Assembly (NCBI GenBank): GCA_016865865.1 | Contig: VGOC01000005.1 | Coordinates: forward strand, 1,194 to 65,193 | Direction: 5' to 3' | Origin: Chloroflexota bacterium | GTDB lineage: Bacteria > Chloroflexota > Anaerolineae > Anaerolineales > UBA11858 | DNA length: 64,000 nucleotides | Shown: in pieces, positions 1 through 64,000 of the stretch | Numbering within the stretch: the first letter of the stretch is position 1 | Layout of the letters: every line of letters begins with the position of its first letter | Translations under genes and position numbers: made by a program | Notes under the pieces: model-generated | Told to the model about the DNA's origin: nothing | The model's input: the letters and a program-made list of their open reading frames with translations, nothing else | Databases searched by the model: none

Positions 1-408
1 ATCATTCCGATCCATTTGGGAATAGACTTCCTCAGCAGAATATTGGGGTGCGCGTATTTTCCCCCCATATTCGATCCCCTCATAGACAGCCGGATTCCGT
101 AGCGGAAACGCCAGCCCAATCAGGTTGATGAGGAGGAATATGAGGCTGAGAACGAAAGTGGCAAAGCTGGGCAGCCTGGTTGTTCGAATGGCTTTCCACA
201 GCGATGGTGGTCGAACGACGAAACTGTTGATCCCTGTCATCAGGAGGCCAATGAAGATGATCGCTTTCTGAAGGACGCCAATCTCATAAAGCCCCGAATT
301 GTTTTGGATGAGATCGAGGCTGATGGCTCCCAAGGCGAGGGCGATGCCCAGGAAATCAAGTGAAAAAGCCGAAAAATCTTTGATGCGATTCGTTTTATTA
401 CTAGCCAT
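1..408 (-). CDS. Membrane protein of unknown function, N-terminal part; the ORF runs off the left edge
   Basis: Hand translation of the reverse strand from the ATG (complement of 406-408) gives MASNKTNRIKDFSAFSLDFLGIALALGAISLDLIQ... The frame stays open to position 1 and has several hydrophobic segments. It is absent from the ORF track because it has no stop inside the window. Confidence 0.6.
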   Translation of the reverse strand, partial: MASNKTNRIKDFSAFSLDFLGIALALGAISLDLIQNNSGLYEIGVLQKAIIFIGLLMTGINSFVVRPPSLWKAIRTTRLPSFATFVLSLIFLLINLIGLAFPLRNPAVYEGIEYGGKIRAPQYSAEEVYSQMDRND

Positions 409-422
409 ACGGCAATTATACT

Positions 423-548
423 CAGTGCTTCACGAAATTACGATCTTTTTGACCCGTTGCTCCGATTCACTCAGCATAGGCCTCGGGTTGCCCGGGGCTT
501 GCATTAAGCCTGGCCGAAGTGACGGGCTTTGGACCTTTTTCGTGATCT
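423..548. repeat. Expanded variant of the nested-palindrome (REP/terminator-like) element
   Basis: It shares the ends cttcacgaaat.acgatct / tttttcgtgatct and the core cctcgggt.gcccgggg with the copies at 32404, 39369 and 47921. Extra segments of about 23 nt sit on both sides of the inner hairpin. Confidence 0.55.
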
Positions 549-645
549 TTGATACTCGTATGGGGTCAGTTATTTGCACCTTGACCCAGGCTCTCTCGCG
601 GTTATAATTCAGGAGTTGAATTATGTATCGGGTTTTGGTGTTGAT

Positions 646-1125
646 ATGGAATTAGATACCTCTCATGAACAACGCGAACTGATCCTCCTGGAGCAAATCG
701 AGGAAGACCCGGATGTAAGCCAGGCCACCTTAGCCGATCGTCTCGATGTCGCGGTTGGCACGGTGAATTGGCATATCAAACGATTGGTCAACAAAGGCTA
801 TATCAAGTTGAAGCGCGCTGAGCGCAAGAAGCTGCGCTATATTATCACCCCCGAGGGAATCGCCTTCCGGGCGCACCTGACTGTAAAATATATCGAGAAT
901 TCGATGCTGCTATTCCGTAGGACTCGCCGCCGTGTGAAGGATTTGTTGTCGGAAGTACGCGGCGACGGTTATGACCGCGTGCAAATTGTGGGAGATGGAG
1001 ATCTCGCCGAAGTGATCCGCCTGACCTGCATCGAGCAGGGGATCAGAGTTGATAATGACCCGGAGTTGCCTGTCTTGGAAGTCCGCGGCTGGAAAGTGTA
1101 TCTAAACAAGGACGGCAAGGCTTGA
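646..1125 (+). CDS. Winged-helix (MarR/Lrp-like HTH) transcriptional regulator with an uncharacterised C-terminal domain
   Basis: The sequence contains ...DVSQATLADRLDVAVGTVNWHIKRLVNKGYIKLKR..., a typical HTH plus wing. The ATG at 646 is preferred over the longer track ORF starting at 574. Confidence 0.7.
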   Translation: MELDTSHEQRELILLEQIEEDPDVSQATLADRLDVAVGTVNWHIKRLVNKGYIKLKRAERKKLRYIITPEGIAFRAHLTVKYIENSMLLFRRTRRRVKDLLSEVRGDGYDRVQIVGDGDLAEVIRLTCIEQGIRVDNDPELPVLEVRGWKVYLNKDGKA

Positions 1126-2138
1126 AAGCGGAACACCATGTCTTGATCACCGGAGGCGCGGGGTATGTTGGTTCGTTTCTGGCCGGTGAACTTCTCCGTC
1201 AGGGGTATTCTGTCACCGTTGTGGATGATTTGCTCTATGGCGGCGAATCGCTGATGTCCTGCCTACCTCACGCGAGTTTCCATTTCGTGAAATCCGATGT
1301 ATGGGAATCGCGCGCCATTCGCACAGCGGTGAGAGGGGATTGGCCTACCCCCCAGGCCGTGATCCATTTGGCCGCCCTGGCTGGATTCCCTGCCTGCCAG
1401 TCAGTAGGCAGATTGGTGGCCTGGCGATACAACGTCGAGGCCACGCAACATGTTTTCGAACAGGCCGAGGCGTTGGGCGTGGAACGGTTTATCTATTTAT
1501 CCTCTTATAGCAATTATGGCCTCTCCACTGATGGTAAACCGGTCACGGAAGAAACGCCTCTCGATCCCCAATCCTTGTATGCAGAAACCAAAGTCGCCTC
1601 CGAGCAATACTTGTTGTCCCAGGTTGGCGTCAGCCGCTGCGCACCTCTGATCTTCCGACCTGCGACCTTATATGGGCTTTCTCCCCGGCCGCGCTTCGAT
1701 CTCATCGTCAACCAGTTCGTCCTCGAGGCTTTCAGCAGGCGGAAACTGATGATCTATCAGCGTGGTTATCTGCGCTCATTCGTTCACATCGCAGATGCGG
1801 TTCATGGTATTATTTTGGGTCTTCGATTGCCCCTGGAGAAGGTTCGTGGGCAGGTGTATAACATTGGCGCGCCCGAAGGTAACCTGACGAAAGATCAGCT
1901 TGTCGAGCTGATTCTCAAGCGTCTGCCGGAAACCTTTGTGTATTACAAGGATATCACCTTTGGCGGCGATATGCGCGATATAACAGTGTCGTTCAACAAG
2001 ATTCAACATGAATTGGGCTTTACAGCTAAGTACTCTGTTGATGACGGCATCCGGGAAGTTTTGCGCGCCCTGCAGGATGGCCTCATCCGGGAGCCGGGCG
2101 ATCCGCGTTACCGCAACGCGCGTTTCATCGTGCAGTGA
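1122..2138 (+). CDS. NAD-dependent sugar epimerase/dehydratase (extended SDR family)
   Basis: Has the VLITGGAGYVGS Rossmann motif and YAETK (YxxxK). The TTG start at 1122 overlaps the upstream stop; GTG at 1140 is an alternative start. Confidence 0.8.
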   Translation: MKAEHHVLITGGAGYVGSFLAGELLRQGYSVTVVDDLLYGGESLMSCLPHASFHFVKSDVWESRAIRTAVRGDWPTPQAVIHLAALAGFPACQSVGRLVAWRYNVEATQHVFEQAEALGVERFIYLSSYSNYGLSTDGKPVTEETPLDPQSLYAETKVASEQYLLSQVGVSRCAPLIFRPATLYGLSPRPRFDLIVNQFVLEAFSRRKLMIYQRGYLRSFVHIADAVHGIILGLRLPLEKVRGQVYNIGAPEGNLTKDQLVELILKRLPETFVYYKDITFGGDMRDITVSFNKIQHELGFTAKYSVDDGIREVLRALQDGLIREPGDPRYRNARFIVQ

Positions 2139-2178
2139 AAACTAGGGAGAAGTTGATGAGTACAAAAAGGAAAATGAA

Positions 2179-3246
2179 ATGAAAAAAGCTTTGATTACAG
2201 GCATATCTGGCCAGGATGGCTCTTATCTGACGGAGTTGTTGTTGTCGAAAGGCTATCAGGTCCATGGCATGATCCGCCGGTCGAGCACATTCAACACAGG
2301 GCGCATCGATCATATTTACCGTGATCCGCATAATGGCAAAAAGGCCAGGATGCGCCTCCACTACGGAGATTTGGCCAGCTCCGATAGTTTGCAGAATATG
2401 ATCTCCGAAGTCGAGCCTGACGAGATTTACAATCTGGCGGCTCAGAGTCATGTGCGCGTGAGTTTCGACATGCCTGAATACACGGGTGATGTCACCGGGT
2501 TAGGGACTTTGCGCCTCCTGGAAGCTGTTCGGCGTATTGGGGCCGATGTCCGTTTTTACCAGGCGTCTACCAGCGAGATGTTTGGCGACGCTTTGCCTCC
2601 TCAGTCTGAGATGACCCCGTTTGCGCCGCAAAGCCCCTATGCGGCTGCCAAGACCTACGCCCACTGGGTCACGAAGAATTATCGTGATGGATACGGCATT
2701 TTTGCCTGCAGCGGTATCCTCTTCAACCACGAGTCCCCACGCAGGGGTGAGACATTCGTCACGCGCAAGATCACGCGCGCTGTCGCGGCGATCCTTGCCG
2801 GGAAACAGACACACCTCTATATGGGCAATCTGGACGCCAAACGGGATTGGGGGTACGCGCCGGAGTACGTCGAAGTGATGTGGCGGTTGTTGCAGCATGA
2901 TGAGCCAATGGATATTGTCATCGGCACCGGGGAATCTTACTCAGTGCGTGAATTTCTCGAGGAAGCTTTCGGCTACGTTGCCCTGGATTATCGGGATTAT
3001 GTGAAAATTGATAAGCACTACTTTCGTCCCACCGAGGTGGATTATCTGTTGGCAGATCCAGGCAAAGCTCGAACAGTTCTGGGCTGGGAGCCGAAAATCC
3101 GTTTCCATGATTTGGTGCGTATCATGATGGATGCTGACCTGGAATTGCAGGGGTTGGATGTTCCCGGGGAGGGCAAGCGCCTCCTGGCAGAACGCTTCGA
3201 TGGCTGGCACCGCTGGGAAGATCAAGTCGTTAGTATGGATAAGTGA
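2179..3246 (+). CDS. gmd: GDP-mannose 4,6-dehydratase
   Basis: [47 protein letters not shown]... and ...[21 protein letters not shown] are hallmark Gmd sequence. Confidence 0.93.
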
Positions 3247-3248
3247 TT

Positions 3249-4223
3249 ATGGCTGAAAAGACGTTCCCTAAACCGGAAGAATTCTGGGCCGATCGGCGGG
3301 TCTGTGTGACTGGGGGGGCAGGCTTCTTAGGCTCGTTCGTGCAGCGAGAACTGCGGGATCGAGGCGCTACTGAAGTCTTCATCCCTCATGTCGAACATTA
3401 CGATTTGACTTTGTTGGAAGATGTCCAGCGGGTCTTGAAAGATGCCAATCCTGATGTAATCATACACCTGGCGGCAATCGCGGGCGGTATCGGCGCTAAC
3501 CGCGCTCGCCCGGCCGAGTTCTTCTATAAAAACCTCATGATGGGCGTGCCGTTGATGCACGAAGCCTGGAAACAAGGTGTGGAGAAATTCGTCGCCATTG
3601 GCACGATCTGCGCCTATCCCAAATTTACGCCGATTCCTTTCAGGGAGGAAAACCTGTGGGATGGTTACCCCGAAGAGACCAATGCTCCTTATGGGTTGGC
3701 GAAAAAGATGCTCCTGGTTCAGGCTCAGGCCTACCGGGAGCAATACGGTTTCAATGCGATATATCTGCTCCCCGTGAATTTATATGGCCCGGGCGACAAT
3801 TTCAACCTGGAGACCTCTCACGTAGTTCCGGCGTTGATTCGCAAGATGATCGAGGCTCAGCAGCGCGGCGACTCCGAAGTTGTGTTATGGGGGGACGGTT
3901 CCCCCACGCGCGAGTTCTTCTACGCTGGCGATGCAGCCCGTGGCATCGTGATGGCAGCGGAGCGTTACAATAGCGCTGAGCCGGTCAACCTGGGATCGGG
4001 CATGGAAATCAGCATCAAAGATTTGGCTTCGTTGATTGCAGAGCTGACCGGCTTCGAGGGCGAAATCGTTTGGGATACCACCAAACCCAATGGCCAGCCG
4101 CGCCGCGGCCTGGATACCAGCCGGGCGAAGGAGTATTTCGGCTTCGAGGCGCAAATGCCCTTCGAAGAGGGGTTGCGGAGGACGATAGCGTGGTTTAGAG
4201 AGAATCAGGAGCGAATAGCGTAA
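3249..4223 (+). CDS. fcl: GDP-L-fucose synthase (GDP-4-keto-6-deoxymannose 3,5-epimerase/4-reductase)
   Basis: Has [18 protein letters not shown] and [24 protein letters not shown], and lies directly after gmd. The ATG at 3249 is preferred over GTG at 3243. Confidence 0.88.
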
Positions 4224-4273
4224 AACGTAAAACGTGATGAGTGATTCACGCTTCACGTTTTACACTTTACACG
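4219..4273. repeat. Period-7 degenerate tandem repeat forming an imperfect palindrome (AAACGTG/CACGTTT family)
   Basis: Reads cgtaaaa|cgtaaaa|cgtgatg|agtgatt|cacgctt|cacgttt|tacactt|tacacgg. The left half is the inverted complement of the right half. Confidence 0.75.
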
Positions 4274-4281
4274 GAAATCAA

Positions 4282-5139
4282 ATGACAGAGACTTCTCTTA
4301 CGACGAAAGCGGCCCCAGAGACGATCCTCCTGCGCCCCTCGCGCGGCTGGGCAGCCTTGAATTTAATGGATCTCTGGCGCTACAGAGAGTTGATCTACTT
4401 CCTCACCTGGCGCGATATCAAGGTGCTCTACAAACAGACTGTCCTAGGAGCCGCCTGGGCGATCTTGCGTCCCATCATTACGATGATCGTTTACGCGTTC
4501 ATTTTTGGGCAACTTGCCAACCTGGATTCTGAAGGAGTGCCGTATACGATCTTCACTTATGTGGCCTTGTTGCCCTGGCAGCTTTTCTCGAGAGCGATGA
4601 GCGAAACCGGGCGCTCGATGGTATCGAACCGCAATATGATTACGAAAATCTATTTTCCGCGTCTGGTCATCCCAGTTTCAACGATACTCAGCGGCATGGT
4701 GGATTTCTTTATCGCTTTTGTGATTTTGATCGGCATGATGTTCTATTACCAGATCAGCCCAACCCTTGCTATCTGGACTTTGCCGCTCTTCTTGTTATTG
4801 ACCTTGATAACAGCCTTAGGTGTTGGATTGTGGTTTTCTTCTTTGAATGTGCTGTACCGTGACATTGGTTATATCCTGCCATTTCTGACCGAGGTATGGA
4901 AGTACCTCACCCCGGTAGCCTATTCGGCTGGATATATCACGGGCGCGTGGAAAATCATCTATTCGATCAATCCGATGGCCGGGGTCGTGGAAGGATTCCG
5001 TTGGGCTTTATTAGGCATCGAACTGGACTCGTCCGCCTCGCTCACGATGTCCATTTCGATCGGTGTAGCCATTGTTGTGCTTATCAGCGGTTTATTCTAC
5101 TTCCGCCGCATGGAGCGAACTTTCGCGGATATGGTGTAG
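4282..5139 (+). CDS. wzm: ABC-2 type polysaccharide/O-antigen export permease
   Basis: Six hydrophobic spans and the typical N-terminal LWRYRELIYFLTWRDIKVLYKQTVLGAAWAILRP. The ATG at 4282 is preferred because 4234-4281 lies inside the heptamer repeat. Confidence 0.88.
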   Translation: MTETSLTTKAAPETILLRPSRGWAALNLMDLWRYRELIYFLTWRDIKVLYKQTVLGAAWAILRPIITMIVYAFIFGQLANLDSEGVPYTIFTYVALLPWQLFSRAMSETGRSMVSNRNMITKIYFPRLVIPVSTILSGMVDFFIAFVILIGMMFYYQISPTLAIWTLPLFLLLTLITALGVGLWFSSLNVLYRDIGYILPFLTEVWKYLTPVAYSAGYITGAWKIIYSINPMAGVVEGFRWALLGIELDSSASLTMSISIGVAIVVLISGLFYFRRMERTFADMV

Positions 5140-5172
5140 AGTTTTCACGTATCACGTTTCGCGTTTCGAGTT

Positions 5173-6459
5173 ATGACGGATTTAGCGATAAGAGTAAATG
5201 ACCTCGGCAAACAATACCGCATTGGGTTGGCTCCTGAGCGATATAAGACGCTGCGCGATTCTATCGTTGATGTGGTGACCTGGCCGCTTCAACGAATCCG
5301 CCGTGGGCTGGCTCCCTCGGGTGAGGACTATGCTGATACCATCTGGGCATTGCGCGATGTATCCTTCGAGGTCGAGCAAGGGAAAGTATTGGGGGTGATT
5401 GGGCGGAATGGGGCGGGCAAGAGCACGCTGCTCAAGATATTGTCGCGCGTTACCGAACCCACCGAAGGAGAAGTCGAGATCCGCGGCCGGGTTGGATCGC
5501 TCCTGGAAGTCGGCACAGGCTTTCACCCGGAATTGACTGGGCGCGAAAATATCTATCTCAATGGCGCTATTCTAGGGATGAAGCGCTCCGAGATAGACGG
5601 CAAATTCGATGAGATCGTTGACTTCTCCGGCGTCGAGCAATTTATAGATACCCCGGTCAAACGTTACTCTAGCGGCATGTATCTACGATTGGCTTTTGCG
5701 GTTGCAGCGCATTTGGAACCGGAAATCCTGGTGGTGGACGAGGTGCTGGCCGTCGGCGATGCCGAGTTTCAACGAAAATGCCTGGGGAAAATGAGCGACG
5801 TCGCTCAGGAAGGCCGCACAGTGCTATTCGTTAGCCATGATATGTCCGCGATTCTGCGCCTTACCGAAGAGGCCATCGTGCTGGATGATGGTCAACTGGT
5901 TTACCGCGCCCCTACCGTCGCGGCGGTGGATTATTATATGGTATCCGGATTCTCCGAGGCGGGGGAGCGCGTCTGGGATGATGATGAGATTCCAGAATCG
6001 GCTGCGCCCTTCCACCCCCTGGCTATGCGCGTGTGTAACTCGAATGGGCAGAATGTTGACGTAGTTCGCTCGACTGAGCCGATCAGCTTAGAGGTCGAGT
6101 ATCAACTGGCAGAACCCATCCACGGGCTGCGCGTCGGCCTCTACCTGATGAGCGCGCGCGGCGAATATGTCCTGACATCCTTCGATACCGATGAGCCGGA
6201 GCAGTATAACAACTATGGCGTCCGCCCTGCCGGTCACTTCCTCAGCCGTTGTACGATCCCGCCGGATTTGTTGAATGAAGGCCGATATACAGTGGGGGTG
6301 AACGCCAGCTCCTTCCGGGTGAAACGCTATTTCATGGATGAACGGGCTTTGACCTTCACAGTTGACGGCATGGGCGCGCCAGGGAAACAGTGGGCCGAAA
6401 CGCGCATGGGGCTGGTGAGGCCGCGCTTGAATTGGCAGATCGAGGCGGTAGAGAAATGA
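5173..6459 (+). CDS. wzt: Polysaccharide ABC exporter ATPase with a C-terminal Wzt_C-like carbohydrate-binding extension
   Basis: Walker [15 protein letters not shown], signature YSSGM and Walker [13 protein letters not shown]. About 170 extra C-terminal residues follow (..[30 protein letters not shown]..), which look beta-rich. Confidence 0.88.
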
Positions 6460-8081
6460 CGATGATTGGAAGCGAATCCTTGAAGAAGATTCTTGGCGAG
6501 TTTCCTGTTACCGCAGATCTCTACTGGCGGATTATGCAGCAGGCTGATCCTCCAGTGGGGGGGTACTTGCTTGACGACGTTCGGAAGCATCTGCCAACCT
6601 GGCTGGATCAAGCGCGGGCGGCAGAGGTGAAAAGCAATCACCCCAAACGCGTGCTGGTTTTCAGTGTGCTTCGATATTGGCTGGAACATAGCCTGCTCAT
6701 GAGCCTGGCACTGGTGGCTTTTGGACATGAGGTCACGCTGGCCTATTTACCGTATGCTCACTGGAAAAGACCCATCAATCGCTTCGACCTGCGCCGTCAG
6801 GATCTTTATATCAAAAGCATCATCAAGCAAATCGAACCCTTCGTAAGATTGGTCTCGATGCTGGATGCTCCGAAAGCCGACAGGCTGCCTGAAGCGATTA
6901 GCGACCAAATGGCGGCGGCAGCTTTCCGCGATACTCAATACAGTATGCTGCGGGAAGACATCGACACCGATGGCGAGATCTACCGATTGCGCCAGGAGCG
7001 CAACAACGATTATGCCCTGCGAATGTTGGCCTGGATGCAAAATGAACGCCCTGACGTGGTAGTCGTCCCGAATGGCAGCATCCTCGAATTTGGTATTACC
7101 TATCGTCTTGCCCGTTACCTAAACATCCCCGTGACGACCTACGAGTTTGGGGAACAAAACCACCGCATGTGGATGGCACAGAATAATGATGTGATGCGCC
7201 AGGACACCTCGGATTTATGGAATGCGCGCGGCGAGATACCATTGACTGACGTAGAAAAGGAACTGATCTATAATCTATTTTCGTCTCGCCAGGGAGCCAG
7301 TCTGTGGCATACCTTTGCCCGGCGATGGCAGGATGCGCCCAAAATCGGCGGCAGCGCAATACGGCAGGAGCTGGGCCTCGATTTGCGGCCTCTGGCATTA
7401 ATCCCGGCCAATGTGTTAGGCGATAGTCTGGTCCTCGGCCGGCAGCTATTTAGCGAGAGCAATACGGAGTGGTTGAAGCGCACAGTCGAATTCTTTATCG
7501 AGCATCCTGAGGCCCAGTTGGTTATTCGTGTTCACCCGGGAGAGCGCATAGGTTGGGGGTCCTCGGTCTATGAAATCTTAGTGCAACATTTTCAGGAATT
7601 CCCAGAAAATATCCACCTGCTCCCTGCGGAATCGAGCGTCAATACGTATGATTTGGTGGATGCCGCTGACTTTGGGCTGGTCTTCACCACAACCACCGGG
7701 ATGGAGATGGCCATGATCGGAAAACCAGTAATCGTTACGGGCCACACGCACTATCGCGGCAAGGGGTTCACGATTGATCCGAATACCTGGAAAGAGTACT
7801 TCGAAGCCTTGAAACAGGTGCTGTATGACCCCAAGGCTCACACTTTATCTGAAGGTCAGATCGAATTATCCTGGCGCTATGCTTATCGCTTTTTCTTCGA
7901 ATATCCTCAGCCTTTCCCCTGGCGAGTCCCCTATCTTTGGGAGAGCTTGAAGGAATGGAGCATGGCGCGGGTTCTCAGCCCAGAAGGACAGGCCCAATTT
8001 GGGAATACTTTTCGTTATCTGGTTGGCGAGCCGATTGATTGGGCTCGAAGTTATGTAGAAGGTCGGCTGACGAATGAGTGA
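6456..8081 (+). CDS. Capsule_synth-like (KpsC/KpsS-type) GT-B protein; candidate CMP-ulosonic-acid transferase
   Basis: Motifs [23 protein letters not shown] and [25 protein letters not shown] match the Q.xDS / HP / G.EA.l.gkPv pattern of KpsS/KpsC. The ATG at 6456 overlaps the wzt stop (ATGA). Confidence 0.6.
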
Positions 8082-9078
8082 TCATTTACGAGACCATCCT
8101 GTATTTTTATGTGGTTATCCCAGGTCTGGCACCTCCTTAGTGCGCGCGCTATTAGATGGCCATCCTCAGCTTGTCGTATATCCGTTCGAGACTTTCTTTT
8201 TCCGCGGCTTTCTCCCCCAGGCAGCCAGGCGTGACATGGATGGCAAGGTGGAGTTGGCCTCGAGGTACCTCCTTCAATTCGTTGGACTTCGCCACGAGAT
8301 GGAGGAGGATTATGAGCATTTCCATCCCAATGAGGATACCGTCCATGATTTTGCAAAAATGTGTCTCTCCATTCAGCGGCAAATTGCTGCCCATGGCTGC
8401 CGGCACGATGGGGACCTGCTCGCGGCATCAGTCCTGGCTTTTGGAGAAGTGTATGGCTTTCTCCATGAAAATACCCGTTGCTGGCTAGAGAAATCTGTTC
8501 ATAATGAATTCTTTGCAGAACAAATCTTTGGGTGGTGGCCTGAGGCTCGGTGCATTCATCTCATGCGAGATCCGCGCGATGTTTATTCATCGTATCATCC
8601 CAGGCGACAGAAGGTTCTACCCCGCCTGTTTTCGCTCCGTTGGGCGAGAAGCGCCCAAAAAGGGCTGGATAATCAACGGGTTTATGGGGAAGATCATTAT
8701 TACCTGATCGAATACGAACAACTGGCGCAAGACCCTGAAGCAGCTCTTCAGGGGTTGACCCATTTCTTAGGGATCGAAGATCATCCGATTTTACGAATTC
8801 CGTCTTCTATGGGGATTCCATGGGAAGGCAATTCGACCTTCGCAGACAAGTTCGCTGGTATTAGCGCCAGGCCTGTCGAAAGGTGGAGAAAAGAACTGGC
8901 TCGACATGATGTGCAGATCATCGAGCAGATTGCCAGACAACCCATGACAAAGTTGGGTTATCGGGTAGAAAATAAATGGTCATTGTCGACAAGTCTACGG
9001 ATACTGCGCGGGTTTCTCAGTTATTATCGTGATGCAATCGAAAAGATAGACCCGGCGGATATAGATGGTGTTGAATAG
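8074..9078 (+). CDS. Sulfotransferase
   Basis: A 5'-PSB-like loop FLCGYPRSGTSLV and a 3'-PB-like LMRDPRDVYSS. The start overlaps the upstream stop. Confidence 0.8.
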   Translation: MSDHLRDHPVFLCGYPRSGTSLVRALLDGHPQLVVYPFETFFFRGFLPQAARRDMDGKVELASRYLLQFVGLRHEMEEDYEHFHPNEDTVHDFAKMCLSIQRQIAAHGCRHDGDLLAASVLAFGEVYGFLHENTRCWLEKSVHNEFFAEQIFGWWPEARCIHLMRDPRDVYSSYHPRRQKVLPRLFSLRWARSAQKGLDNQRVYGEDHYYLIEYEQLAQDPEAALQGLTHFLGIEDHPILRIPSSMGIPWEGNSTFADKFAGISARPVERWRKELARHDVQIIEQIARQPMTKLGYRVENKWSLSTSLRILRGFLSYYRDAIEKIDPADIDGVE

Positions 9079-9093
9079 GTATCGGATGTAGTA

Positions 9094-9996
9094 ATGGTGG
9101 CCATGGCCGATATAAAACAGCATGTGCGAGAGTTCTACGACCAGGTTGGTTGGCTGGAAGTCAGCGAGGGAGTTTATCAAAACGCTCGCTATGAGGATTT
9201 ACGGCCAGTTTCACGTGAATATATTCATCGTTGCCATCTACGTGTGAGCCGCCACATCAAACCCGAGGGGCGCTACTTCCTCGACGCAGGTTCTGGGCCG
9301 ATTCAATACCCGGAGTATTTGGAGTATTCCAAGGGATACAATTACCGGGTCTGCGCTGATATTTCCTATGTAGCCCTGCAGGAAGCCAGGAAAAGGGTTG
9401 GCGATCACGGCCTGTTTGTGGTCGCCGATGTAGCTAATTTGCCCTTCGCTCCTGAAACTTTCGAGGGCGTTGTCTCATTGCATACGATCCATCATCTGCC
9501 GCAAGAAGAGCATGTTCAGGCATACAGAGAGTTATACCGGGTATTGTCCCCCGGATGTTCGGCGTCGGTTGTCAACGGTTGGGGCGATGCGCTGATCCCG
9601 CGCCTGTTATCGAATCCCATGCGCTGGACGAACCGCTTGCTGGGGGTTGTCAGGCGTTTATTGGGCATTACGCCCACAGAACATCCTGCAAAACCTGTCA
9701 GTATGTCTGATGATAACAAACCCACAAGCACCTTTGTGCGCAAAGATAGCGCCGATTGGTTGAAGGAGCAGCTCGCTACGTTGATGCCAATCGAAATCGT
9801 TGTCTGGCGGGGGATCAGTGTAAAGCACTTGCGCACCTTCATCCATCAGGGATGGGGTGGATGCTATGTGTTACGGTTTTTATTCTGGCTAGAGGAACGT
9901 TTTCCTCATTTCTTCGGAGAGAAAGGTCAATACCCCTTGGTTGTGATCCGAAAAATGAGCTACACAGATGAGTTCACTGAAAGAACTCATGAATGA
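9094..9996 (+). CDS. Class I SAM-dependent methyltransferase
   Basis: Motif I FLDAGSGPIQ, plus ..VADVANLPFAPETFEGVVSLHTIHHL (Methyltransf_11-like). Confidence 0.8.
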   Translation: MVAMADIKQHVREFYDQVGWLEVSEGVYQNARYEDLRPVSREYIHRCHLRVSRHIKPEGRYFLDAGSGPIQYPEYLEYSKGYNYRVCADISYVALQEARKRVGDHGLFVVADVANLPFAPETFEGVVSLHTIHHLPQEEHVQAYRELYRVLSPGCSASVVNGWGDALIPRLLSNPMRWTNRLLGVVRRLLGITPTEHPAKPVSMSDDNKPTSTFVRKDSADWLKEQLATLMPIEIVVWRGISVKHLRTFIHQGWGGCYVLRFLFWLEERFPHFFGEKGQYPLVVIRKMSYTDEFTERTHE

Positions 9997-11019
9997 ATGG
10001 AGTTGCATATGAATTGGAAAGATAAAACTATTCTCGTCACAGGCGGAACCGGGTCCTTTGGAAAAGCATTTTCCAGGATTATGTTAGAGGAATACCAGCC
10101 GGCTAAGTTGATTGTATTTAGCCGGGATGAACTCAAGCAGCACGAAATGAGGGTTTCTGGTTTCGACTACCCCAATATCCGATATTTTATCGGCGACGTT
10201 CGCGATCTACCACGATTGAAGCGCGCCATGCAGGGTGTGGATATCGTCGTCCATGCAGCCGCTCTGAAACAGGTGCCAGCCTGTGAATATAACCCCATGG
10301 AGGCAGTAAAGACCAACATCCTTGGCAGCAGCAACGTGGTTGATGCTGCTCTAGATACTGGGGTTAAAAAAGTTATGGCCTTGAGCACCGACAAGGCCGT
10401 CAGCCCGGTCAATTTGTATGGGGCCACGAAGCTCGCTGCCGAAAAACTAGTGATTCAAAGTAATGCCTACGCAGGAAAGTACGAAACACGTCTGAGTTGT
10501 GTGCGCTATGGCAATGTTGTTGGCAGTCGGGGAAGCGTTGTCCCGGTTTTTCTGAGTCAACGGGCCAATAACGGCAAACTTACCATAACCGACAAACGGA
10601 TGACGCGCTTCTGGCTATCGCTTGAGCAAGGAGTCAGGTTCGTGATCAAGAGCATTGAACACATGTTAGGTGGGGAAGTATTCATTCCTAAGATACCTAG
10701 CATGAAAGTGGTTGATCTGGCTAAAGTCATCGCCCCTGATGCAGAGATAGACATCATCGGTATTCGGCCAGGCGAGAAATTGCATGAGATGCTGATCTCG
10801 CGGGATGAATCTCGCTCGACTATCGAAATGGATGATATGTTCGTCGTTCAGCCGGTCGAAGCCTTCTGGTTTGGTGGAAAATGGAGTGAGAAGGGAAAAC
10901 CTGTTCCTGATGGTTTCCGCTATTCCAGCGCCGAGAATCCAGAGTGGCTTAATGTCGAACAGATCAGAGAGATGATCAAACCTTTCGAGGAGGCGTTTGC
11001 GCAAGGAAAGCTAGCTTAA
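9997..11019 (+). CDS. UDP-GlcNAc 4,6-dehydratase of the PseB/FnlA/CapE type
   Basis: Has KTILVTGGTGSFGKAF, LIVFSRDELKQHEM, GDVRD and NLYGATKLAAEKL. ATG at 10009 is an alternative start. Confidence 0.85.
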   Translation: MELHMNWKDKTILVTGGTGSFGKAFSRIMLEEYQPAKLIVFSRDELKQHEMRVSGFDYPNIRYFIGDVRDLPRLKRAMQGVDIVVHAAALKQVPACEYNPMEAVKTNILGSSNVVDAALDTGVKKVMALSTDKAVSPVNLYGATKLAAEKLVIQSNAYAGKYETRLSCVRYGNVVGSRGSVVPVFLSQRANNGKLTITDKRMTRFWLSLEQGVRFVIKSIEHMLGGEVFIPKIPSMKVVDLAKVIAPDAEIDIIGIRPGEKLHEMLISRDESRSTIEMDDMFVVQPVEAFWFGGKWSEKGKPVPDGFRYSSAENPEWLNVEQIREMIKPFEEAFAQGKLA

Positions 11020-11108
11020 GTATGTTTGCCTTGTATACCTTGCTTACCTGCAGGCTCGATGTGACCTCTGGTTGAGTGAATTGGGTAAATAGTGAATACA
11101 AGGTAAAG

Positions 11109-12029
11109 ATGATGCGAATACTGATAACAGGTACAGGCGGCCTTTTGGGAAGCAACCTCGCTTTAGAAGCCGCCAGCCGCCACACAGTTTTCGGGGTGGA
11201 TAGAAGTTGTCCTCAGAAAACGACTGCTTTCACCCCTATGGTGGCCGACTTGCTAGACCCGGGCGTGGTGGAACGTATCCTGGATGATACTCAACCCGAT
11301 TGGGTGATCCATTGCGCTGCTCAGGCGAACGTGGATGCCTGTGAGCATGATCCAGAGAATGCCCGGAAATTGAATACAGAACTGCCGCGAAAACTGGCGC
11401 ATCATGTCGCCAGGGGCGGAGCGCGCATGTTGCATGTATCCACGGATGCGGTTTTCGATGGACAGAAGGGTGAATATGGCGAGGAAGATCCTCCAAATCC
11501 CCTCAATATTTATGCGCAAACAAAATTAGCTGGGGAATATGGAGTTCTCGAAACATCGCTCGATGCCATCGTAGCCCGGATAAATATCTTTGGGTGGAGT
11601 CCGTCAGGCAGGCGTAGCTTAGCTGAATTTTTCTATAACAACCTGGAAGCCGGTAACCCGATCAAGGGCTTCGTGGATGTTTTATTCTGCCCCTTGTTAG
11701 TGAATGATATAGCCGACCTGTTTCTAAAGATGCTAGATAGGGGATTGAGCGGGTTATATCATGTGGTCAGCAGCGAGAGCATCAGTAAATATGATTTCGG
11801 TGTTGCTATTGCGAGAAGATTCGGCTATGACCCTGATCTCATTACGCCAGTTTCTGTTAGCCAGGCTGGTCTTAAAGCGATCCGCTCTACCAACCTCACC
11901 CTGCGCGTGGATAAACTCATCCACGATTTGGGGGTAGTTCCTCCGGGTTTGTCCCCAGGGATAGATCGGTTTTACACGTTTTATCAACAGGGCTATCCAC
12001 AAATGATACGAACCTTGTGTGCAGAATAA
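11109..12029 (+). CDS. RmlD-substrate-binding-domain reductase (dTDP-4-dehydrorhamnose reductase / FnlB/WbjC-like)
   Basis: Has MMRILITGTGGLLGSNL and YAQTKLAGE. The ATG at 11109 is preferred over GTG at 11076. Confidence 0.75.
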   Translation: MMRILITGTGGLLGSNLALEAASRHTVFGVDRSCPQKTTAFTPMVADLLDPGVVERILDDTQPDWVIHCAAQANVDACEHDPENARKLNTELPRKLAHHVARGGARMLHVSTDAVFDGQKGEYGEEDPPNPLNIYAQTKLAGEYGVLETSLDAIVARINIFGWSPSGRRSLAEFFYNNLEAGNPIKGFVDVLFCPLLVNDIADLFLKMLDRGLSGLYHVVSSESISKYDFGVAIARRFGYDPDLITPVSVSQAGLKAIRSTNLTLRVDKLIHDLGVVPPGLSPGIDRFYTFYQQGYPQMIRTLCAE

Positions 12030-12048
12030 GAATGCAGAGGTCAAAGAT

Positions 12049-13131
12049 ATGAATATTCCCTCCCCTGAAATTACCATAGCTGACCGGAAAGTCGGCCTCA
12101 ATCACCCCACCTATTTCATCGCTGACATCGCCGCCAACCACGATGGCGATCTGGAGCGCGCCAGGTTTCTCATCCGGCTGGCGAAAGAAGCCGGCGCCGA
12201 GGCTGCCAAATTCCAGAATTTCCGCGCCCCCAATATCGTCTCCGATTATGGGTTCAAGTCGTTGGGCGGCCAGCTCTCTCATCAGGCCAGTTGGAAGAAA
12301 AGCGTGTTCGAGGTGTATAGAGATGCCTCGATCCCCTTCGAGTGGACGCCGATCCTCAAAGAGACATGTGACGATGTGGGAATTCACTATTTCTCCTCCC
12401 CATACGACTACGACGCCATTGATATGCTGGCCCCATATGTGCCAGCCTATAAAGCCGGCTCTGGGTTGATGTCGTGGCCTGATGGGCTGGTGCGCATGGC
12501 AAAACTCGGCAAACCCTTGCTGATCGCAACGGGCGCGGCGGATATCAGCGATGTGGTGCGCGCCATGCGGGCGGTGAGGCCGGTCAACGATCAAATTGTA
12601 CTCATGCAGTGCAACACCAATTACACCGCTGCCGACTCGAATTACGATCACCTCAATCTCAATGTGCTCAGGACATATGCCGCCATGTTCCCGGATGTAG
12701 TGTTGGGACTCTCGGATCACACCCACAGCCCGGCGCCGATCGTCGGCGCGATAGCCTTGGGGGCGCGCGTCATCGAACGGCACTTCACCGACGATAACGA
12801 CCGAGAAGGCCCCGACCACAAATTTGCCATGAACCCCGAGAATTGGGCTGAGATGGTTCATCAAGTCCGCACACTCGAGCGCGCATTGGGATCATTCGAC
12901 AAATTCGTCACCGGCAGCGAGCAAGAAACTTACGTGCTCCAACGCCGATGTCTGCGGGCTGCCCGGGAGATCAAGGCTGGCGAAACCATCGCTGAGGATA
13001 TGGTCGAACCCCTGCGCCCTGCCTCTCCAGGCGCGATCATGTCCTGGGAGCTGGACAGACTCGTTGGAAGGAAGGCCCTGGTGGACATGCCGTATGGGAT
13101 GGATATGCGGTGGGAGAATATTGGGGCATGA
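12049..13131 (+). CDS. NeuB/PseI/LegI-family ulosonic (nonulosonic) acid synthase with a SAF domain
   Basis: Has PTYFIADIAANHDGDLERARFLIRLAKEAGAEAAKFQNF, VIERHFT and a C-terminal REIKAGETI (SAF). The ATG at 12049 has a gagg RBS. Confidence 0.85.
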   Translation: MNIPSPEITIADRKVGLNHPTYFIADIAANHDGDLERARFLIRLAKEAGAEAAKFQNFRAPNIVSDYGFKSLGGQLSHQASWKKSVFEVYRDASIPFEWTPILKETCDDVGIHYFSSPYDYDAIDMLAPYVPAYKAGSGLMSWPDGLVRMAKLGKPLLIATGAADISDVVRAMRAVRPVNDQIVLMQCNTNYTAADSNYDHLNLNVLRTYAAMFPDVVLGLSDHTHSPAPIVGAIALGARVIERHFTDDNDREGPDHKFAMNPENWAEMVHQVRTLERALGSFDKFVTGSEQETYVLQRRCLRAAREIKAGETIAEDMVEPLRPASPGAIMSWELDRLVGRKALVDMPYGMDMRWENIGA

Positions 13132-13203
13132 AACGTAAAAAGGTAAACCGTAGAAAGTGATTTCAGTTTCTCGATTACATCTCACGTTTTACGTTTATTC
13201 CAT

Positions 13204-14361
13204 ATGCGTGTCCTTTACTTTACCAGAGACTACACCACCCACGATCACCGGTACCTCTCCGCTTTAGCCAAGACGGAGTACGAAGTTGGATATTTGCGGC
13301 TCGAACATGGGGGGCACGATTTGGATGATCGGCCACTGCCCTCGAAAATCGAGCAAATTTCCTGGATAGGAGGGCGAACGCCTGCCAGGTTGAGTGATGG
13401 GCCGCGGCTGCTTGCCGGTCTTCGAGGGGTGATTCGCTCTTTCAAGCCTGATCTGATTCAAGCCGGCCCCTTGCAGCGTTCTGCTTTCCTGGCAACATTG
13501 ACCGGCTTTCACCCCCTGGTGAGCATGTCGTGGGGTTATGATTTGCTGATGGATGTCAATCGAAACCGTTGGTGGGAGTGGGCTACTCGATATACGCTTC
13601 GACGGAGCGACGCCCTGGTGGGGGACTGTGATACCATTCGTAATCTTGCCATTCGATATGGCATGGCGCCAGAGCGGATCGTTACCTTCCCGTGGGGCGC
13701 GAATATCGAGAAATATTCGCCCGGTGACGATGGCGGGCTGCGCGAACGTTTAGGGTGGGGCGAGGATGCTTTTGTGCTGCTCTCCACCCGAGGTTGGGCG
13801 CCGATCTATGGCATTGATGTCCTGGCCCATGCTTTTATCAGGGCTGCGCGCCAGCGCCCGGAACTACGCCTGCTGATGTTGGGGAATGGGCCGCTGGCGC
13901 CACAAATCCGCCAGATTTTTATGCAGGCGGATTTCCTCGACCGGGTACATTTTCCCGGGCAAATGAACCAGAAGGATCTGCCGAATTATTATCGGGCGGC
14001 AGATTTATACATCAGCGCATCTCACAGCGATGGCGCGTCTATTTCTTTATTGGAAGCCCTGGCCAGTGGCAAGCCTGTACTGCTCTCTGATATTCCTGGG
14101 AATCAGGAGTGGGTATCCCCCTCGTCCCCGGCTCCCGCTTTGCGCGCCGTTGGCGTCTCTCAGGGAGAGGGGAGTCGGGTCGGCTGGTTGTTTCGGGACG
14201 GGGATGTGTCCTCTCTCACCGAAGGCATTCTCGGGGTCGTGGATCATCGGGAGCAGTTACCCGCTATGGGCGTAGCAGCCCGCCAATTGGCAGAATCACG
14301 CGCGAATTGGGAAGAGAACTTCCCAAAACTGTTCGAGGCTTATCGAATCGCTTTTACGTGA
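13204..14361 (+). CDS. GT4-family glycosyltransferase carrying an about 22-aa in-frame insertion
   Basis: ASHSDGASISLLEALASGKPVLLSDIPGNQEWV....GWLFRDGD shows the EX7E region interrupted by SPSSPAPALRAVGVSQGEGSRV. Confidence 0.85.
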   Translation: MRVLYFTRDYTTHDHRYLSALAKTEYEVGYLRLEHGGHDLDDRPLPSKIEQISWIGGRTPARLSDGPRLLAGLRGVIRSFKPDLIQAGPLQRSAFLATLTGFHPLVSMSWGYDLLMDVNRNRWWEWATRYTLRRSDALVGDCDTIRNLAIRYGMAPERIVTFPWGANIEKYSPGDDGGLRERLGWGEDAFVLLSTRGWAPIYGIDVLAHAFIRAARQRPELRLLMLGNGPLAPQIRQIFMQADFLDRVHFPGQMNQKDLPNYYRAADLYISASHSDGASISLLEALASGKPVLLSDIPGNQEWVSPSSPAPALRAVGVSQGEGSRVGWLFRDGDVSSLTEGILGVVDHREQLPAMGVAARQLAESRANWEENFPKLFEAYRIAFT

Positions 14362-14389
14362 TATTTTTAGCCATCGCATGTATGGAGGC

Positions 14390-14502
14390 AACTACTCAGC
14401 CAAACGGAGAAATTCCCGAAAAAAGGGTGTGCGTGGGGGTGCTGCGCACCCCCACGCACACCCTTTTTTCGGGCTAATCCGTTCGATGACTGAGCAGTTA
14501 CG
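14390..14502. mobile_element. 113-nt MITE-like palindromic element, copy A
   Basis: Identical to 61536-61648 except for the 3-nt loop. It has a perfect 28-bp stem, cccgaaaaaagggtgtgcgtgggggtgc / gcacccccacgcacacccttttttcggg, and imperfect outer inverted repeats aact.ctcag. Confidence 0.75.
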
Positions 14503-14516
14503 TATGGAGTGCCGTT

Positions 14517-15287
14517 ATGCTTACGAAAAACGATCTCATCGAAGAATTTCAAACTATTGGTGTAGAAGCCGGCGACTCCTTGCTGGTTCACAGCTCGTAC
14601 AAGTCGTTCGGCGGCGTTGAGGGCGGCCCGCAGATTGTCATAGATGCCCTGTTGGATGTCCTCGGCGACGAAGGCACGCTCATCATGCCGACCTTCAATT
14701 TCGATTTCTGCACAGGAGAACCCTGGGATGCGCGCGAAACGCCTTCCCACATGGGGGTCATCACCGAACTGGTTCGCAAAGACCCTCGCAGCCGCCGCGT
14801 TTTCCACCCCATCTATTCATTTGCTATCATCGGAAAACAGGCTGAATTCTTGACCAGAGAACGCTATAAGAGCAGTTATGGGCGCAATTCATTGTTTGGT
14901 AAACTGCGTGAACTCGACGGCAAGATCATGGTGATCGGTTTGCGTTATAACGACAGCATGACCTTTTTCCATCATGTCGAAGAACTGGAAGGGGTGGATT
15001 ATCGCTATCTAAAAACTTTCACCGGCATGGTCACAGATGAAGATGGCAACACCTATGAAGATTCCTTCCAGATGCTGGTGCGCGATATCGAAAAAGGCGT
15101 GGAAACGATGGTTGACCCTATGGGCGCATTGGCGGAAGAAGCTGGCGTCATCGCCGTGCGCCAGGTCGGTCAGGCGAAAGTCTCTCTCATGAAGGCCAAC
15201 GCGATCTACGACTTCACTGCCCGCGAAATGCGCCGCGACCCCAAATTACTCTATCGCATCGCCTCTCCCGACCAACCAGCCAACTAA
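14517..15287 (+). CDS. AAC(3)-family (Antibiotic_NAT fold) N-acetyltransferase; a sugar N-acetyltransferase is the likely role here
   Basis: LIEEFQTIGVEAGDSLLVHSSYKSFGGVEGGPQIVIDALLDVLGDEGTLIMPTFNF is the typical AAC(3) N-terminus. Confidence 0.8.
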   Translation: MLTKNDLIEEFQTIGVEAGDSLLVHSSYKSFGGVEGGPQIVIDALLDVLGDEGTLIMPTFNFDFCTGEPWDARETPSHMGVITELVRKDPRSRRVFHPIYSFAIIGKQAEFLTRERYKSSYGRNSLFGKLRELDGKIMVIGLRYNDSMTFFHHVEELEGVDYRYLKTFTGMVTDEDGNTYEDSFQMLVRDIEKGVETMVDPMGALAEEAGVIAVRQVGQAKVSLMKANAIYDFTAREMRRDPKLLYRIASPDQPAN

Positions 15288-15303
15288 CAAACTAACCAAC
15301 CCC

Positions 15304-16620
15304 ATGCAACTAAAACCTCTCCTCGAAAGAATCTACCCCCTTCATCGCACACTGGCCTCTGATGGCCTGGATGAAGCCTTGCGTATTGTAGGTGAGGCTA
15401 TGCCCGCCTCGGCGGGTTATGCTATCGAAACCTACAGGCCGGGCGATTCCATCTGGACATGGCGGGTGCCAGAACGCTATGTGGTTCATGATGCATCTCT
15501 CGAAACGGATCGTGGTCAGCGAGTGATCAATTTTGCTCACAACCCGCTTCACATCGTTTCATATTCGCTGCCCGTAGACAGAACACTCACCTGGGACGAA
15601 CTGGAGCCGCATCTTTTCTATTGCGAAGAGCGTCCCTGGGCGATCCCCTGGCACTTCAATTACTACCAGCGAGATTGGGGTTTTTGTCTCTCGAAAGAGG
15701 TATTCGACAATCTCCCGCGGGATGTCCGGTATCGGGCGGTGATCCGCTCGGAGTTTCTTGCAGATCCCAACGATGGCGGCTTTCGTGTGGGGGCGGGAGT
15801 GTTGCACCCCGAGGGTGGGCCTGTTTCCGGGGTTGGAGAATTGCTGATCTCGGCGCATATCTGCCATCCTATGCAGGCCAATGATGACGCCGCTGGGGTG
15901 GTCACAGCGGTCGAAGTTGCCCGGCGGCTGGCCGAAAATCCCTTGCCTCCCGGCTCGATGAGTGTGCGCTTCTGGTTTGGCCCTGAAACCATCGGCACGA
16001 TCGCTTATCTGGCTCACAACGAAGACCTGATCCCCAGGTTGAAGGGCGGCGTCTTCATCGAAATGACCGGCAACAATAACACCATCGCCTGGCACCATAC
16101 CCGTCAGCATACTCATTTATTAGATCGAATTACGCATTACGTTTTACGCAATATGGATCACATCGAGCGCAACTTTGCCGACTTCCCCCCCAATGACGAA
16201 CGCGTCATCAACGGTCCCGGCGTCAATGTTCCCTGCATTTCGATCAATCGCTGGCCTTACGACGAATACCACACCACCGATGACAACCCCGGCATCATCC
16301 ACGAAGAAATGCTCCAGAGCGCAGCCGATATTGTCGAGGAGATCGTGCGCATCTACGCATCCAATTTCATCCCCAAACGAAAATTCCGCGGCCCGCTTTT
16401 CTTATCGGGCAATGATCTCTGGGTGGATTGGCGGGAGAATTTCGATCTCAACCGCTCGTATGAAAAAATCATGATGCGGTTCGAGGGCCAGCACAGCCTC
16501 TTCGATATCGCCGAGGAGGTGGGGTTGGATTACTGGGTCGTGCGTGCGTATGTCGAAAAATATCGAGTGAAGGATTTTATCGAAGCGCTTCCTATCCCCA
16601 GCGAGGCGCCAGATTTTTAA
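15304..16620 (+). CDS. Aminopeptidase-like (M28-like, DUF4910-type) domain protein with a C-terminal winged helix
   Basis: Size and layout fit, with a C-terminal HSLFDIAEEVGLDYWVVRAYVEKY. This family recurs in polysaccharide loci and its function is not established. It contains a heptamer-repeat segment at 16127-16154 (RITHYVLRN). Confidence 0.6.
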   Translation: MQLKPLLERIYPLHRTLASDGLDEALRIVGEAMPASAGYAIETYRPGDSIWTWRVPERYVVHDASLETDRGQRVINFAHNPLHIVSYSLPVDRTLTWDELEPHLFYCEERPWAIPWHFNYYQRDWGFCLSKEVFDNLPRDVRYRAVIRSEFLADPNDGGFRVGAGVLHPEGGPVSGVGELLISAHICHPMQANDDAAGVVTAVEVARRLAENPLPPGSMSVRFWFGPETIGTIAYLAHNEDLIPRLKGGVFIEMTGNNNTIAWHHTRQHTHLLDRITHYVLRNMDHIERNFADFPPNDERVINGPGVNVPCISINRWPYDEYHTTDDNPGIIHEEMLQSAADIVEEIVRIYASNFIPKRKFRGPLFLSGNDLWVDWRENFDLNRSYEKIMMRFEGQHSLFDIAEEVGLDYWVVRAYVEKYRVKDFIEALPIPSEAPDF

Positions 16621-17483
16621 TGTCACATATTGTCGCCATCATTCAAGCTCGCATGAGCGCCTCGCGCCTGCCAGATAAAGTGCTTTTGGATATTGGCGGG
16701 CGACCGATGCTTCAATGGGTGGTCGAGAGAACGTGCCGTGCGAAAACAATCACCCACGTGGTTGTCGCAACAACGACTGATCCATCCGATGATCCTGTAG
16801 CGGAGTTTTGCCAATCCCAAAACATCGCTTTTACCCGCGGCAGCGTGCATGATGTCTTAGATCGCTATTACCTAGCTGCCAGGAAGTTTAAAGCGGGTGT
16901 AGTAGTACGCATCACCGCGGACTGCCCATTGGTCGACCCCGCTCTGATCGATCAGGCTGTCTGCGCTTTATTTACCCCTCCTAACCAGGCGCTAAATACT
17001 GACCACTGTTTACTGACCACTGTCCACTGGGACTTCATCGCCAACCGCCTGCCACAACCCTGGTGGCGCACTTACCCCCTCGGGTTGGATACCGAAGTAT
17101 TCACCTTCGACGCCCTCGAACGGGCGTGGAGGGAAGCCACAGAACTACACCAACGCGAACACGTCACGCCATTTTTCTACGAGGGCATTCCTGTCGAAGA
17201 TTTTCGTTTTTCATCAAACAAAACATCGTTTGTCAAATCCGAATCGCCGCGTGGATTCAAGGTCGGATTGCTTCATCACCATGAAGAACTGGGCCATCAC
17301 CGCTGGACGGTAGATACTCCTGAAGACTTGAAGTTAGTGCGCGAAATCGCGGCGCGGTTTTCCGACGATCACTTTACCTGGTTGGATGTCTTGGCGCTTA
17401 TCGAACGGGAGCCTGGTTTAGCGCAAATCAACGCCGCTGTGCAGCACAAGACTCACTTAGATGTAGATGAACGACCTCGCTGA
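16620..17483 (+). CDS. SpsF-like cytidylyltransferase (CTP_transf_3 family)
   Basis: Has IVAIIQARMSASRLPDKVLLDIGGRPMLQWVVER and RITADCPLVDP. The ATG overlaps the upstream TAA. A period-7 repeat insertion lies at 16997-17031. Confidence 0.8.
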   Translation: MSHIVAIIQARMSASRLPDKVLLDIGGRPMLQWVVERTCRAKTITHVVVATTTDPSDDPVAEFCQSQNIAFTRGSVHDVLDRYYLAARKFKAGVVVRITADCPLVDPALIDQAVCALFTPPNQALNTDHCLLTTVHWDFIANRLPQPWWRTYPLGLDTEVFTFDALERAWREATELHQREHVTPFFYEGIPVEDFRFSSNKTSFVKSESPRGFKVGLLHHHEELGHHRWTVDTPEDLKLVREIAARFSDDHFTWLDVLALIEREPGLAQINAAVQHKTHLDVDERPR

Positions 17484-18399
17484 GAAGATTCCATTCCTGA
17501 CAATCTTCACCGCCCCAAAACCCTTTGCAGACCCTCATATCAACATTATCCAGCGAAATGCGATTCGATCCTGGCAGTGTTTAAGCGGCGATGTCGAGGT
17601 GTTGTTGATCGGCGAAGAAGAAGGTCTGGCCGAGGCGGCAGACGAATTTGACATCCAGCATTTGCCGGATGTCGCCAGGAACGAGTGGGGCACGCCGCTG
17701 GTGAGTTCGATTTTTACGTTGGCCCGAGAGAATAGCCATGCGCCGTTGTTGGCATACGTTAATGCCGATATATTATTGACGCCGGATTTTCTAGAAGTCG
17801 CACGTCAGGTTGCCGAACAGACCGAGAAGTTCTTGATTGTAGGGCGGCGTTGGGATCTGGATGTCCGTTGGGAATTGGCATTCAGCGCAAACTGGGTATC
17901 CGGACTCCGCAAAGAAGTTCGAAGCAAAGGAAAACTGCATGCTCCTTCCGGAAGCGATTATTTCGTTTTCCCCCGGCATGTGTTTACCGAGATCCCTGAC
18001 TTCGCCATTGGGCGGGCAGGCTGGGATAATTGGATGATCTATCATGGTTTACGGCAAGGCTGGCCCGTGATAGATGCATCAGGTTCTCTGATGATTGTCC
18101 ATCAGGTTCATGATTACGGACATCTGCCCGACGGTCAAGCGCATTATGACCTCGAAGAGACGAAAATCAACGCCGAATTGGGAGGGGGAATGCAGAACAT
18201 GTATATGGTTCTCGATGCCAGTCATGAATTCGTCCATGGTCGCGTTCGCAAGGCGCGCTTTCGCCCGGTGGGTTTGGTGCGCAAGCTTGAGCGGTTGTTC
18301 TATTCTCCAGAACAGCAAGGTGTACGCTGGCTACTGACGCGTCGCCTGCGCAGCTTGCGCAAAAAATTGGTTTCGTCGAGCAAGGTGAAGGATGCCTGA
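17467..18399 (+). CDS. Hypothetical protein, possibly a GT-A-like nucleotide-sugar transferase
   Basis: The ORF is translationally coupled on both sides, and ..LLAYVNADILLTPDF.. is a DxD-like region. No family was confidently recognised. Confidence 0.35.
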   Translation: MNDLAEKIPFLTIFTAPKPFADPHINIIQRNAIRSWQCLSGDVEVLLIGEEEGLAEAADEFDIQHLPDVARNEWGTPLVSSIFTLARENSHAPLLAYVNADILLTPDFLEVARQVAEQTEKFLIVGRRWDLDVRWELAFSANWVSGLRKEVRSKGKLHAPSGSDYFVFPRHVFTEIPDFAIGRAGWDNWMIYHGLRQGWPVIDASGSLMIVHQVHDYGHLPDGQAHYDLEETKINAELGGGMQNMYMVLDASHEFVHGRVRKARFRPVGLVRKLERLFYSPEQQGVRWLLTRRLRSLRKKLVSSSKVKDA

Positions 18400-19276
18400 A
18401 GATATAAAACAATGCCCTCTTTGCCATAGCGAGAAGAGTTCTCTATTCGATCGGCGGCAGTTCCGAGGCCATCAGGTTGTCAACTGCCTCTGTGAGAACT
18501 GCGGTCTGGTGTATCAATCCCCTCGCATGACTCCCGCCGAGTTGGATGAATTCTATACGCGTGAGTATCGCCTAGTCTACCAGGGCGCTGAAGGCCCCAC
18601 GCCAAGAGACCTGTTCGTACAGAATAACCGCGCGGCTTCGTTGCTGGAGTTTCTGGCAGCGCAGGATATTCGACCTCAACGCTATCTCGATATCGGCGCC
18701 TCCTCGGGAATTCTATTGCAGCGTTTCACCGAGCGTTTTGGGTGCACTGCCGTGGGTATCGAGCCGGGAGAGGCTTACCGCGCCTACGCTCAGGAAGCTG
18801 ACTTTACAGTGTACGCCGATATCGCCGATCTGCGGGATGCGGGCGAAGCGGCTTTCGACCTGGTCAGCATGGCGCATGTTTTAGAGCATTTGCCCGACCC
18901 GGTGGCTTTCCTCGCTGATTTGCGCGGGGATGTACTGACTCCCTCGGGGGTGATCCTGATCGAGGTGCCTAATCTCTACGCCCACGACAGCTTCGAGATT
19001 GCCCACATGACCAGCTTCAGCGCCCACACTTTACGCCAGGTCCTTGCCCAAGCCGGATATGAGATCATTTTCCTGAAGAAACACGGACGCCCGCGCTCTA
19101 AGCTGCTGCCACTGTATCTGACGGTTTTAGCGCGGCCTGCTTTGAGTTATGAGTTAGGAGTTAGGGGCGAACGTCTTGTCGCTCTCAAACGCCGCGCTGG
19201 GATGCTCCGGCGGCGCGTTTTGACCAAACTTCTTCCCCGTCGAGCCTGGGTCCCAGGGATATACCCTCGAGAGTAG
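18392..19276 (+). CDS. SAM-dependent methyltransferase with an N-terminal Cys4 zinc ribbon
   Basis: Has CPLCHS...CENCG, motif I YLDIGASSG and VSMAHVLEHLPDP. A heptamer-repeat segment lies at 19144-19164. Confidence 0.8.
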   Translation: MPEDIKQCPLCHSEKSSLFDRRQFRGHQVVNCLCENCGLVYQSPRMTPAELDEFYTREYRLVYQGAEGPTPRDLFVQNNRAASLLEFLAAQDIRPQRYLDIGASSGILLQRFTERFGCTAVGIEPGEAYRAYAQEADFTVYADIADLRDAGEAAFDLVSMAHVLEHLPDPVAFLADLRGDVLTPSGVILIEVPNLYAHDSFEIAHMTSFSAHTLRQVLAQAGYEIIFLKKHGRPRSKLLPLYLTVLARPALSYELGVRGERLVALKRRAGMLRRRVLTKLLPRRAWVPGIYPRE

Positions 19277-19279
19277 AAA

Positions 19280-20224
19280 ATGCGCATTGGACAGAATCCG
19301 GCCAAAACGATAGAACGTGTCGTCCAGCCTCGGCAGGTGACCGTCGCCATCGTCACGTATATCCCCTTTTTGAGCGGATATTATGCCCAGGGGCTGGATA
19401 TCCTCGAGGCCAGCCTATCCAGCCTGCGAGCGAACACATCGGAACCATTCGATTTGATGGTCTTCGATAACGGCAGTGGGGTAGAAACGCAGTCATATCT
19501 CAGGGACGAATATGCTAAAGGTAATATCCAATATCTAATATTCTCTGGACGCAACCTGGGCAAAGGGGGGGGCTGGAATTTCATCTTCGGCGCTGCGCCG
19601 GGCGAGATCATCGCCTACGCCGATAGCGATATTTTCTACCATCCCGGTTGGCTAACACGCTCGCTGGAGATTTTGGAGACTTACCCGAACGTGGGCATGG
19701 TCTCGGCGCGGCCATTGCGCAGCAGGGAACAGTATTTCTCGGCCACGCTGGATTGGGCGCGGCGGACATCGGATGTGGAATTGACGCAGGGTCAATTCAT
19801 CACCTGGGAAATCTTCAATCAACACTCGTTGAGCTGCGGGATAGATGAGACGCAGTCGCGGCAGTGGTTCAACGAAAGCTGCGACTGGAAGCTAAATTAC
19901 CGGGGCCTGGAAGCATATGCCGGGGCGGCGCATTTTCAGTTCGTAGCTCGCAAGGATGTGTTGCACACCCTGCTGCCCTTCGAGATGGATAGACCCATGG
20001 GACAGGTGCGGGCGCTCGATGAGCAGTTGAACGAAGCCGACTATCTGCGCCTGATGACAGCCGAGCCGTTGATCCTTCACATGGGCAACATGCTCTTCGA
20101 CGGCCAGGCTGGCATGGGAGGACGCGAGAAAAGAACGCACCGCGTCGTTGATTGGCCGCCATTCAGGAAAATGATCTTATCCATTTATCATCGCATTTTT
20201 CGACTTTACTACGGCAGGTCTTGA
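19280..20224 (+). CDS. GT2-like (GT-A fold) glycosyltransferase, paralog 1 of 3
   Basis: Reads MRIGQNPAK...VTVAIVTYIP...DLMVFDNGSG...AYADSDIFYHPGWL. Confidence 0.7.
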   Translation: MRIGQNPAKTIERVVQPRQVTVAIVTYIPFLSGYYAQGLDILEASLSSLRANTSEPFDLMVFDNGSGVETQSYLRDEYAKGNIQYLIFSGRNLGKGGGWNFIFGAAPGEIIAYADSDIFYHPGWLTRSLEILETYPNVGMVSARPLRSREQYFSATLDWARRTSDVELTQGQFITWEIFNQHSLSCGIDETQSRQWFNESCDWKLNYRGLEAYAGAAHFQFVARKDVLHTLLPFEMDRPMGQVRALDEQLNEADYLRLMTAEPLILHMGNMLFDGQAGMGGREKRTHRVVDWPPFRKMILSIYHRIFRLYYGRS

Positions 20225-21258
20225 TGCGCGTTGGAACCAACCCCATTCGAAGTCGGTATCTGGCATATTCCTATCAGCGCGTTGGCGTAGCTTCGATCAC
20301 CTTTGCTCCGTTCCTGGAAGGATTCTTCAGCGAAGCTATAGAAGTGATTGATATTCATTTGAACAGCATTCGTCAATCTGTCAGCGAAAATATTGATCTG
20401 TTGGTTTTCGATAACGGCAGTTGTGTGGAGCTGACCGATTTTTTGTGCGCTCAGCAGCGCCTTGGGTTGATTGATTGGTTATTTTTATCGAAACACAATC
20501 TGGGTAAAGCAGGGGCGTTGAACTGGATTTTTGCATCCATGCCGAATGAGTACATCGTCTACACCGACAGCGATGTGCTCTTTCGCCCTGGTTGGTTAGA
20601 ACAGAGTTCAGAGGTTTTTAACACTTTCGAGCGTGTGGGCATTGTCAGCGCCCAAACGGCATTTTTCGATGACATCCCTGGCGTGGCGGCGACTGCCCAA
20701 CGGCTGGCTGAACTTCCGGGTGTGCAATTGTCGGAAGAAATGCCCAACCCGGAGATATTGTCTGAATTCTGTGAAGGTGTTGGCGCGCCCGCCGAAGTGC
20801 GTCAGCGGTTAGAACAGATTCCATTGCATGTTGCCACCCATCGAAAGAAAGGCGTGCGCGCTGTTGCCGGAACCACCCACATGCAGTTTATGCTGCAAAG
20901 GGAACTTGCCCGGCGGCTATCTCCCTTGCCAGTAACCCGCGCCCTGGATTCGAGTGATGACTTCGAAATCAACCGCCGCGTGGACGCTATGGGGTATTTG
21001 CAGTTATCCTTGCCTGTCCCTTTGGTGTATCACATGGGGAATCGGTTGGAAGGCCGGTATATGCTCGAAGCGAACAATATACGCCGCAATGCAGGCAGGG
21101 CGTTCGAACCGTGGGATCATGCGCGTGCTCAATCACGGCAGAAGAGCCGTTCTAAAAAAGTGTTTGGGCGGTCGCTCCAACATTCGCCGAGACTAAAACG
21201 ACTGATACAGCGTGTTTATGCGTTCCTGTTCGATATTCTCTATGCCAACTATGAATAG
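20224..21258 (+). CDS. GT2-like glycosyltransferase, paralog 2 of 3
   Basis: Reads MRVGTNPIRS...DLLVFDNGSC...VYTDSDVLFRPGWL. The ATG at 20224 overlaps the upstream TGA. Confidence 0.7.
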   Translation: MRVGTNPIRSRYLAYSYQRVGVASITFAPFLEGFFSEAIEVIDIHLNSIRQSVSENIDLLVFDNGSCVELTDFLCAQQRLGLIDWLFLSKHNLGKAGALNWIFASMPNEYIVYTDSDVLFRPGWLEQSSEVFNTFERVGIVSAQTAFFDDIPGVAATAQRLAELPGVQLSEEMPNPEILSEFCEGVGAPAEVRQRLEQIPLHVATHRKKGVRAVAGTTHMQFMLQRELARRLSPLPVTRALDSSDDFEINRRVDAMGYLQLSLPVPLVYHMGNRLEGRYMLEANNIRRNAGRAFEPWDHARAQSRQKSRSKKVFGRSLQHSPRLKRLIQRVYAFLFDILYANYE

Positions 21259-23440
21259 AATCCCGCGAGCCGCTGTATATGTGGGTTGGCTGCTGGTGAC
21301 CATAAGCTGGTGGTTGGCGGGAAGCGCGTTGTTCTTTGGAAACGAATATAGATTTTTTGCCCTCCGCGGCCTGCTTGAAAGCGCGCTGCTGTTGCCGATT
21401 TTCTTTCTCATCATCGGCGCTCTGACGAAATATTTTCTCTCATCTGCTTTCCAGAAAATTCTGGAAACTACTCGAACCCAATCCACGACGGTGGATTTCG
21501 TACGCCAGCCTCGAATTTATTCGATGGTTGAGCAAATCTTGCGCCGAAACCGGTTCTGGCTGGCAACATCTCTCTCGGCGTTGTCGGTCGTCATGCTTTT
21601 TCCACTTTCGATTCCTGCATTCCCTGCCGGACACAGCCTGGAAATTACGGCTATAGATGGGACAGTCGAGATTCGCCAACTGCTCTATCTGGATGGCAGC
21701 CCTATTCCTCTGGAGGAATTCGAGCTTTCCGGCGATTGGCAGGTGGTTGGAGACATGCTTATCGCTCAAGGGGGGGAACCTGGATCAACAGCCAGACTCG
21801 CCGGGATGATGCCAGGCGGAGTAGTGCTGAGCGTGCGTCATAATGTAGAGGCGGGAAGAATGTTGGTGCTTTGGGATGGGGAGCAGACCGAATGGGATTT
21901 ATCTGCCTCTCAGAGTGTGACCAACGATGTGGTTTTCGGAGGATCAGGCGCGACCCCGGGGCTGCTCCTGCTGGTGAGGGGATTCTACTTCCTGGCATTT
22001 TGGTCGTTGACCTTCGTCTTCGCGCTCCTTGTCGAGATGCGCTGGCCACGCCCCGTAGTGGTCAATGCCCTGTTGGCCGTACTTAATATCGCTATCATGG
22101 CCTCTTTTGTTCCCCAAAAACTGGCGTATGCTGAATTCAGTGCGGAACGAGTATTTCGCGACACAGAATGGTATGTCGAGACGGCAAGTGCTCCGTTAGG
22201 CTCGCTGGATTTTTGGGCTGGAACCCGCGCCTTCACATATCCTCTCGTTTTCAAGCTCTTTGGCATTAACTCGGGCAACTTCACCGATCCTGATTTGCTC
22301 GCTGATGTCGTTCAGTTCCAATATTGGTTCTCGATATTTGCCTGGTCTGCTCTTGCCCTGGCGGTGTCCCAATGTATGCGCGCGCTGTGGCTCAGGCCTG
22401 TTGTGTTGAGTTTGGTGCTCTATTTCAGCTTGAATTTGCAGATTTCGATTTGGGATAACTTGATACTTTCTGAATCCACATCGTTTTCCCTGTTCGCCCT
22501 GCTGATCGCAGTATGGATTTTGTGGAATGCGACAGCCTCGAAAGAGACCGGTCATCTCGCGCAGATTGGGTATCTGTCTTTGACTGTCCTGATAACCATC
22601 TTATATGTGTTTTCTCGTGAGAGCAACCAATATTTCGTATTCTTTGGGGTTTTGATCCTGCTGTCTGCTGGTTTGTTTGGCATACTTCCTCCACGGAATA
22701 CGAATTATTTACTGGCTTATTTCGTGATATTTATTGGGATTGTCGTTGGGAAGAATATCTCTTTCGAGAGGAGCAATCTCTGGCAGGTTCACCTTTTCGA
22801 TCATCTGGCGCATCGCATCATTCCAGACGAAAGGATGTTGGATTTTTTTGTTTCAGCCGGTTTGCCCCTCAGTGAAGACCTGATAGGGATTACTGATATG
22901 CCGGGGCATGAGTACCTGCCCTATTTGTTCGATGATCCCGGGATGGCTGAAGTTCGAGAATGGGTTAGCCAGTATGGATTATCCACTTACCTGGGCTATC
23001 TGATTTCCCATCCCATTGATTCGCTCATCGAACCTCTCCGCCAATTTCCTTCGATTCTTCTTGGTGATAACCTTGAATATCACAACCCACGCTATGCGGT
23101 TCAGACAATACCAGTCTGGTTGATGGATCTCACGCGGAGATTCTATCCCCGCGATTTTTATACCATGATTGCTTTTGTCGGGCTTGCTGCCTTCGGGGTG
23201 ATTCGATATATCTTTGATAGAAATCAAGCGCGGTCGTCATGGATTGTTGTGGCCGTACTCCTCGTCAGCCTGTACCCGATGATGTTCATCATCTGGCATG
23301 GCAACCCCATCGAGATCGAGCGACATGCCGCGTCTATTGGCATTCAACTCCGGCTGATGGGCTGGATGACGGTGGCGCTTCTGCTGGATCAACTGGCGTC
23401 TGGAAAATGGTACACGGATTACACGGATTACATGGATTAG
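21251..23440 (+). CDS. Large polytopic membrane protein (about 729 aa) with an N-proximal extracytoplasmic domain; function unknown (polymerase-like or GT-C-like)
   Basis: More than 10 hydrophobic spans and a non-hydrophobic segment of about 150 aa after the TM2-3 region. The ATG at 21251 overlaps the upstream stop. The C-terminal YTDYTDYMD is encoded by a 9-nt tandem repeat. Confidence 0.5.
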   Translation: MNRIPRAAVYVGWLLVTISWWLAGSALFFGNEYRFFALRGLLESALLLPIFFLIIGALTKYFLSSAFQKILETTRTQSTTVDFVRQPRIYSMVEQILRRNRFWLATSLSALSVVMLFPLSIPAFPAGHSLEITAIDGTVEIRQLLYLDGSPIPLEEFELSGDWQVVGDMLIAQGGEPGSTARLAGMMPGGVVLSVRHNVEAGRMLVLWDGEQTEWDLSASQSVTNDVVFGGSGATPGLLLLVRGFYFLAFWSLTFVFALLVEMRWPRPVVVNALLAVLNIAIMASFVPQKLAYAEFSAERVFRDTEWYVETASAPLGSLDFWAGTRAFTYPLVFKLFGINSGNFTDPDLLADVVQFQYWFSIFAWSALALAVSQCMRALWLRPVVLSLVLYFSLNLQISIWDNLILSESTSFSLFALLIAVWILWNATASKETGHLAQIGYLSLTVLITILYVFSRESNQYFVFFGVLILLSAGLFGILPPRNTNYLLAYFVIFIGIVVGKNISFERSNLWQVHLFDHLAHRIIPDERMLDFFVSAGLPLSEDLIGITDMPGHEYLPYLFDDPGMAEVREWVSQYGLSTYLGYLISHPIDSLIEPLRQFPSILLGDNLEYHNPRYAVQTIPVWLMDLTRRFYPRDFYTMIAFVGLAAFGVIRYIFDRNQARSSWIVVAVLLVSLYPMMFIIWHGNPIEIERHAASIGIQLRLMGWMTVALLLDQLASGKWYTDYTDYMD

Positions 23441-23536
23441 GTGGATTTATGGCGTGCTTATCTGTGTTCATCCCTTCAATCCGTGTCCCATTTCTTGTCT
23501 CACTTTCTCTGAAACAACTCTATTGGAGATTGATTA

Positions 23537-24496
23537 GTGCGTATTGGACAAAACCCCGCTAAATTTATCGAAGCAAGCCCGCAACCGGCGCGTGTGACCG
23601 TCGCGACCGTCACCTATATCCCGATGGTCAGTGGATATTTTGCCCAAAGTCTGGATATCCTCAAGCTGTGTTTCGATAGCTTATGGAAGCACACGCAGAT
23701 CGACTACGATTTGATGGTATTCGACAACGCCAGTTGTCCCGAAGTCAGGAAATACCTTCTCGAAGAGCAAAGCGAAGGACGGATTCAGTATTTGCTGCTT
23801 TCGCAAGAGAATATCGGCAAGGCCGGCGCCTGGAATGTCATCTTTGGGGCTGCCCCGGGAGAAATCATCGCCTATGCCGACAGCGATGTGTATTTCTATC
23901 CTGGATGGTTATCTGCGCAGTTAGAGGCGCTCGAAAAGTTCCCCAATGTGGGCATGATTACTGGAATGCCGATGTGGAGTCCCGAAGAATTTTCCACCAG
24001 CACCGTTCGGTGGGCCGAGGATACGCCAGATGTCACAATCGAGCGGGGAAACTTCATCTCATGGGAGAATCATTGGCGACATGCGCGCAGCCTGGGTGGA
24101 GAAGAGGCGCGTGTGCGCGAATTCTTTGCTGAAGTCGAAGACATCCGTCTGACGTATCAGGGCAAGCATTATTATGTGGGGGCCGGGCATTTCCAGTTTG
24201 TGGGGTACAAGCAAGCCCTCCAAAGCGTCCTGCCGATTCTGAACGAGCGTCCGATGGGACAGGTTCGCCTTTTAGATGTGGCGATCAATGAACGTGGCCT
24301 CTTGCGCCTTTCTACGCCCGAATGGTGGGTGCAGCATTTGGGCAATAGGCTCTCAGAGGATGAACTAGAACTTGGGGCGCCTGTGGTCAGCCTGAAAGGT
24401 AGAGAGCGCAAGCGACCCTGGATTCTGAAATGGCAACTCGCCGAGGATTTCCTGTATTGGATTTACCATCGCCTCTTCGAGTTCTTGCATGGCTGA
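23537..24496 (+). CDS. GT2-like glycosyltransferase, paralog 3 of 3 (GTG start)
   Basis: (V)RIGQNPAKFIE...DLMVFDNASC...AYADSDVYFYPGWL, closely similar to the 19280 gene. A ggag RBS precedes the GTG. Confidence 0.72.
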   Translation: MRIGQNPAKFIEASPQPARVTVATVTYIPMVSGYFAQSLDILKLCFDSLWKHTQIDYDLMVFDNASCPEVRKYLLEEQSEGRIQYLLLSQENIGKAGAWNVIFGAAPGEIIAYADSDVYFYPGWLSAQLEALEKFPNVGMITGMPMWSPEEFSTSTVRWAEDTPDVTIERGNFISWENHWRHARSLGGEEARVREFFAEVEDIRLTYQGKHYYVGAGHFQFVGYKQALQSVLPILNERPMGQVRLLDVAINERGLLRLSTPEWWVQHLGNRLSEDELELGAPVVSLKGRERKRPWILKWQLAEDFLYWIYHRLFEFLHG

Positions 24497-24520
24497 CCAG
24501 TTATCATAGATACGACTACT

Positions 24521-25372
24521 ATGGAAAAACTGCTTGAATTATTAGTATGTGAAGGCTGTGGACGAAGCTACCAGCAGAGTCAGGGCGGCGTGCTCCGGTG
24601 CAGCCAGTGCGGAAAGGCCGTGCCGATGCAGGAGAACATCCCTATCTTTACAGATATCCCAGATGATATCCACCCCTCTGATAAGGAGACCCGGGGCCCT
24701 GATATCGGCACGCCATGGCGGCAGGCGAACTGGCAGTTTTTGACCGACTGGCTGGAGAGCCAGAATCCAGACATCTTGATCCTCGATATCGGCGCAGGGC
24801 GTGGAGATTTTGCCGAGGCTCTCACAGGCAGAAACTGTATCGCCCTGGATATTTACCCATACCCCGAGGTGGATATCGTTTGTGACCTGACGAAAGCCAA
24901 CCCGTTTCGCCCTGCAAGCGTTGACGCTGCTTTGATGCTCAATGTGTTGGAACACATCTACGATACACATGCGATGCTCGAAACCCTTGCGAAAATCCTC
25001 AAGCCTGGCGGAAGGCTTTTGTTGGCGATTCCCTTCATGGTCAAGATGCATCAACCTCCCCTGGATTTCGTCCGTTATACACACTTCGCATTGCAGCAAA
25101 TCGGCCAAGAGTATGGATTGGAAATCGAACAACTCGAAGGCTTCTATGATCCGATGTTCTTCCTTGGGGAGGGCATCCGGAATATCCAATGGCCGATCTT
25201 GCGCAAGATGCGCGGCTGGAGGCAGCACATCGGGCGTTTGTTGCTGGCGGGAATTCGATTCTTCGCATATCTCATGCAGCCGGTGATCGGCTCCGGCCAC
25301 ATCAAATCCCCCATTGAAGCCATCAGCCTGGCTCCAACGGGATATCAGGTGGTTTATCGGAAAAAGGTGTAG
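24521..25372 (+). CDS. SAM-dependent methyltransferase with an N-terminal Trm112-like zinc ribbon
   Basis: Has CEGCG...CSQCG, motif I ILDIGAGRGDF and ALMLNVLEHIYD..LKPGGRLLL. Confidence 0.82.
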   Translation: MEKLLELLVCEGCGRSYQQSQGGVLRCSQCGKAVPMQENIPIFTDIPDDIHPSDKETRGPDIGTPWRQANWQFLTDWLESQNPDILILDIGAGRGDFAEALTGRNCIALDIYPYPEVDIVCDLTKANPFRPASVDAALMLNVLEHIYDTHAMLETLAKILKPGGRLLLAIPFMVKMHQPPLDFVRYTHFALQQIGQEYGLEIEQLEGFYDPMFFLGEGIRNIQWPILRKMRGWRQHIGRLLLAGIRFFAYLMQPVIGSGHIKSPIEAISLAPTGYQVVYRKKV

Positions 25373-25384
25373 ATCGCGGACGAC

Positions 25385-25444
25385 TTTCCGGGAAACGGGT
25401 TGCAAGTTCCACTTTGCCGTGATTTTCGCCCCGTTTCCCGGAAA
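25385..25444. promoter_or_regulatory. Perfect 15-bp inverted repeat with a 30-nt spacer (operator or hairpin)
   Basis: tttccgggaaacggg (25385-25399) pairs with cccgtttcccggaaa (25430-25444). It lies in the 170-nt gap after the methyltransferase stop. Confidence 0.4.
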
Positions 25445-25542
25445 CTGAAATCAAAGAGCCAGATTTATACCACAGACAGCGGACGACCGACCGTAAAGCA
25501 AAACCGCCGTCTTCCGTCAGTGGTCCGCGGTCGCTTCCATTT

Positions 25543-26988
25543 ATGGCAAACTCGAAGCGAATCTTCATTTGCGCCGATCATGGATTAGCGGCGATATATT
25601 TTTTGCAGAGCGACGTTGTGTCGGCATTGCTCGCTGCGGGCGTCGAAGTCATACTATTTACCGATGAGGCCCTCAAGGATCAGATTCAACGGCGTTTCGG
25701 TCGCCCCGGTTTGATCCTCGAGGGATTACGCCTGGAGCAGGCGCGCGACTACGAACGCACGGTCAGCCCTTCCCTGCAGTGGTGGCTTCATTTCTTGCGC
25801 CGGGCTGGGGCGTCCAATCGCATCAACCTGGAGGCTGTGGACGGCTTCGTCAGCCAAGTCGAGGACGAAGCCCACCCCAAGCGTAAGGCTTTGTTCCCAT
25901 TGATGAAATTGGTGATCGCCTTTTTGCGCCATAGCCAACCGGCGCGGCGAATGCTTATGCGGCTCCAGAATCGTTTCAATCCCAATCTGTACGCAGATTT
26001 GTTCGAGGAATACTGGCCAGAATTAGTCGTAGCTAGCACACCGGGTTGGCGATTCGATCGCTATCTGCTCCGGGAGGCGACCGCGCGCGGCGTAACCACT
26101 GCGGCGGTGATTGTTGGATGGGACAACACCAGCAGTTATAGTTTGCCTGGAGCTGCGGTGGACTGGATTTCATGTTGGTCGGATCTACAGAAGCAGGAAC
26201 TGACCCGAGGCGCGGATTGGCCCCCGGGGCGCGTGAACATCGGGGGGATACCCTCCTATGATGGCTATTTCCGCAGAGAGTGGCTCATCCCGCGACATGA
26301 ATATTTCCGTATGCACGGCCTCGACCCGGCGCGCAATCTGATCTCCTATGCCAGCAGTTTCGTCACCTTCTCGCCGAATCTGCCCAATGTGGAAATGCTA
26401 GCGCGCCTGGTTGCTGAAAACCAACTCTCTCGACCGGCGCAGTTGCTCATTCGCCTGCACCCCACCCATTTTTCGGAGATAGCGCATTACGCCGGAGAGC
26501 GCGAGAAAATCCGCCATTTGGCGCGTGATCTGCCCCATGTCCATGTGGTCGAGCCGGTGCCGCTGGGCGAAGGGGGCATGAGTTATTACTCAGGCGAAGA
26601 CATGCCGGAAAAATCCTCGATGATGGCCTACTCGGATGTGATGGTGACGGTCTATTCGACGATGGTCGTCGAGGCCTCGATCCATGGGACGCCGGTGATC
26701 AGCTTGTGCCTCGACTCGCCGGAAGGATGGCCGGGGAAGTTCACCTTGCCGCTGACGAAAATTGGCGGCTGGCCTACGCACCTGCGTTTCAGAGAATCCG
26801 GCGCCGGGCGTGAGGCGCGGGACGAAGCCGAGTTACTGGCCACCATCAACCGCTACCTGGATGATCCAACCGCAGATCAACAGGCCAGAAAAGATTTCAT
26901 CGCTCGCGAGTGTACTTTCATAGATGGCAAAGCGGGCGTACATACTGCCGAATTCTTGTTTTCTCTGCTGAATAGAAACGATGATTAA
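25543..26988 (+). CDS. GT-B-like transferase of uncertain family (Capsule_synth-like or TagF-like pattern)
   Basis: Has LLIRLHPTHF and YSDVMVTVYSTMVVEASIHGTPVISL. The N-terminal half is Rossmann-like (IFICADHGLAAIYFLQSDV). Confidence 0.45.
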   Translation: MANSKRIFICADHGLAAIYFLQSDVVSALLAAGVEVILFTDEALKDQIQRRFGRPGLILEGLRLEQARDYERTVSPSLQWWLHFLRRAGASNRINLEAVDGFVSQVEDEAHPKRKALFPLMKLVIAFLRHSQPARRMLMRLQNRFNPNLYADLFEEYWPELVVASTPGWRFDRYLLREATARGVTTAAVIVGWDNTSSYSLPGAAVDWISCWSDLQKQELTRGADWPPGRVNIGGIPSYDGYFRREWLIPRHEYFRMHGLDPARNLISYASSFVTFSPNLPNVEMLARLVAENQLSRPAQLLIRLHPTHFSEIAHYAGEREKIRHLARDLPHVHVVEPVPLGEGGMSYYSGEDMPEKSSMMAYSDVMVTVYSTMVVEASIHGTPVISLCLDSPEGWPGKFTLPLTKIGGWPTHLRFRESGAGREARDEAELLATINRYLDDPTADQQARKDFIARECTFIDGKAGVHTAEFLFSLLNRNDD

Positions 26989-28024
26989 GAAATTTACCAA
27001 ACGACTCAAGCTGGCAGCTCGAGTCCTCCTCACCGGGCAGGTTTCATCCGAGTCGAGAGGGGATATCCCTGGGATAACGCCTGAGGAGGCGGCTGAATTC
27101 CGAGCCTTCTTCCCCTTGGATAAGTTTTTCATCTTTGGCCATGCACGCTCCGGCACAACCCTGCTTACCCGGCTGATTCGCTTGCATCCTGAAGTTCACT
27201 GTAATTACCAGGGGCACTTTTTCACCCGCCAGCCCACATTGGAAGGACTTGTGGATAGCGCCGCGATCGAGGCCTGGCTTACGCGCCGCAGCAACCGTTG
27301 GAATCGCGGTCGTGATCTGTCGCCTGTGATGTTGCGGGCGGCGGTCGAATTCGTCATGGAGCGTGAAGCCCGCTTGGCGGGAGCCAGCGTCGTGGGAGAC
27401 AAAAGCCCCAATGCTTTGTTGAATGGCGAAGCCGTGCGCCGGATGCATAGAATCTATCCAGATGGCAAGCTGATCTTCATTGTGCGTGACGGACGCGACG
27501 CGGCTATCTCGCATCGTTTTCAGCAGTTCATTGATGCGCCTCACCATCTCTCAAGGCAAGACAGGCTGATCAGGAAGAAATTCGAAAGCGCCCCCGAATC
27601 TTCTCTGCGCGGAGAATATTCGATATTTACCAGAGAGGGGATCCGAGAAGCGGCGGAAGGCTGGGTCCGCAATGTCGCTGAAACAGATCAGATGGGGCGG
27701 CAGTTGTATGGGGATGGACAGTATATATCCGTGCGATATGAGGATTTACTGAAGTCTCCATGGGAGCAAATGCTGCGTTTGTGGGGATTCCTGGGCGTAG
27801 ATACTTCATCGGCTGGTTTACCCGCCCTTTTATACGAAGAATTAAGCAGCAACCCCGATGCCGAATGGCAGCAACAAAAAGCCGGTGACTTAATCGAGCC
27901 GTTGAAGAAGGGAAAATCCGGTTCCTGGCGCGAGTTGTTTACTACCAGGGATAAGCTGTTTTTCAAAGATGTTGCCGGAGATACGCTGATTGCCTGGGGG
28001 TATGAGAAAGACCTGGACTGGTAG
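26981..28024 (+). CDS. Sulfotransferase
   Basis: Has FIFGHARSGTTLLTRLI (PSB loop) and FIVRDGRDAAIS (3'-PB-like). Confidence 0.8.
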   Translation: MIKKFTKRLKLAARVLLTGQVSSESRGDIPGITPEEAAEFRAFFPLDKFFIFGHARSGTTLLTRLIRLHPEVHCNYQGHFFTRQPTLEGLVDSAAIEAWLTRRSNRWNRGRDLSPVMLRAAVEFVMEREARLAGASVVGDKSPNALLNGEAVRRMHRIYPDGKLIFIVRDGRDAAISHRFQQFIDAPHHLSRQDRLIRKKFESAPESSLRGEYSIFTREGIREAAEGWVRNVAETDQMGRQLYGDGQYISVRYEDLLKSPWEQMLRLWGFLGVDTSSAGLPALLYEELSSNPDAEWQQQKAGDLIEPLKKGKSGSWRELFTTRDKLFFKDVAGDTLIAWGYEKDLDW

Positions 28025-28027
28025 AAG

Positions 28028-29029
28028 ATGAAATTCCTGATCGCCGGTTTCGGCTCCATTGGCCGCCGCCATTTTCGTAATCTGATAGCGCTTGGGGAGC
28101 GGAATATTCTCTTTTTACGCAGCCAGCATAGCACACTGCCCGATGACGAAATTGCTGGCTTCCCTGTAGAGACAAACATCGAAGCTGCTCTGGCCCACAA
28201 GCCGGATGCAGTGATTGTCTCGAACCCCACCTCACTTCATCTGGATGTAGCCATCCCGGCTGCTGAGGTGGGTTGTCATCTGTTGCTGGAAAAACCCCTC
28301 TCTCACTCGATGGCGCGCGTAGACGAATTACAGGCGGCTGTCGAGCGAAAATGCGGGAGGGTATTGGTGGGGTTCCAGTTTCGTTATCATCCACAACTGC
28401 GGCAAATCGCCGCGCTGCTGGCTGATGAGGCCATCGGGTACCCTGTGTCAGTCCAGGTGATTTGGGGCGAGTATTTGCCGGGGTGGCATCCCTGGGAGGA
28501 TTATCGTCAGGGCTTCAGCGCCCGCGCTGATTTGGGGGGCGGGGTGATCCTGACTTTGACTCATCCGTTCGATTATCTGCGCTGGCTGCTGGGAGATGTT
28601 GCTGCTTTGTGGGCTTTTACCGGCCGGGTGGATGACCTGGAAATCGCTGTGGAAGGGGTTGCTGAAATAGGATTGCGTTTTGCCAATGGGGTCTTGGGTA
28701 CCGTCCATCTGGATTATATTCAACGCCCGCATACCCACCGATTGGAATTAGTTGGTACGCAGGGGACAATTCGCTGGGATTATCTCGAGGGGATTCTGCA
28801 GGTGTTCAGGGCATCGAAGGAGGAATGGGAAGTCTATTTAGTCCCTGAGGGTTTCGAGCGCAATCAATTATTCCTGGATCAGATGAAACACTTTTTGGCT
28901 GTGGCGCGCGGAGATGAGCAGCCCTTGTGTACGCTGGCTGACGGAATCTGGGCGCAGAAGCTGGCTATGGCCGCGCACGAGTCGGCTCGTTCGGGAAGAG
29001 TAGTCGCCTGGAGTTCACCGACCAGCTAA
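28028..29029 (+). CDS. Gfo/Idh/MocA-family NAD(P)-dependent sugar oxidoreductase
   Basis: Has MKFLIAGFGSIGRRHFRNL and EKPLSHS. Confidence 0.8.
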   Translation: MKFLIAGFGSIGRRHFRNLIALGERNILFLRSQHSTLPDDEIAGFPVETNIEAALAHKPDAVIVSNPTSLHLDVAIPAAEVGCHLLLEKPLSHSMARVDELQAAVERKCGRVLVGFQFRYHPQLRQIAALLADEAIGYPVSVQVIWGEYLPGWHPWEDYRQGFSARADLGGGVILTLTHPFDYLRWLLGDVAALWAFTGRVDDLEIAVEGVAEIGLRFANGVLGTVHLDYIQRPHTHRLELVGTQGTIRWDYLEGILQVFRASKEEWEVYLVPEGFERNQLFLDQMKHFLAVARGDEQPLCTLADGIWAQKLAMAAHESARSGRVVAWSSPTS

Positions 29030-30603
29030 GGGGCCTGTCCGACTCGCCCCCACAAAATATTTGGAGAATCGCTCCGGGCAGAGAATAACATCCCATCTAT
29101 CTCTACCACAGTGTAGTACTGTTGGATATATGCATATGCTATTTCTTTATCTCCCCAGAGCTGCACGATCATATCGGGTTCGAGCTGACCAATCGAGTAA
29201 TCATAATCCCATTTCATATGGCCGGGGCGGATATCCTCTAGCGATGCGGGGGTGTGGCTGGGCAGATGGGCGATATAGGGATCGTTTTTCCCTAGTAGAT
29301 CGATAGCCGGGCGGTCGGCGAAATAGGGGATTGCCCCGGCGGTCACCACGGCGATGCTGGCCTGAGGGGTGGTGCTTTTGCGAACGGCCAAGGCGATGCG
29401 GGTGTCTTCTTTGTTGCCCTCGATGAAAATCGGCGGCTGGAGCAGCAGCCACCGCCTCAAATAGGCGGTGTCGCGCCGGATGAAGTTGAAATTTGCCAGC
29501 GAGGCCAGCGTAAAACCAACCAGTATCAGGTTGACGAAAACAGGCTCAAGACGTGAAAATTGTCGTCGGATGGCCTGGAGAATTCGATCAACGCAGACTA
29601 CGAAGAGCGTGAAGAAGGCCGGCATTGCGATGGCAATATAGCGGTTAGCCCCGCCTTTGTGCTCCCAGGCGTCCCCGCCAACATAAACGCTGTAAGCTAC
29701 TTGCCCTACGAATAGCAGGGCGAGTAGAAAGGTTTTTCGGTCCCTTTCGAAGATCAGATGTATGAAGGGGAGAGTCAGCAACATCCAGTTCAGGTCCCTC
29801 CCGAACTGATAGAATACATAGAGGCCGCGTTGGATGCGTAAGAGTAGAGGGATTCCGCTCATTTTCAGGTAATACGTATTGGGCAAAGGGTCGCCGTAAT
29901 ACCACAGACGGAAGAGGGTCTGGCTGGCGAGGAAGGCGGCCAACAGGCCAAGCTCCCAGGCGAGACGCCGCCAGCGATGGCGGGGGACGAAAAGAAAGGC
30001 AAATCCTACAAGGACGAGATAAGGCACGGTCATATCTACTCGGACGAGCGTGCCAAACCCAAGTAGAAGATAAGGCCAGGGCGAAAAGCGATCGTTCCGA
30101 ATTTCGAACAGCATTATCAAAACGGCTGCGTTGAGCAAAAGCACCAAAATACTGACTTCCATACCTTGCAAGCCCCAGTTGTTGAGAGGAGTGTAGAAGG
30201 CAGTCAGCAGCACCGCCAGAAAGGGCGGGATGAATTCATTCGAGATGTTTTCGGTGATCTTTTTGACGAAGATTAAATTTAACCCCAGAAAGATCCCCCC
30301 ACTGATTTGAATGGCCAGGCTGACTTTCGACGCCGGGATGGGAAACAGGTGGAAGAAGGACATGAAGATCACCCATAGCGGGTTTGTGTAGCCTTCGACC
30401 GGCGTTTCACCAGGGTTCCATACCAGCCCATATCCCTCGGCAAAGTTCCTGGCGTAGCGCATCGAAATCATCGCGTCGTCGAAAAGGACGAAATACCGGA
30501 TCCCTTCTATGACGAAGCTGGTTTTGTAGATATACATTCCCGCATAGAAAACATAAACGCCGAGAAGGGTGATAAGCAGCCAGTTCTTATTGAAGGTATG
30601 CAT
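29026..30603 (-). CDS. GT-C-like polytopic membrane glycosyltransferase
   Basis: 525 aa with more than 10 TM spans. The first-loop motif VLFDDAMISMRYARNFAEGYG is typical of GT-C enzymes. It is the only reverse-strand gene inside the first locus. Confidence 0.6.
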   Translation of the reverse strand: MHTFNKNWLLITLLGVYVFYAGMYIYKTSFVIEGIRYFVLFDDAMISMRYARNFAEGYGLVWNPGETPVEGYTNPLWVIFMSFFHLFPIPASKVSLAIQISGGIFLGLNLIFVKKITENISNEFIPPFLAVLLTAFYTPLNNWGLQGMEVSILVLLLNAAVLIMLFEIRNDRFSPWPYLLLGFGTLVRVDMTVPYLVLVGFAFLFVPRHRWRRLAWELGLLAAFLASQTLFRLWYYGDPLPNTYYLKMSGIPLLLRIQRGLYVFYQFGRDLNWMLLTLPFIHLIFERDRKTFLLALLFVGQVAYSVYVGGDAWEHKGGANRYIAIAMPAFFTLFVVCVDRILQAIRRQFSRLEPVFVNLILVGFTLASLANFNFIRRDTAYLRRWLLLQPPIFIEGNKEDTRIALAVRKSTTPQASIAVVTAGAIPYFADRPAIDLLGKNDPYIAHLPSHTPASLEDIRPGHMKWDYDYSIGQLEPDMIVQLWGDKEIAYAYIQQYYTVVEIDGMLFSARSDSPNILWGRVGQAP

Positions 30604-30720
30604 GGTTTACACTTCAAGTCATTGATATCGTTGTACTGAGTATTATACGGCTGTTGCGGATTGTCCGAAAGGGGCGCCCATAGAAATTTCGAACTTTGCA
30701 GAAACAAAAGAACAGGTAGC

Positions 30721-31416
30721 ATGATCATGCAAAATCTTTCAACCCGAATTATTCGCCGTACACAAAGATATAAAAGAGATTTTTCCGGCGCCATTGATGT
30801 AAAACGATTTCTCAGGAGATATCCAGGTTTCAAAGAATATGATGAACATGTTCGTTCTCTAGAACTTCGCCTGAAACCTGCCTATGCGAGATACATCGAA
30901 GATATTTCTACGAAATATATGGCGGTATCGTTGGAAACGGCCTTTTTTTTGTACATAGCCGCTAAAATCAAAGGCGCGACCCAGATTTTAGATTTGGGGA
31001 GTGGTTTTAGTTCATATGTGTTGGGGTTATACTCTTCGAATACCGGAAGTAATGTGTTCGTACATACAGTAGATGATAATGATCTGTGGTTGGATAAGAC
31101 GAAGTCCTTCTTGCTCGAAAATGGAATGCCGATAGATCGAATCAGCACGTGGGCGGATTTCCACCAGAACAATCGAACCAGGTACGATCTGATATTTCAC
31201 GATCTGGGGGATATGCAAACCCGAATGGAAACGCTCCCCTTTGTGCTGAACTTGCTGTCAGAAGGAGGCATTGTTGTCTTGGATGATATGCACAAGAAGG
31301 AATACAGTCAATATGCCAGAGCCGAAGCCAGAAATGCAGGGTTTTCTTTGTTTTCTATGAGTCGTTACACATTAGATGAATTAGGACGTTTCTCGGAGAT
31401 AGCCATTGACGAATAA
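30721..31416 (+). CDS. Class I SAM-dependent methyltransferase-like protein
   Basis: Has ILDLGSGFSSYVLG, DLIFHDLGD and GGIVVLDDMHK. The ATG at 30721 is preferred over TTG at 30661. Confidence 0.6.
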   Translation: MIMQNLSTRIIRRTQRYKRDFSGAIDVKRFLRRYPGFKEYDEHVRSLELRLKPAYARYIEDISTKYMAVSLETAFFLYIAAKIKGATQILDLGSGFSSYVLGLYSSNTGSNVFVHTVDDNDLWLDKTKSFLLENGMPIDRISTWADFHQNNRTRYDLIFHDLGDMQTRMETLPFVLNLLSEGGIVVLDDMHKKEYSQYARAEARNAGFSLFSMSRYTLDELGRFSEIAIDE

Positions 31417-32329
31417 ACCTTTTCTTTTTCTTCTGCTGATTATTTTATCTTGCCTGGCTATCGCCGGTTGTGGTTTCCAGACGGAAGAGTTGCCATCCTT
31501 TACCCCCCTGACGCCCTCGGCCACGCCATTGCCACCCACAAAAACGATTACGCCTACGCCTTCGAAGACCCCTGTTCCACCCACGGAGACGCCGTCACCC
31601 ACCCAACCCCCTCTGACAAACACCCCCACAGATACGCCGACGATGGTTCCTGCATCATTGCTCGTCGAGCAGCCTGCGGTTTGTCGTACAGGACCAGGAA
31701 CGTCCTATAGCATCGCGGGCTACCTGGCTGAGGGGGATACAATGCCTGCCGATGGCGTAGTCGAAGGTGACCTCTTTTGGTGGCATATACATGTCAAGGA
31801 TGGTGAAGTATCCTGCTGGATAGCGGATACGGTCGTTTCTGTGGCGGGAAGCACAGCGAGTGTGCCGCGCCTGACCCCGCCGCCAACGCCTACCGAAGCG
31901 CCAATTTCTGCTTCAGGAGGAGAGGGGATCTATTATTTCCTGGTTGCTGAAAACACTGGCGGCCCATTTGCTTGTGGCGACAGCCTCCTGATGATTTATC
32001 CTGGCATCGCGCGAACCGGGGATGCGCAGGTTGACATTACGAATGCATTGAACGCTTTACTCTCGAACAAACATCAGTATTACAACGGCCTCTATAACCC
32101 AATGTATGCATCGTCATTGCGCGTGAGTGATGTAGATGTATTTCCTGGGGAGCCTGAGAGCAACGTATGGTTGGCCGGAGATTTTGCAAGGCCGAAGGAT
32201 AAATGCGACAGTTTACGTATGCGCGCTCAAGTGTGGGAGACCATCGAAATCCAATTCCCCGAAGTGGGACATGCTGTGATCCGGGCAAACAACGCCCTAC
32301 TGGGCGATCTTCTGGAAACGGGCTGGTGA
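31406..32329 (+). CDS. Lipoprotein with Pro/Thr-rich linkers, an SH3b-like domain and a GerMN-like C-terminal region
   Basis: Signal peptide plus lipobox LAIAGC, and a linker of about 50 aa (TPLTPSATPLPPTKTITPTPSKTPVPPTETPSPTQPP...). CRTGPGTSYSIAGYLAEGD is SH3b-like. TTG start. Confidence 0.65.
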   Translation: MTNKPFLFLLLIILSCLAIAGCGFQTEELPSFTPLTPSATPLPPTKTITPTPSKTPVPPTETPSPTQPPLTNTPTDTPTMVPASLLVEQPAVCRTGPGTSYSIAGYLAEGDTMPADGVVEGDLFWWHIHVKDGEVSCWIADTVVSVAGSTASVPRLTPPPTPTEAPISASGGEGIYYFLVAENTGGPFACGDSLLMIYPGIARTGDAQVDITNALNALLSNKHQYYNGLYNPMYASSLRVSDVDVFPGEPESNVWLAGDFARPKDKCDSLRMRAQVWETIEIQFPEVGHAVIRANNALLGDLLETGW

Positions 32330-32403
32330 GTTGGCGTAAACCATGTTATGATTTCGCCCCGCCGGCTTTATGGTCGGCGTTTTCGTTGTCACAAAATAAT
32401 TCT

Positions 32404-34229
<1,826 letters not shown>

Positions 34230-34240
34230 AAGGCAAACGA

Positions 34241-35062
34241 ATGTCCGATCTCCCTGATCTTTTCGATCTGTCATGCCGCGTGGCAATCGTCACCGGCGGG
34301 GCAGGGTTATTAGGGGCTGAGTTCTGCCAAACCCTGGCGTATGCGGGCGCAGCCGTTGTAATTGCAGATATAGATGAGGAAGTCGCCTCGAATTTGGCGG
34401 CTTCTCTGTCTCGAGGTGGATTCAGCGCCCTGGGCGTGAGGGCGGACGTGACCAGAGTTGATTCTGTTCGAGAAATGGTGGACTCAGCCCTGAAGAATTA
34501 CGACCGCCTCGACATCCTGGTCAACAGCGCTGCCCTGGATCCTAAGTTCGACCCACGATCGAAAAGAGCCCATTCCGGCGCTTTCGAAGACTATCCTCTC
34601 GATCTATGGCAGCAAGCCCTGGATGTCAATCTCACCGGGATGTTCCTGTGTTGTCAGGCCGCGGTGCAGCCCATGCTCGAACAGGAAAGCGGAGTGATTA
34701 TCAATATCGCTTCGATGTACGGCGTGGCTGCCCCCGACCAGCGTTTGTACCAGCGTGAAGGGCAGCCTCCTCAATACAAGCCGGTTTACTACACCGTCAC
34801 CAAAGCCGGGGTGCTGGGCATGACCAAATATCTGGCCGCCTATTACGCCGGAAAGAACATTCGTGTAAACGCGCTGACACCTGGGGGTGTGTTCAACGAG
34901 CATAGCGCAGAGTTTGTCGAGGCCTATTCTGCCCGCGCGGTGATAGGCCGCATGGCTAAAAAAGACGAGATGAACGGTGCCTTGCTCTTCCTGGCCTCCG
35001 ATGCCTCGAAGTACATGACCGGCGCCAATTTGATCGTCGACGGCGGATGGACAACCTGGTGA
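34241..35062 (+). CDS. Classical SDR-family oxidoreductase
   Basis: Has VAIVTGGAGLLGAEF, NSAA and YTVTKAG. Confidence 0.82.
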   Translation: MSDLPDLFDLSCRVAIVTGGAGLLGAEFCQTLAYAGAAVVIADIDEEVASNLAASLSRGGFSALGVRADVTRVDSVREMVDSALKNYDRLDILVNSAALDPKFDPRSKRAHSGAFEDYPLDLWQQALDVNLTGMFLCCQAAVQPMLEQESGVIINIASMYGVAAPDQRLYQREGQPPQYKPVYYTVTKAGVLGMTKYLAAYYAGKNIRVNALTPGGVFNEHSAEFVEAYSARAVIGRMAKKDEMNGALLFLASDASKYMTGANLIVDGGWTTW

Positions 35063-35067
35063 CTCCG

Positions 35068-35823
35068 ATGACCGAAGTCCTCGCCATTATCCCCGCCCGC
35101 GGCGGATCGAAATCTATCCCTCGTAAAAACATCCTCGACTTTGCCGGGCATCCGCTGATCGCTTACAGCATTGCTGCTGGGCTGGCCGCTGAAACGGTCA
35201 CGCGGGTGATCGTCTCCACCGATGATGAAGAGATCGCCGAGATCTCGCGTCGCTATGGGGCTGAAACCCCCTTCACTCGTCCCGAGAAGCACGCCCGGGA
35301 CCAGACCCCGGACCTGCCTGTCTTCCGGCACGCTCTGGAATGGTTGCAAACCAACGAAGGCTATCGGCCGGATATCGTCGTCCAATTACGCCCCACCTCC
35401 CCCTTTCGGCGAGTTCAGCACATTGACCAGGCTGTAGAGACTCTCGTCGAGCGCTCCGAAGCGGATGCCATTCGCACGGTCTGTATCCCTTTTCAAAATC
35501 CCTTCAAGATGTGGCGCATCGCTCCGGATGGTTTCATGCGGCCGATTGGCCTGGAGTTAGGAGTCGCTCACGAGCCTCATAACCAGCTCCGCCAGGCCTT
35601 ACCGGAGATTTACTGGCAAACCGGCTATGTGGACGCAGCCTGGGCAGATACGATCATGCTAAAAAATTCGATGACAGGCGACCGTATTTTGCCTCTCATC
35701 ATTGATCCCAGCGACTGGGTGGATATCGATTCGCCGGATGACTGGAAGAGGGCGGAGCGGTTGTTAGAGAGTGGGGAGATCACCTTGGATGATTTAGGAT
35801 TTCACTTGGAAGTAAACGAGTAG
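35068..35823 (+). CDS. Acylneuraminate (CMP-nonulosonate) cytidylyltransferase family
   Basis: Has MTEVLAIIPARGGSKSIPRKNILDFAGHPLIAYSI and VQLRPTSPFR. ATG at 35047 is an alternative start. Confidence 0.85.
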   Translation: MTEVLAIIPARGGSKSIPRKNILDFAGHPLIAYSIAAGLAAETVTRVIVSTDDEEIAEISRRYGAETPFTRPEKHARDQTPDLPVFRHALEWLQTNEGYRPDIVVQLRPTSPFRRVQHIDQAVETLVERSEADAIRTVCIPFQNPFKMWRIAPDGFMRPIGLELGVAHEPHNQLRQALPEIYWQTGYVDAAWADTIMLKNSMTGDRILPLIIDPSDWVDIDSPDDWKRAERLLESGEITLDDLGFHLEVNE

Positions 35824-35885
35824 ACAAGGTATACGAGTATTACCTGTCCACCTTGTGTACATGTACCTGTTACGGAGAATAAACT

Positions 35886-37775
35886 ATGCCTGAGATAAAA
35901 ATCGGCGACCGCCTGATAGGCGACGGACACCCAACTTATATCATTGCCGAGATCGGCGTCAATCACAATGGTATCCTGGAATACGCTTTCGAGTTGATTG
36001 ATGCTTCGGTGGATGCCGGCGCGGATGCAGTCAAATTCCAGAAACGAAACTTGGAGAAGCTCTACCCCAAGAAATACCTCGAAAATGCCAATATCGGCGA
36101 GAAAAACCTCAACTACCTGTTGCCCATTTTGCAACAGGTCGAACTTTCGGACGAAGATTATCACAAAATCGTCGCCTATTGTCAGAAGAAGGGGATTACT
36201 TTCCTGTGCTCGGCTTTCGATGAAGATAGCGCCGATTTCATCGAATCCCTGGGGGTTCCGGCCTTCAAAGTTGCCTCGGCGGATATGATCAATTTGCCAT
36301 TGCTTGACTATCTGATTGGGAAAGGCAAACCGATGATCGTGTCCACTGGCATGTCCCGTATGGAGGAGGTCGAAACCACAGTAGCCTTTCTCAAGGAGCG
36401 TCATGCTGAGTTCGCCTTGTTGCATTGTAATAGCGCCTACCCTGCGGCTTTCGCTGACATCAATTTGCGCTTTATGGAACGTCTGCGAGAGTTTGGGGTG
36501 CCGATAGGCTACTCAGGTCATGAGCGCGGGATCGCGGTCTCGACCGTCGCCGCGGCGCTGGGTGCTAGCATCATCGAACGGCATATCACCCTCGACCGCA
36601 CCATGGATGGCCCCGATCACGCTTCGAGCCTGGAACCGCATGGCTTCAAGAAAATGGTGCGCGATATCCGACAGGTGACCCTGGCTTTGGGAAGTGGGGA
36701 GGAGAAGTACTTCACGATGGGTGAAATCCTCAATCGGGAAGTCCTGGCCAAAAGCCTGGTGGCGACGCGGCGCATCGAACCTGGCGAGGAGATCACCCGC
36801 GAGATGGTCACTGTCAAAGGTCCTGGGCAGGGACTCTCCCCGCAGCGATATACCGATCTCATTGGTCGTGTGGCTGAACGCGTGATCGAAGAAGACGAAC
36901 CTTTTCTGCCCGTTGATTTGGGGCGCAGAGTCACGCTGGATGTGGAGCATACTCTGCCGATGGAATGGGGCTTTGTCGTCCGGTTCAACGACTTCGAGAA
37001 CATGCTGAAATATAACCCGCTGCTGTTGGAATTCCATTTCACCGATAAAGACCTGGATGAGCCTTACCGTGGCGAGGATTTGGATATTCAATTAGTCATC
37101 CATGCCCCAGAATTTTGGTCGAATCATCTGGTAGATTTGTGCACCTTCGATGATGATCACCGCCGGGCTTCGGTTCGACTCTTGCAGAAAGCCATCAACG
37201 TCAGCCGGGTTATGGCCCCACATTTCGCTGGCGTCCCGAAGGTGGTCGTCCACCCTGGGGCGGCCAGCATAGATAGCCCAATGATTGACCGTCGAGGCCT
37301 GTATGACAACCTCAAACGCTCAGTCGAAGAACTCGATTTCGATGGCGTGGAGTTGCTGATCGAAAACCTGCCCCCCCATCCCTGGTATTTTGGCGGTCAG
37401 TGGTTGACCAATGCTTTTATGGATACCTATGAAATCCGCGAATTCCTGGATTCGATGGGGATGATGACTTGTTATGACACCTCCCATCACAAATTGTATT
37501 GCAACTGGGCGAACGTTGATTTCTACGAGCAAGTCGGAGTCATTCTGCCTTATATTTCTCATTTGCATCTATCCGATGCCTCCGGCCTGGATGGGGAGGG
37601 GCTGCAGATTGGCCAGGGAAATATTGACTGGGTCGAATTCTTCAAGGTCGCCAAGGATTATCATGGCACCATGATCCCCGAAATCTGGCAGGGGCATCAG
37701 CGCGGCGGCGAAGGCTTTATTGTCGCCATCAACCGTCTCTCGGAGGCTTACTTCGAAGCGGTAGGAGATGCCTGA
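35886..37775 (+). CDS. Fusion protein: NeuB-type ulosonic acid synthase (with SAF domain) plus a xylose-isomerase-like TIM-barrel domain
   Basis: The N-terminal half has PTYIIAEIGVNHNGILEYAFELIDASVDAGADAVKFQKR, IIERHITLDRTMDGPDHASSLEP and RRIEPGEEIT. The C-terminal half has VIHAPEF, VVHPG, LIENL, CYDTSH and HLHLSD, the AP_endonuc_2/TIM pattern. Confidence 0.8.
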   Translation: MPEIKIGDRLIGDGHPTYIIAEIGVNHNGILEYAFELIDASVDAGADAVKFQKRNLEKLYPKKYLENANIGEKNLNYLLPILQQVELSDEDYHKIVAYCQKKGITFLCSAFDEDSADFIESLGVPAFKVASADMINLPLLDYLIGKGKPMIVSTGMSRMEEVETTVAFLKERHAEFALLHCNSAYPAAFADINLRFMERLREFGVPIGYSGHERGIAVSTVAAALGASIIERHITLDRTMDGPDHASSLEPHGFKKMVRDIRQVTLALGSGEEKYFTMGEILNREVLAKSLVATRRIEPGEEITREMVTVKGPGQGLSPQRYTDLIGRVAERVIEEDEPFLPVDLGRRVTLDVEHTLPMEWGFVVRFNDFENMLKYNPLLLEFHFTDKDLDEPYRGEDLDIQLVIHAPEFWSNHLVDLCTFDDDHRRASVRLLQKAINVSRVMAPHFAGVPKVVVHPGAASIDSPMIDRRGLYDNLKRSVEELDFDGVELLIENLPPHPWYFGGQWLTNAFMDTYEIREFLDSMGMMTCYDTSHHKLYCNWANVDFYEQVGVILPYISHLHLSDASGLDGEGLQIGQGNIDWVEFFKVAKDYHGTMIPEIWQGHQRGGEGFIVAINRLSEAYFEAVGDA

Positions 37776-39354
37776 TATCCCAGTGCGGCATTCGAAAGCA
37801 AATAGGATGGTATTCGAAAACTGGAAGCGCTTGCTTCCAGTTTTGTTGCCGCTATCTCTCGTGATCGCCGCCGGGATCTGGGGTGTGGATTTTGGCAATC
37901 ATTGGGATGAGGACAAACTCATCCCTCAGTTGCGTGACACAATCAGAACAGGCGTGTTTTTGCCTGGATGGTACCGTTATCCTTCGATTACATATTGGCT
38001 GAATCTATTAGGATTAGCACCATATATCGTCGGTATAGCTGCGAAAGGCGGGGCAGAACCAAGCGATCTTCGAGCTTATCTGATTGATGTTACCGGTGGA
38101 GACATCTTTCGCCTTCAAGCGCGCAAGATATTCATCGTCGTATCAGCTCTGGCGATTTTGTGGGTGTACTTGTTCATCCTTGTAGACAGAAAGCGCAGTT
38201 GGATGGAGTCGCTTTTGGGGGCTTTGTTCTTGGGATTTTCATGGGAAGTGGGGTATCACATGCGCTGGATTGCTCCTGACGGCGTCTTGATGCAGTTCGG
38301 CGCCTTGACCATTTTTTTTGTCTTTCTTGCTCTTCAGGCAGATCGAAGGAAATATTGGCTTTGGGCAGCGGCTGTAGCGGCAGGATTGGGGATGGGGTCG
38401 AAATATCCGGGGGGACTGCTTCTCGTCCCTGTGCTGATGGCTGCATTCAGGCTGAGGGTTCGATCTGGTTGGGGCATCCTTCTCGAAGTGCTGTTCGCCT
38501 TTGGAGTCAGTTTTGTTCTTTCTACCCCAGGCGTCTTCTTGCAGCCGAAAACTTTTTTCTCCGATGTCCTCTCGGAAGTCTCTCATTATCAGACCGGGCA
38601 TTATGGGTATGTGGTATCTCCATGGGAACACTTGGGATTGATGTCCACTTACTTCTCTCAGGTGACATTTTCCCACTACCGGGGTATTGCTTTGGTGCTT
38701 TTTCTGTTTTCTCTGGCGGGCATCTTCGCGCTGACGAGAGAATCCTGGCAGGATACAGTGTTGTTTCTGAGCTTTCCGCTCTTGTACGTGGTTTTCTTCA
38801 GCTTTCAGCGCGTGATGATCGTGCGAAATCTGTTGGTGCTGATCCCGTTTGGGGCAATTCTATCCGCCCGAGGTGTTTGTTATTTGTGGGATAAGATGCA
38901 TCATTGGCTGCCAAAGGCTGCTTTTGGATTGCTGATTCCGGCGATTGTCATCGTCAATGGCGTTTGGTTGTTTCGCGCTGCGCATTCGATCACCCTGCGA
39001 GGGACAGATGATTTCACTCGCCAATTGATCGCCTATTTCGACGAGAACCCACAGATGCGGTTTCTCCTATCTGATAAGGTGATGGACGACATCGAGTCTT
39101 TGGGAGAGCCAACTCCATCGAATGTGATCGGGGATGGGCTAGAGGGTGTTGATATGGTCGTTTTCTACGCTTCAGAGGGGATGGAGAAGCCTGCCGATTG
39201 GCCGCGAAATCGCCCAGGGATAGCAACGAAGTTCTTTGGCCCATGGGAAGTCAACTTTGACTACTATCCCACCTGGGCAGGCGATGATCGAGTATTGGTG
39301 ATGCCATTCGAGAAGGCTCGAGAGATGGGGATCAAAGCGCTCACAGATGAATGA
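37768..39354 (+). CDS. GT-C-like (ArnT/PMT_2-like) polytopic membrane glycosyltransferase
   Basis: 528 aa with more than 10 TM spans, an N-terminal loop DFGNHWDEDK and a soluble C-terminal domain of about 110 aa. Confidence 0.6.
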   Translation: MPDIPVRHSKANRMVFENWKRLLPVLLPLSLVIAAGIWGVDFGNHWDEDKLIPQLRDTIRTGVFLPGWYRYPSITYWLNLLGLAPYIVGIAAKGGAEPSDLRAYLIDVTGGDIFRLQARKIFIVVSALAILWVYLFILVDRKRSWMESLLGALFLGFSWEVGYHMRWIAPDGVLMQFGALTIFFVFLALQADRRKYWLWAAAVAAGLGMGSKYPGGLLLVPVLMAAFRLRVRSGWGILLEVLFAFGVSFVLSTPGVFLQPKTFFSDVLSEVSHYQTGHYGYVVSPWEHLGLMSTYFSQVTFSHYRGIALVLFLFSLAGIFALTRESWQDTVLFLSFPLLYVVFFSFQRVMIVRNLLVLIPFGAILSARGVCYLWDKMHHWLPKAAFGLLIPAIVIVNGVWLFRAAHSITLRGTDDFTRQLIAYFDENPQMRFLLSDKVMDDIESLGEPTPSNVIGDGLEGVDMVVFYASEGMEKPADWPRNRPGIATKFFGPWEVNFDYYPTWAGDDRVLVMPFEKAREMGIKALTDE

Positions 39355-39368
39355 TCCTGGCCGATATT

Positions 39369-39440
39369 CAATACTTCACGAAATCACGATCTACGACCCG
39401 TCCTCGGGTCGCCCGGGGACGGGCTTTCGATCTTTTTCGT
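39369..39440. repeat. Nested-palindrome REP/terminator-like element, copy 2 (core inverted relative to copy 1)
   Basis: caatacttcacgaaatcacgatctacgacccgtcctcgggtcgcccggggacgggctttcgatctttttcgt. A 14-bp GC-rich stem is followed by a T-rich tract, 15 nt after the upstream stop. Confidence 0.75.
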
Positions 39441-39517
39441 TATCCACTGATATTGGATAATGATTCACCGCAGAGCCGCGGAGTGCGCAGAGAAAAAATG
39501 GGTAGGGCAACATCAGA

Positions 39518-41173
39518 ATGTCTTCGATAGCTGTTGTTGAAAAGATAAAGTCGCGTGTAATGACACGGGCTTTGCAATATAAGTCTGATTTGCAGATTTC
39601 ACGCCTTTCGCGGGATGTGGCGCGTTTTAGCAACCTGGATTCTCAGCAGAAACCGGTTGCATTTTTCAATGTCTCCTCACGTCTGGGGGGCATAAGCCAG
39701 AATGCTGCCTTCACTCTCCTGACATCGTGGGGATTGCAGTTCGCAGGCTCGCCGGTCGTCCATTTTGCTTGCCGCGCCGGGATGAGCCGCTGTGTGTTGG
39801 GGATGAACCCTGATGACCACACTGCATCCCCGCCATGTGAAACTTGTGTCGCCCAATCGAAGAAGTTGCTGGCTTCAACCCCAGCCCATTGGTTCGAATT
39901 CATTCCAAATGAAGCACTTGCCAATGAGATCTATTCTCTCGACCTCGAAGAACTGAGCAATTATCAATTTACAATTGACAATTCACAATTATCAATTCAT
40001 GGCAGGATCATTCCTCTTGGAGAACTGACCATCACTTCCCTCCGCTGGGCCCTACGCCAGCATCACCTTCCCGACGACGAAGCCGTTCGTCACCAACTGC
40101 GTGAATATATCCTTTCTGCCTATCGTGTGGCTGAGACATTCGATTCCTTTCTGACCGGAGTCGAGCCAGCCGTCGTTGTCCTCTTCAACGGATTGCAGTT
40201 CCCCGAAGCCACAGCCCGTTGGGTGACCCGCCATCTCGGCATCCGCACGATCACACATGAGGTCAGCTTTCAGCCCTTTTCGGCCTTTTTCACCGAGGGG
40301 GATGCCACCGCTTACCCCATCGAGATACCAGACGAATTCGAATTATCCCCTTCGCAGAACGCTCGCCTGGAAGCCTATCTCAGTCACCGGTTCCAGGGCG
40401 AGTTCACTATGGCTGGCATCCGTTTCTGGCCTGAGATGAGCGGGTTAGACAAAGCCTTTTTACAATTCGCAGCCCAATTCGAGCAGATCGTGGCGGTGTT
40501 CACAAATGTGGTTTTCGACACCAGCCAGCTCCACGCCAACACGGTTTTCCCGCAGATGTTCGCCTGGTTGGACTTGATCCTCGAAATCATCAAATCGCAT
40601 CCTGAAACGCTTTTTGTGATTCGCGCTCATCCTGACGAAAAACGCCCCGGCACTCGCAAGCAGAGCCGCGAAAGCGTCAGTCATTGGGTGGCGCACAATG
40701 GCGTTGATCAGCTCCCCAATGTGATCTTCATCGATTCGGGCGAATATATCAGCTCCTATGATCTGATCCGCCGGGCAAAGTTCGTGATGGTATATAACTC
40801 TTCCATTGGCCTGGAAGCGACGCTACTAGATACGCCCGTCTTGTGCGGTGGGAAAGCCCGCTTCACTCAATACCCTATCGTACACTTTCCGCAGACGCCA
40901 GCGGAATACCGACAAGTTGCTGAAGAATTTCTGGCTTCCGAAAAGTTGATCGTGCCAGAAGAGTTCGAACGCAATGCCAGACGGTTTTTGTATTATCAAC
41001 TTTTCCGCGTTTCTTTGCCTTTCGATGAATTCATCGAAGCTCATCCTATCCCAGGATATGTGCAGCTCAAACCCTTCTCCTGGCGCGATCTGCAACCCGA
41101 ACACTCGCCCACGTTGCGCGTCGTCGTGGATGGAATCCTCGATACTAAGCCCTTCGTTCTTTCGGATGAATAA
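39518..41173 (+). CDS. Capsule_synth-like (KpsC/KpsS-type) GT-B protein with an N-terminal Cys cluster
   Basis: Has VAVFTNVVFDTSQL, LFVIRAHPDEKR and VMVYNSSIGLEATLLDTPVLCGGKARF. The Cys cluster is CRAGMSRC...CETC. An in-frame 42-nt heptamer repeat lies at 39958-39999. Confidence 0.6.
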   Translation: MSSIAVVEKIKSRVMTRALQYKSDLQISRLSRDVARFSNLDSQQKPVAFFNVSSRLGGISQNAAFTLLTSWGLQFAGSPVVHFACRAGMSRCVLGMNPDDHTASPPCETCVAQSKKLLASTPAHWFEFIPNEALANEIYSLDLEELSNYQFTIDNSQLSIHGRIIPLGELTITSLRWALRQHHLPDDEAVRHQLREYILSAYRVAETFDSFLTGVEPAVVVLFNGLQFPEATARWVTRHLGIRTITHEVSFQPFSAFFTEGDATAYPIEIPDEFELSPSQNARLEAYLSHRFQGEFTMAGIRFWPEMSGLDKAFLQFAAQFEQIVAVFTNVVFDTSQLHANTVFPQMFAWLDLILEIIKSHPETLFVIRAHPDEKRPGTRKQSRESVSHWVAHNGVDQLPNVIFIDSGEYISSYDLIRRAKFVMVYNSSIGLEATLLDTPVLCGGKARFTQYPIVHFPQTPAEYRQVAEEFLASEKLIVPEEFERNARRFLYYQLFRVSLPFDEFIEAHPIPGYVQLKPFSWRDLQPEHSPTLRVVVDGILDTKPFVLSDE

Positions 41174-42071
41174 GCTACGATATAGCGTTAGTCGGGTTGC
41201 TAACCTGATCCACCTCTCCTCGAAAGCAAAATTCGCTATCAAACTCGCTCGCCGCCAGGTACGCCGCGCGGCCGCAACGCTGAAGCATGGTTTTCTGGCG
41301 AGCGCGCCTGTTTTCTTCGCCAATTCCTTCCCCAAGAGCGGCACGCATCTGTTGATCCAGGCGCTGCAGGGATTGGCCCAACTCGGCCCGGCGGTGGATA
41401 GCGGCCTGCCGGCGGTGGTCACTTTCGATGGCCCAACCGGGCAGCCTCGCCCTCTGGATACGATCCTGCGGGATTTGCGGCGCTTCCAGCCTGGCGACGT
41501 AGGGTATGGCCATTTGCATGCCCTCCCGGAAATCGTTTCGTTGCTGACCCAGGATGGGATGGCCCCCTTTTTCATCTACCGCGATCCCCGTGATGTCGTC
41601 GTTTCGCACGTGTATTATGTCACCGAGATGGAGCCAAATCACGTGCACCATTATTATTATCGGGATGAATTGACCAGTTTCGATGAACGACTTCGGGTGA
41701 GCATTTTGGGACGTCCCGAGTTGGGTGGGCTTTTCCCTGATATTCGCAGGCGATTCGAACCTTATTTGGGCTGGCTCGAACGTCCCGAGGTCTTGATTCT
41801 GCAATTCGAGGATTTCATCACCCAACAAGAGCAGACTCTGCTTCGGGTGCTGGATCACGCCCGAGGTCGCGGGTTCCCGATCACCCTCGAGGAGCAGGAA
41901 GCGCTCAGGGTCTTGAAATCAGCCATTGATCCGATGAAATCTCCGACCTATCGTATGGGTCAAGTGGGCAAATGGCGCGAGTCATTCACCGAGGAACATA
42001 AATCGTGGTTCAAAGAAATATCCGGAAATCTTCTGGTACGCCTGGGGTATGAGCAGTCGGATGATTGGTGA
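41166..42071 (+). CDS. Sulfotransferase
   Basis: Has FANSFPKSGTHLLIQAL and FIYRDPRDVVVS. The ATG at 41166 overlaps the upstream stop; the longer track ORF from 40974 was rejected. Confidence 0.8.
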   Translation: MNKLRYSVSRVANLIHLSSKAKFAIKLARRQVRRAAATLKHGFLASAPVFFANSFPKSGTHLLIQALQGLAQLGPAVDSGLPAVVTFDGPTGQPRPLDTILRDLRRFQPGDVGYGHLHALPEIVSLLTQDGMAPFFIYRDPRDVVVSHVYYVTEMEPNHVHHYYYRDELTSFDERLRVSILGRPELGGLFPDIRRRFEPYLGWLERPEVLILQFEDFITQQEQTLLRVLDHARGRGFPITLEEQEALRVLKSAIDPMKSPTYRMGQVGKWRESFTEEHKSWFKEISGNLLVRLGYEQSDDW

Positions 42072-43020
42072 GGCTCCTCTATGCTCGGTGGTGATCCGGG
42101 CTTATAACGAGGGCGAACATATTGGCCGCCTGTTGATGGGCATCGCACAGCAGACGCTGCGAGATGTCGAAATCATCCTGGTGGATTCGGGTTCCACGGA
42201 TGATACCGCGGCGGTCGCTTCCCGTTACCCGGTGAGGGTTGTCCATATCCGTCCCGAGGAATTTACTTTTGGCCGCTCTCTCAACCGGGGCATCGAAGCT
42301 GCCAGGGGAAAATTCGTTGTGATCGTCAGCGCGCATTGTTACCCGGTCTACCCTGATTGGCTCGAGCAATTGCTGAAGCCTTTCGAAGATGTCGAAGTCG
42401 CGGTCGCCTACGGCAAGCAGCGCGGCGGGGAAACCAATCAATATTCCGAGCGCCAGTTCTTTCGCCAGTATTTCCCAGATAGCTCGCAACCGAGGCAGGC
42501 GAATGCGTATGCCCATAACGCCAATGCAGCTATTCGGCGCGCATTATGGGAACAGCACCCTTATAACGAAAACCTGACCGGCCTGGAAGACCTGGCCTGG
42601 AGCAGTTGGGCCAGGGAACAGGGCTATGCAATCGCCTACGTTGCAGAGGCGGAAGTCGTCCATTGGCATGACGAACGGCCGCTGCAGGTGTATAACCGTC
42701 ATCAGCGAGAGGCCATTGCCATGAAGCAGATTCTTCCGGGGAGTAAGTTCACCTGGTGGATTTTTTTGCGCCTCTGGTGGGGAATGACGATATCTGATCT
42801 ATTGAAAGCGCGGCGTGAGCATGTGCTCAAGTTGCATTGGGCAAGTATTCTTTGGTTCCGGTTTATGCAATACCTGGGGACATATCTCGGCTATCGCTAT
42901 TCTGGGAAAATCGATGCTCAGCTTCACCAAACCTTCTACTATCCGCCGGGCGTCCTCTCGAAGAAAACGTCCGCTCCGCGCCAGGTAACGCCGATTGATT
43001 ATGGGGATGCTGGAAGGTGA
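42049..43020 (+). CDS. GT2-family glycosyltransferase
   Basis: Has CSVVIRAYNEGEHIGRLL and IILVDSGSTDDT. Confidence 0.82.
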   Translation: MSSRMIGEAPLCSVVIRAYNEGEHIGRLLMGIAQQTLRDVEIILVDSGSTDDTAAVASRYPVRVVHIRPEEFTFGRSLNRGIEAARGKFVVIVSAHCYPVYPDWLEQLLKPFEDVEVAVAYGKQRGGETNQYSERQFFRQYFPDSSQPRQANAYAHNANAAIRRALWEQHPYNENLTGLEDLAWSSWAREQGYAIAYVAEAEVVHWHDERPLQVYNRHQREAIAMKQILPGSKFTWWIFLRLWWGMTISDLLKARREHVLKLHWASILWFRFMQYLGTYLGYRYSGKIDAQLHQTFYYPPGVLSKKTSAPRQVTPIDYGDAGR

Positions 43021-43049
43021 GAGTATAATTCGAAAATTAGGTAGAAAAT

Positions 43050-43718
43050 ATGTCTCGACTTATTGCCCTCGTCCCCATGCGGCACAGTTCCCAACGGGTG
43101 CCGGGAAAAAATTATCGCCTGTTGGGGGGGAAGCCGCTGTTTCACTACATCATTGCCACACTGCTCGAGGTTCCCCAGATCGCTGAAGTGGTAGTGAATA
43201 CCGACAGCCCAGAGATTGCCGAAGGTTTGGGGAAATCCTTCCCGAGCGTGCGGGTGCTGGAACGACCCGCGCATTTGCAAGCCCCTGAAGTGCCGATGAA
43301 TGAAATCCTGGCTTACGACACATCCCAGATCGAAGCTGATTTCTATTTGCAAACCCACAGCACAAATCCCCTGTTGTGCGCCGAGACGATATCGAAAGCA
43401 ATCAGAGTATTTTTGGAGCAGTATCCGGCCCATGATTCTCTTTTCTCGGTGACAAGTCTAAAGACCCGCCTGTACGATCAACTGGGGCGGGCGATCAACC
43501 ATAATCCGGCTTACCTGCTGCAAACCCAGGATTTACCCCCGGTTTACGAGGAGAATTCCTGCATCTACATCTTTACGAAAGAAACCTTGCTGGCGCGCCG
43601 AAACCGCCTGGGGGAACGGCCTCTGATGTTCGAGATCGCCGCCGTGGAGGCCTGGGATATCGATGAGGAACTAGATTTCGAGATAGTGGATTTCTTGATG
43701 AGGAGAAAAGGTGATTAG
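43050..43718 (+). CDS. CTP_transf_3-family cytidylyltransferase (third in the window)
   Basis: Has LIALVPMRHSSQRVPGKNYRLLGGKPLFHYIIATL and VVNTDS. Confidence 0.78.
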   Translation: MSRLIALVPMRHSSQRVPGKNYRLLGGKPLFHYIIATLLEVPQIAEVVVNTDSPEIAEGLGKSFPSVRVLERPAHLQAPEVPMNEILAYDTSQIEADFYLQTHSTNPLLCAETISKAIRVFLEQYPAHDSLFSVTSLKTRLYDQLGRAINHNPAYLLQTQDLPPVYEENSCIYIFTKETLLARRNRLGERPLMFEIAAVEAWDIDEELDFEIVDFLMRRKGD

Positions 43719-43789
43719 ATATTGGTGATTGGGTATTAGGTTAGACGCTTTCCTGATACCCACTACCCAATACCTAATACCCAATCACC
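43710..43789. repeat. Inverted pair of period-7 repeats (TGATTGG/CCAATCA family) containing a perfect 18-bp inverted repeat
   Basis: ggtgattgggtattaggt (43724-43741) pairs with acctaatacccaatcacc (43772-43789). The right arm ends at the base before the ATG at 43790. Confidence 0.85.
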
Positions 43790-44749
43790 ATGTTTACCAT
43801 TCTATTCACCGCCCCCTACATGATCCCCTCCCTCGATCGCTTCCGGCCTATGCTGGAGAAATATGGCCTGGAGTTGATCGTCGCCGAGGTAAAGGAACGG
43901 CTCGACGAAGAGGAGATCATCGCTTATGCCGGTCGGTTCGATGGCGCGATCTGCGGGGATGACCGCTATTCGGCGCGCGTCCTGGAGGCCTGCGCGCCGC
44001 GCTTGAAGGTGATTTCCAAGTGGGGCACCGGGATCGATTCCATCGACCAGGAAGCCTGCGCTCGCCTGGGGATCAAGATCGGCAATACGCCTAACGCTTT
44101 TACGCTGCCGGTGGCAGATACCGTGATGGGGTATATCCTGGCCTTCGCCCGCCGACAACCCTGGATGGATCGTGATATGAAAAAGGGTCGGTGGCAGAAG
44201 CTTCCAGGTTGGTCATTGAGCGAATGTACATTGGGCGTGATCGGTGTGGGAAATATCGGCAAGGCGGTCCTCCGCCGGGCCAGCGCCTTCGGCATGGAGT
44301 TGTTGGGCAATGATGTCGTCGAGGTTGATCCTGTTTTTGTGCGCGAAAACCGTGTCGAGATGACTTCACTCGAAGATTTGATGAAGCGGGCTGATTTCGT
44401 CAGCGTGAATTGCGATCTCAACCCCACCAGCCATCATTTGATCAATGCGCGGACATTGGCGTGGATGAGACCTGAATCGGTGTTGATCAATACCGCGCGC
44501 GGCCTCGTCGTTGACGAATCTGCCCTGATCGCGGCGCTGCAATCGGGCGGCATCGCCGGGGCGGCGTTGGATGTTTTCGAAACAGAACCCCTCCCAGAAG
44601 GGAGTCCGCTGCTCCACATGGATCAGGCGATGGTCGCGCCGCATAACGCCAATTCCAGCCCAATGGCCTGGGAGCGAGTCCACTGGAATACTATCCGTAA
44701 TCTGCTGGATGGACTGGGAATCGATTGTTCGAATTTGCCATCCCAATAA
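43790..44749 (+). CDS. D-isomer-specific 2-hydroxyacid dehydrogenase family (PGDH-like)
   Basis: Has LGVIGVGNIGKAVLRRA, INTARGLVVDESAL and LDVFETEPLP. Confidence 0.85.
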   Translation: MFTILFTAPYMIPSLDRFRPMLEKYGLELIVAEVKERLDEEEIIAYAGRFDGAICGDDRYSARVLEACAPRLKVISKWGTGIDSIDQEACARLGIKIGNTPNAFTLPVADTVMGYILAFARRQPWMDRDMKKGRWQKLPGWSLSECTLGVIGVGNIGKAVLRRASAFGMELLGNDVVEVDPVFVRENRVEMTSLEDLMKRADFVSVNCDLNPTSHHLINARTLAWMRPESVLINTARGLVVDESALIAALQSGGIAGAALDVFETEPLPEGSPLLHMDQAMVAPHNANSSPMAWERVHWNTIRNLLDGLGIDCSNLPSQ

Positions 44750-44779
44750 CCAGCAATCGTTTAGCGACTCGACAAAAAT

Positions 44780-45538
44780 ATGAAACGAAAAACTATGCTG
44801 ATCACTGGCGCGGCTGGAGGCATTGGCCGCGCAACGGTTGAGTTGTTTGCCAGGAAGGGCTGGCGTGTCATCGGCGTTGATCGCGCTCCCTTTGGGGATG
44901 GTTTCCCGGAGGATGGCTTGTTCATCCGAGCAGACATCTCGGATGGCTCAGCCCTGGAATCGATTTTCGAGCAAACGAAAAGCTTCACGAAAACCCTGGA
45001 TGCTTTGATCAACAATGCCGCCTATCAAATCACCAAGCCGTTGCTGGAGACCAGCGTGGAAGAATGGGATGCGGTGATGGCCTCGAATTTGCGCTCGGTA
45101 TTCTTGAGCGCCAAGCTGGCGTATCCGCTGTTGAAAAACCAAGGCGGCGGCGCGGTGGTCAATGTCTCGTCGGTTCATGCGGTGGCCACCTCGAAGGATA
45201 TCGCCGCCTACGCGGCCAGCAAAGGCGGGCTTCTGGCGTTGACCAGGGCTATGGCCATCGAATTCGCGCCAGATAACATCCGTGTGAACGCGATCCTGCC
45301 CGGGGCGGTGGATACGCCCATGCTGCGCGCCGGGATGAACCGCGATCACGCCGGCGCTGGCAGTGTGCAGGAGCGCCTGGACAATCTGGCCCGCAAGACG
45401 GTCAGCGGCAAGATCGGCACGCCCGAAGAGATTGCCCATGCGATCTATTTTCTGGCCGATGCGACTCAATCTTCCTTTATGACCGGGCAGGCCATGATCG
45501 TTGATGGGGGAGCGACGGCGCGATTGAGCACAGAATAG
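44780..45538 (+). CDS. Classical SDR-family oxidoreductase
   Basis: Has MLITGAAGGIGRAT, NNAA and YAASKGG. Confidence 0.85.
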   Translation: MKRKTMLITGAAGGIGRATVELFARKGWRVIGVDRAPFGDGFPEDGLFIRADISDGSALESIFEQTKSFTKTLDALINNAAYQITKPLLETSVEEWDAVMASNLRSVFLSAKLAYPLLKNQGGGAVVNVSSVHAVATSKDIAAYAASKGGLLALTRAMAIEFAPDNIRVNAILPGAVDTPMLRAGMNRDHAGAGSVQERLDNLARKTVSGKIGTPEEIAHAIYFLADATQSSFMTGQAMIVDGGATARLSTE

Positions 45539-45571
45539 CGTTCGAACGTAAAACGTGAAACGTCAAGAGCA

Positions 45572-46399
45572 ATGGCAGATTTAAGAAAAGCTATCAAAGG
45601 ATTGTTTCCTCCAGCGGTATGGGAGCCAATCAGCGAGGCGCGTTACACCATTCAGTATGCAGCCCAGTGGCCGGCGGCCACATTACACCCCTGGCGGCGG
45701 GAGAGCATCCGACGGCTGGCCGAATGGAAGGACAGATACAAAGGGGAGCGTTGTTTCATCATCGGCAATGGGCCAAGCCTGACGAACACCGACGTTTCGA
45801 AACTGGCGGGTGAGTATACCTTTGGGATGAACCGCATATATCTGGCCTTCCCCGAGTGGGGCTTCAAGACCACTTTTCTCGTCTCGGTCAACGACCTGGT
45901 TATCGAACAGTGCGTGGACGATTTTATCGCCCTGGATATTCCCAAATTCTTCTCCTGGCGCTCACGTCGGTTCTTTACCCAACCACCAATCCCTAATCAC
46001 CAATCACCGATCTTTCTCCACACCACCTACACCGGCCCAAAATTCGCTGCCGACGCCCGCGGCCGCCTGTGGGAGGGCGCGACTGTGACCTATGTCTGCC
46101 TGCAACTGGCCTTCTATCTGGGTTTCGAAAAGGTCATCTTGATCGGCGTGGATCATAGCTTTTCCAGCCAGGGCAAGCCGAATACGACTGTGGTCTCCTC
46201 TGGCGATGACCCGAATCATTTCGACCCCGGCTACTTCGGCAAGGGCTTCCGCTGGCAACTGCCTGATCTGGACACCTCAGAACGCGCCTATCGGATGGCA
46301 AGGGAGGTTTTCAAGTCGGCCAGGCGCCAGGTTCTGGATGCCACGATTGGGGGGAAATTGACTGTATTCCCAAAAATTGACTACGATACGTTGTTTTAG
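45572..46399 (+). CDS. DUF115 / MptE-like (Maf-type) protein; candidate CMP-nonulosonate transferase
   Basis: Has CFIIGNGPSLTNTDVSKL and VILIGVDHSF. The GNGPSL motif is shared with Campylobacter Maf proteins and GT42 sialyltransferases. A heptamer repeat segment lies at 45979-46013. Confidence 0.6.
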   Translation: MADLRKAIKGLFPPAVWEPISEARYTIQYAAQWPAATLHPWRRESIRRLAEWKDRYKGERCFIIGNGPSLTNTDVSKLAGEYTFGMNRIYLAFPEWGFKTTFLVSVNDLVIEQCVDDFIALDIPKFFSWRSRRFFTQPPIPNHQSPIFLHTTYTGPKFAADARGRLWEGATVTYVCLQLAFYLGFEKVILIGVDHSFSSQGKPNTTVVSSGDDPNHFDPGYFGKGFRWQLPDLDTSERAYRMAREVFKSARRQVLDATIGGKLTVFPKIDYDTLF

Positions 46400-46408
46400 T
46401 GTGAACCC

Positions 46409-47914
46409 ATGTTAGGCGGCCATAGTCCAGGTCACTCTAAATGGGCGTTGGGGATAGCAGGGGTCGTTGTTTTCACCTTCGGCCTGCTCGTCCGCCTAGT
46501 TGACCTGACTGATCCACCTTTGGATTTCAATCCTACCCGTCAACTGCGTTCGGCGATCATCGCCCGGGGCATGTATTACGGCAGCCAGCCCGAAGATGAC
46601 GCCTTGCATCGGCAGCTTGCGCTGACTCATTGGAAAATGATGGAACGATTGGAGCCGCCGCTATTGGAATGGGTAGTGGCTTCTACATATCGTTTGATCG
46701 GTGGAGAGCAAGTCTGGGCAGCGCGCATCTATACGATTTTCTTTTGGTTGATTGGCGGCGCGGCGCTGCATGATTTGGCGCGCCGAATGGCTTCTCCCTT
46801 GGGGGCGCTGGTGGGCGTTGGCTATTTTTTCTTCTTGCCTTTCAGCATCCTGGCCAGTCGTTCTTTTCAGCCAGACCCGGGCATGATTATGTTGATATTA
46901 TTGACGGGCTGGTCATTATGGCGATGGGCGGAGAAGCGCACCTGGCGATGGGCGCTTTTGGCGGGGGTCTTTGGCGGCGCGGCGGCCTTTGTCAAAGCCA
47001 TGGGTATCTTCTTTGTGGGGGGGATGGCTGCGGGAGTAGTTTTATACAATCTTGGGCTCGATGCTCAGGCATCCCTGATCACTGATTCGAAATGGCAGGT
47101 CAGGAACCTGAAATTTGGGCTTCGAGATCTCCAGGTTTGGGTCATGGCTGGACTGATGGTAACTCCGGCCTTACTCTATGCTGTGCTGGGGGCTGATGAA
47201 CAATCCTCGCCGCAAATCCTGCATTGGACAGTCTTGTCGCGCTGGCAGGATGTTTTGAGCCTGTCTTTCTATATGCGTTGGATGATCCGCGTCAGCAGCC
47301 TTATGGGGCCGGGCGTTGTCCTGGCCAGCTTTATCGGCGCGCTGCTGATTCCGCCCAAAAGCCGGGCATTGTTGTGGGGCTTTTGGATTGGATATGGCCT
47401 GTATGGCTTGACATTCCCCTACCATATCGCCACCCATGATTATTATCATCTGCCCCTTTTGGCCGTGGTATCGCTATCCCTCGCTGTACTGGCAGGCTTC
47501 ATTGCAGAAAAAGTGTGGGAGCAGGGCAGACTCACCCGTGTATTGTTCATCGTGGTGGCTCTGATCGCCGCGATCTACAACGGTTGGATTGGACGCTCGA
47601 TATTGGTTGGACAGGATTTCAGCCAGCATCCGGCGTATTGGCAGGAAATAGGGGATTCTTTTCCGGCGGATGCCAAAGCGGTTGGGGTGACGCAAGATTA
47701 TGGCTTTCGCCTGATGTATTACGGCTGGCGCACGATTAAGCTCTGGCCGTCAGGCGCCGGCAGCGAGAATTTCGAGGAGCAGGTTGGTGAGGCGGATTAT
47801 TTCGTCGTCACTGCCTTGAACCAGCTCGATTCCGATTTGAAAGAGTATCTCGCCGCCCAGTACCCCATCTATGCGGAGGGGATAGGGTATATCATTTATC
47901 ATCTGCGTCCCTGA
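46409..47914 (+). CDS. GT-C-like (ArnT/PMT_2-like) membrane glycosyltransferase, tandem paralog A
   Basis: 501 aa, polytopic, with LDFNPTRQLRSAIIARGMYY and SFQPDPGM. It is collinear with the next gene. Confidence 0.62.
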   Translation: MLGGHSPGHSKWALGIAGVVVFTFGLLVRLVDLTDPPLDFNPTRQLRSAIIARGMYYGSQPEDDALHRQLALTHWKMMERLEPPLLEWVVASTYRLIGGEQVWAARIYTIFFWLIGGAALHDLARRMASPLGALVGVGYFFFLPFSILASRSFQPDPGMIMLILLTGWSLWRWAEKRTWRWALLAGVFGGAAAFVKAMGIFFVGGMAAGVVLYNLGLDAQASLITDSKWQVRNLKFGLRDLQVWVMAGLMVTPALLYAVLGADEQSSPQILHWTVLSRWQDVLSLSFYMRWMIRVSSLMGPGVVLASFIGALLIPPKSRALLWGFWIGYGLYGLTFPYHIATHDYYHLPLLAVVSLSLAVLAGFIAEKVWEQGRLTRVLFIVVALIAAIYNGWIGRSILVGQDFSQHPAYWQEIGDSFPADAKAVGVTQDYGFRLMYYGWRTIKLWPSGAGSENFEEQVGEADYFVVTALNQLDSDLKEYLAAQYPIYAEGIGYIIYHLRP

Positions 47915-47920
47915 CCCGGA

Positions 47921-47998
47921 CTAGATCAAGAAAAGATCGAAAGCCCGTCCCCGGGCGACCCGAGGACGGGTCTTTGATCCTCTTTTCGTGAAGTATTG
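47921..47998. repeat. Nested-palindrome REP/terminator-like element, copy 3 (reverse complement of copy 2)
   Basis: ctagatcaagaaaagatcgaaagcccgtccccgggcgacccgaggacgggtctttgatcctcttttcgtgaagtattg. Confidence 0.75.
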
Positions 47999-48018
47999 AT
48001 TATCGTTATGGAGGCAGA

Positions 48019-49530
48019 GTGGACCTGAACTCAGAGCGTTTTTTCGATCGAAAATGGTTATTGTGGGTAGTCGTTGGTCTGGCTTTCGTCCTGGGCCTGG
48101 GGATTCGCGCTTACGACATCACAGATCCACCTTTCGACTTCCACGCCACTCGACAACTCCGTGCGGCTGTGATCGCTCGAGGTATGTATTACCAGGGTCT
48201 GGAGGACGCCCCCGAATGGCAGCGTCAACAAGCCGATATGGCCTGGCATGAAGAAGCGATCATCGAACCGCCGGTGATGGAACGCCTGGCGGCCTGGGGT
48301 TATCAGTTGGCTGGCAGTGAACAATTATGGATACCGCGTTCATTATCGGCGATATTCTGGTGTCTTGCGGGATTGGCGGTATGGCTCCTGGGGCGAGAGT
48401 TAAGCGCCGCTGATGGCGGAGTACCGGCGATATTCTACTTTCTCTTTCTGCCTTATAGCATCTACGCCACGCGGACTTTTCAGCCAGACCCTTTGATGGT
48501 GTGCCTGATCGCCTGGTCGTTATGGGCTGTCTCTCGCTGGCATCGGGAGCGGACGACGCGGATGGCGATTGTTGCCGGAGTTTTGGGCGGCCTGGCGATC
48601 TTCGTCAAGACCGTGGCGATCTTTTTCGTGGGGGGAGCTTTCATTGGCCTCATCCTCTTGGGCGCAGGTTTGGCCAAAGCCATCCGGGATAAGCAGGTCT
48701 GGCTGATGGGACTCTTGACCATATTGCCCACCAGCCTGTTCTACGTTTACGGATTGTGGATTGCAGGTTTTCTTCAGCGACAACTCAGCTACCGCTTTTT
48801 CCCGAGTTTATGGTGTGACCCTGCTTTTTATATCCGCTGGCAGGAAATGGCTACGAACATCTGCGGTTATGGGACGTTGTTGGCCGCCCTCGCTGCCCTG
48901 TTTCTGGTTCGGGATAGAGGCAAACGAGGGTTTCTCGCTGGCCTGTGGATCGGATATGGTCTGTACAGTATGACCTTTGCATATCATACCCTGACGCATG
49001 ATTACTACCAACTCCCGTTGATCCTTGTCATTAGTGTATCGCTCATTGCAGTGGCTGCTGAACTTTTGAAAGCCATTGCCGCGATCGAGAAAGGTCTCTG
49101 GGTGCGTCTTTTTATTGTCTTATTGCTCTTTGCCGGGGCTGCTTTCAAGATATGGGATGTGCGCGTAAACCTCATCCGGGATGACTACCGCGGCGAGGCG
49201 GCTTTTTGGGAAAAAGTCGGCGGCCTGATCGAACCTGGGGCGCGGGTGCTGGCGATGAGCCAGACGTATGGAAATGCGCTGAGTTATTACGGCTGGACGC
49301 CGAATGATTCCTGGGCCAGCGAAGGCGATATCAATTTGCGAGTATTAGCAGGCGCGTCTGCAGAAGATATCGAACAAAGCAGCTATGCCGCCATAGAACA
49401 TTACGATTATTTCGTGATCACGAAAGTTGGAGAGTTCGACGATACGCCTGAACTCAAAGAACTACTGTATAATAACTATACTGTGTTTGCGGAGGGGGAG
49501 GATTATATTATTTTCGACCTTAGACCGTGA
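48019..49530 (+). CDS. GT-C-like membrane glycosyltransferase, tandem paralog B (GTG start)
   Basis: Has FDFHATRQLRAAVIARGMYY and TFQPDPLM. A ggagg RBS precedes the GTG. The C-terminus ..YIIFDLRP resembles ..YIIYHLRP in paralog A. Confidence 0.62.
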   Translation: MDLNSERFFDRKWLLWVVVGLAFVLGLGIRAYDITDPPFDFHATRQLRAAVIARGMYYQGLEDAPEWQRQQADMAWHEEAIIEPPVMERLAAWGYQLAGSEQLWIPRSLSAIFWCLAGLAVWLLGRELSAADGGVPAIFYFLFLPYSIYATRTFQPDPLMVCLIAWSLWAVSRWHRERTTRMAIVAGVLGGLAIFVKTVAIFFVGGAFIGLILLGAGLAKAIRDKQVWLMGLLTILPTSLFYVYGLWIAGFLQRQLSYRFFPSLWCDPAFYIRWQEMATNICGYGTLLAALAALFLVRDRGKRGFLAGLWIGYGLYSMTFAYHTLTHDYYQLPLILVISVSLIAVAAELLKAIAAIEKGLWVRLFIVLLLFAGAAFKIWDVRVNLIRDDYRGEAAFWEKVGGLIEPGARVLAMSQTYGNALSYYGWTPNDSWASEGDINLRVLAGASAEDIEQSSYAAIEHYDYFVITKVGEFDDTPELKELLYNNYTVFAEGEDYIIFDLRP

Positions 49531-49548
49531 GGTTATTTGCCCTACGCG

Positions 49549-51471
49549 ATGAAACCACTCGTTTCGATTGTCACTCCCTCTTATAACCAGTCCCAATATC
49601 TGGAAGACACCATTCGCTCGGTTTTGGCCCAGGATTACCCCAATATCGAATATGTCATCGTAGATGGAGGTTCCACCGACGGCAGTGTAGAGATCATCCA
49701 GAAATACGCCCATCGTCTCTCCTGGTGGGTCTCGGAGCCGGATAAAGGCCAGGCGGACGCCATCAACAAAGGGCTGAGACGGGCTCGCGGTGAGATCGTA
49801 GCCTGGTTGAACTCTGACGATGTCTATTTCCCAGACGCCATCTCTCAAGCTATGGATGCTTTTCAAGCCCACCCCGAGGTGGGGATGGTGTTTGGCAACG
49901 CCATCTCGATGGATTCCCAGGGCTACCCCCTCCATAACCAGGCTTTCGGAGATTGGGGCCTGGATGAGTTGATGTGTTACAACATCATCTGCCAGCCGGC
50001 TGTTTTCATGCGCAAGGAAGCCCTCCAGCAGGCTGGATTTTTGGATCAGTCTTACCACTATTTGCTGGATCACCACCTCTGGTTGCGCATCTTTGACATG
50101 GCTGGCGCGAAGCATGTCCCCTCGATCTGGGCTGGCGCCAGGCATCACCTCGAAGCCAAGAACGTGGCCAAGGCCGCCGAGTTTAGCGCGGAAGTGTTCA
50201 GGATTCTCGATTGGATCCAAGAACAGCCATCCCTCGAGGCGCGCACGAAGAAACTCAAACGCCGCATCCTGGGCGGCGCCTACAATATCAGCGGTCGGTA
50301 TTTGCTCGAAGGGGGCTTGCCAGGCCCGGCCGTCAAAGATTACTGGCGGGCGACTTTCAAAGACCCTACCCTCCTCAAATTCTATTGGCACCGGATGATC
50401 TATGCCTACCTCAGTCTGATGGGTTGGAGCGGCACAGCCGAATGGTATTACTCGCTGATGACCCATTTCCGGCCCGACGTGGGTGAGGATCCCCGCCTGA
50501 AGACCTGGCCAGGCATAAAGCTAGATGGCAGGAGCACCCCCATCCTGATTACCGGTGTGCATCGTTCTGGCACTACCTGGGTTGGCAGAATGATCGCCGC
50601 CAGCAGCGATGTCATCTATTTGAGCGAACCACTCAATATCTGGCACCGGCCCGGGGTGATGCGCACCCCCGTCGAGTACTGGTATCAATATATCTGTGAG
50701 GAAAACGAAAAGGCCTTCCTTCACGCCCTGCAGGACACTTTGGAGTATCGTTATCACTTCGGCACAGAACTGTTTTCCATCCGCTCGGTCAAGGATGCCG
50801 GGCGTATGGTGCGCGACATGGGGCGCTTCCTCAAGGGCAACCTCTCCCATGCCCGCCCCTTGCTCAAAGACCCCTTCGCCGTGTTTTCTAGCCCCTGGTT
50901 TTCCAAACGCCTGGGGTGCAAGATCGTCATTGTGGTTCGTCACCCCGTCGCCTTCGTCAGCAGCCTCAAACGCCTGGGCTGGACCTTCGACTTCAAAAAT
51001 ATATTAGATCAGACCTTGTTGATGCGCGACCACTTATCTGCGTATGAACAGGAAATGGAAAGGATGTTGGATTTCCCGGAGGATATTATTGGACAGGGAA
51101 GCCTGCTGTGGCGCATGGTTTATGATGTCGTGGATCGCTATCAGGTCACTCATCCGGAGTTTGTGGTGGTGAGGCATGAAGATATTTCTCTTCGCCCCCT
51201 GGCGGGATACCAGCAAATGTACCAGACTTTGGGGTTATCTTTTACCCCGTGGGTGCGCCGTTCGATCATGAGATCATCAGAAGGAAGTAACCCCTCCGAG
51301 CAGCCGCGCCAAAAAGAATTTTCGACCCAATTGGATAGCCGGGCTAACCTGTTGAATTGGCAGCATCGCCTCACCAGGGACGAAGTTGCCCGGGTGAAGG
51401 AGCTGACTTCTGACATCGCCGGAAAATTCTACACCGATGAAGAGTGGCAGCAGTGGACAGGCAGCTCCTAG
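49549..51471 (+). CDS. Fusion protein: GT2 glycosyltransferase plus a C-terminal sulfotransferase domain
   Basis: The N-terminus has [22 protein letters not shown] and [11 protein letters not shown]. The C-terminal part (about 50540 onward) has [18 protein letters not shown] and [13 protein letters not shown]. Confidence 0.75.
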
Positions 51472-52265
51472 TATCGGTTGTCACCCCCTCTTTCAATCAG
51501 GCCAAATATCTCGAAGCGACCATTCGCTCGGTATTGGAGCAGGGTTACCCGCACATCGAATATATCATCATTGATGGCGGCTCGACTGATGGCAGCGTCG
51601 AGATCATCCGCAAGTATGGTAAGCGATTGGCCTGGTGGGTCTCGGAACCCGACCAGGGTCAGACTGCGGCCATTAATAGAGGTTTTGCCCATGCCAGCGG
51701 AGAGATCTTCGCCTGGCTGAATTCAGACGATACGTACAATCCCAACGCTGTAGCCGAGGCCGTCGCTTTCTTGAGTGCGCACCCCGAGGTTGGCCTGGTA
51801 TATAGCGACGCCGACTTCATCGACTCCAACGGAGGGGTTGTGGGAAAATTCAACGCTCGACAGACCAGTTATCGGCGTTTGCGCCGCGGCGGGGTATACA
51901 TCCCTCAGCAGGCCGCTTTCTGGCGGGCGGATTTGTGGCGTCAAGTCGGCCCGTTGGATCCAAGCTATTATTTCGCGATGGATTACGATTTGTGGGTGCG
52001 GCTGGCAAGGGTATCGGATATTCGATATTATCCCGGCCACACCTGGGCTAACTTCCGCTTGCACGACGACGCCAAGACCATCGCCGCCGATGAACGCTGC
52101 TGGCCAGAGATGCTGCGCATCCACCGCCGCGATGGCGGAAGCTGGTTCTCGTGGATCTACCTGCGTTACTTTGCCCGCCGCGCCCTCTCCCCGCTGATCA
52201 AATGGCGGTTGCGCCGTAAATTTCGCACTCGGGGAACATATCGTCCAACGCCCCAGGCGCTATGA
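51444..52265 (+). CDS. GT2 glycosyltransferase, close paralog of the N-terminal domain of the preceding fusion
   Basis: Has [22 protein letters not shown] and [11 protein letters not shown]. The start is uncertain (GTG at 51444 or 51453). Confidence 0.8.
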
Positions 52266-52733
52266 TATGGTGGGCACAGCAGCCCGGATGGCATGAAAGC
52301 CATGCGGATCGGTATTACAAACACTTCGATGAGCTATTGCCAGAAAATAACCACTTGGTAGTTGTCGTGATCTTCAAAATGCAGTTGGACAAAGCGCTTC
52401 GCGCAGATGATTTTCCCCGCATAGGCTCTGACAATTTCATTCGTTCGCATGAGCGCAAAATCACACTCTGCCCGTTGTGCGCTGACACTCACCACTCGCA
52501 GCGTAGACTCGGGGCCGCAGCCAATCACCTGCCTGCTGCGTGCGGCTTAGTCCAACTGGATTGATGTGGCGGCGCATAGGCTCCAGCTTCGGCGTTGGTT
52601 CTGACCGATACATCAATCCTTAATCGTTAGGTTGAGGTTGTCAACCGAGTTTTTAGTTAGGTTGCTTGGTATCGCAACCTTAAAAGGCTCAATTAGCAGA
52701 GAGAGACATCTCTCAAGGGGTATAATCCTATAC

Positions 52734-53360
52734 ATGAATATCACAGATTTATTCACTGACCAGAAAACGATAGCCAAAATACAAGTACGCCTGCCTGAGT
52801 TGTTTCACATTGCAGAAGTAGAGAGTTCGCGGGCTGGCAAGATTGGCATGGAAGTAGGATCTGCAAGAGAAAGAATCCTGATCGCGTTGCTGATCTACAA
52901 GTTTGGCGAAGCGAATGTTGAAACCGAAATACCGATAACGGAGCCAGAAGTGGATGTCAAAGTGTTTGGTCTGCCTATCTCAATCAAAACCATCACAGGG
53001 AGAAAGCTAAATGGAGTAAAACTCATCTGGACAGTTGACGCGGAACAAGCCCTCAAATTCAGCCAAGAGTATAACCCTCGCTGTGATATTCTTCTGGCCC
53101 AAATGAACTGAAATGACTGGGGGCGGTTTTTCTTCTTCCCAAAATCTGCCCAAATTGAAACATTGCATCGAATCGGCAGGCAAAACTATATCAAGTTACC
53201 AAAAGCAGGTACAAACCCGCGAGGTGTTGAAATTTCGGCAGAAGCGCTCGGACTTCTTGCGGGTCACTCTCAAAGCTTGAACATTCCGGTAAAATGGTAT
53301 CGAAAGCAAGTTGACTATGATCCCTATGAACGATGGTTAGAACTTTGGAAAAAGGACTGA
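52734..53360 (+). pseudogene. Type II restriction endonuclease-like gene interrupted by a single in-frame TGA (53109-53111)
   Basis: ORFs 52734..53111 and 53112..53360 are in the same frame with no other stop (...ILLAQMN*NDWGRFFFFPKSAQIETLHRIGRQ...). It sits directly upstream of a DNA methyltransferase. A TATAAT lies at 52721-52726. Confidence 0.55.
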
Positions 53361-53363
53361 GTA

Positions 53364-54260
53364 ATGAAAAAAGGTTCAAAAACCAGTAGCTTCGGTACGA
53401 CATCGCGGATAAGCCACGACTCTTCGCAGTATTACAATTCGAAGCTTTATTCAGAACTGCCAGGAAATAACGGTTCACTTCCAATCCCCGACAATCTGTT
53501 TCCGCCTGAATACGAGAACACCACCATTCTTGGTAGCTCGGAGAACATGAAAGAAATCCCAGATAACTCGTTGCATTTGATGATCACTTCACCCCCTTAC
53601 AACGTAACGAAAGAATACGATGAAGACCTTTCGCTCAAAGAATATTTACAACTACTAAGAAATGTATTCTCTGAGACTTATCGTGTTCTGGTTTATGGTG
53701 GTAGAGCTTGCATCAATGTGGCAAACTTAGGGCGTAAGCCCTACATACCACTATCAGACTATATTTCCCAGATCATGATAGAAATTGGCTATCTCATGCG
53801 TGGGGAAATTATCTGGTACAAAGGCGCAGGAGCAGGCATCTCAATGGCCTGGGGTAGCTGGCAATCTGCCGCCAATCCTGTATTGCGTGACACTCATGAA
53901 TACATCATGGTTTTTTCAAAAGGATCATTTTCCCGTAAAAAGCCAGAAGACAAAGAGAATACGATAACCAGAGATCAATTTATGGAATGGACGAAATCTG
54001 TCTGGACGATGAATCCAGAGTCGGCTAAAAAGGTTGGACATCCTGCCCCATTTCCCGTTGAATTACCTTATCGGTTAATTCAGCTTTACACTTACAAAGG
54101 AGATATTATTCTTGACCCGTTTATGGGTAGCGGCACTACAGCGATTGCGGCCTTGAAATCTGAACGTAAATACGTCGGTTATGATATTGACCCTGAATAC
54201 GTTAAATTGACCGAAGATAGAGTTGCACCCTATAAACTTCAAATGAGCTTGGGCTTATAA
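53364..54260 (+). CDS. Beta-class DNA N4-cytosine/N6-adenine methyltransferase (N6_N4_Mtase family)
   Basis: Motif IV LMITSPPYNV precedes motif I DIILDPFMGSGTTAIAA. Confidence 0.88.
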   Translation: MKKGSKTSSFGTTSRISHDSSQYYNSKLYSELPGNNGSLPIPDNLFPPEYENTTILGSSENMKEIPDNSLHLMITSPPYNVTKEYDEDLSLKEYLQLLRNVFSETYRVLVYGGRACINVANLGRKPYIPLSDYISQIMIEIGYLMRGEIIWYKGAGAGISMAWGSWQSAANPVLRDTHEYIMVFSKGSFSRKKPEDKENTITRDQFMEWTKSVWTMNPESAKKVGHPAPFPVELPYRLIQLYTYKGDIILDPFMGSGTTAIAALKSERKYVGYDIDPEYVKLTEDRVAPYKLQMSLGL

Positions 54261-54605
54261 GAAGCGCAGCCTAACAACCGCTTCCACCTGACCGCCTTCG
54301 GCGCGGGTATGCGTGCGCCATGAGGCAGCATAGGCTTTGGTTTACCGTGAGTCTTGCTCGCCCCGCTCGGCGGCTTATCCAGGTCGTTGGGTGGCTTGAA
54401 GGTTCGCAGCTTTGTGGTAGAAGTGACAGAAATGAAAACAAAATTGAACTCATTATCTGATTTACAGTACGGAATTTTAAGAGCCTTTGTTAGCCTTATC
54501 CTATCAGAAATCCAGTGCTCATTTTCAATTTTGGCGAAACTCCAGATTTAAAGTAACAACTCAGGCATCCCTCGCCCTGGATTGAAATCCTGGGCTGGAA
54601 AGCAA

Positions 54606-54704
54606 AGTCCGTTCAAACGGACTGGTAAATCAGCGTATTTCCAGTCGGATTTCATCCGACTTCGTTTCTCAGCCTGGGAATTCATTCTCAGTCGGTTGGC
54701 TGAG
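54606..54704 (+). other. Array of three short stem-loops in the leader of the 1240-aa gene
   Basis: agtccgtt-ca-aacggact (54606-54623), agtcggat-ttc-atccgact (54643-54661) and ctcagtc-ggtt-ggctgag (54687-54704). Confidence 0.5.
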
Positions 54705-54747
54705 TAGTAACGATTTAAAAATACATCCCGAATTCCAATTGGCTGAC

Positions 54748-57700
54748 ATGAACACCAATCACGAACGCCAGAAATGGGATCACTACTATGCTTCTCTTCC
54801 TTCCACGGATGAGGATGAGAATATCATCCGATTCCGGGAAGAGTTTACTAGCGTTGTTGCTGATCTGCTGCCCGAGGGCGGGTGGATTCTCGAAGCTGGC
54901 TGCGGAGGAGGGGAGCAGAGTCTGGCGTTGGCGAAGACGGGGAAATATCAACTGACGCTGCTGGATTTTTCAGCAGAGGCCCTCGAAAAGGCGCGTCTGG
55001 CCTTCGACCGTGAGGGGTTGCAGGCCGAATTCCTGCTCGAAGATGCATTCCGGCCCGGAAATGCGCGATTCGACCTGGTTTTCAACGCTGGGGTCCTGGA
55101 GCATTATTCCACCGACCAACAGGGTTCTCTGCTGCGCGGGATGGCTAGCCGCAGTGAGAAATATGTCCTGGCGCTGGCGCCCAATTTTCGAAACTACTGG
55201 TACTGGCTGTGGCGCGCCCACAAGACCAGCCAAAACCAGTGGCCTTTTGGCCGCGAAGTCCCCGCCCTCGATTTGAGCGGAGCCTTCGAGGCCGCCGGCA
55301 TGCGTTACCTGGGGAGCGCCTTCTTGGGCCAGAGTTGGACGGAAAGCTTCATCAGCGGCGTAGACGGCATGGCCGATGACTTGAAAGGGCTGCTGCTCCA
55401 GATTCACCGTGGGGGAATTTTGCCCGCCGCGCAGACCAGCTATCTCGTCGCGGCGCTGGGGGGCGTGGATGAGGTTTCTGCTCCGCCTGGCTGGGGCGAT
55501 CTCCCGGAGGCTGACCGAGCTCCTGCAATCGAAGCCTTGACCGCGGCGCTGACCGACGCCCTGGCTTTGCAGGTGGAGGCGCGCCGTGAAGCGCGAGTTG
55601 CGCGGGACGAATATCTGGCCCGGCTGGCGGATATGTCAACGCAACTGATGGAACAAAAGCGGGGTCATACTATCGGGCTGATGGAACGCGTTCAGGAGAT
55701 CGAGCGGCAGACTGCCGACGAACTGGTCGGAAAGATTCAGGAGATCGAACGCCGCTTCGACGAGCGCGTCCGCCAGATCGAGCAGCAGAGCGCAGACGAC
55801 CTGACCTGCAAAGTTCAGGAGATCGAGCGCCGCTTCGATGAGCGCGTCCACCAGATCGAGCAGGCACGCGCCAGCGACCTGGCCGAGCAGATAGGGGCCA
55901 TCGAGCGAGACGGCGCTGAACAACTCGTCGGGCGGCTTCGAGAGATCGAACGACGCAACGCCGAAGCACTCATCGAGAAGCTCAAGGAGATCGAGTATCA
56001 ACAGGTCTTCGACTACACCGGCCTGGTTCGGCAGATCGAACACGACCATACCGGCGTTCTGATCGGCAAAATTCGTGAGATCGAACATCTCCGGGCGCAG
56101 ATCGAAGCCCTTCATCAGCCTCCCACGCCCATCCTGAGTCAGCAGGTCAAGTCTTTCCTGATACGTATCTTCACAAAGCTGGGTCTGCTTTCCTATGCAA
56201 TCGAATTGAAAAAAAACCTGAAAAAAGCCCGTCATCTCTTCCGCAAAAAAATCCCTTCAGAAGCGTCGTATCAGCCGCCGATTTCCCTGGGACATCCCGC
56301 CATCCCACCAGAGAGAAGGGTGGTCATCCTGACTTATACGTTTTTCGATTTCGATGGGGGAAATATGTATTGTGGGGGGGCGGAGCGCTATGTTCTCGAG
56401 CTGGCGCGCTTGATACGGGAGTTGGGTTTTTTCCCGGAGTTGTATCAGTGCGGGAACGGCTATTGGGTGCGCTATTACCGCGATTTGCGGGTCACGGGGC
56501 TCGATGTGGGCGGGGAAGCAGAACGTCTGGCGGCGGAATATCGGAAGTTGCCGCATCAGCAGGCGTTGACGATCTTTTCGCCATTTTCTCTGGCTATCTC
56601 TGCCGGGGAGGGGCGCTCGGTGGGAATCAGTCACGGCGTCTTCTGGGATTATCCTGATTTCCAGGCTAATCGGCCAGCTATGCAGGCGGTGTGGGATTCT
56701 TGCCGCAATCTGGAGATCATCGTTTCCGTAGACACCAACACGATCAACTGGGTGCGGGCCAGCGCGGCGGGGTTGGCAGAGAAGTTCGTGTATATCCCTA
56801 ATTTTGTGGATGTGGATGTGTTCGAACCCGCTCCCCTGACCCCTCACCCCGCCAGGGAGGAGGATGCCAGGAGTGTGGGCGATAGAATCACCATTCTTTA
56901 TCCCCGGCGGTTGTACCGGCCGCGCGGTTTCTGGCTGGTTGCCGAAGTGCTGCCGAAGATATTGGAGCGTTACCCGCAGGTGGAGTTTTTCTTTGTCGGC
57001 AGGGCGGATAAACCTGAGGCGGATTATGTTTGCGAGTTGACCGTGTGTTATCCGGGGCGAGTGCGCTGGGAGATCTTGCCCCCAGAGGAGATGCCTCAGG
57101 CGTACCGGCAGGCTCATATCACGGTAGCGCCCACGCTGCACAGCGAGGGGACTTCGCTATCGTGTTTGGAGGCCATGGCCTCGGGAAACGCGGTGATTGC
57201 CACCAACGTGGGCGGGCTGCCCAACCTGATCCTGCCATATCACAACGGATTGTTGATTGATGCCTCGGCGGACGCGCTCGAAAATGCCCTGGTAGAGCTG
57301 ATCGAGAACCCAGCCCTGCGCCAGCAGATCGCGCAGCGCGGCCGCGAGGCGGCTGCTGCTTTCTCGATCGAACGCTGGCGCGCGCAGTGGCGAGAAATCC
57401 TGGCGCAGCGTCTGGTTGCTGGTGAAAGGGTAGATAGTGAATCCACGAAAGTGGCCTTCTTCCCGATCGCTCCCGGGATTCCTTGGGAAGGTATCAAGCA
57501 GCGCCCCCACCATTTAGCCATGCAGCTTGCCAGGGCGGGGATCGAGACATTTTGGGGCAACCCCACCCGGAGGCAGGCCAGCCCGCATCCGCTGCTGCAT
57601 ATCCTCGGCCCGCGCGAGGAGACCCATTTCAGCCGCCCGCTGATTTTCGTGTATTACCCCTTCACTTATAGAGCGATACATCAATATGATGATCCATTTG

Positions 57701-58470
57701 TTGTGTATGATGTTCTGGATGATCCCAGCATTCACGAAACCTCGGATCAGGCTTTGCCGGTAGGGCGCCGGGCAATTGATTATCATCGAAAATTGTTGGC
57801 CGAGGCCGATTTAGTGATCGCTTCATCGTCAGTGTTGGTCCGGCGTCTCGAGCCTCAGCGCCCGGATGTGCTCTTGATTCCGAATGGGGTTGATTTGGCG
57901 CACTTCCGCCCCGATGACCTTCGCGCACACGATAAGCAGGCTGACACAACAGGGAAGCCCCGCATCGGTTTTCATGGCGCGATTGCGGAATGGTTCGATG
58001 TGGATTTGGCCTGCGAAATCGCCAGATTGCGGCCTGACTATCAGTTCGAGTTTATCGGGCCTGCTTCGGTTGATACCCAGCAACTGAGACGCCTCCCGAA
58101 TGTGATCGTCCGAGATGCGGTGGCCTATGAAGAAATCCCCCGCCATATTGCCCGGTTCGACGTGGGCATCCTGCCTTTCCACCTCGATGCGTTGACCCAG
58201 GCAGTCCGACCGCTCAAGGTCTTAGAATATCTGGCGATGGGCAAACCCGTTGTGGCTGCGCCTCTGGAAGAGATCGAAGGCTGGCCTGGCGTTCTAACCG
58301 CCAGGGATCCCCAGGATTTTGCTGCACAGATTGACCATGCTCTGGCGATTCGAGACGCCATTTCGAGCGACGAACAAGTTCAGGATTTTGTCGTCTCCGC
58401 CTCCTGGCAAAAGACGACTCAACCGCTCATCGCTCTTCTCGATGAGGCTTTTCGAGTATCTTCTCAATAA
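54748..58470 (+). CDS. Multidomain protein: SAM methyltransferase, about 200 aa of coiled coil, a GT4 domain and a second GT1/GT4 (TuaH-like) domain
   Basis: MT motif I ILEAGCGGGEQS and FNAGVLEHY. A repetitive xxEIExx helical region lies at 55520-56115. GGAERYVLELARLI...EGTSLSCLEAMASGNAVIATNVGG marks the GT4 domain. The C-terminal GT-B domain has KQRPHHLAMQLARAG...LKVLEYLAMGKPVVA. Confidence 0.8.
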   Translation: MNTNHERQKWDHYYASLPSTDEDENIIRFREEFTSVVADLLPEGGWILEAGCGGGEQSLALAKTGKYQLTLLDFSAEALEKARLAFDREGLQAEFLLEDAFRPGNARFDLVFNAGVLEHYSTDQQGSLLRGMASRSEKYVLALAPNFRNYWYWLWRAHKTSQNQWPFGREVPALDLSGAFEAAGMRYLGSAFLGQSWTESFISGVDGMADDLKGLLLQIHRGGILPAAQTSYLVAALGGVDEVSAPPGWGDLPEADRAPAIEALTAALTDALALQVEARREARVARDEYLARLADMSTQLMEQKRGHTIGLMERVQEIERQTADELVGKIQEIERRFDERVRQIEQQSADDLTCKVQEIERRFDERVHQIEQARASDLAEQIGAIERDGAEQLVGRLREIERRNAEALIEKLKEIEYQQVFDYTGLVRQIEHDHTGVLIGKIREIEHLRAQIEALHQPPTPILSQQVKSFLIRIFTKLGLLSYAIELKKNLKKARHLFRKKIPSEASYQPPISLGHPAIPPERRVVILTYTFFDFDGGNMYCGGAERYVLELARLIRELGFFPELYQCGNGYWVRYYRDLRVTGLDVGGEAERLAAEYRKLPHQQALTIFSPFSLAISAGEGRSVGISHGVFWDYPDFQANRPAMQAVWDSCRNLEIIVSVDTNTINWVRASAAGLAEKFVYIPNFVDVDVFEPAPLTPHPAREEDARSVGDRITILYPRRLYRPRGFWLVAEVLPKILERYPQVEFFFVGRADKPEADYVCELTVCYPGRVRWEILPPEEMPQAYRQAHITVAPTLHSEGTSLSCLEAMASGNAVIATNVGGLPNLILPYHNGLLIDASADALENALVELIENPALRQQIAQRGREAAAAFSIERWRAQWREILAQRLVAGERVDSESTKVAFFPIAPGIPWEGIKQRPHHLAMQLARAGIETFWGNPTRRQASPHPLLHILGPREETHFSRPLIFVYYPFTYRAIHQYDDPFVVYDVLDDPSIHETSDQALPVGRRAIDYHRKLLAEADLVIASSSVLVRRLEPQRPDVLLIPNGVDLAHFRPDDLRAHDKQADTTGKPRIGFHGAIAEWFDVDLACEIARLRPDYQFEFIGPASVDTQQLRRLPNVIVRDAVAYEEIPRHIARFDVGILPFHLDALTQAVRPLKVLEYLAMGKPVVAAPLEEIEGWPGVLTARDPQDFAAQIDHALAIRDAISSDEQVQDFVVSASWQKTTQPLIALLDEAFRVSSQ

Positions 58471-58483
58471 CTTGGGGGAAGAT

Positions 58484-58522
58484 GGGGGGTGTGCGGGCGG
58501 CGAAGCCGCCCGCACACCCCCC
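58484..58522 (+). terminator. GC-rich hairpin (17-18 bp stem) after the 1240-aa gene; no clear U-tract
   Basis: ggggggtgtgcgggcgg-cgaag-ccgcccgcacacccccc. It starts 13 nt after the stop. Confidence 0.35.
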
Positions 58523-58554
58523 GCTCCCCCTATTATTGAGTTGATACCTTTTCG

Positions 58555-60696
58555 ATGAATCTTGACGGGTGGAAGAACAATATTGGTTTTTGGTTGGGTA
58601 CCGCAGGGGTCATTTTTAGTTTAATGCTCAGCATCTGGTTTTCGGCTGCCACATTCCTCGATCCCTTGCCTCCTTATGTCTTCTATGACCATGATCTGCG
58701 CATCGCAATCCTCTATCTGGTCATTTTCTCGATTGTGGGATTCTTGTCCCTGATCCAGAAACCTTGCTGGCTGGGGACATTAACCATCGTCTCGAGTGGG
58801 GGAATGATTCTGGTCGCTGCAAAGACGCCTTCTCTGGCCGTCAGCCTTCTCTTGCTTTTGTGGTTTCTCTGGTCGAGCTGGTGTATTGGGGAGGCGGCCC
58901 TTCGATGGCTGGTCAACCCCGAGGATTTATCTGCCGGCGAAGGGGCGGCGTTGGCGATCGTTTTGGGGTGGGGCGTGCTGGTTGTGTTGACTCTATTCCT
59001 GGGGGTGATCGGTCTTTATCAGCGCTGGCTATTTTACGCGCTTTTCTCGTTGATCACGATCTGGGGCTTATGGAAACACAAAATGAAATTCAGGCAGCGG
59101 CGCTCCAACCGTCATCCAGGTTCCTGGCCTGGCGCGCTCGTATCGAGCCTGTTGGCGGTCGTCGCCGCAGGGAGTTTTTTCTGGGCGCTGGCTCCTGCCG
59201 TTCGCTATGATTCCCTCAGCTATCATTTGGCGGTCCCTCTCCGCTATCTCGAGGCCGGGCGGATGCTCGAACTGCCCGAGTCCTTCCAGATGTATTTTGC
59301 CCATTATGGCGAGATGCTCTACCTGATTGCCTTCGCACTGGGCGATCAGCCTTTGCCGGGGTTGATTAATTTCTCCGCCGGGATTCTGCTCACCATTCAG
59401 ACATATTTCCTCGGCAAACGCCTGGCAAATCGAACACTGGGATGGATTGCAGCAGTGATTTTGTATTCGCTGCCAATCATCGGCATCGAGTCGGCGACAA
59501 CGTATGTAGACATATTCATCGCTCTGTTCGTTACTTCAGCGCTCCATGCTGCGTTGTTGTGGTCGCAGGGAAAGGGGGGTCGGTGGCTGTTTTTGACAGG
59601 GATTTTCTCCGGCCTTGCGCTGGGGACGAAGTTGAACGCCTTCCTTTTGTTGCTTCCCTTCTGGCTTTGGACATTCACCGCAGAGACGCGAAGTTCGAGG
59701 AGCAAGACAGTAATAAATATTCCGCGCTCTCTGCATCTCCGCGGTGAAGCGCTATTGTCGCTAGGTTTGCCCGCGCTGTTGTTGTGGGCGCCCTGGCTGG
59801 CCCGCGACTGGTTCTGGACTGGTAATCCGATCTTTCCGAATCTGAATGCCATCTTTCGAAGCCCCGAGTGGTTCGACAGGCATTTTTTCGTTTTCCAACC
59901 CACCCTGAACACTCTCCAGGGGATCCTCTTTTTCCCCTGGTTGGGGGTCGCGGACTCTCACCGATATTATCACGAAGCTCCCGGGGCGGTTCTGGGCGCG
60001 TTGCCGATGCTCAGCCTGCCCTGGTTCTATGGCTGGCGAATACGGCGCTCCCAAACGCTGTCGCTTTTTTTCGCTTTTTGTGCGGCGATGGCCTTGCTCT
60101 TCGGCTTTGGCGCAAATGCCCGATACCTGATGCCGCTTTTTCCATTGCTCAGCGTCCTGGCAGCTTCGAATGTCGAATCCTTTGGCGAGATTCTATTCCG
60201 GAAGCAAAAGCACTGGGGCGCGCCCCTCGTTTTCCTGGCGTTGCTGTACGTATTTTCGACGCGCCTGGCGTTTACGGCGCGCTGGTGGGAGATCCCCGAA
60301 AGGTACCCGATTCGAATCTGGCTGGGACAAGAATCCCAGGAACATTTTGTGGAGCGTGTCTTGCCAGTCTATGGGGCGTTCGAGTTTTTAAATCAACAAG
60401 GGCGCTTCAAGGTGTTCTCTGTGGGGAATGAACTTCGGCTTTACACAGCTTCGGAGATATATGGCATCCTCTTCTCCAAAGAAGCCCATCATGCCCTTCA
60501 CGATGCCACCACCCCAGATGAATTGGCCCAAAACCTTGCCAGGGAGGGCTATGATTACCTATTGATCTATCCGCCAGAACAGGAACACCGCCCAGAGATT
60601 TACACCTCCCCGAGTTTGCACGAAGCCTTTTTTGAGCGCTATACGCGCTTAGAATATAGCCAGAAAAATGTTTATCTCTACCATTTTGTGCCATAA
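58555..60696 (+). CDS. GT-C-like polytopic membrane protein (713 aa)
   Basis: More than 12 hydrophobic spans. RYDSLSYHLAVPLRYLEAGRM is a typical first periplasmic loop of ArnT/PMT_2-like proteins. There is a soluble C-terminal domain. Confidence 0.55.
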   Translation: MNLDGWKNNIGFWLGTAGVIFSLMLSIWFSAATFLDPLPPYVFYDHDLRIAILYLVIFSIVGFLSLIQKPCWLGTLTIVSSGGMILVAAKTPSLAVSLLLLLWFLWSSWCIGEAALRWLVNPEDLSAGEGAALAIVLGWGVLVVLTLFLGVIGLYQRWLFYALFSLITIWGLWKHKMKFRQRRSNRHPGSWPGALVSSLLAVVAAGSFFWALAPAVRYDSLSYHLAVPLRYLEAGRMLELPESFQMYFAHYGEMLYLIAFALGDQPLPGLINFSAGILLTIQTYFLGKRLANRTLGWIAAVILYSLPIIGIESATTYVDIFIALFVTSALHAALLWSQGKGGRWLFLTGIFSGLALGTKLNAFLLLLPFWLWTFTAETRSSRSKTVINIPRSLHLRGEALLSLGLPALLLWAPWLARDWFWTGNPIFPNLNAIFRSPEWFDRHFFVFQPTLNTLQGILFFPWLGVADSHRYYHEAPGAVLGALPMLSLPWFYGWRIRRSQTLSLFFAFCAAMALLFGFGANARYLMPLFPLLSVLAASNVESFGEILFRKQKHWGAPLVFLALLYVFSTRLAFTARWWEIPERYPIRIWLGQESQEHFVERVLPVYGAFEFLNQQGRFKVFSVGNELRLYTASEIYGILFSKEAHHALHDATTPDELAQNLAREGYDYLLIYPPEQEHRPEIYTSPSLHEAFFERYTRLEYSQKNVYLYHFVP

Positions 60697-60747
60697 GGGG
60701 GAAGGATTCTCTTTCTCCTACGCAAGCGGTCCCTATTTAGATATATT

Positions 60748-61242
60748 TCACTTACCAGTGTTCAATCGAGCAAGCTGTCCGCGTACTCTTTGGATGAATT
60801 CCCCAGGCCGTAATATGTTAATATCTGGATTTCCTGGCTGGTAGTGACGGATGTTGAGTGTCACTAGCCAGGGATACCCTTCTCGTAAAGCGGCTGCTAT
60901 GATGGGTAAATCTTTTGGATCAGCCTGTCCCTGCAATGGGAGTAAATCTTCCGGTTTTGGATCTGGGACGATCTTTATACACCTGCTGACAAGGTGATTG
61001 AACGCTGAGAGGACCTGAGGCAATTTTTCACCCAGGTTGCGCTTCGCTTCTGTGATCACTTGCTCTGAAGTCAGGGCTTCAATGAATGCTATTTCAGCTA
61101 GCCGAAAAATAAGCAAACTCGCCCCGTGTTCGATTGGTGAGGCTGTTCCAGCAAATAACACATCTGCATCGACGAAAACCTGAGGTTTAGGTTGTCTGAT
61201 CGGCGGCATACTTCTCCTGGTAAAATCGTTGGCGTTGTTCAC
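60748..61242 (-). CDS. PIN-domain toxin (VapC-like)
   Basis: Has an N-terminal VFVDADVLFAG acidic motif and is about 150 aa. It overlaps the upstream AbrB-type gene. ATG at 61209 is an alternative start. Confidence 0.65.
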   Translation of the reverse strand: MNNANDFTRRSMPPIRQPKPQVFVDADVLFAGTASPIEHGASLLIFRLAEIAFIEALTSEQVITEAKRNLGEKLPQVLSAFNHLVSRCIKIVPDPKPEDLLPLQGQADPKDLPIIAAALREGYPWLVTLNIRHYQPGNPDINILRPGEFIQRVRGQLARLNTGK

Positions 61243-61465
61243 GCAACCCTTTTAGCAATTCTTCCAGGCTCACCCCAGCCTCCAGGCGCGCTCGCTCGAT
61301 CTCTTGAGCCAATTCAGGCGCCATGGGAACCATGGGCGTCAACACGAAAATCCCATCCATATCGACCAGGCGGAAGGCATCCCCTTCCTGTATCGCATAT
61401 CGCTCGCGTAATTCAGAAGGCAAGGTCAGAACGCCTCGTTTACGAATTTGAAGTGTTGCTTCCAT
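61187..61465 (-). CDS. AbrB/MazE/SpoVT-family antitoxin
   Basis: MEATLQIRKRGVLTLPSELRERYAIQEGDAFRLVDMDG. The start at 61465 is preferred over the longer track ORF. Confidence 0.65.
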   Translation of the reverse strand: MEATLQIRKRGVLTLPSELRERYAIQEGDAFRLVDMDGIFVLTPMVPMAPELAQEIERARLEAGVSLEELLKGLREQRQRFYQEKYAADQTT

Positions 61466-61535
61466 TTTCACATTCCTCTTGCTGTATGAATTTCCGCATT
61501 TGCAGATTATCTGCATCATACTTTGGAATCGATGT

Positions 61536-61648
61536 AACTACTCAGCCAAACGGAGAAATTCCCGAAAAAAGGGTGTGCGTGGGGGTGCGCAGCACCCCCA
61601 CGCACACCCTTTTTTCGGGCTAATCCGTTCGATGACTGAGCAGTTACG
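61536..61648. mobile_element. 113-nt MITE-like palindromic element, copy B
   Basis: Same sequence as 14390-14502, but the loop is gca instead of tgc, so the hairpin core is inverted relative to the flanks. Confidence 0.75.
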
Positions 61649-61678
61649 AATCGATTATGTATTTGGAGATATATACCT

Positions 61679-62506
61679 GTGAAGCAGTTTTCAGTGAACT
61701 TTTACGACTCATCCAGCGTAGTTCACCCCTTCGTTGAGGAAATCCAGGCGTTGATGGCTTATCGAGGGTTGGTTGTGCAGTTTGTGGCCCGGTCGATCAA
61801 GACCCGCTACAAGCGTTCGATCCTGGGTGTGGCTTGGACCATGCTCAACCCTTTGTTGACTATGATCGCGCTCACGGTGGTATTCTCTCAGCTCTTTCGG
61901 ATTCAAATCGAAAACTTTCCTGTTTACGTGCTGAGCGGCCAATTAGTGTGGATCTTCTTCTCAACGACGACCAGCAGCGCCATGGGAGAGATGATCTGGA
62001 GCAGCGAATTGATCAAACGTATCTACTTGCCCAAATCGGTCTTTGCTGTTGCTGCGGTTGGGACAGGATTGGTCAATTTTCTCTTTTCCTTGCTGCCGTT
62101 GTCAGTCATTGCTTTGGTGTTGGGCGTCGAACTACGCTCGGCCTTATTCACCTGGCTGCTGACGATGTTGCTTCTATCATTCTTCTCCTTGGGGTTGGGT
62201 CTGCTGCTCTCGACGGCGACTGTCTATTTTGCGGATATGTTGCCGGTGTACAACGTGCTTTTGACGATCTGGCTTTATCTGACGCCGGTGATTTACCCTA
62301 TGGAGATCGTCCCCACACAGTGGCATTGGTTGTTCCGCATCAACCCGGTTTACTATTATGTAGAAGCTTTCCGTGAGCCTTTGTTGGCTGGCAGTATCCC
62401 GGGCTGGGGAACCTGGCTCCCGGCAACCGGATTTGCGTTGGTGACTTTTCTGATCGGGTGGTTTGTTTTTACATCCAGATCAAGCGAATACGCCTATCGG
62501 ATATAG
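61679..62506 (+). CDS. wzm: ABC-2 type polysaccharide export permease (second copy, GTG start)
   Basis: Has LMAYRGLVVQFVARSIKTRYKRSILGVAWTMLNP and six hydrophobic spans. Confidence 0.85.
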   Translation: MKQFSVNFYDSSSVVHPFVEEIQALMAYRGLVVQFVARSIKTRYKRSILGVAWTMLNPLLTMIALTVVFSQLFRIQIENFPVYVLSGQLVWIFFSTTTSSAMGEMIWSSELIKRIYLPKSVFAVAAVGTGLVNFLFSLLPLSVIALVLGVELRSALFTWLLTMLLLSFFSLGLGLLLSTATVYFADMLPVYNVLLTIWLYLTPVIYPMEIVPTQWHWLFRINPVYYYVEAFREPLLAGSIPGWGTWLPATGFALVTFLIGWFVFTSRSSEYAYRI

Positions 62507-62656
62507 ATCAACTACCCCCCTCTCTGTCCCCCCATTTTCGCATGCGTGTGCAGCAAGCACCCCCGTATATGCCGCCCCGCCCCCTCATTGATGAATTTTT
62601 TCAGTGAACTCAGGCAATCGATGGCGAAAATGGGGAGATGAAAGGTGGGGGTGTTC

Positions 62657-63424
62657 ATGATGCAAACCAAACCCGACTCGTTTATCAACAGTGAAGATTC
62701 CGTGATTCGCGTGGAGGGCGTTTCTGTGCGGTACCGCGTTCTCCGCGAGCAACTCTCGGGGATCAAGGAGTATGCGATCCGTTGGCTGCAACGACGCCTG
62801 CAATATCGTGACTTCTGGGCTTTGAACGATATCAGCATCGAGGTTCGCCGGGGGGAGTTTTTCGGGATCGTCGGTCGCAATGGCGCGGGGAAGAGCACTC
62901 TCCTCAAGGTGATGGCCCGGGTGATCAGGCCAACCCTGGGGAGGGTAGTCATGCTTGGTAGAACTGCGCCCCTCCTCGAGCTGGGCGCGGGATTCCATCC
63001 CGAATTGACCGGTCGTGAAAATATCTTCCTCAATGGCGCTTTGTTGGGATTATCTCACACGGAAATCGTTCAGCGTTTCGAGGAGATCGTTGCTTTTTCC
63101 GAAATCGTCGAGTTCATCGAAGCGCCGCTGCGGACGTATTCCACCGGTATGGTGGCGCGCCTGGGGTTTGCAGTGGCGACCAGCGTGAGGCCAGATATCA
63201 TGCTGGTGGATGAGGTCCTCTCCGTCGGCGATGCGCAGTTTCAGGAGAAGTGCCTGGTTCGGATGCGCGCCTTTCAGGAACAGGGCGCGACGATTGTGTT
63301 GGTCACGCACAGCATGGAGAGGGTGGTCGCATTGTGTGAACGGGCGATCTGGTTGGATGGGGGAAAGGTTGCAGCCCAGGGGGAAGCCTCGGCAGTTGTC
63401 AATCAATACTCACGAACGCTATAG
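62657..63424 (+). CDS. wzt: Polysaccharide ABC exporter ATPase without a C-terminal binding domain (second copy)
   Basis: Has [19 protein letters not shown] and IMLVDEVLSVGD. It ends about 20 aa after the NBD. Confidence 0.85.
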   Translation: MMQTKPDSFINSEDSVIRVEGVSVRYRVLREQLSGIKEYAIRWLQRRLQYRDFWALNDISIEVRRGEFFGIVGRNGAGKSTLLKVMARVIRPTLGRVVMLGRTAPLLELGAGFHPELTGRENIFLNGALLGLSHTEIVQRFEEIVAFSEIVEFIEAPLRTYSTGMVARLGFAVATSVRPDIMLVDEVLSVGDAQFQEKCLVRMRAFQEQGATIVLVTHSMERVVALCERAIWLDGGKVAAQGEASAVVNQYSRTL

Positions 63425-63446
63425 AAAGCTCTATTGAAAGCAAAAC

Positions 63447-64000
63447 ATGAGCAGCATCGGAAAACCACGCGTTTTGTTTTGCCGATCGAATCCCGTCGCG
63501 CCGGACCCGCGCCTCGAAAAGGCAGCTGCCGCTTTAGCTGAAGCCGGATATGACGTTGCCATATTGTGTTGGGATCGCACTGGCCAGTTTCCTGCCCGCG
63601 ATCAAGTGGGCGGCGTATCATGCTACCGCCTTCCGATCAAGGCCTGGTTTGGAACTGGCCTGGGCAATTTTCGTCCACTCTTGAGATGGCAGTGGGGCTT
63701 GTTGCGTTGGCTGATCCGGTGCCGCCATGAATATGATCTGATCCACGCTTGCGACTTCGATACGGTGCTGCCGGCCATGCTCTCTAAGATGCTCTTTCGC
63801 AAGAAAGTTGTCTATGATATTTACGATTTCTATGCCGATCACTTGAGAGCCACACCAGGGTGGATCAAACGCGTCATCCGGGCTGTTGACCTGCGCGTGA
63901 TTCGATCTGTGGAGGGGTTGATCATCACCGACGATTCTCGCTGGGAGCAGATGGGCCTTGCTCCCCTGTCGAATAGCGCGGCGATCTACAACTCGCCTCA
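63447..64000 (+). CDS. GT4-family glycosyltransferase, N-terminal part; runs off the right edge
   Basis: Hand translation gives MSSIGKPRVLFCRSNPVAPDPRLEKAAAALAEAGYDVAILCWDR...HACDFDTVLPA... The frame is open to the end of the window. Confidence 0.7.
   Translation, partial: MSSIGKPRVLFCRSNPVAPDPRLEKAAAALAEAGYDVAILCWDRTGQFPARDQVGGVSCYRLPIKAWFGTGLGNFRPLLRWQWGLLRWLIRCRHEYDLIHACDFDTVLPAMLSKMLFRKKVVYDIYDFYADHLRATPGWIKRVIRAVDLRVIRSVEGLIITDDSRWEQMGLAPLSNSAAIYNSP

Follow-up and report, generated by a model that had tools for sequence, protein, structure and literature searches.

A conserved composite locus of Anaerolineales predicted to make a sulfated, nonulosonic-acid-bearing cell-envelope glycan

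Gene Content and Organization

The window analyzed here, a 64,000-nucleotide stretch of DNA from an Anaerolineales bacterium (Chloroflexota), contains a gene cluster of ~52 kb (positions 574-52265) that is genuine and conserved in the Anaerolineales. It comprises 46 densely packed ORFs, 45 of which lie on the + strand (ORF list and gene table); features below are on the + strand unless stated. A preliminary description had drawn a single-strand island at 1122-52265, where we count 44 ORFs (a MarR gene and a 100-aa end ORF bring these to 46). The single strand holds for 43 of the 44 but fails at a GT-C gene on the minus strand (29026-30603), and the ends are not natural ones: the MarR/wHTH regulator gene at 574-1125 (HTH_24, 1.8e-13; likely start near 646) heads the locus, and glycan genes resume past 52265. 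This regulator precedes the SDR-GMD-Fcl-Wzm-Wzt genes in relatives as well, and a promoter-like site (score 11/12) lies at 581-608. Stop and start codons overlap (by 1, 4, 8, or 11 nt) readably at 18 of 43 same-strand junctions, for example, as ATGA (6456, 52262) or GTGA (3243). Since one gene is on the opposite strand and several intergenic gaps measure 150-170 nt, the locus must contain at least two transcription units. Families were assigned by Pfam and NCBIfam profile searches, applying NCBIfam equivalog cut-offs; every enzyme family named in the preliminary description was recovered, in agreement with motifs and structure models, and no profile moved the sulfotransferase-like and NeuB-like ORFs to unrelated functions.

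The first enzymes are an NAD-dependent sugar epimerase/reductase of the SDR type (1122-2138; Epimerase, 5e-38), which reaches no NCBIfam equivalog, the GDP-mannose 4,6-dehydratase GMD (2179-3246; PF16363, 6e-139), as claimed earlier, and a GDP-L-fucose synthase-like enzyme (3243-4223). The last has GDPFucSynFcl as its top NCBIfam match, at 303 bits vs. a 500-bit cut-off. The earlier claim of fucose rests on GMD and this Fcl-like enzyme of sub-equivalog score, and the third SDR could divert the GMD/Fcl-like intermediate toward a different 6-deoxyhexose. The proposed ABC exporter follows, as Wzm (4234-5139; ABC2_membrane, 5.5e-18; at least four TM segments) and Wzt (5173-6459; ABC_tran plus a C-terminal carbohydrate-binding Wzt_C domain, 34.0 bits vs. 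a cut-off of 30.4). An ABC-transporter route fits because profile searches find no Wzx or Wzy gene in the window; nor does the window contain an initiating polyprenyl-phosphate transferase, an LCP ligase, or a Wzy_C protein.

Both NeuB-type synthases and all three cytidylyltransferases that had been proposed match their Pfam families, and none of the five reaches an equivalog cut-off (0/2 and 0/3, respectively). The first module contains the inverting UDP-GlcNAc 4,6-dehydratase PseB (9997-11019; TIGR03589, 493 bits, above the 408-bit cut-off), an RmlD-like 4-ketoreductase (11076-12029; RmlD_sub_bind, 5e-59), NeuB1 (12019-13131; NeuB, 9e-63, plus SAF; under both the NeuB and PseI equivalog cut-offs, with SpsE as the top PDB match), and CTP1 (16620-17483; CTP_transf_3, 3.5e-34). 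With PseB present and no PseC-type aminotransferase, PseG/NeuC-type hydrolase, or GNAT in the locus, the predicted pathway to this first nonulosonic acid is non-canonical. Adjoining CTP1, here and always in relatives, is a 310-aa protein (17467-18399) that matches nothing in Pfam or NCBIfam and has homologues of 46-76% identity in the same place. Between NeuB1 and CTP1 lie an AAC(3)-like N-acyltransferase of the Cj1296/7 type (14517-15287; Antibiotic_NAT, 5e-49) and a DUF4910/DUF2172 metallopeptidase-like protein (15304-16620; DUF4910, 7e-50) with parallels in Cj1295 and CA_C2195 (PMC3068675, PMC4000134), a pair that, by analogy, suggests N-acyl remodeling of the nonulosonic acid. The second module consists of an SDR oxidoreductase (34241-35062; adh_short_C2, 7e-51; top NCBIfam match PRK09186), the adjoining PseF-like CTP2 (35047-35823; CTP_transf_3; PseF, 157 bits, below the 206-bit cut-off), and NeuB2, joined in one polypeptide to a xylose-isomerase-like TIM barrel (35886-37775; NeuB, 7e-85; SAF; AP_endonuc_2, 1e-25), a fusion that recurs in a relative and whose synthase matches Neisseria meningitidis NeuB at 9e-54. 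Farther on are CTP3 (43050-43718; CTP_transf_3, 1.5e-25), a D-2-hydroxyacid dehydrogenase of glycerate/phosphoglycerate type (43790-44749; 2-Hacid_dh_C, 7e-58), whose NCBIfam matches are PGDH and glyoxylate/hydroxypyruvate reductases, all under cut-off, and another SDR oxidoreductase (44780-45538; adh_short_C2, 3.5e-55). A Gfo/Idh/MocA sugar oxidoreductase with three GFO_IDH_MocA domains is encoded at 28028-29029.

Four proteins are candidate ulosonic-acid transferases. CapS1 (6456-8081; Capsule_synth, 9.5e-8) is a divergent KpsC/KpsS-like GT-B enzyme and CapS2 (39518-41173; Capsule_synth, 3.5e-7) a second KpsC-like one. An AF2 model of CapS1 (pLDDT 84.5) has a GT-B fold, KpsC is its best locally superposed match (TM 0.52), and a 46-aa motif of CapS1 matches KpsC. 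CapS1 and CapS2 both match Capsule_synth above the gathering score, and both carry the KpsC-specific C-terminal motif, an HP motif, and, where the nucleophile is expected, NxxxD. Against this assignment, KpsC has an invariant QxxxD motif, in which Q takes the place of their N, and the global Foldseek matches of the two proteins to UDP-GlcNAc 2-epimerases are as good as those to KpsC. The other two candidates are unk481 (25543-26988), a GT-B protein that hhalign aligns to the CapS1 C-domain at 82% with the HP motifs in register and that has weak BFO_1060 family (2e-7) and Glyphos_transf (0.006) matches, and an MptE-like protein (DUF115/Maf type; 45572-46399; PF01973, 1.3e-11), for which a sequence search of the PDB gives no match.

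Sulfation genes are distributed along the array. The four sulfotransferase domains reported earlier are matched by Pfam, and their PAPS-binding motifs (PSB and PB) are intact in 4/4: ST1 (8074-9078; Sulfotransfer_3, 2e-27), ST2 (26981-28024; Sulfotransfer_3, 1e-23), ST3 (41166-42071; Sulfotransfer_1, 7e-9), and ST4 (residues 334-623 of a GT2 fusion at 49537-51471; Glycos_transf_2, 8e-31; Sulfotransfer_3, 1e-10). ST1 matches PAPS-dependent sulfotransferases in the PDB and is limited to the closest relatives; the ST4 fusion (AF2 model, pLDDT 83.8) has ~100 full-length homologue clusters in Anaerolineales. Every one is coupled translationally or fused to a glycosyltransferase or candidate transferase, by 8-nt overlaps at 8074, 26981, and 41166 (with CapS1, unk481, and CapS2, respectively) and by fusion at 49537. 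The embedded bifunctional ATP sulfurylase/APS kinase (32502-34229; PUA_2, ATP-sulfurylase, and APS_kinase domains) passes the NF004040 equivalog (851 bits vs. a cut-off of 669), bearing out the proposed PAPS synthase; at least 13 relatives have it embedded at the matching position.

The GT2 and GT4 enzymes foreseen earlier number six and one, respectively: a GT4 enzyme (13204-14361; Glycos_transf_1, 2.8e-22), the GT2 domain of the ST4 fusion, and five further Glycos_transf_2 proteins, namely, GT2a (19280-20224), GT2b (20224-21258), GT2c (23537-24496; 4e-14), GT2d (42049-43020; 7e-26), and GT2e (51444-52265; 2.5e-29). GT2d, a soluble GT-A protein with PDB matches, and GT2e, a paralogue of the fusion's GT2 domain (49% identity), look like soluble chain-building GT-A enzymes. 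GT2a and GT2b form, with a 742-aa, 11-TM membrane protein (21251-23440) to which family searches assign no family, a lineage-specific insert (19280-23440), found as such only in locus L013 of our comparison set; GT2a-like genes alone occur also in L024 and L026-L028. Several GT-C-like membrane proteins had been expected, and three match PMT_2: 37768-39354 (5e-12; eight TM segments) and a paralogous pair, 37.5% identical, at 46409-47914 (8e-15) and 48019-49530 (6.5e-15). The fourth is the minus-strand 525-aa protein at 29026-30603 (at least seven TM segments; weak PMT_2, 0.058), a real gene, since homologues of 52-76% identity hold the same opposite-strand position in relatives; these carry PF13231. 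No GtrB/DPM1-type polyprenyl-phosphate-sugar synthase to feed GT-C enzymes is evident in the locus.

Three of the four proposed methyltransferases are clear SAM-dependent enzymes, MT1 (9094-9996; Methyltransf_11, 1.8e-16), MT2 (18392-19276; Methyltransf_23, 4.5e-20), and MT3 (24521-25372; Methyltransf_23, 3e-12), but MT4 (30661-31416) is weak (E 2.7e-4, under the gathering score). With a putative lipoprotein bearing a weak SH3 match (31406-32329), MT4 forms a lineage-specific pair (30661-32329; GC 0.488) that is not at this position in relatives; its sole homologue is a match to the SH3 protein (48% identity) elsewhere in L020. Some of these methyltransferases could act on the N-acyl (glyceroyl) group of a nonulosonic acid rather than on a sugar hydroxyl, a possibility raised by the Cj1295/Cj1296-type pair and the glycerate-dehydrogenase-like enzyme.

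Past 52265 the glycan genes run on to a second Wzm/Wzt pair; the only interruptions are a PIN gene and a restriction-modification pair that has decayed. The latter (52632-54260; GC 0.446), an insertion outside the glycan system, encodes an N4/N6 DNA methyltransferase and a ThaI-like endonuclease whose reading frame contains a stop codon, and is missing from L093, an 81%-identity relative. Profile searches then identify a giant methyltransferase/GT4/GT4 protein (54739-58470), a GT-C protein (58555-60696), the inserted PIN gene (60748-61242, minus strand), Wzm2 (61679-62506), and Wzt2 (62645-63424); L093 keeps the order of the glycan genes of 54739-63424, without the PIN gene.

Conservation across Anaerolineales

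The search for syntenic loci yielded 80 loci from species-representative genomes, 72 of them from Chloroflexota. Collinear gene order recurs in dozens of species-level Anaerolineales genomes at 45-80% protein identity; in a distant relative, 41 kb of a 206-kb contig are enough to show the complete arrangement, from the exporter through the two NeuB modules, with the GT-C gene on the opposite strand and the PAPS synthase embedded as here. Adjacent glycan loci clustered by chance are rejected as an explanation, since in distant Anaerolineales collinearity extends, at ~55-60% protein identity, to the exporter, the sulfotransferases, the embedded PAPS synthase, and both NeuB modules; the region is therefore one conserved composite locus. 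A sulfotransferase is present in 38 of the 45 Chloroflexota loci of at least 15 kb, and a sulfotransferase, NeuB, and a CapS gene occur together in 31/45. In L033, L038, and L026, the exporter module and the downstream modules are directly linked. Module content differs between species, and some relatives have a Wzy_C protein at the locus end instead of the second Wzm/Wzt pair.

Proposed Biosynthesis and Nature of the Product

Reading the product from its genes, we consider it probable (roughly 0.6) that this conserved composite cell-envelope glycan locus makes a sulfated, nonulosonic-acid-bearing polymer. Gene identities are computed; in the following scheme, the sequence of reactions and the molecules they act on are what we infer. 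In the cytoplasm, GMD, the Fcl-like enzyme, and the extra SDR would supply a GDP-6-deoxyhexose, probably GDP-L-fucose, and the embedded bifunctional synthase would supply PAPS. PseB, the RmlD-like reductase, NeuB1, and CTP1 would yield CMP-nonulosonic acid 1, its N-acyl group remodeled by the DUF4910 and AAC(3)-like pair; the NeuB2-TIM-barrel fusion, its SDR, and CTP2 would yield CMP-nonulosonic acid 2; and CTP3, the glycerate-type dehydrogenase, and an SDR may provide a third CMP-activated acid or a derivative. At the inner membrane face, soluble GT2 and GT4 enzymes would assemble a lipid-carried chain, with ulosonic acids attached by CapS1, CapS2, unk481, and the Maf-like protein. Because each sulfotransferase is coupled or fused to a transferase, the four soluble PAPS-dependent enzymes would place sulfate, before export, on the newly attached residue or the one next to it; the SAM methyltransferases would add methyl groups to sugars or to the acyl group. 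The finished chain would leave through Wzm/Wzt, the Wzt C-terminal domain reading a terminal residue that is plausibly the product of the adjoining downstream CapS1, ST1, and MT1. Outside the membrane, the PMT_2-type GT-C proteins may decorate the glycan or hand it over to the wall or protein that finally accepts it.

The scheme is drawn for one polymer, but more than one product is conceivable, given that the array is broken by the conserved gene on the opposite strand and so has at least two transcription units, that a second Wzm/Wzt module lies downstream (replaced by a Wzy_C protein in some relatives), and that modules are gained and lost between species. As to its nature, the bacterium belongs to the Chloroflexota, which are considered monoderm, and this rules out an O-antigen. 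Chloroflexota are reported to be without LPS and BAM genes; a wall, sheath, or S-layer glycan is a fair guess.

Comparison with Known Systems

The nearest solved structure to Wzt is that of Aquifex aeolicus Wzt (5e-66), with TarH/TagH and Mtb RfbE next; these exporters handle O-antigen, teichoic acid, and galactan. For the GT2 domain of the ST4 fusion the nearest proteins are the WrtF fucosyltransferase, K4CP, and SpsA, and unk481 is BFO_1060/TagB-like, linked both to the Tannerella forsythia Pse/Leg transferase family and to CapS1. The preliminary description knew of no locus uniting sulfation, nonulosonic acids, and so many GT-C proteins, and our literature search likewise found no paper describing such a bacterial locus. 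Each enzyme comes from a known family; it is their combination in one bacterial locus that appears to be new.

Gene Content and Extent of the Locus

The locus comprises 46 closely packed ORFs within 574-52265, all but one of them on the + strand, with an overlapping stop/start reading possible at 18/43 same-strand junctions. A preliminary description of this DNA had drawn a single-strand island between 1122 and 52265. The single strand holds for every gene except that of a 525-aa polytopic protein on the minus strand (29026-30603), and the proposed ends do not stand: the locus begins one gene earlier, with a MarR regulator that also heads it in relatives, and runs past 52265. The minus-strand gene is real, having homologues that are widespread in Chloroflexota and that occupy the same place and orientation in relatives, and its conserved opposite orientation implies at least two transcription units. 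The best sigma-70-like match of the window (581-608; TTGACC, 16 nt, TATAAT; 11/12), ~40 nt 5' of the likely MarR start, is a candidate promoter for the locus; besides it, only a terminator-like site at 32360-32379 was deemed worth naming. Consensus promoter and terminator scans of the window gave counts equal to shuffled expectation and are therefore uninformative on operon structure, and Rfam and tRNA scans of the window gave no match.

We scanned every ORF of the window (54 ORFs) with Pfam and the key ORFs with NCBIfam, which bears out every family first proposed: a GMD protein (6e-139) with an Fcl-like protein whose best match is GDP-L-fucose synthase, below cut-off; Wzm and a Wzt carrying a Wzt_C domain; two NeuB synthases and three cytidylyltransferases (CTP_transf_3); four sulfotransferase domains and an embedded PAPS synthase, a bifunctional ATP sulfurylase/APS kinase (851 bits vs an equivalog cut-off of 669); and six GT2 domains, one GT4, and three PMT_2 GT-C proteins. 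Three of the four methyltransferases originally counted are clear, and the fourth is weak. Comparison by hhalign of unk310 (17467-18399), the 742-aa and minus-strand membrane proteins, the MptE-like protein, and the methyltransferase MT4 with all window families gave no match of at least 15% probability. An exact-sequence look-up of the PAPS synthase found no match, probably since the TTG of the longest ORF is not called as a start.

Conservation of Gene Order in Relatives

A scan of 185,579 species genomes anchored on the DUF4910 protein returned 80 loci, 72 of them from Chloroflexota, onto which we mapped all window proteins by tblastn. This search for syntenic loci, which had been suggested as a check, uncovered a collinear order, each half of which is marked by its own member of two paralogous AAC3-like/DUF4910 pairs. 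The 5' half runs MarR, SDR, GMD, Fcl, Wzm, Wzt, CapS1 (KpsC-like), methyltransferase, PseB, RmlD-like reductase, NeuB1, GT4, AAC3, DUF4910, cytidylyltransferase CTP1, unk310, methyltransferase, GT2, unk481 (a GT-B protein), sulfotransferase ST2, and GFO. The opposite-strand GT-C gene lies between the halves, and the 3' half runs PAPS synthase, SDR, CTP2, NeuB2 fusion, CapS2, (AAC3', DUF4910'), sulfotransferase, ST3, GT2d, CTP3, 2-hydroxyacid dehydrogenase, SDR, MptE-like protein, PMT_2, GT2-sulfotransferase fusion, and GT2e. A distant relative (56-62% identity) keeps the entire order over 41 kb of a 206-kb contig, with the embedded PAPS synthase and a TauE-family permease beside it. Such collinearity in distant relatives excludes the simpler alternative that adjacent glycan loci had clustered by chance, and shows that the locus has been co-inherited as a unit over long evolutionary time.

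Among Chloroflexota loci of at least 15 kb, a sulfotransferase is present in 38/45, and sulfotransferase, NeuB, and CapS occur together in 31/45. Compact loci (L038, L026, and L033) join the exporter module directly to downstream modules. The best species-representative match, 83% identical, is an Anaerolineales MAG, and exact copies of the GMD protein occur on lake-metagenome contigs with the same surrounding gene order (JGI 3300020109 and 3300020084 hold exact copies). All named homologues of the GT2-sulfotransferase fusion, CapS1, and the minus-strand protein come from Anaerolineae, Anaerolineales, or Chloroflexota MAGs, with the single exception of a MAG labelled Candidatus Hodarchaeales. 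Additions peculiar to the window are the sulfotransferase ST1, a GT2a-GT2b-742-aa block, the methyltransferase MT3, MT4 with an SH3 lipoprotein, and two extra PMT_2 genes, some of which fall in lower-GC patches.

The first SDR (equivalent to window 1122-2138; L001 4061-5077 and L003 787-1803) is called as separate ORFs of 108 and 219 aa on two of six metagenome contigs having the identical GMD protein, so that some members of the population may carry a frameshifted or inactivated allele. In two more distant relatives (L007, 13376-16860; L009, 13400-19020), the locus ends with a 250-aa protein, a Wzy_C protein, and one or two InhA-like_MAM proteins, none of which has a homologue in the window; the Wzy_C (O-antigen ligase/oligosaccharyltransferase-like) and InhA-like_MAM proteins are possible ligase and acceptor candidates.

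A Proposed ABC-Transporter Export Route

Export is assigned to an ABC transporter comprising a Wzm permease (PF01061, 5.5e-18) and a Wzt ATPase (PF00005, 4.5e-22; 5e-66 to Aquifex aeolicus Wzt), the latter with a Wzt_C domain (3.5e-8; 34.0 bits vs a cut-off of 30.4) that is found in relatives too. No Wzx flippase or Wzy polymerase matched in any of the 54 window ORFs, and the same Pfam search found no PCP or OPX family, LCP ligase, or Wzy_C protein in the window. Nor did the window give a Glycos_transf_4 or Bac_transf match for an initiating polyprenyl-phosphate sugar-phosphate transferase, which may be encoded elsewhere, like wecA of E. coli.

The three PMT_2 proteins score 46.8-56.1 bits (cut-off 26.1) and have 6-8 predicted TM segments; the minus-strand polytopic protein is assigned to PMT_2 only via its homologues, many of which carry the domain. 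We considered GT2d (42049) and GT2e (51444) as polyprenyl-phosphate-sugar synthases of the GtrB/ArnC/DPM1 type feeding the GT-C proteins and set the idea aside, as both have 0 TM segments and are closer to soluble chain-building GT-A enzymes than to ArnC/DPMS; no donor for the GT-C proteins is apparent in the window.

Pairing of Sulfotransferases with Glycosyltransferases

The four sulfotransferase domains all score above Pfam cut-offs, and 5'-PSB ([RK]SGT) and 3'-PB (RD) PAPS-binding motifs align in 4/4. Reassignment of the sulfotransferase-like and NeuB-like ORFs to unrelated functions, which had been named as grounds for rejecting the first proposal, thus fails, their families and the PAPS-binding motifs being confirmed. 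The most distinctive feature of the locus is a regular pairing of transferase and sulfotransferase: the genes of ST1 (8074), ST2 (26981), and ST3 (41166) each begin 8 nt ahead of the preceding stop codon, which belongs to CapS1, unk481, and CapS2, respectively, and ST4 is fused to a GT2 domain (49537-51471) in an arrangement kept in about 100 homologue clusters. From this pairing, sulfate would seem to be placed on the newly transferred residue, or on the one next to it, while the glycan is still in the cytoplasm with access to PAPS.

By their context, overlapping or fused with glycosyltransferases, the four enzymes probably have a sugar as acceptor. A sulfotransferase acceptor is unreadable from sequence, and the solved relatives of ST1 are PAPS-dependent sulfotransferases only, the closest being polyketide-synthase sulfotransferase domains and protein-tyrosine sulfotransferases, so that the enzymes could instead act on a lipid, a peptide, or a small metabolite and leave an acidic, unsulfated glycan. 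We regard this as very improbable, given that Pfam finds no PKS, NRPS, or lipid-biosynthesis genes in the window, that three of the enzymes are encoded across the end of a preceding glycosyltransferase-like gene, its stop codon included, and that the fourth is retained as a GT2 fusion across so many clusters. All 50 Foldseek matches listed for the fusion model fall on its GT2 domain; closeness to the fucosyltransferase WrtF was rejected as a basis for naming the donor, because K4CP and SpsA are about equally close, and we assign none.

As a separate observation, the embedded PAPS synthase of a distant relative (L096, 7882-9647) has as direct neighbours a universal stress protein and an anion permease of the TauE/SafE family, which hints at a dedicated sulfur-anion transporter; at that place the window carries the weak methyltransferase and the SH3 lipoprotein instead.

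Predicted Nonulosonic-Acid Supply

PseB reaches equivalog level (TIGR03589, 493 bits vs a cut-off of 408). Scores are lower for NeuB1 (12019; 220 bits for PseI, cut-off 340), NeuB2 (354 for NeuB, cut-off 400), and CTP2 (157 for PseF, cut-off 206), and in NCBIfam the equivalog cut-off is reached by neither NeuB and by none of the three cytidylyltransferases. Pfam finds no PseC aminotransferase (DegT type), PseH GNAT, or PseG hydrolase in the window (also no Glyco_tran_28_C or Epimerase_2), and no recognisable NeuC; in place of PseC, PseH, and PseG stand an RmlD-like reductase and the AAC3-like/DUF4910 pair. Since it is an RmlD-like reductase that follows PseB, the first nonulosonic acid may be one without a 7-amino group, unless genes outside the window supply the steps not seen here. 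NeuB2 (35886-37775) is fused to a xylose-isomerase-like TIM barrel (AP_endonuc_2), a fusion kept in a distant relative (L096, 2385-4268). The nearest solved relative of this barrel is the uncharacterised MJ1311, and one possibility is that it would serve sugar-substrate supply or isomerisation.

The DUF2172/DUF4910 protein adjoins an Antibiotic_NAT protein in a pseB/neuB context that recurs in Anaerolineales, Solirubrobacterales, and Conexibacteraceae. The AAC3-like and DUF4910 proteins correspond to Cj1296/7 and Cj1295 of Campylobacter jejuni, whose genes adjoin pseB and are required for 5-N-(methylglyceroyl) pseudaminic acid, and the paper on the CA_C2195 structure describes the same gene neighbourhood for a DUF4910-type protein (PMC3068675 / PMC4000134). 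Together with a glycerate-type dehydrogenase, the pair suggests that some of the methyltransferases may target an acyl group rather than a sugar.

The pair is also seen farther afield. Five Actinomycetota MAG loci (L035, L037, and L039-L041), from Solirubrobacterales and Conexibacteraceae plus one, L037, under the doubtful label Bifidobacterium breve, combine it with PseB and CTP_transf_3; most have NeuB (L040 is without a match), 4/5 a CapS-like gene (not L035), and 0/5 a sulfotransferase nearby. Three Verrucomicrobiota loci (L083, L084, and L087) carry the pair without the rest. In a distant relative (L095, 19444-20055), a NUDIX hydrolase with no counterpart in the window lies between the GT4 and AAC3-like genes, and could be the nucleotide-sugar hydrolase seemingly missing from the window pathway.

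Candidate Ulosonic-Acid Transferases

CapS1 (6456-8081) and CapS2 (39518-41173) score 32.3 and 30.4 bits for Capsule_synth (PF05159, cut-off 20) and are, by their sequences, remotely related to KpsC, which founded family GT107. Two hallmarks of GT107 are an HP motif and an invariant QxxxD that contains the Asp nucleophile (PMC10148158). Both CapS proteins have an invariant HP motif (H360-P361) and an invariant Asp at the KpsC nucleophile position (D323), here within NxxxD rather than QxxxD ('PANVLGD' and 'FTNVVFD', placed in register by eye with the KpsC peptide as published). The CapS family profile matches a 46-residue KpsC motif (4e-5, about 50% identity), and the CapS1 model (pLDDT 84.5) has a GT-B fold whose best local superposition is KpsC (Foldseek TM 0.52 at rmsd 6 Å). 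The window contains no KdsA, and the ulosonic-acid donors on offer are NeuB-type products, not Kdo.

By Foldseek E-value, the best matches of the CapS1 model are UDP-GlcNAc 2-epimerases, NeuC included; each CapS gene lies near a NeuB module, and the locus has no recognisable NeuC or PseG. CapS1 and CapS2 might on these grounds be the missing NeuC/PseG-like hydrolysing 2-epimerase or nucleotidase of both nonulosonic-acid pathways. The epimerase superpositions are, however, globally poor (TM about 0.3, rmsd 12-16 Å, vs 0.52 and 6 Å for KpsC), and sequence-level matches, the 46-residue motif among them, are only to Capsule_synth and KpsC. With the invariant HP motif and Asp added, we consider an epimerase role improbable and, on motif evidence, less likely than a KpsC-like transferase.

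Besides the two KpsC-like proteins, unk481 (25543-26988) can be aligned with the C-terminal domain of CapS1 so that the HP motifs coincide, and weakly matches the BFO_1060 family (30 bits, far under the 200-bit cut-off), and the MptE-like protein is a member of the Maf/DUF115 family, with no significant match among PDB sequences. We regard CapS1, CapS2, unk481, and the MptE-like protein as four candidate ulosonic-acid transferases.

One Polymer or Several

Our main reading, which we consider more likely than not, is of one conserved composite locus for a cell-envelope glycan that would be exported by Wzm/Wzt and carry nonulosonic acids and sulfate. A more far-reaching reading, to which we give a probability of about one in four, is that the Anaerolineales may be coated by a conserved polymer whose nonulosonic residues, or their neighbours, would be O-sulfated by the transferase-coupled sulfotransferases. 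The region does not stop at 52265. In a close relative at 81% identity (L093), a gene for a methyltransferase/GT4 giant comes directly after GT2e, and then a GT-C gene, a second Wzm/Wzt pair, and further GT4 genes; the window continues likewise over 54739-63424 with a 1243-aa methyltransferase/GT4/GT4 protein, a 713-aa GT-C protein, Wzm2, and a short Wzt2 with no Wzt_C match in its 259 residues. This downstream module indicates that the chromosomal region gives rise to more than one exported polymer. Two insertions break the continuation. One is a restriction-modification pair (52632-54260; GC 0.446 vs 0.533 for the locus), absent from L093, in which the N4/N6 DNA methyltransferase is intact and the ThaI-like endonuclease gene is interrupted near 53109-53111 by an in-frame stop; L081 and L089 have methyltransferase homologues at 71-77% identity, inserted at a different point of the locus, between GT2d and CTP3. 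The other is a minus-strand PIN-domain gene (60748-61242) between the GT-C gene and Wzm2, absent there in L093.

Two or more separate glycoconjugate pathways maintained side by side would be the chief alternative, and we hold it as a tentative possibility of real weight. The 5' half could make an ABC-exported wall polysaccharide; the 3' half, with its MptE/Maf-like, GT-C, and GT2-sulfotransferase proteins, could be a protein-glycosylation or wall-decoration system; and Wzm2/Wzt2, with their own methyltransferase-GT4 giant and GT-C protein, could export a third polymer. The opposite-strand gene at 29026-30603 splits the array, there are three cytidylyltransferases, and, to judge from the titles of papers, Maf-type proteins are known protein-directed nonulosonic-acid transferases. 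Modules have also been gained and lost independently: L038 is without the NeuB2 module, L074-L078 are without the PAPS synthase and ST3, ST1 is confined to close relatives, and the loci of more distant relatives end in Wzy_C and InhA-like_MAM proteins instead. Against this, module order is kept over a large evolutionary distance with the exporter always 5', no second exporter lies within 574-52265, the compact loci L038 and L026 set the exporter module against the CapS2-ST3-GT2d-CTP3 module, and the PAPS synthase sits between halves that both contain sulfotransferases.

Chloroflexota are considered monoderm, without LPS or BAM genes, and their outer layers are described as consisting 'of polysaccharides or proteins' of undefined composition; the product is for this reason not an O-antigen. 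A large conserved exporter-driven locus is a concrete, testable candidate for this outer layer. If the sulfated polymer of the more far-reaching reading is real, it would be a bacterial counterpart of animal sulfated sialoglycans, would coat a large share of environmental and wastewater Chloroflexota, and could form the outer envelope layer of monoderm filaments. It could also account for some of the 'sialylated and sulfated' polymers that have been measured in the EPS of granular sludge, where nonulosonic acids and sulfated glycoconjugates were detected and the producers, sulfotransferases, and pathways were not found (PMC10483923); the families of the locus could serve as search models for those pathways. 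Bacterial sulfated glycans are considered rare, and the locus offers an order-wide genetic basis for them in a non-cyanobacterial phylum, with PAPS supplied by a dedicated synthase and a GT2-sulfotransferase fusion that is widespread. New enzyme candidates that might transfer and modify nonulosonic acids are the NxxxD KpsC-like proteins and the transferase/sulfotransferase gene pairs.

Comparison with Known Systems

Our literature search found no description of such a locus, in agreement with the preliminary description, which knew of none combining sulfation, nonulosonic acids, and this many GT-C proteins. Every part falls in a known family, and we infer the chemistry of the product entirely from these parts. 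The locus works like ABC-transporter-dependent surface-glycan systems (O9a/O12-type O-polysaccharide, group 2 capsule, and teichoic-acid export), and its nonulosonic-acid modules resemble Campylobacter or Tannerella glycosylation islands.

With the ABC O-polysaccharide systems (E. coli O9a, and Klebsiella O12/Raoultella terrigena with the beta-Kdo terminator WbbB) it shares Wzm and a Wzt with Wzt_C, the lack of Wzx/Wzy, soluble cytoplasmic glycosyltransferases, and a KpsC/WbbB-superfamily candidate and methyltransferase directly 3' of wzt; CapS1, ST1, and the methyltransferase MT1 would then act as chain terminator. It differs in its host, which lacks both an outer membrane and LPS genes, in its NeuB modules, two in number, where those systems use Kdo, and in its several GT-C proteins and the four sulfotransferases accompanied by a PAPS synthase. 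The group 2 capsule (KpsMT, KpsC/KpsS, GT107) likewise combines an ABC exporter, Capsule_synth GT-B enzymes with the HP motif and Asp nucleophile position, and an acidic polymer, whereas CapS1 and CapS2, each about 540 aa long, consist of a single module, read NxxxD in place of QxxxD, and match KpsC at only 3e-5, and the locus has no KpsD/E or KdsA and a monoderm host.

The C. jejuni flagellin island (pseB, neuB, ptm, maf, Cj1295, Cj1296/7) has PseB, NeuB, CTP_transf_3, a neighbouring SDR, a Maf/DUF115-type protein, and the DUF2172/DUF4910 and Antibiotic_NAT pair, which is tied to 5-N-(di-O-methylglyceroyl) pseudaminic acid; here there is no flagellin context and no PseC/PseH/PseG, and the genes lie within an exporter-driven polymer locus with sulfation. 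In Tannerella forsythia, the S-layer O-glycan ends in Pse5Am7Gra or a Leg derivative added by genetically proven transferases of the Tanf_01245/BFO_1060 family, which unk481 recalls in its weak family match and HP motif, and its N-glyceroyl nonulosonic acid parallels the glycerate-type dehydrogenase here; that glycan is not ABC-exported, and the paper on it reports no sulfate.

Synechan reportedly follows a Wzx/Wzy-type route and has no nonulosonic-acid genes. Its xss locus in Synechocystis is, like ours, a bacterial glycan locus with dedicated sulfotransferases (PMC8205485), but ours would export by Wzm/Wzt, includes a PAPS synthase among its genes, and has its sulfotransferases coupled or fused to glycosyltransferases; the same 2021 paper states that, among bacteria, sulfated extracellular polysaccharides are unique to cyanobacteria. 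In the sulfated N-glycan pathway of Halobacterium salinarum (PMC11980604), dedicated sulfotransferases also modify sugars of a lipid-linked surface glycan before transfer, in an archaeal N-glycosylation that builds a short tetrasaccharide and has no ABC exporter locus of this kind. Four marks distinguish the locus described here: a monoderm Chloroflexota host, a built-in PAPS supply, four transferase-coupled sulfotransferases, and the number of its GT-C proteins.

Follow-up and report, generated by a model that had tools for sequence, protein, structure and literature searches.

Heterocystous cyanobacteria carry STRR (short tandemly repeated repetitive sequences; Mazel 1990, as cited in PMC4692102), which are intergenic heptanucleotide tandem repeats with several word families per genome. 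These properties are shared by the arrays found in a 64-kb stretch of DNA (referred to as the window) from an uncultured member of the Anaerolineales (Chloroflexota), which comprises a polysaccharide gene cluster. One of them (16997..17031, with ACTGACC, ACTGTTT and ACTGGG) is also similar to STRR1 and STRR3 as read on the opposite strand (ACTGGGG and ACTGTTG). The likeness to STRR pointed out in the initial annotation holds for the general class, i.e. heptameric simple repeats of several words, some of them in frame within genes. The arrays are not members of STRR, because the three canonical words are absent and the host is not a cyanobacterium; dimers of CCCCAGT, TTGGTCA or CAACAGT were not detected in the window, even when two mismatches were allowed. 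Unlike STRR, the arrays are much shorter, degenerate, often paired as hairpins and also located inside coding sequences.

Heptameric SSRs, including the convergent pairs of GGGAATC arrays in Xanthomonas, have been described (Rehm 2015, PMC4692102; Mrazek 2007 as cited in PMC4679880 and PMC4692102). They share with the window the 7-nt unit, over-representation at this period only, a mainly intergenic location, copy numbers and sequences that differ among related genomes and, in Xanthomonas, frequent inverted pairing (70–75 pairs). In contrast, many words per genome take the place of a single dominant G-rich one, the window arrays are short (2–6 units), degenerate and without G-quadruplex potential, and the hairpins bridge stop and start codons within operons. 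Direct repeats of TAACTGA, described from marine Beggiatoaceae as well as some cyanobacteria and Bacteroidetes (MacGregor 2015, PMC4679880), are likewise intergenic heptamers in 2–6 copies, often directly 5' of starts without a Shine-Dalgarno sequence, and the few copies inside ORFs are in a stop-free orientation. However, they use one dominant word and form inverted pairs very rarely (1 of 170 sets), whereas many words and common hairpin pairs occur in the window.

In Coxiella burnetii, the intervening sequence (IVS) of the 23S rRNA carries an S23p/PF05635 ORF, its stem is cleaved by RNase III (Warrier 2016, PMC4990558), and the copy number of its repeats varies between strains (PMC4990558). 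Terminal inverted repeats with a stem of 20–28 bp are common to this IVS and the hairpins described below, and in relatives of the window, inverted heptamer arrays enclose members of the same gene family. The window elements differ in being located between protein-coding genes, not in helix 25 or 45 of 23S rRNA, and in having no ORF; RNase III processing is predicted for them. No published report of a heptameric-repeat trait in Chloroflexota was found.

Period-7 arrays in the window

Arrays were called with TRF (score at least 30) and compared with 100 dinucleotide-preserving shuffles. The window yielded 11 period-7 rows compared to 1.14±1.11 in the shuffles (maximum 4) and four period-14 rows compared to 0.2, while periods 5, 6 and 8–13 occurred in about the expected numbers. 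The pervasive period-7 repeats claimed in the initial annotation are thereby confirmed; all sequences quoted there are present, and the use of several different heptamer words was borne out. Per 10 kb, the density of period-7 arrays was 1.72 in the window and 0.34, one fifth, in real sequence of other phyla. Across 111 Anaerolineales loci, 124 arrays were found where 39.6 were expected (3.1-fold), as opposed to 20 versus 14.6 (1.4-fold) in other phyla. The excess is a lineage trait of the Anaerolineales loci. Intergenic DNA, 7% of the sequence, contains 39% of the period-7/14 arrays.

Site by site, lag 7 gave the best match (fraction 0.6–0.93) at the junctions 4219, 5141, 43710 and 45541 and within genes at 16127, 16997, 19144, 39958 and 45979. 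The match was weaker at 13133 (0.48–0.52), and the array at 15271–15303, listed as another heptamer, has a period of 8 (0.68 at lag 8 versus 0.38 at lag 7).

A chance or compositional artefact, in which the period-7 rows are the ordinary yield of 64 kb of coding-dense DNA, has a negligible probability. The shuffles do yield about one such row, and three of the 11 rows (11168, 19523 and 16127) fall within conserved stretches of proteins and probably arose by chance. The artefact is nevertheless refuted by the shuffle counts, the low density in other phyla and the intergenic concentration, and folding z-scores reach -5.2.

Hairpins at gene junctions

At 4219, 13133 and 43710, the arrays are inverted pairs forming hairpins of 21–28 bp that occupy the whole spacer (all features are given on the plus strand). 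In all three, the loop comprises only 3–12 nt, and the stop and start codons of the neighboring genes meet at the stem base (dG -19 to -32 kcal/mol, z -2.1 to -5.2). The hairpin at 4218..4273 (dG -20.6, z -3.85, lag-7 match 0.71; none of 200 shuffles folds as well) consists of the 5' arm CGTAAAA CGTAAAA CGTGATG AGTGATT, with eight G and one C, and the 3' arm CACGCTT CACGTTT TACACTT TACACG. The stop codon TAA (4221–4223) lies within the 5' arm, and the 3' arm ends about 9–10 nt upstream of the ATG at 4282. Looser heptamers form the hairpin at 13131..13197 (dG -19.2, z -2.07), whose 5' arm is ACGTAAA AAGGTAA ACCGTAG AAAGTGA and whose 3' arm terminates in ..CACGTTTTACGTTT; it extends from the stop codon TGA (13129–13131) to 7 nt short of the ATG at 13204. 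In relatives, this junction holds arrays of other words or PF05635 cassettes.

The strongest hairpin, at 43710..43789 (dG -32.3, z -5.18), has a 5' arm without any C (GGTGATT AGATATT GGTGATT GGGTATT AGG), and its 3' arm (CCTGATA CCCACTA CCCAATA CCTAATA CCCAATC ACC) adjoins the ATG at 43790; the stop codon TAG (43716–43718) is base-paired within the stem. The closest relatives (L088–L093) possess only a spacer of 7–9 nt without a hairpin at this junction, and the hairpin is therefore a lineage-specific gain. Arrays of other words are present there in L095, L096, L106 and L113.

A 9-nt variant reported at 23411–23449 does have a period of 9 (lag-9 match 0.83). The 9-nt array found by TRF (TACACGGAT in three to four copies) closes a 742-aa gene including its stop codon and has a partial inverted partner downstream (..ATCTGTGT..AATCCGTGT). 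Together they form a hairpin (23411..23490; dG -17, z -2.5) with the layout of the junction hairpins, but with period 9. The proposal that many arrays are inverted pairs that can fold thus stands for these four sites and fails for those at 5141, 15271 and 45541.

Among the 124 Anaerolineales arrays, 28 have an inverted partner (at least 12 of 14 bases within 150 nt), compared to four in the null set. Of 27 ORF-less hairpins, all but one had more G than C in the 5' arm (26 of 27, p = 4e-7). The general plan leads from the upstream stop codon through G/T/A-rich, C-poor heptamers and a short loop to complementary C/A-rich heptamers and the next start codon. A folding advantage of the sense strand was absent (sense better than antisense in 12 of 27 hairpins); for each of the three window hairpins the antisense transcript folds better, since the sense strand has A-C at the mismatched positions. 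This comparison gives no sign of selection at the RNA level.

One-armed arrays at junctions

The arrays at 5141, 45541 and 15271 are one-armed and unstructured. The direct array at 5141..5170 (GTTTTCAC GTATCAC GTTTCGC GTTTCGA; TRF; lag-7 match 0.74; fold z +2.2) occupies the 33-nt spacer between the genes of an ABC-2 permease (wzm-like) and an ATPase (wzt-like). The corresponding junction of other genomes is empty or contains heptamer hairpins of other words or PF05635 cassettes. The C/A-rich array at 15271..15303 (ACCAACC AGCCAAC TAACAAA CTAACCA ACCCC; period 8 by TRF; 0 kcal) overlaps with the end of a gene, from where it continues straight into the ATG at 15304, without a Shine-Dalgarno sequence. 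In another 33-nt spacer, the array at 45541..45568 (AAC GTAAAAC GTGAAAC GTCAAGA; TRF; lag-7 match 0.67) has a word order in common with those at 4216, 13128 and 5137 (reverse complement), which makes four junction arrays in the window. The orthologous AACGTTN array comprises one unit in L089 and L093 and five in L088, and 1, 3 or 5 units among species overall.

Arrays within genes

According to the initial annotation, the repeats also invade coding sequences without breaking frames. Comparison with orthologues bears this out for two arrays found by TRF. The array TACTGAC CACTGTT TACTGAC CACTGTC CACTGGG at 16997..17031, encoding NTDHCLLTTVHWD in a CTP_transf_3 cytidylyltransferase gene, is a loop insertion, since most orthologues show a gap of about 15 residues there. 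At 39958..39999, six CAATTNA units (42 nt, 14 codons) lie within a loop whose length is hypervariable, in a Capsule_synth-like protein of 551 aa; the loop comprises 0–25 residues in distant orthologues, and close orthologues carry period-7 arrays of their own with differing copy numbers and words.

For two further arrays in variable segments the claim is plausible. One (45979..46013, CCAACCA CCAATCC CTAATCA CCAATCA CCGATCT; TRF) lies in an MptE-like protein, in a segment of roughly constant length whose sequence is not conserved among orthologues; its reverse complement shows GTGATTG/GTGATTA, words of the same family as in the 43710 hairpin. The other (19144..19165, GAGTTAT GAGTTAG GAGTTAG; lag-7 match 0.93) lies in the linker after a methyltransferase domain. 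It is doubtful that the weak array at 16127..16154 (GAATTAC GCATTAC GTTTTAC; TRF score 30, 73% matches) is an insertion, the segment of this DUF4910/M28 protein being conserved in length and partly in sequence. Judged by protein conservation, this array probably arose by chance, like the TRF period-7 rows AATATCC AATATCT AATAT (19523..19541), in a conserved GT2 motif (GNIQYLIF), and AGCCGCC x2.1 (11168–11182), likewise in a conserved protein segment.

PF05635 genes and their flanks

The product of PF05635/TIGR02436 genes is an Avd-like four-helix bundle that goes by the names S23p and "23S rRNA intervening-sequence protein". In relatives, the junctions of the window are either empty, or they contain a heptamer hairpin of another word or an ORF between inverted heptamer arrays. 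These ORFs belong to PF05635 (E 1e-25 to 1e-32) and TIGR02436. In the first loci, inverted period-7/8 arrays flank seven of seven PF05635 ORFs, one of which (in L002) is a truncated pseudogene. The entire 64-kb window contains neither a PF05635 ORF nor a remnant of one.

The association was also found in independent samples of 77 Chloroflexota-type and 76 XCC0516-type PF05635 genes from many phyla (n = 153; flanks of 120–130 nt). Lag 7 was the sole lag with a signal in both, with a mean best run of 9–11 compared to 3–5 for the remaining lags; controls 450–500 nt away gave about 3. A lag-7 run of at least 8 on either side occurred in 53/77 and 52/76 genes (controls 9/76 and 3/69), and complementarity of at least 12 between the upstream and downstream flanks in 43/78 and 40/77 (controls 0). 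Arrays 5' of the genes contained more G than C in 36:1 and 29:14 cases, and "GT" is present in 87% of the upstream and "AC" in 88% of the downstream units. The flank word co-varies with the subclade of the protein (GT[GA]TCA in 36/41 loci versus GTT[TC]CA in 24/39). A Pseudoxanthomonas XCC0516 homologue (L247) is flanked by GGGAATA-type arrays. Layout and arm polarity are common to the junction hairpins and the PF05635 cassettes. Beyond one Coxiella case, no published link between PF05635 and heptamers was found; repeat arms of this type may explain the over-abundant 7-base repeats of many bacteria.

Possible origin of the junction hairpins

We tentatively favor the explanation, to which we give somewhat less than an even chance, that the three hairpins of the window are ORF-less or decayed copies of IVS-type cassettes that inserted between cistrons, with slippage changing their size afterwards; the one-armed arrays are probably such copies as well. 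Once in place, the arrays lose or gain 7-nt units via slipped-strand mispairing, and similar arrays within genes would persist only in protein loops that can accommodate them without a change of frame. Folding of the transcript would set the stop beside the start codon, and a stem of at least 20 bp would be a substrate of the RNase III type. Insertion would then leave the expression of the operon nearly unaffected, and the element would be tolerated or selfish, not a regulator of the host. The order of events may also have been the reverse, with cassettes inserting into pre-existing heptamer hairpins. In the genome of L001, the word of the cassette (GGACGGG) differs from the words of the ORF-less arrays (AACGTTT), and simple deletion within the nearest cassette thus does not account for the hairpins. 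Likeness of words among low-complexity heptamers is weak evidence for common descent, and the cassette origin gives no account of the 7-nt unit size.

Pure replication slippage, with a polymerase that prefers 7-nt slips in this lineage and leaves neutral debris in spacers and loops, is unlikely to be the entire explanation. The simpler view of tolerated slippage microsatellites agrees with the differing copy numbers of orthologous arrays (the AACGTTN array and the 39958 loop), with numerous, site-specific words and with intragenic copies solely in variable loops, and a polymerase footprint has been proposed for heptameric SSRs in general (Mrazek 2007, cited in both PMC4679880 and PMC4692102). 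However, slippage predicts neither the excess of inverted pairs, the fixed G-rich-first polarity and the exact bridging from stop to start codon, nor entire hairpins of 60–80 nt where the closest relatives have a minimal spacer; the contrast to other phyla is also left unexplained, as is the strict association of lag 7 with PF05635 flanks in phyla without a general period-7 excess. Copy-number variation within the population, which the initial annotation had suggested looking for, was not observed: six population contigs (99.94–99.99% identity, covering 1–16459 of the window) showed no change in array length, and thus no current instability is demonstrated.

About equally improbable are intercistronic RNA hairpins selected by the host independently of cassettes, for translational coupling, RNase III/E processing or segmental mRNA stability. 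The stems fill the spacer with stop and start codon at their base, the following genes lack the Shine-Dalgarno sequence that other genes and the PF05635 genes have, and the same junctions are affected repeatedly across genomes. Yet the hairpins lack conservation (at 43719, none is present in the closest relatives), many genomes have overlapping stop and start codons instead, and words and lengths vary freely between genomes. The sense strand has neither a folding advantage nor an enrichment of G-U pairs, no Rfam family matched, and the 7-nt unit and the PF05635 link are left unaccounted for. Still less probable is that each heptamer is a putative site for an abundant nucleic-acid-binding protein and that the arrays spread by titration or recruitment. 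Candidates would be a cold-shock-type OB-fold protein, with one heptamer per molecule, or a pentameric PF05635 protein. The strict period of 7 across phyla despite variable words, the co-variation of word and subclade, the constant strand polarity, which suggests single-strand recognition, and the heptamer binding by CspB discussed in PMC4679880 are in favor of such a protein. Against it, the window encodes no PF05635 protein, many different words occur within one genome, and the co-variation would follow just as well if a gene and its arms are inherited together.

The hairpins resemble REP/MITE elements in being short, hairpin-forming intergenic insertions at gene junctions and possibly non-autonomous derivatives of a gene-carrying element. 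In contrast to these, the arms of the window hairpins are themselves tandem heptamers, and neither near-identical dispersed copies nor a target-site duplication is visible for the heptamer elements. Genuine REP/MITE-like families are also present in the window (14382/61528 and 32416/47930) and look quite different from the heptamer arrays.

Excess of period-7 arrays in the window and in Anaerolineales

Analysis of the 64-kb window with Tandem Repeats Finder (score ≥ 30) revealed 11 period-7 rows and four period-14 rows, compared to 1.14 ± 1.11 (maximum 4) and 0.2 rows, respectively, in 100 dinucleotide-preserving shuffles. Periods 5, 6 and 8–13 were at or near the shuffle expectation. A stricter period scanner (mismatch penalty −3) gave four lag-7 matches. 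With real DNA as null (36 loci), the window contained 1.72 period-7 arrays per 10 kb versus 0.34 in other phyla. In 111 Anaerolineales loci (1.78 Mb), 124 period-7 and 32 period-14 arrays were observed versus 39.6 and 5.8 in shuffled sequence; loci of other phyla (0.59 Mb) yielded 20 period-7 arrays versus 14.6, and period 14 was not enriched. The excess of period-7 arrays over shuffled sequence is thereby upheld for the window and for its lineage, and a chance origin of the arrays as a whole is excluded. Furthermore, 39% of the period-7/14 arrays of Anaerolineales fall outside long ORFs, in sequence that makes up 7% of the total, and an inverted partner (≥ 12 of 14 bases at a distance of ≤ 150 nt) was present for 28 of the 124 arrays versus 4 of 124 in a composition-matched null.

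All repeat sequences listed in the initial annotation were present where it had placed them. The period of 7 nt ascribed to them held at most sites, since a per-site lag test showed lag 7 to be dominant at 4219, 5141, 43710, 45541, 16127, 16997, 19144, 39958 and 45979. The site at 13133 was weaker (lag-7 match fraction 0.48–0.52), the true period at 15271–15303 is 8, and the 9-nt variant at 23411–23449 was confirmed as such. When lag spectra were averaged over 70-nt stretches downstream of all stop codons, lag 7 reached 0.280 versus about 0.266; this bump is small because most junctions have no spacer, which dilutes the measure beyond use. The heptamer observation is real, and the arrays are more structured than could be seen from the first reading of the sequence.

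Junction hairpins and one-armed arrays

Three of the sites are inverted array pairs which occupy the entire spacer between neighbouring operon genes, namely the hairpins at 4218–4273 (dG −20.6 kcal/mol, z −3.85, 21 pairs), 13131–13197 (dG −19.2 kcal/mol, z −2.07, 23 pairs) and 43710–43789 (dG −32.3 kcal/mol, z −5.18, 28 pairs). In each of them the stop codon of the upstream gene is part of the 5' arm or adjoins it, and 0–10 nt separate the 3' arm from the following start codon; folding thereby sets stop and start side by side. The description of the repeats as inverted pairs that can fold applies to these three hairpins and to the period-9 array at the end of a 742-aa gene (23411–23449), which has an inverted partner downstream (z −2.5), but not to the one-armed direct arrays at 5141 (z +2.2), 45541 (z −0.4) and 15271 (0 kcal). 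The latter are unstructured and lie in spacers of 16–33 nt. The spacers at 11020–11075 (TTGCCTTG TATACCTTG CTTACCTG) and 35824–35885 (GGTATACGAGTATTACCTGTCCACCTTGTGTAC) look like decayed period-7 to -9 arrays, and at the same junctions clear heptamer hairpins are present in related loci from other genomes (L018, L023, L087, L096, L098, L102).

Genes preceded by C/A-rich heptamer arms have no Shine-Dalgarno motif recognisable by reading the sequence (e.g. ..AACCAACCCC-ATG and ..CCCAATCACC-ATG; 15288–15306, 43780–43792, 13190–13206, 5160–5175). Clear GGAG-type motifs were seen in other genes of the window (35886, 48019) and in the PF05635 genes of relatives. The C-poor 5' arms at 4219–4246, 13133–13160 and 43710–43744 contain TAA, TAG or TGA in all three frames. 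Since 7 cannot be divided by 3, any stop triplet within a heptamer comes to lie in all three frames over 21 nt of a tandem array. An interpretation of the 5' arms as portable three-frame stop modules fits those of the window and fails as a general one, the commonest Chloroflexota cassette word, GTGTCAN, being free of stops.

The same junctions in related genomes

The junction between the ABC-2 permease and ATPase genes and the orthologues of the junctions at 11020, 13132, 35824, 43719 and 45539 were compared across genomes. Three states were found in relatives: no spacer, with stop and start codons overlapping (TAATG in the case of permease and ATPase); a heptamer hairpin with quite different words, e.g. 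GTCAAAA/GTCGAAA, CGATATT, AGAGTAG, TAATTAG, GTGTCAG or ACCTATT; and, at the three junctions orthologous to 5140, 13132 and 43021, an insertion of 420–500 nt. The hairpin at 43719 is a lineage-specific gain, because it is missing in the six closest relatives, whose spacers have 7–9 nt; four more distant genomes filled this junction independently. At 45539, the orthologous AACGTTN array comprises 1, 3 or 5 units depending on the species, a change in unit number of the slippage type. A palindromic element (GTCATTGCGAGG..GAAGCAATCTCC..GGAGATTGCTTCG..CCTCGCAATGAC) was also noticed in the same kinds of junctions of several Anaerolineales genomes (L005, L009, L010, L018, L030).

Proteins identical to those of the window were found on lake-metagenome contigs (JGI 3300020109, 3300020083, 3300020221 and three SRA runs). 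Copy-number variation within the population was not seen: the six contigs, which are 99.94–99.99% identical to the window and cover positions 1–16459, showed no indels in the arrays. Likewise, a metagenome scan with a pattern matching the window gave no length variants of the 4219 hairpin in a collection from which the population is probably absent.

Arrays within coding sequences

The arrays inside genes had been regarded as insertions into coding sequence, and this held for two of them. The array at 39958 lies in a loop of 0–25 residues among distant orthologues; in close orthologues, this loop carries period-7 arrays of its own that differ in word and copy number, two of which form inverted pairs within the gene. 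Compared with most orthologues, the array at 16997 is an insertion that adds about 15 residues. Those at 45979 and 19144 are situated in variable segments of roughly constant length, and the former is the complement of the word family of the 43710 hairpin. The view does not extend to 16127, which lies in a conserved segment; together with the arrays at 19523 and 11168, also in conserved segments, it is, on the alignments, best treated as probable chance.

PF05635 genes between inverted heptamer arrays

Several of the long insertions, found in L001, L002, L003 and L022 at the orthologues of the 5140 and 13132 junctions, encode proteins of about 120 aa, which match PF05635 ('23S rRNA intervening sequence protein', a four-helix bundle; E 1e-25 to 1e-32) and also TIGR02436; among solved structures, Xanthomonas XCC0516 (2gsc) and 2rld are the nearest. 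Avd is a DGR accessory protein, and the S23p/PF05635 family is enigmatic. This family is regarded as Avd-like (PMC10053308). In the first locus set, all seven PF05635 ORFs, among them the truncated remnant in L002, were located between inverted period-7/8 arrays.

PF05635 genes were then sampled regardless of context: 80 loci by a Chloroflexota-type alignment and 80 by XCC0516, the latter set spanning Proteobacteria, Bacteroidota, Acidobacteriota, Planctomycetota, Verrucomicrobiota, Clostridia, CPR and others. Flanks of 120–130 nt on each side of the gene were scored, with controls 450–500 nt away. The mean best run at lag 7 was 9–11 in both sets versus about 3 in the controls; at other lags it was 3–5 in both sets, and again about 3 in the controls. 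A lag-7 run of at least 8 on either side was found in 53/77 Chloroflexota-type and 52/76 XCC0516-type loci (controls 9/76 and 3/69), and lag 7 was the top lag in 67/77 and 57/76 loci. Complementarity of at least 12 between upstream and downstream flanks occurred in 43/78 and 40/77 loci, and in none of the controls (0/76 and 0/71). Lag 7 was the only periodic signal in these flanks across many phyla (L167–L326; e.g. L187:1380–2000, L294, L314). The arrays are not target-site duplications of repeated insertion and excision, as the flanks are reverse complements and not direct repeats.

Within a subclade of PF05635 proteins the flanking word is constant, and it differs between subclades (L167–L246). 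The word GT[GA]TCA accompanied 36 of the 41 loci whose protein is at least 69% identical to the query; GTT[TC]CA was present in 24 of the 39 loci below this value and in none of the 41 above it. As the word co-varies with the protein subclade, PF05635 gene and arms travel, or evolve, as a unit. The polarity of the arrays is also fixed. Relative to gene direction, G outnumbers C in the 5' arm of 26 of 27 ORF-less hairpins (p = 4e-7), and for arrays upstream of PF05635 genes the cases with and without G in excess of C stand at 36:1 in the diverse and 29:14 in the Chloroflexota set. Of the upstream units 87% contain 'GT', and of the downstream units 88% contain 'AC' (about 60% in shuffled units). 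The three hairpins of the window have the same G-rich 5' arm.

A large number of the cassettes are placed precisely at the junction of permease and ATPase (L001:8765–9220, L002:9571–10013, L180, L181, L183, L187, L188, L192, L205; about 90 nt to each side of the IVP gene), which in different Anaerolineae genomes is a recurrent site of both PF05635 cassettes and ORF-less heptamer hairpins. Within the 64-kb window, tblastn detected no PF05635 ORF or remnant, and the PADLOC defence models gave no match for the PF05635 proteins.

Comparison with known repeat families

That heptanucleotide repeats are in excess in the genomes of bacteria is on record since 1990 for cyanobacteria and since 2007 generally. 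We know of no accepted cause for it, the sole proposal being a footprint of polymerase slippage. This proposal and the heptameric excess in bacteria are attributed to Mrazek (2007) in the citing papers PMC4679880 and PMC4692102, through which we refer to that work. Like this class of heptameric SSRs (Xanthomonas/Nostoc type), the arrays of the window show an excess of period 7 over a compositional null without an excess of neighbouring periods, an intergenic bias, and variation of length and sequence between related genomes. The convergent, i.e. inverted, array pairs of Xanthomonas, of which 70–75 with the word GGGAATC are described (PMC4692102), have their counterpart in the three hairpins; Beggiatoaceae carry TAACTGA repeats (PMC4679880).

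The likeness to STRR sequences proposed in the initial annotation extends to the 7-nt tandem unit and the general class. Dimers of the canonical words CCCCAGT (STRR1), TTGGTCA (STRR2) and CAACAGT (STRR3) were absent from both strands of the window at up to two mismatches, and the host belongs to the Anaerolineales, whereas STRR hosts are heterocystous cyanobacteria; an assignment to STRR was therefore rejected.

A further comparison is offered by intervening sequences (IVSs) with S23p/PF05635. The 23S rRNA IVS of Coxiella contains an S23p ORF, the number of heptamers in its arms varies between strains, and its stem is cleaved by RNase III (PMC4990558). Excision from the transcript by this enzyme has its precedents in Coxiella and other rRNA IVSs. 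The hairpins of the window have in common with IVSs terminal inverted repeats whose stem reaches at least about 20 bp (21, 23 and 28 pairs), and tandem heptamers in the stem arms occur alike in these hairpins, in the 153 PF05635 gene flanks and in the Coxiella IVS. They lack two defining features: no PF05635/TIGR02436 ORF is present in the loop, and they lie between protein-coding genes in a window without rRNA, whereas an IVS is inserted in a 23S rRNA helix.

The heptamer hairpins were not among the terminator-like sites in 4000–16000, and an interpretation as rho-independent terminators was discarded, as they have A/T-rich stems and lack a T run downstream. No family of the REP/MITE type, with near-identical dispersed copies, TIRs and a target-site duplication, covers the sites; four junction arrays have merely a loose word order in common (AACGTAAAACGT[GA]AAACGTGA..GTGAT). 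Searches of the window against Rfam 15 (gathering score) and for tRNA/tmRNA were negative. In the literature, as far as our incomplete coverage extends, we came across no study of heptamer repeats in Chloroflexota, and for PF05635 genes flanked by inverted heptamer arrays only the single Coxiella case (PMC4990558); an earlier description of either may exist.

Possible origin of the arrays

The junction hairpins might well be ORF-less or decayed IVS-type cassettes, of the kind that elsewhere contains a PF05635 gene, inserted between cistrons. We put this explanation forward tentatively, as the best supported one. Such cassettes would insert between cistrons and lose the PF05635 ORF, or the ORF would decay; slipped-strand mispairing could then resize the arrays, and related arrays would persist in-frame only within tolerant protein loops. 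By analogy with RNase III cutting in the Coxiella IVS, the transcript stems may be cleaved, or they may mediate stop/start coupling, and they would be near-neutral for the operon. Against this explanation speak the absence of an ORF remnant from the window, the difference between cassette words and hairpin words within one genome, the equal folding of sense and antisense strands and the uniform copy number in the six population contigs; nor does it account for a unit of 7 nt. In the reverse order of events, cassettes may have inserted into pre-existing heptamer hairpins.

Pure replication slippage, the simple explanation offered in the initial annotation, is in agreement with the change in unit number at 45539, but it leaves the PF05635 link unexplained, as it does the inverted pairs, their polarity and the gain of hairpins in one step, and is improbable as the source of the arrays. 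We rate host-selected regulatory hairpins between cistrons no higher. They would fit the position of the arms at stop and start codons, but the hairpins are not conserved and show no signature at the RNA level: folding of sense and antisense strands, compared with regard to selection through G-U pairs, revealed no asymmetry (12/27, p = 0.49), so that an RNA function cannot be claimed from the fold test. That the arrays serve as protein-binding sites is very doubtful.

A wider form of the cassette explanation is rather unlikely in its entirety. The inverted heptamer arrays would be the terminal arms of widespread, unrecognised PF05635 cassettes, the same elements as the ORF-bearing 23S rRNA IVSs, which would insert in rRNA and precisely between the stop and start codons of operons and would be neutralised at the RNA level by the stem and RNase III cleavage; their slippage-resized ORF-less derivatives would be the source of the bacterial heptamer excess (STRR, Xanthomonas GGGAATC, Beggiatoaceae TAACTGA and the arrays of the window).

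In the window and its relatives, heptamer arrays of fixed architecture and polarity are present, and the same architecture encloses S23p/PF05635 genes. Heptameric repeats are described here in a new lineage, in the form of stop-to-start hairpins, and their link to IVS/Avd-like cassettes across bacteria is apparently unreported and open to test. Operon junctions, in particular that of the ABC-2 permease and ATPase of polysaccharide exporters, are recurrent insertion sites, which matters when genes are called and operons modelled in MAGs of Chloroflexota. Should the PF05635 link fail, a clean lineage-level example of heptamer repeats would be left, including in-frame copies in protein loops.

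Gene context and further repeats in the window

The closest relatives of the Wzt-type ABC ATPase were found in Anaerolineales MAGs (up to 87% amino-acid identity), as were the best relatives of the 551-aa capsule-synthesis-like protein. Almost every gene is located on the + strand. Where the first ~46 kb were checked, the genes serve polysaccharide functions; they code for epimerases, an ABC-2 exporter, glycosyl-, methyl- and sulfotransferases, NeuB and a cytidylyltransferase. Paralogous gene segments are present in the cluster: three GT2-like genes (19280–20224, 20152–21258, 23537–24496) have stretches of 35–72 nt with 74–83% identity in common, a 264-nt direct repeat connects 49558–49821 and 51468–51731 (73% identity), and a second Wzt-like ATPase lies close to the window end (62972–63257 vs 5500–5785).

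Other repeats were also noticed. A 1243-aa ORF (54739–58470) contains, at 55684–56097, six degenerate repeats of 78 nt (26 codons) that are in tandem or overlap. A palindromic, G+C-rich element of 127 nt (..AAAAAAGGGTGTGCGTGGGGGTGC..GCACCCCCACGCACACCCTTTTTT..) at 14382–14508 and 61528–61654 (94% identity) looks like a bidirectional-terminator-like MITE/REP and is unrelated to the heptamer arrays. A second family of intergenic hairpins, GATCGAAAGCCCGT[AC]CCCGGGCGACCCGAGGACGGGTCTTTGATC, occurs at 32416–32486 and 47930–48000 and, inverted, at about 39388–39432 (87% identity).

Follow-up and report, generated by a model that had tools for sequence, protein, structure and literature searches.

Two distant KpsC/KpsS relatives, predicted to transfer nonulosonic acids, in a surface-sugar cluster conserved across Anaerolineales

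Known transferases of ulosonic and nonulosonic acids

The β-Kdo transferases of the E. coli group 2 capsule, KpsC (GT107) and KpsS, share the Pfam family PF05159 (Capsule_synth) and are encoded beside an ABC exporter. Roles have been assigned to the catalytic residues of retaining Kdo transferases (PMC10148158; PMC9587256); the glutamine of their QxxxD motif is stated to be invariant among all known examples (PMC9587256), and the HP motif is typical of enzymes using cytidine nucleotides (PMC9587256; PMC5420450). The N-terminal GT99 domain of WbbB (Raoultella / Klebsiella O12) has the retaining ulosonic-acid transferase fold and shares its polypeptide with a coiled-coil ruler and polymerising glycosyltransferases. 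Known chain terminators carry such a coiled-coil molecular ruler, and Wzt proteins with a CBM recognise the terminal residue of their glycans, for example the β-Kdo added by WbbB (PMC11231755). The N-terminal module of KrkA (GT140), from the E. coli K13 capsule, is a deeply divergent retaining Kdo transferase of the same fold, its nucleophile lying in QxxxD and its base in a Y-E motif, and GT140 was reported to have no detectable sequence similarity to other families (PMC12887879).

Kenyon et al. (2015) tied PF05159 proteins encoded beside nonulosonic-acid modules to nonulosonic-acid transfer in several phyla (PMC4487303). KpsS1 (GT118) and Gtr59 of Acinetobacter baumannii are such proteins, with Pse/Aci/Leg-type transfer; retaining Pse5Ac7Ac transfer by KpsS1 has been proven biochemically, according to PMC12887879, which cites Walklett 2024, while for the other Acinetobacter proteins nonulosonic transfer is predicted (PMC4487303). 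In Tannerella forsythia, the Pse/Leg transferases Tanf_01245 and TFUB4_00887 (NF046086, BFO_1060 family) are TagB-like GT-B proteins with an HP motif, and the nonulosonic acid is terminal on a surface glycan (PMC5420450).

Three proteins, P1 (6456-8081, +; 541 aa), P2 (25543-26988, +; 481 aa) and P3 (39518-41173, +; 551 aa), are encoded in a 64-kb stretch of Chloroflexota DNA, here called the window, and all belong to one core surface-sugar cluster conserved across Anaerolineales. An earlier note had placed the three, P2 less clearly, in the KpsS/KpsC family and had suggested that, by transferring nonulosonic acids or other CMP-activated ulosonic acids rather than Kdo, they would extend the donor range known for that family. 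The assignment held for P1 and P3 and failed for P2. The extension of the donor range is not new, because KpsS1 is a proven Pse transferase according to the citing paper (PMC12887879) and PF05159 has been linked to nonulosonic acids since 2015 (PMC4487303).

P1 and P3 among the KpsC/KpsS relatives

PF05159 matched P1 at 32.4 bits (E 8.8e-8, aa 309-444) and P3 at 30.4 bits (E 3.5e-7, aa 325-450), both above the gathering cut-off of 20 bits. In a PDB sequence search P1 matched the solved KpsC structure 6mgd (E 3e-5), and a profile comparison identified P1 and P3 as mutual homologues (99% probability). Their AlphaFold2 models (pLDDT 86.5 and 91.3, respectively) resembled KpsC and WbbB: the five best Foldseek matches of P3 were all KpsC (E 1e-9, TMt 0.52), with WbbB at E 4e-7, and the best TM-scores of P1 came from KpsC (0.50-0.55). 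The likeness to characterised enzymes is marginal, at about 14% identity and a profile-versus-PDB E of only about 0.02, and P1 and P3 are genuine but very distant KpsC/KpsS relatives. They differ from KpsC and KpsS in about 200 extra N-terminal residues, which in P3 include an invariant cluster of four cysteines (C85/C92/C107/C110), and the dual-module architecture and C-terminal membrane anchor of KpsC are not evident in them. They stand alone, unlike the fused WbbB, and are far more distant from E. coli KpsS than is KpsS1 (about 30% identical), which belongs to a Gram-negative host and a capsule pathway of the Wzy type, whereas the present cluster, in Chloroflexota, has an ABC transporter.

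P2 behaved differently from P1 and P3. PF05159 gave no match in the Pfam search, and with a probability of only 1.4-1.5% in profile comparisons with P1 and P3 its membership in Capsule_synth was rejected. Its sole Pfam match was to PF04464 (Glyphos_transf), at 16.1 bits, short of the 22.1 cut-off. Together with homologue names, profile comparisons and synteny, this marked P2 as a conserved, weakly TagB/TagF-like GT-B protein, a separate enzyme of the same cluster that may also use a cytidine-nucleotide donor.

Family-invariant motifs in P1 are N319-V-L-G-D323-S324, H360-P361 and G415-M-E417...G422-K-P-V, and in P3 N330-V-V-F-D334-T335, H371-P372 and G431-L-E433...P-V; the DS, HP and G.E(A/M)..G.PV patterns noted previously are present in P1, and P3 has DT instead of DS. 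The catalytic candidates are E230, N319/D323 and H360-P361 in P1 and E248, N330/D334 and H371-P372 in P3. Against E. coli KpsC, the P3 family profile placed E248 at Glu66, D334 at Asp160 and H371 at the HP histidine. When 12 clade members were aligned with KpsS, KpsC-N and KpsC-C using MAFFT, the Glu, Asp and His-Pro columns were invariant; the G-x-E motif of KpsC/KpsS aligned as well. P1 and P3 share with WbbB the D-S/T dipeptide after the nucleophile, and P1 also has the Y-E of KrkA (Y229-E230), although the KrkA base comes from another secondary-structure element and the glutamate of P1 and P3 aligns at Glu66 of KpsC. The glutamine of QxxxD, elsewhere invariant, is an invariant asparagine (NxxxD) in the P1/P3 clade. 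In WbbB this glutamine (Gln228) binds the Kdo carboxylate, so the chemistry of P1 and P3 may differ. Their donor is presumably not Kdo. By analogy with the superfamily, both enzymes most likely follow a retaining double displacement in which the HP histidine (H360/H371) protonates the CMP leaving group, the NxxxD aspartate (D323/D334) forms a covalent sugar-enzyme adduct and the N-terminal-domain glutamate (E230/E248) activates the acceptor hydroxyl.

The conserved cluster

P1 lies beside a glycan exporter composed of Wzm, an ABC-2 permease (4234-5139, +; PF01061, 65.7 bits) kept upstream of P1 in related loci, and Wzt (5173-6459, +), an ABC ATPase (PF00005) with a C-terminal carbohydrate-binding domain (Wzt_C, PF14524, 34 bits, cut-off 30.4), so that this Wzt, like the partner of WbbB, is CBM-bearing. 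Wzt was upstream of P1 in 68 of 69 loci and directly adjacent in 64, and its stop overlaps the P1 start as ATGA. Downstream are a SAM methyltransferase, MT1 (9094-9996, +; PF08241; adjoining P1 in 62 of 72 loci), an inverting PseB-type UDP-GlcNAc 4,6-dehydratase (9997-11019, +; TIGR03589 equivalog, 493 bits, above the 407.75 cut-off; present in 60 of 62 P1 loci), a conserved RmlD-like 4-reductase (11076-12029, +; PF04321, 200 bits), the nonulosonate synthase NeuB1 (12019-13131, +; PF03102, 212 bits, under the NeuB and PseI equivalog cut-offs), a conserved GT4 glycosyltransferase that always adjoins NeuB1 (13204-14361, +; PF00534 and PF13692) and CTP1, a CMP-ulosonate synthetase of the CTP_transf_3 family (16620-17483, +; PF02348, 119 bits). 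A NeuB-type gene followed P1 in 46 of 46 loci. The sulfotransferase gene next to P1 (8074-9078, +; PF13469, 97 bits) was found in close relatives only (loci of 69-85% identity) and is outside the core cluster.

A second ulosonate module precedes P3. It includes a GFO/IDH/MocA oxidoreductase (28028-29029, +), conserved upstream of P3; a PAPS synthase, in which ATP sulfurylase is fused to APS kinase (32502-34229, +; PF01747 and PF01583), is kept in most loci. The oxidoreductase SDR1 (34241-35062, +) forms a module with CTP2, a PseF-like CMP-nonulosonate synthetase (35047-35823, +; PF02348; TIGR03584 at 157 bits, below the 205.7 cut-off), and with NeuB2, which is fused to a xylose-isomerase-like TIM barrel (AP_endonuc_2; 35886-37775, +; PF03102, 285 bits, and PF01261). 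NeuB was directly upstream of P3 in 42 of 46 loci, and the CTP2-type CTP_transf_3 gene lay within 8 kb upstream, also in 42 of 46; in the window NeuB2 and P3 are separated by an inserted PMT_2 gene (37768-39354). A sulfotransferase gene follows (41175-42071, +; PF00685; its start is uncertain, the mechanical ORF beginning at 40974), with homologues after P3 in many loci. The third CTP_transf_3 enzyme, CTP3 (43050-43718, +; PF02348, 90.7 bits), is conserved together with a 2-hydroxyacid dehydrogenase, SDR2 and an MptE-like protein (45572-46399, +; PF01973, 45 bits, cut-off 34.6), which we take, from family knowledge of Maf proteins, to be a further candidate user of a CMP-activated sugar. NeuB-type synthases and three CTP_transf_3 genes had indeed been read from the sequence before.

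Distant NxxxD relatives from three unrelated lineages also adjoin NeuB/CMP-synthetase modules, some with their own NeuC or PseG. A marine euryarchaeote relative adjoins Epimerase_2, Polysacc_synt_2 and NeuB genes, and one on a Lindowbacteria-related contig adjoins GFO, AP_endonuc_2, SDR, NeuB and sulfotransferase genes. Unlike P1 and P3, a 1678-aa relative combines a P3-like module with GT2 and an FkbM methyltransferase in one fused protein; its neighbours are an ABC transporter and a complete PseB/C/F/G/I module.

Donor, export and alternative readings

It is most likely, with a probability of roughly 65% for this explanation as a whole, that P1 and P3, soluble GT-B members of the KpsC/KpsS/WbbB superfamily, work in the cytoplasm as retaining CMP-nonulosonate glycosyltransferases, their donors being supplied by the accompanying NeuB/CTP_transf_3 modules. 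The kept KpsC catalytic residues, the near-obligatory NeuB/CTP_transf_3 adjacency (about 46 loci each), its recurrence in unrelated lineages and the lack of detected Kdo genes support this well for P1 and P3, and the part of the earlier proposal concerning P2 falls with its exclusion from the family. That P1 and P3 are instead ordinary β-Kdo transferases like KpsC, KpsS and WbbB, fed with CMP-Kdo by kds genes elsewhere in the genome, is very improbable. Judged by Pfam, sequence and fold, the characterised enzymes nearest to them are Kdo transferases, the best NCBIfam matches of CTP1 are KdsB subfamily models, and the gene search spanned the window and related loci. Yet those KdsB-like matches reach 85 bits, far below the cut-off of 193, and are confined to the N-terminal part; in tblastn, the KdsB (KpsU) query aligned only to about the first 105 residues of each of the three CTP_transf_3 proteins. 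Six-frame tblastn of the window with KdsA and KpsF from E. coli found nothing (best E 0.47), as the earlier note had stated for kdsA, nor was either gene found when 169 related loci, 2.27 Mb in total, were searched; the neighbouring synthases are nearly always NeuB-type rather than KdsA-type, also beside the archaeal relatives. The asparagine in place of the invariant glutamine (PMC9587256) and the reported absence of LPS from Chloroflexi (PMC8871954) argue in the same direction. Alternatively, P1 and P3 could supply the absent step of both NeuB pathways as nucleotide-sugar hydrolases or hydrolysing 2-epimerases (functional analogues of PseG or NeuC) rather than as transferases, with water resolving the covalent intermediate. 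PseG too is a GT-B-fold hydrolase. UDP-GlcNAc 2-epimerases headed the P1 Foldseek list by E-value and ranked high for P3, and no PF02350 or PseG-type gene was recognisable in either NeuB module by domain search of the window; we nevertheless consider such a biosynthetic role unlikely. Epimerase TM-scores were about 0.3 against 0.5-0.57 for KpsC, Capsule_synth was above threshold with Epimerase_2 unmatched, and P1 is coupled to the exporter, not to pathway genes. In loci L070, L172 and L174, orthologues or relatives occur together with genuine Epimerase_2 or PseG genes; in L070, a P1 orthologue is followed by NeuB and a NeuC-type Epimerase_2 gene. The HP motif, moreover, is that of cytidine-nucleotide users (PMC9587256; PMC5420450).

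The TagB/TagF-like P2, a TagGH-like ABC exporter and a host without LPS could also suggest that P1 and P3 are TagF-like phosphotransferases, which would build a teichoic-acid-like polymer from polyol- or sugar-phosphate of a CDP-/CMP-donor with no glycosidic ulosonate linkage. This seems most doubtful: PF04464 matched neither protein, both align residue for residue with the KpsC nucleophile and base, and the window showed no synthase of the TagD or TarI type for CDP-glycerol or CDP-ribitol. The weak likeness of P1, P2 and P3 to the TagB-like family NF046086 (30-44 bits against a cut-off of 200, none being a member) leads to a family that itself comprises the T. forsythia Pse/Leg transferases (PMC5420450). 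P2, in turn, might tentatively be regarded as a nonulosonic-acid transferase of this Tanf_01245/BFO_1060 type, giving one transferase per CMP-synthetase (CTP1-P2, CTP2-P3 and CTP3 with the MptE-like protein) and leaving P1 as an export-coupled cap or primer enzyme. In compact loci the order is NeuB1-GT4-CTP1-P2, with P2 straight after CTP1; P2 matches NF046086 at 30.5 bits, 28 of 45 P2 homologues match PF04464, and its R-L-H306-P307 recalls the HP motif of the T. forsythia enzymes. Every one of these scores is far under the family cut-offs, however, and when the P2 profile was searched against PDB sequences and against the E. coli K2 TagF-like protein, no match reached significance.

With P1 and P3 as nonulosonate transferases, the donor of P3 would be the product of the SDR1-CTP2-NeuB2 module directly upstream, and the adjacent sulfotransferase may then sulfate the product of P3. 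P1, translationally coupled to Wzm/Wzt, probably tags the polymer for export by adding an ulosonic-acid residue, either as a cap at the non-reducing end, in the manner of WbbB, or as a lipid-proximal primer, in that of KpsS and KpsC; the cap hypothesis is weakened by the P1 model, which has no extended coiled coil. Directly established are the homology, the fold, the catalytic residues kept and the gene neighbourhood, from which donor, acceptor, stereochemistry and the part played as cap or primer are deduced. The novelty lies in the divergent clade, in its NxxxD signature motif and in the previously undescribed cluster, in which the residue added by P1 may, as cap or primer, gate export.

Glycan machinery of the locus

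Pfam and NCBIfam scans of the large plus-strand open reading frames show that the 64-kb window is a single, very large surface-glycan locus. It encodes a GDP-mannose dehydratase and epimerases, a Wzm/Wzt ABC exporter (4234-6459) whose ATPase carries a Wzt_C carbohydrate-binding domain, many GT2 and GT4 glycosyltransferases, four PMT_2 (GT-C) proteins, several methyltransferases, a PseB equivalog (493 bits against a cut-off of 407.75) and, at the 3' end, a second ABC exporter. The NeuB-type synthases and three cytidylyltransferases reported in the earlier note were recovered by the scans as two NeuB genes (NeuB1, 12019-13131; NeuB2, 35886-37775) and three CTP_transf_3 genes (CTP1, 16620-17483; CTP2, 35047-35823; CTP3, 43050-43718).

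At least five sulfotransferase domains, one of them fused to a GT2, together with a bifunctional PAPS synthase (8074-9078, 26981-28024, 32502-34229, 41175-42071 and 49537-51471), imply a heavily sulfated glycan; heavy glycan sulfation is unusual for bacteria. The four PMT_2/PMT genes encode ArnT-like membrane glycosyltransferases (37768-39354, 46409-47914, 48019-49530 and 58555-60696) and suggest extracytoplasmic glycosylation or glycan transfer to protein or the cell wall. Two polytopic membrane proteins that match no Pfam family could be polymerase-, ligase- or flippase-like components: one of 742 residues with about 11 hydrophobic segments (21212-23440, plus strand) and one of 525 residues with about 7 (29026-30603, minus strand), the latter being the sole sizeable minus-strand gene of the locus. 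The glycan genes are broken up by a low-GC stretch (0.47) at 52632-54260, where a ThaI-type restriction endonuclease truncated to profile positions 1-120 of 203 and a DNA methylase of the N6/N4 type look like an inserted, decaying restriction-modification system. The start of the second ABC-transporter glycan system (54739-63424) encodes, among others, a protein of 1243 aa in which a GT4 region comes after an N-terminal methyltransferase, as well as a PMT, an ABC-2 permease and a 259-aa TagH/Wzt-like ATPase lacking a carbohydrate-binding module (CBM).

Family membership and catalytic residues of P1, P2 and P3

Three proteins had been described in the earlier note as relatives of the capsule enzymes KpsS and KpsC: P1 (6456-8081, 541 aa), P3 (39518-41173, 551 aa) and, less clearly, P2 (25543-26988, 481 aa). 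No convincing transmembrane segments were found in any of them, and their named homologues all come from Chloroflexota/Anaerolineae metagenome-assembled genomes (MAGs). For P1 and P3 the description was borne out. Both pass the PF05159 (Capsule_synth) gathering threshold of 20 bits (whole-protein scores of 32.4 and 30.4), with the match confined to the C-terminal, nucleotide-binding half, and the motifs reported in the earlier note are indeed there and invariant in 59 homologues per family. The P1 sequence matched the solved KpsC structure 6mgd (E 3e-5), and E. coli KpsC and KpsS (strain CFT073), used as tblastn queries, found P1 and P3 directly (E about 4e-4). P1 and P3 share 24 % identity (E 1e-12) and align by profile comparison with 99 % probability over about 290 columns; by these sequence comparisons they are paralogues. 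Identity of the two clades to KpsC is ~14 %, and they carry an N-terminal extension of ~200 residues. Searches of the P1- and P3-family profiles against PDB sequences returned KpsC 6mgd alone (E about 0.02), a match too weak by itself, and profile comparison and Foldseek were used instead.

Confident AlphaFold2 models were obtained, with pLDDT values of 86.5 (P1) and 91.3 (P3). In Foldseek searches of the PDB, the best five matches to the P3 model were all KpsC (E 1e-9 to 6.5e-8, target TM-score ~0.52), followed by WbbB (E 4e-7). For the P1 model, KpsC gave the highest TM-scores (0.50-0.55; E about 1e-6), while UDP-GlcNAc 2-epimerases had the lowest E-values with TM-scores of only ~0.3. The models thus point to a KpsC/WbbB-like modified GT-B fold for both proteins, less clearly for P1.

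When the P3 family was compared by profile with KpsC of E. coli (76 % probability, E 2e-5), P3 E248 fell on Glu66, N330/D334 on Q156/D160 and H371-P372 on the HP motif; the P1-P3 comparison gave E230, N319/D323 and H360-P361 as the P1 counterparts. In KpsC, Glu66 is the general base and D160 the nucleophile within a QxxxD motif (PMC10148158, PMC9587256). The aspartate matching this nucleophile (D232 in WbbB) is invariant in 59 sequences per family, as is the HP histidine, which acts as general acid in the Kdo enzymes and aligns with the HP of both KpsC and KpsS. In a 15-sequence MAFFT alignment of P1, P3, ten distant relatives and E. coli KpsS, KpsC-N and KpsC-C, the Asp and His-Pro columns are invariant, and so is that of the putative general-base Glu (E158 in WbbB). 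The first position of QxxxD, in contrast, is Gln in KpsS, KpsC-N and KpsC-C and Asn in P1, P3 and the ten distant clade members, giving the signature N-[VIL]-x-[WFG]-D-[ST]. This Gln binds the C1 carboxylate of Kdo in WbbB and has been called invariant in retaining Kdo transferases (PMC9587256). By alignment, P1 and P3 therefore share the nucleophile, HP histidine and Glu base of the retaining beta-Kdo transferases (GT99 WbbB and GT107 KpsC) but have an invariant Asn in place of the invariant Gln, so that the clade retains the catalytic machinery and misses one defining feature of a Kdo enzyme.

P3 also has an invariant CX6C...CX2C cluster in its N-terminal domain (C85, C92, C107 and C110; window 39770-39850), missing from P1 and KpsC, that is probably a structural metal site. 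A terminator scan found no plus-strand terminator upstream of P3, and a hairpin spotted there by eye was dropped on that result.

P2 proved not to belong with the other two. PF05159 was matched neither by P2 nor by any of its 45 homologues, comparison with the P1 and P3 profiles gave a probability of 1.4-1.5 %, and no relationship to either was detectable by sequence or profile comparison. PF04464 (TagB/TagF) was matched by 28 of the 45 homologues at E <= 0.01 (best 3.5e-7), P2 itself scoring 16.1 bits, below the gathering threshold of 22.1, and several homologues are named TagB/SpsB family by JGI. The P2-family profile found nothing meaningful among PDB sequences and reached 5 % probability against the TagF-like K2 capsule protein of E. 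coli CFT073. Judged by its homologues' matches, P2 probably represents a separate TagB/TagF-like GT-B family, more conserved (65-83 % identity among homologues) than P1 and P3. A TagF-like identity had been proposed in the earlier note as grounds for giving up ulosonate transfer. Such a likeness is suggested for P2, but the consequence does not follow, because in Tannerella forsythia the Pse/Leg transferases, proven genetically, are TagB-like, HP-motif proteins too (PMC5420450) and because P1, P2 and P3 all weakly match NF046086, the NCBIfam model of this T. forsythia (BFO_1060) family (32.9, 30.5 and 44.1 bits; with a curated cut-off of 200, none is a member). This precedent and these matches allow the speculation that P2 may be a third cytidine-nucleotide-dependent transferase.

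Conserved neighbourhood and predicted sugars

A scan of 185,579 species genomes identified 165 relatives of P1, the closest in a Black Sea Anaerolineales MAG (85 % identity). Each of the best 80 of the 165 belongs to Anaerolineae; among them are Anaerolinea thermophila, Leptolinea and Ca. Desulfolinea. When window proteins were compared with these 80 loci by tblastn, counting loci with enough flank, Wzt was upstream of P1 in 68 of 69 (directly adjacent in 64), the methyltransferase MT1 (9094-9996) adjoined it in 62 of 72, and PseB and NeuB followed downstream in 60 of 62 and 46 of 46, respectively; a CTP_transf_3 gene lay within 10 kb in 29 of 41. In the window the Wzt stop overlaps the P1 start (ATGA). 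The Wzt_C domain (PF14524; 34 bits against a cut-off of 30.4) is present in the orthologous loci too. The P3 counts draw on 80 loci taken after 545 relatives had been confirmed in metagenomes, and on three further loci. Among the 46 with at least 3 kb upstream, NeuB was within 6 kb upstream in 44 and immediately adjacent in 42, and CTP_transf_3 was within 8 kb in 42. By the adjacency criterion of PMC4487303, a PF05159 gene beside a nonulosonic-acid module, P1 (46/46 loci) and P3 (42-44/46) resemble the GT118 or Gtr59-type enzymes (KpsS1).

Combining the two locus sets, a single core cluster can be read. In compact genomes its order is MarR, epimerase, Wzm, Wzt, P1, MT1, PseB, RmlD-like reductase, NeuB1, GT4, CTP1 and P2, followed by GFO, SDR1, CTP2, NeuB2, P3, GT2, CTP3, 2-hydroxyacid dehydrogenase, SDR2, MptE-like protein and PMT. 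The window is an enlarged form of this core: it has additional genes of the GT2, methyltransferase, sulfotransferase and PMT kinds, and a PMT_2 is inserted between NeuB2 and P3. In one orthologous locus (L005, 5500-16300; MAG JBDRGC010000127), small modules of the toxin-antitoxin or a related kind, at least five in number (PemK, PIN, HicAB, BrnT/CopG and 23S_rRNA_IVP types), lie among the conserved genes, with gene order intact.

The P3 profile was also run with HMMER against the full set of 1.84 billion representative proteins, where it matched 4611 clusters (50 % identity) at E <= 1e-3, and 364 when the limit was E <= 1e-30. Those named members that were looked up, among them ones from a marine euryarchaeote and Ca. 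Lindowbacteria, bear either the label "hypothetical" or the name of an unrelated domain fused to them. The association with nonulosonate genes recurs around such relatives. The euryarchaeal relative adjoins Epimerase_2, Polysacc_synt_2, NeuB, an ABC ATPase and an FkbM methyltransferase. The Lindowbacteria-related one adjoins a CTP_transf_3::HAD fusion, GFO, AP_endonuc_2, SDR, NeuB and two sulfotransferases, which is the window's module, but unfused. In locus L174 (8001-13037), a 1678-aa protein joins a GT2, an FkbM methyltransferase and a C-terminal P3-like NxxxD module, an architecture like that of WbbB with polymerase and terminator in one protein; it adjoins a complete PseB/PseC/PseF/PseG/PseI module with a formyltransferase and an ABC transporter. 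One Anaerolineae locus (L070) has NeuB and a bona fide Epimerase_2 of the NeuC type after its P1 orthologue, in place of the PseB module.

These four contexts favor a role downstream of CMP activation over that of a missing UDP-sugar hydrolase. An epimerase or hydrolase, the activity to which the lowest P1 Foldseek E-values would lead, was rejected as the main reading, given the low TM-scores to epimerases and the coexistence of NeuC/PseG genes with the relatives. The gene context argues against CMP-beta-Kdo as the donor. The absence of kdsA stated in the earlier note was confirmed by six-frame tblastn of the window, which found no KdsA and no KpsF/KdsD, nor were these found in 2.27 Mb of related loci, and the adjoining modules are of the NeuB kind. 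Chloroflexi are, moreover, reported to be devoid of LPS (PMC8871954).

As to which nonulosonic acids might be made, the scans found no DegT-type aminotransferase in the window, so the sugars are probably not classic 5,7-diamino Pse or Leg. In the module next to P1 (9997-17483), PseB, the RmlD-like 4-reductase and NeuB1 would be predicted to yield a 5-acetamido-7-hydroxy-9-deoxy (mono-amino) nonulosonate. Conserved within the same module is a gene pair (14517-16620) for an AAC(3)-like N-acetyltransferase and a DUF4910/M28-like protein. The NeuB2 protein also contains, by fusion, a TIM barrel like that of xylose isomerase (AP_endonuc_2); in a Lindowbacteria-related locus (L173, 1605-4044) NeuB and AP_endonuc_2 are separate and the CMP-synthetase carries a fused HAD phosphatase (Hydrolase_3). 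These arrangements hint that the synthase may release its product in phosphorylated form, as happens in the Kdn-9-P pathway, and the module of GFO, SDR, TIM barrel and NeuB2, with the phosphatase of its Lindowbacteria-related version, suggests a Kdn-like sugar. A conserved four-gene module at 43050-46399 (CTP3, D-2-hydroxyacid dehydrogenase, SDR and an MptE-like protein, PF01973, Maf-type) has no NeuB of its own.

Proposed roles and significance

On the best-supported reading, P1 and P3 are predicted to be retaining, double-displacement glycosyltransferases using CMP-nonulosonates from the adjoining modules. P3 would most likely draw its donor from the CTP2/NeuB2 module. Residues at chain ends, among them the beta-Kdo that WbbB adds, are recognised by CBM-bearing Wzt proteins (PMC11231755), and KpsS and KpsC make the export-linked primer of group 2 capsules (PMC12887879); given its tie to a CBM-bearing Wzt, P1 is plausibly a cap or primer enzyme. 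The Wzt domain is a likeness to terminator-gated ABC export of the WbdD or WbbB type. Such systems differ from P1 in their coiled-coil ruler: judged from the AlphaFold2 model, the longest P1 helix has 24 residues (H174-197) and lies inside the globular fold, with no obvious coiled-coil ruler, which weakens the cap version of the role.

A more far-reaching reading, to which we give a probability of roughly three in ten as a whole, is that Anaerolineales and scattered Archaea and candidate phyla possess a so far undescribed, Kdo-independent counterpart of the capsule-linker or O12-terminator system. The stand-alone, KpsC-like P1 would place a nonulosonic acid on a methylated, sulfated surface polymer, the carbohydrate-binding domain of Wzt would read that residue and license export, and the change from QxxxD to NxxxD would switch the donor pocket from 8-carbon Kdo to 9-carbon nonulosonic acids. 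If so, a Q/N sequence rule would predict donor class across the superfamily.

That such enzymes extend the donor range of the family, as the earlier note had proposed, is not new. Kenyon et al. assigned Gtr59, KpsS1 and KpsS2 to Aci/Pse transfer and described PF05159 proteins beside nonulosonic-acid modules in Acinetobacter, E. coli, Photobacterium, Bacteroides and Sphingobium (PMC4487303), and KpsS1 was later characterised as the founding member of GT118, going by its citation in PMC12887879. What appears to be new are the two deeply divergent clades (~14 % identity to KpsC, with the ~200-residue N-terminal extension), the NxxxD signature, the occurrence in LPS-free Chloroflexota and in Archaea, and an order-wide conserved cluster with PAPS-synthase, sulfotransferase and methyltransferase genes and three CTP_transf_3 genes. 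Literature searches found nothing relevant on the P1/P3 cluster or on nonulosonic acids in Chloroflexi or Anaerolineae.

To our knowledge, few nonulosonic-acid transferases have been characterised so far, and each newly characterised retaining ulosonate transferase we know of has formed its own CAZy family (GT99, GT107, GT118 and GT140). If confirmed, P1 and P3 would add one or two more. They would also bear on a superfamily of 4611 clusters whose looked-up members are hypothetical or named for a fused domain, and the N-versus-Q signature could tell nonulosonate from Kdo enzymes in genome annotation. Anaerolineales, a group with a poorly understood cell envelope, abound in sludge, sediments and anoxic waters; confirmation would define an order-wide surface glycan that is sulfated, methylated and built with up to three CMP-activated acids.
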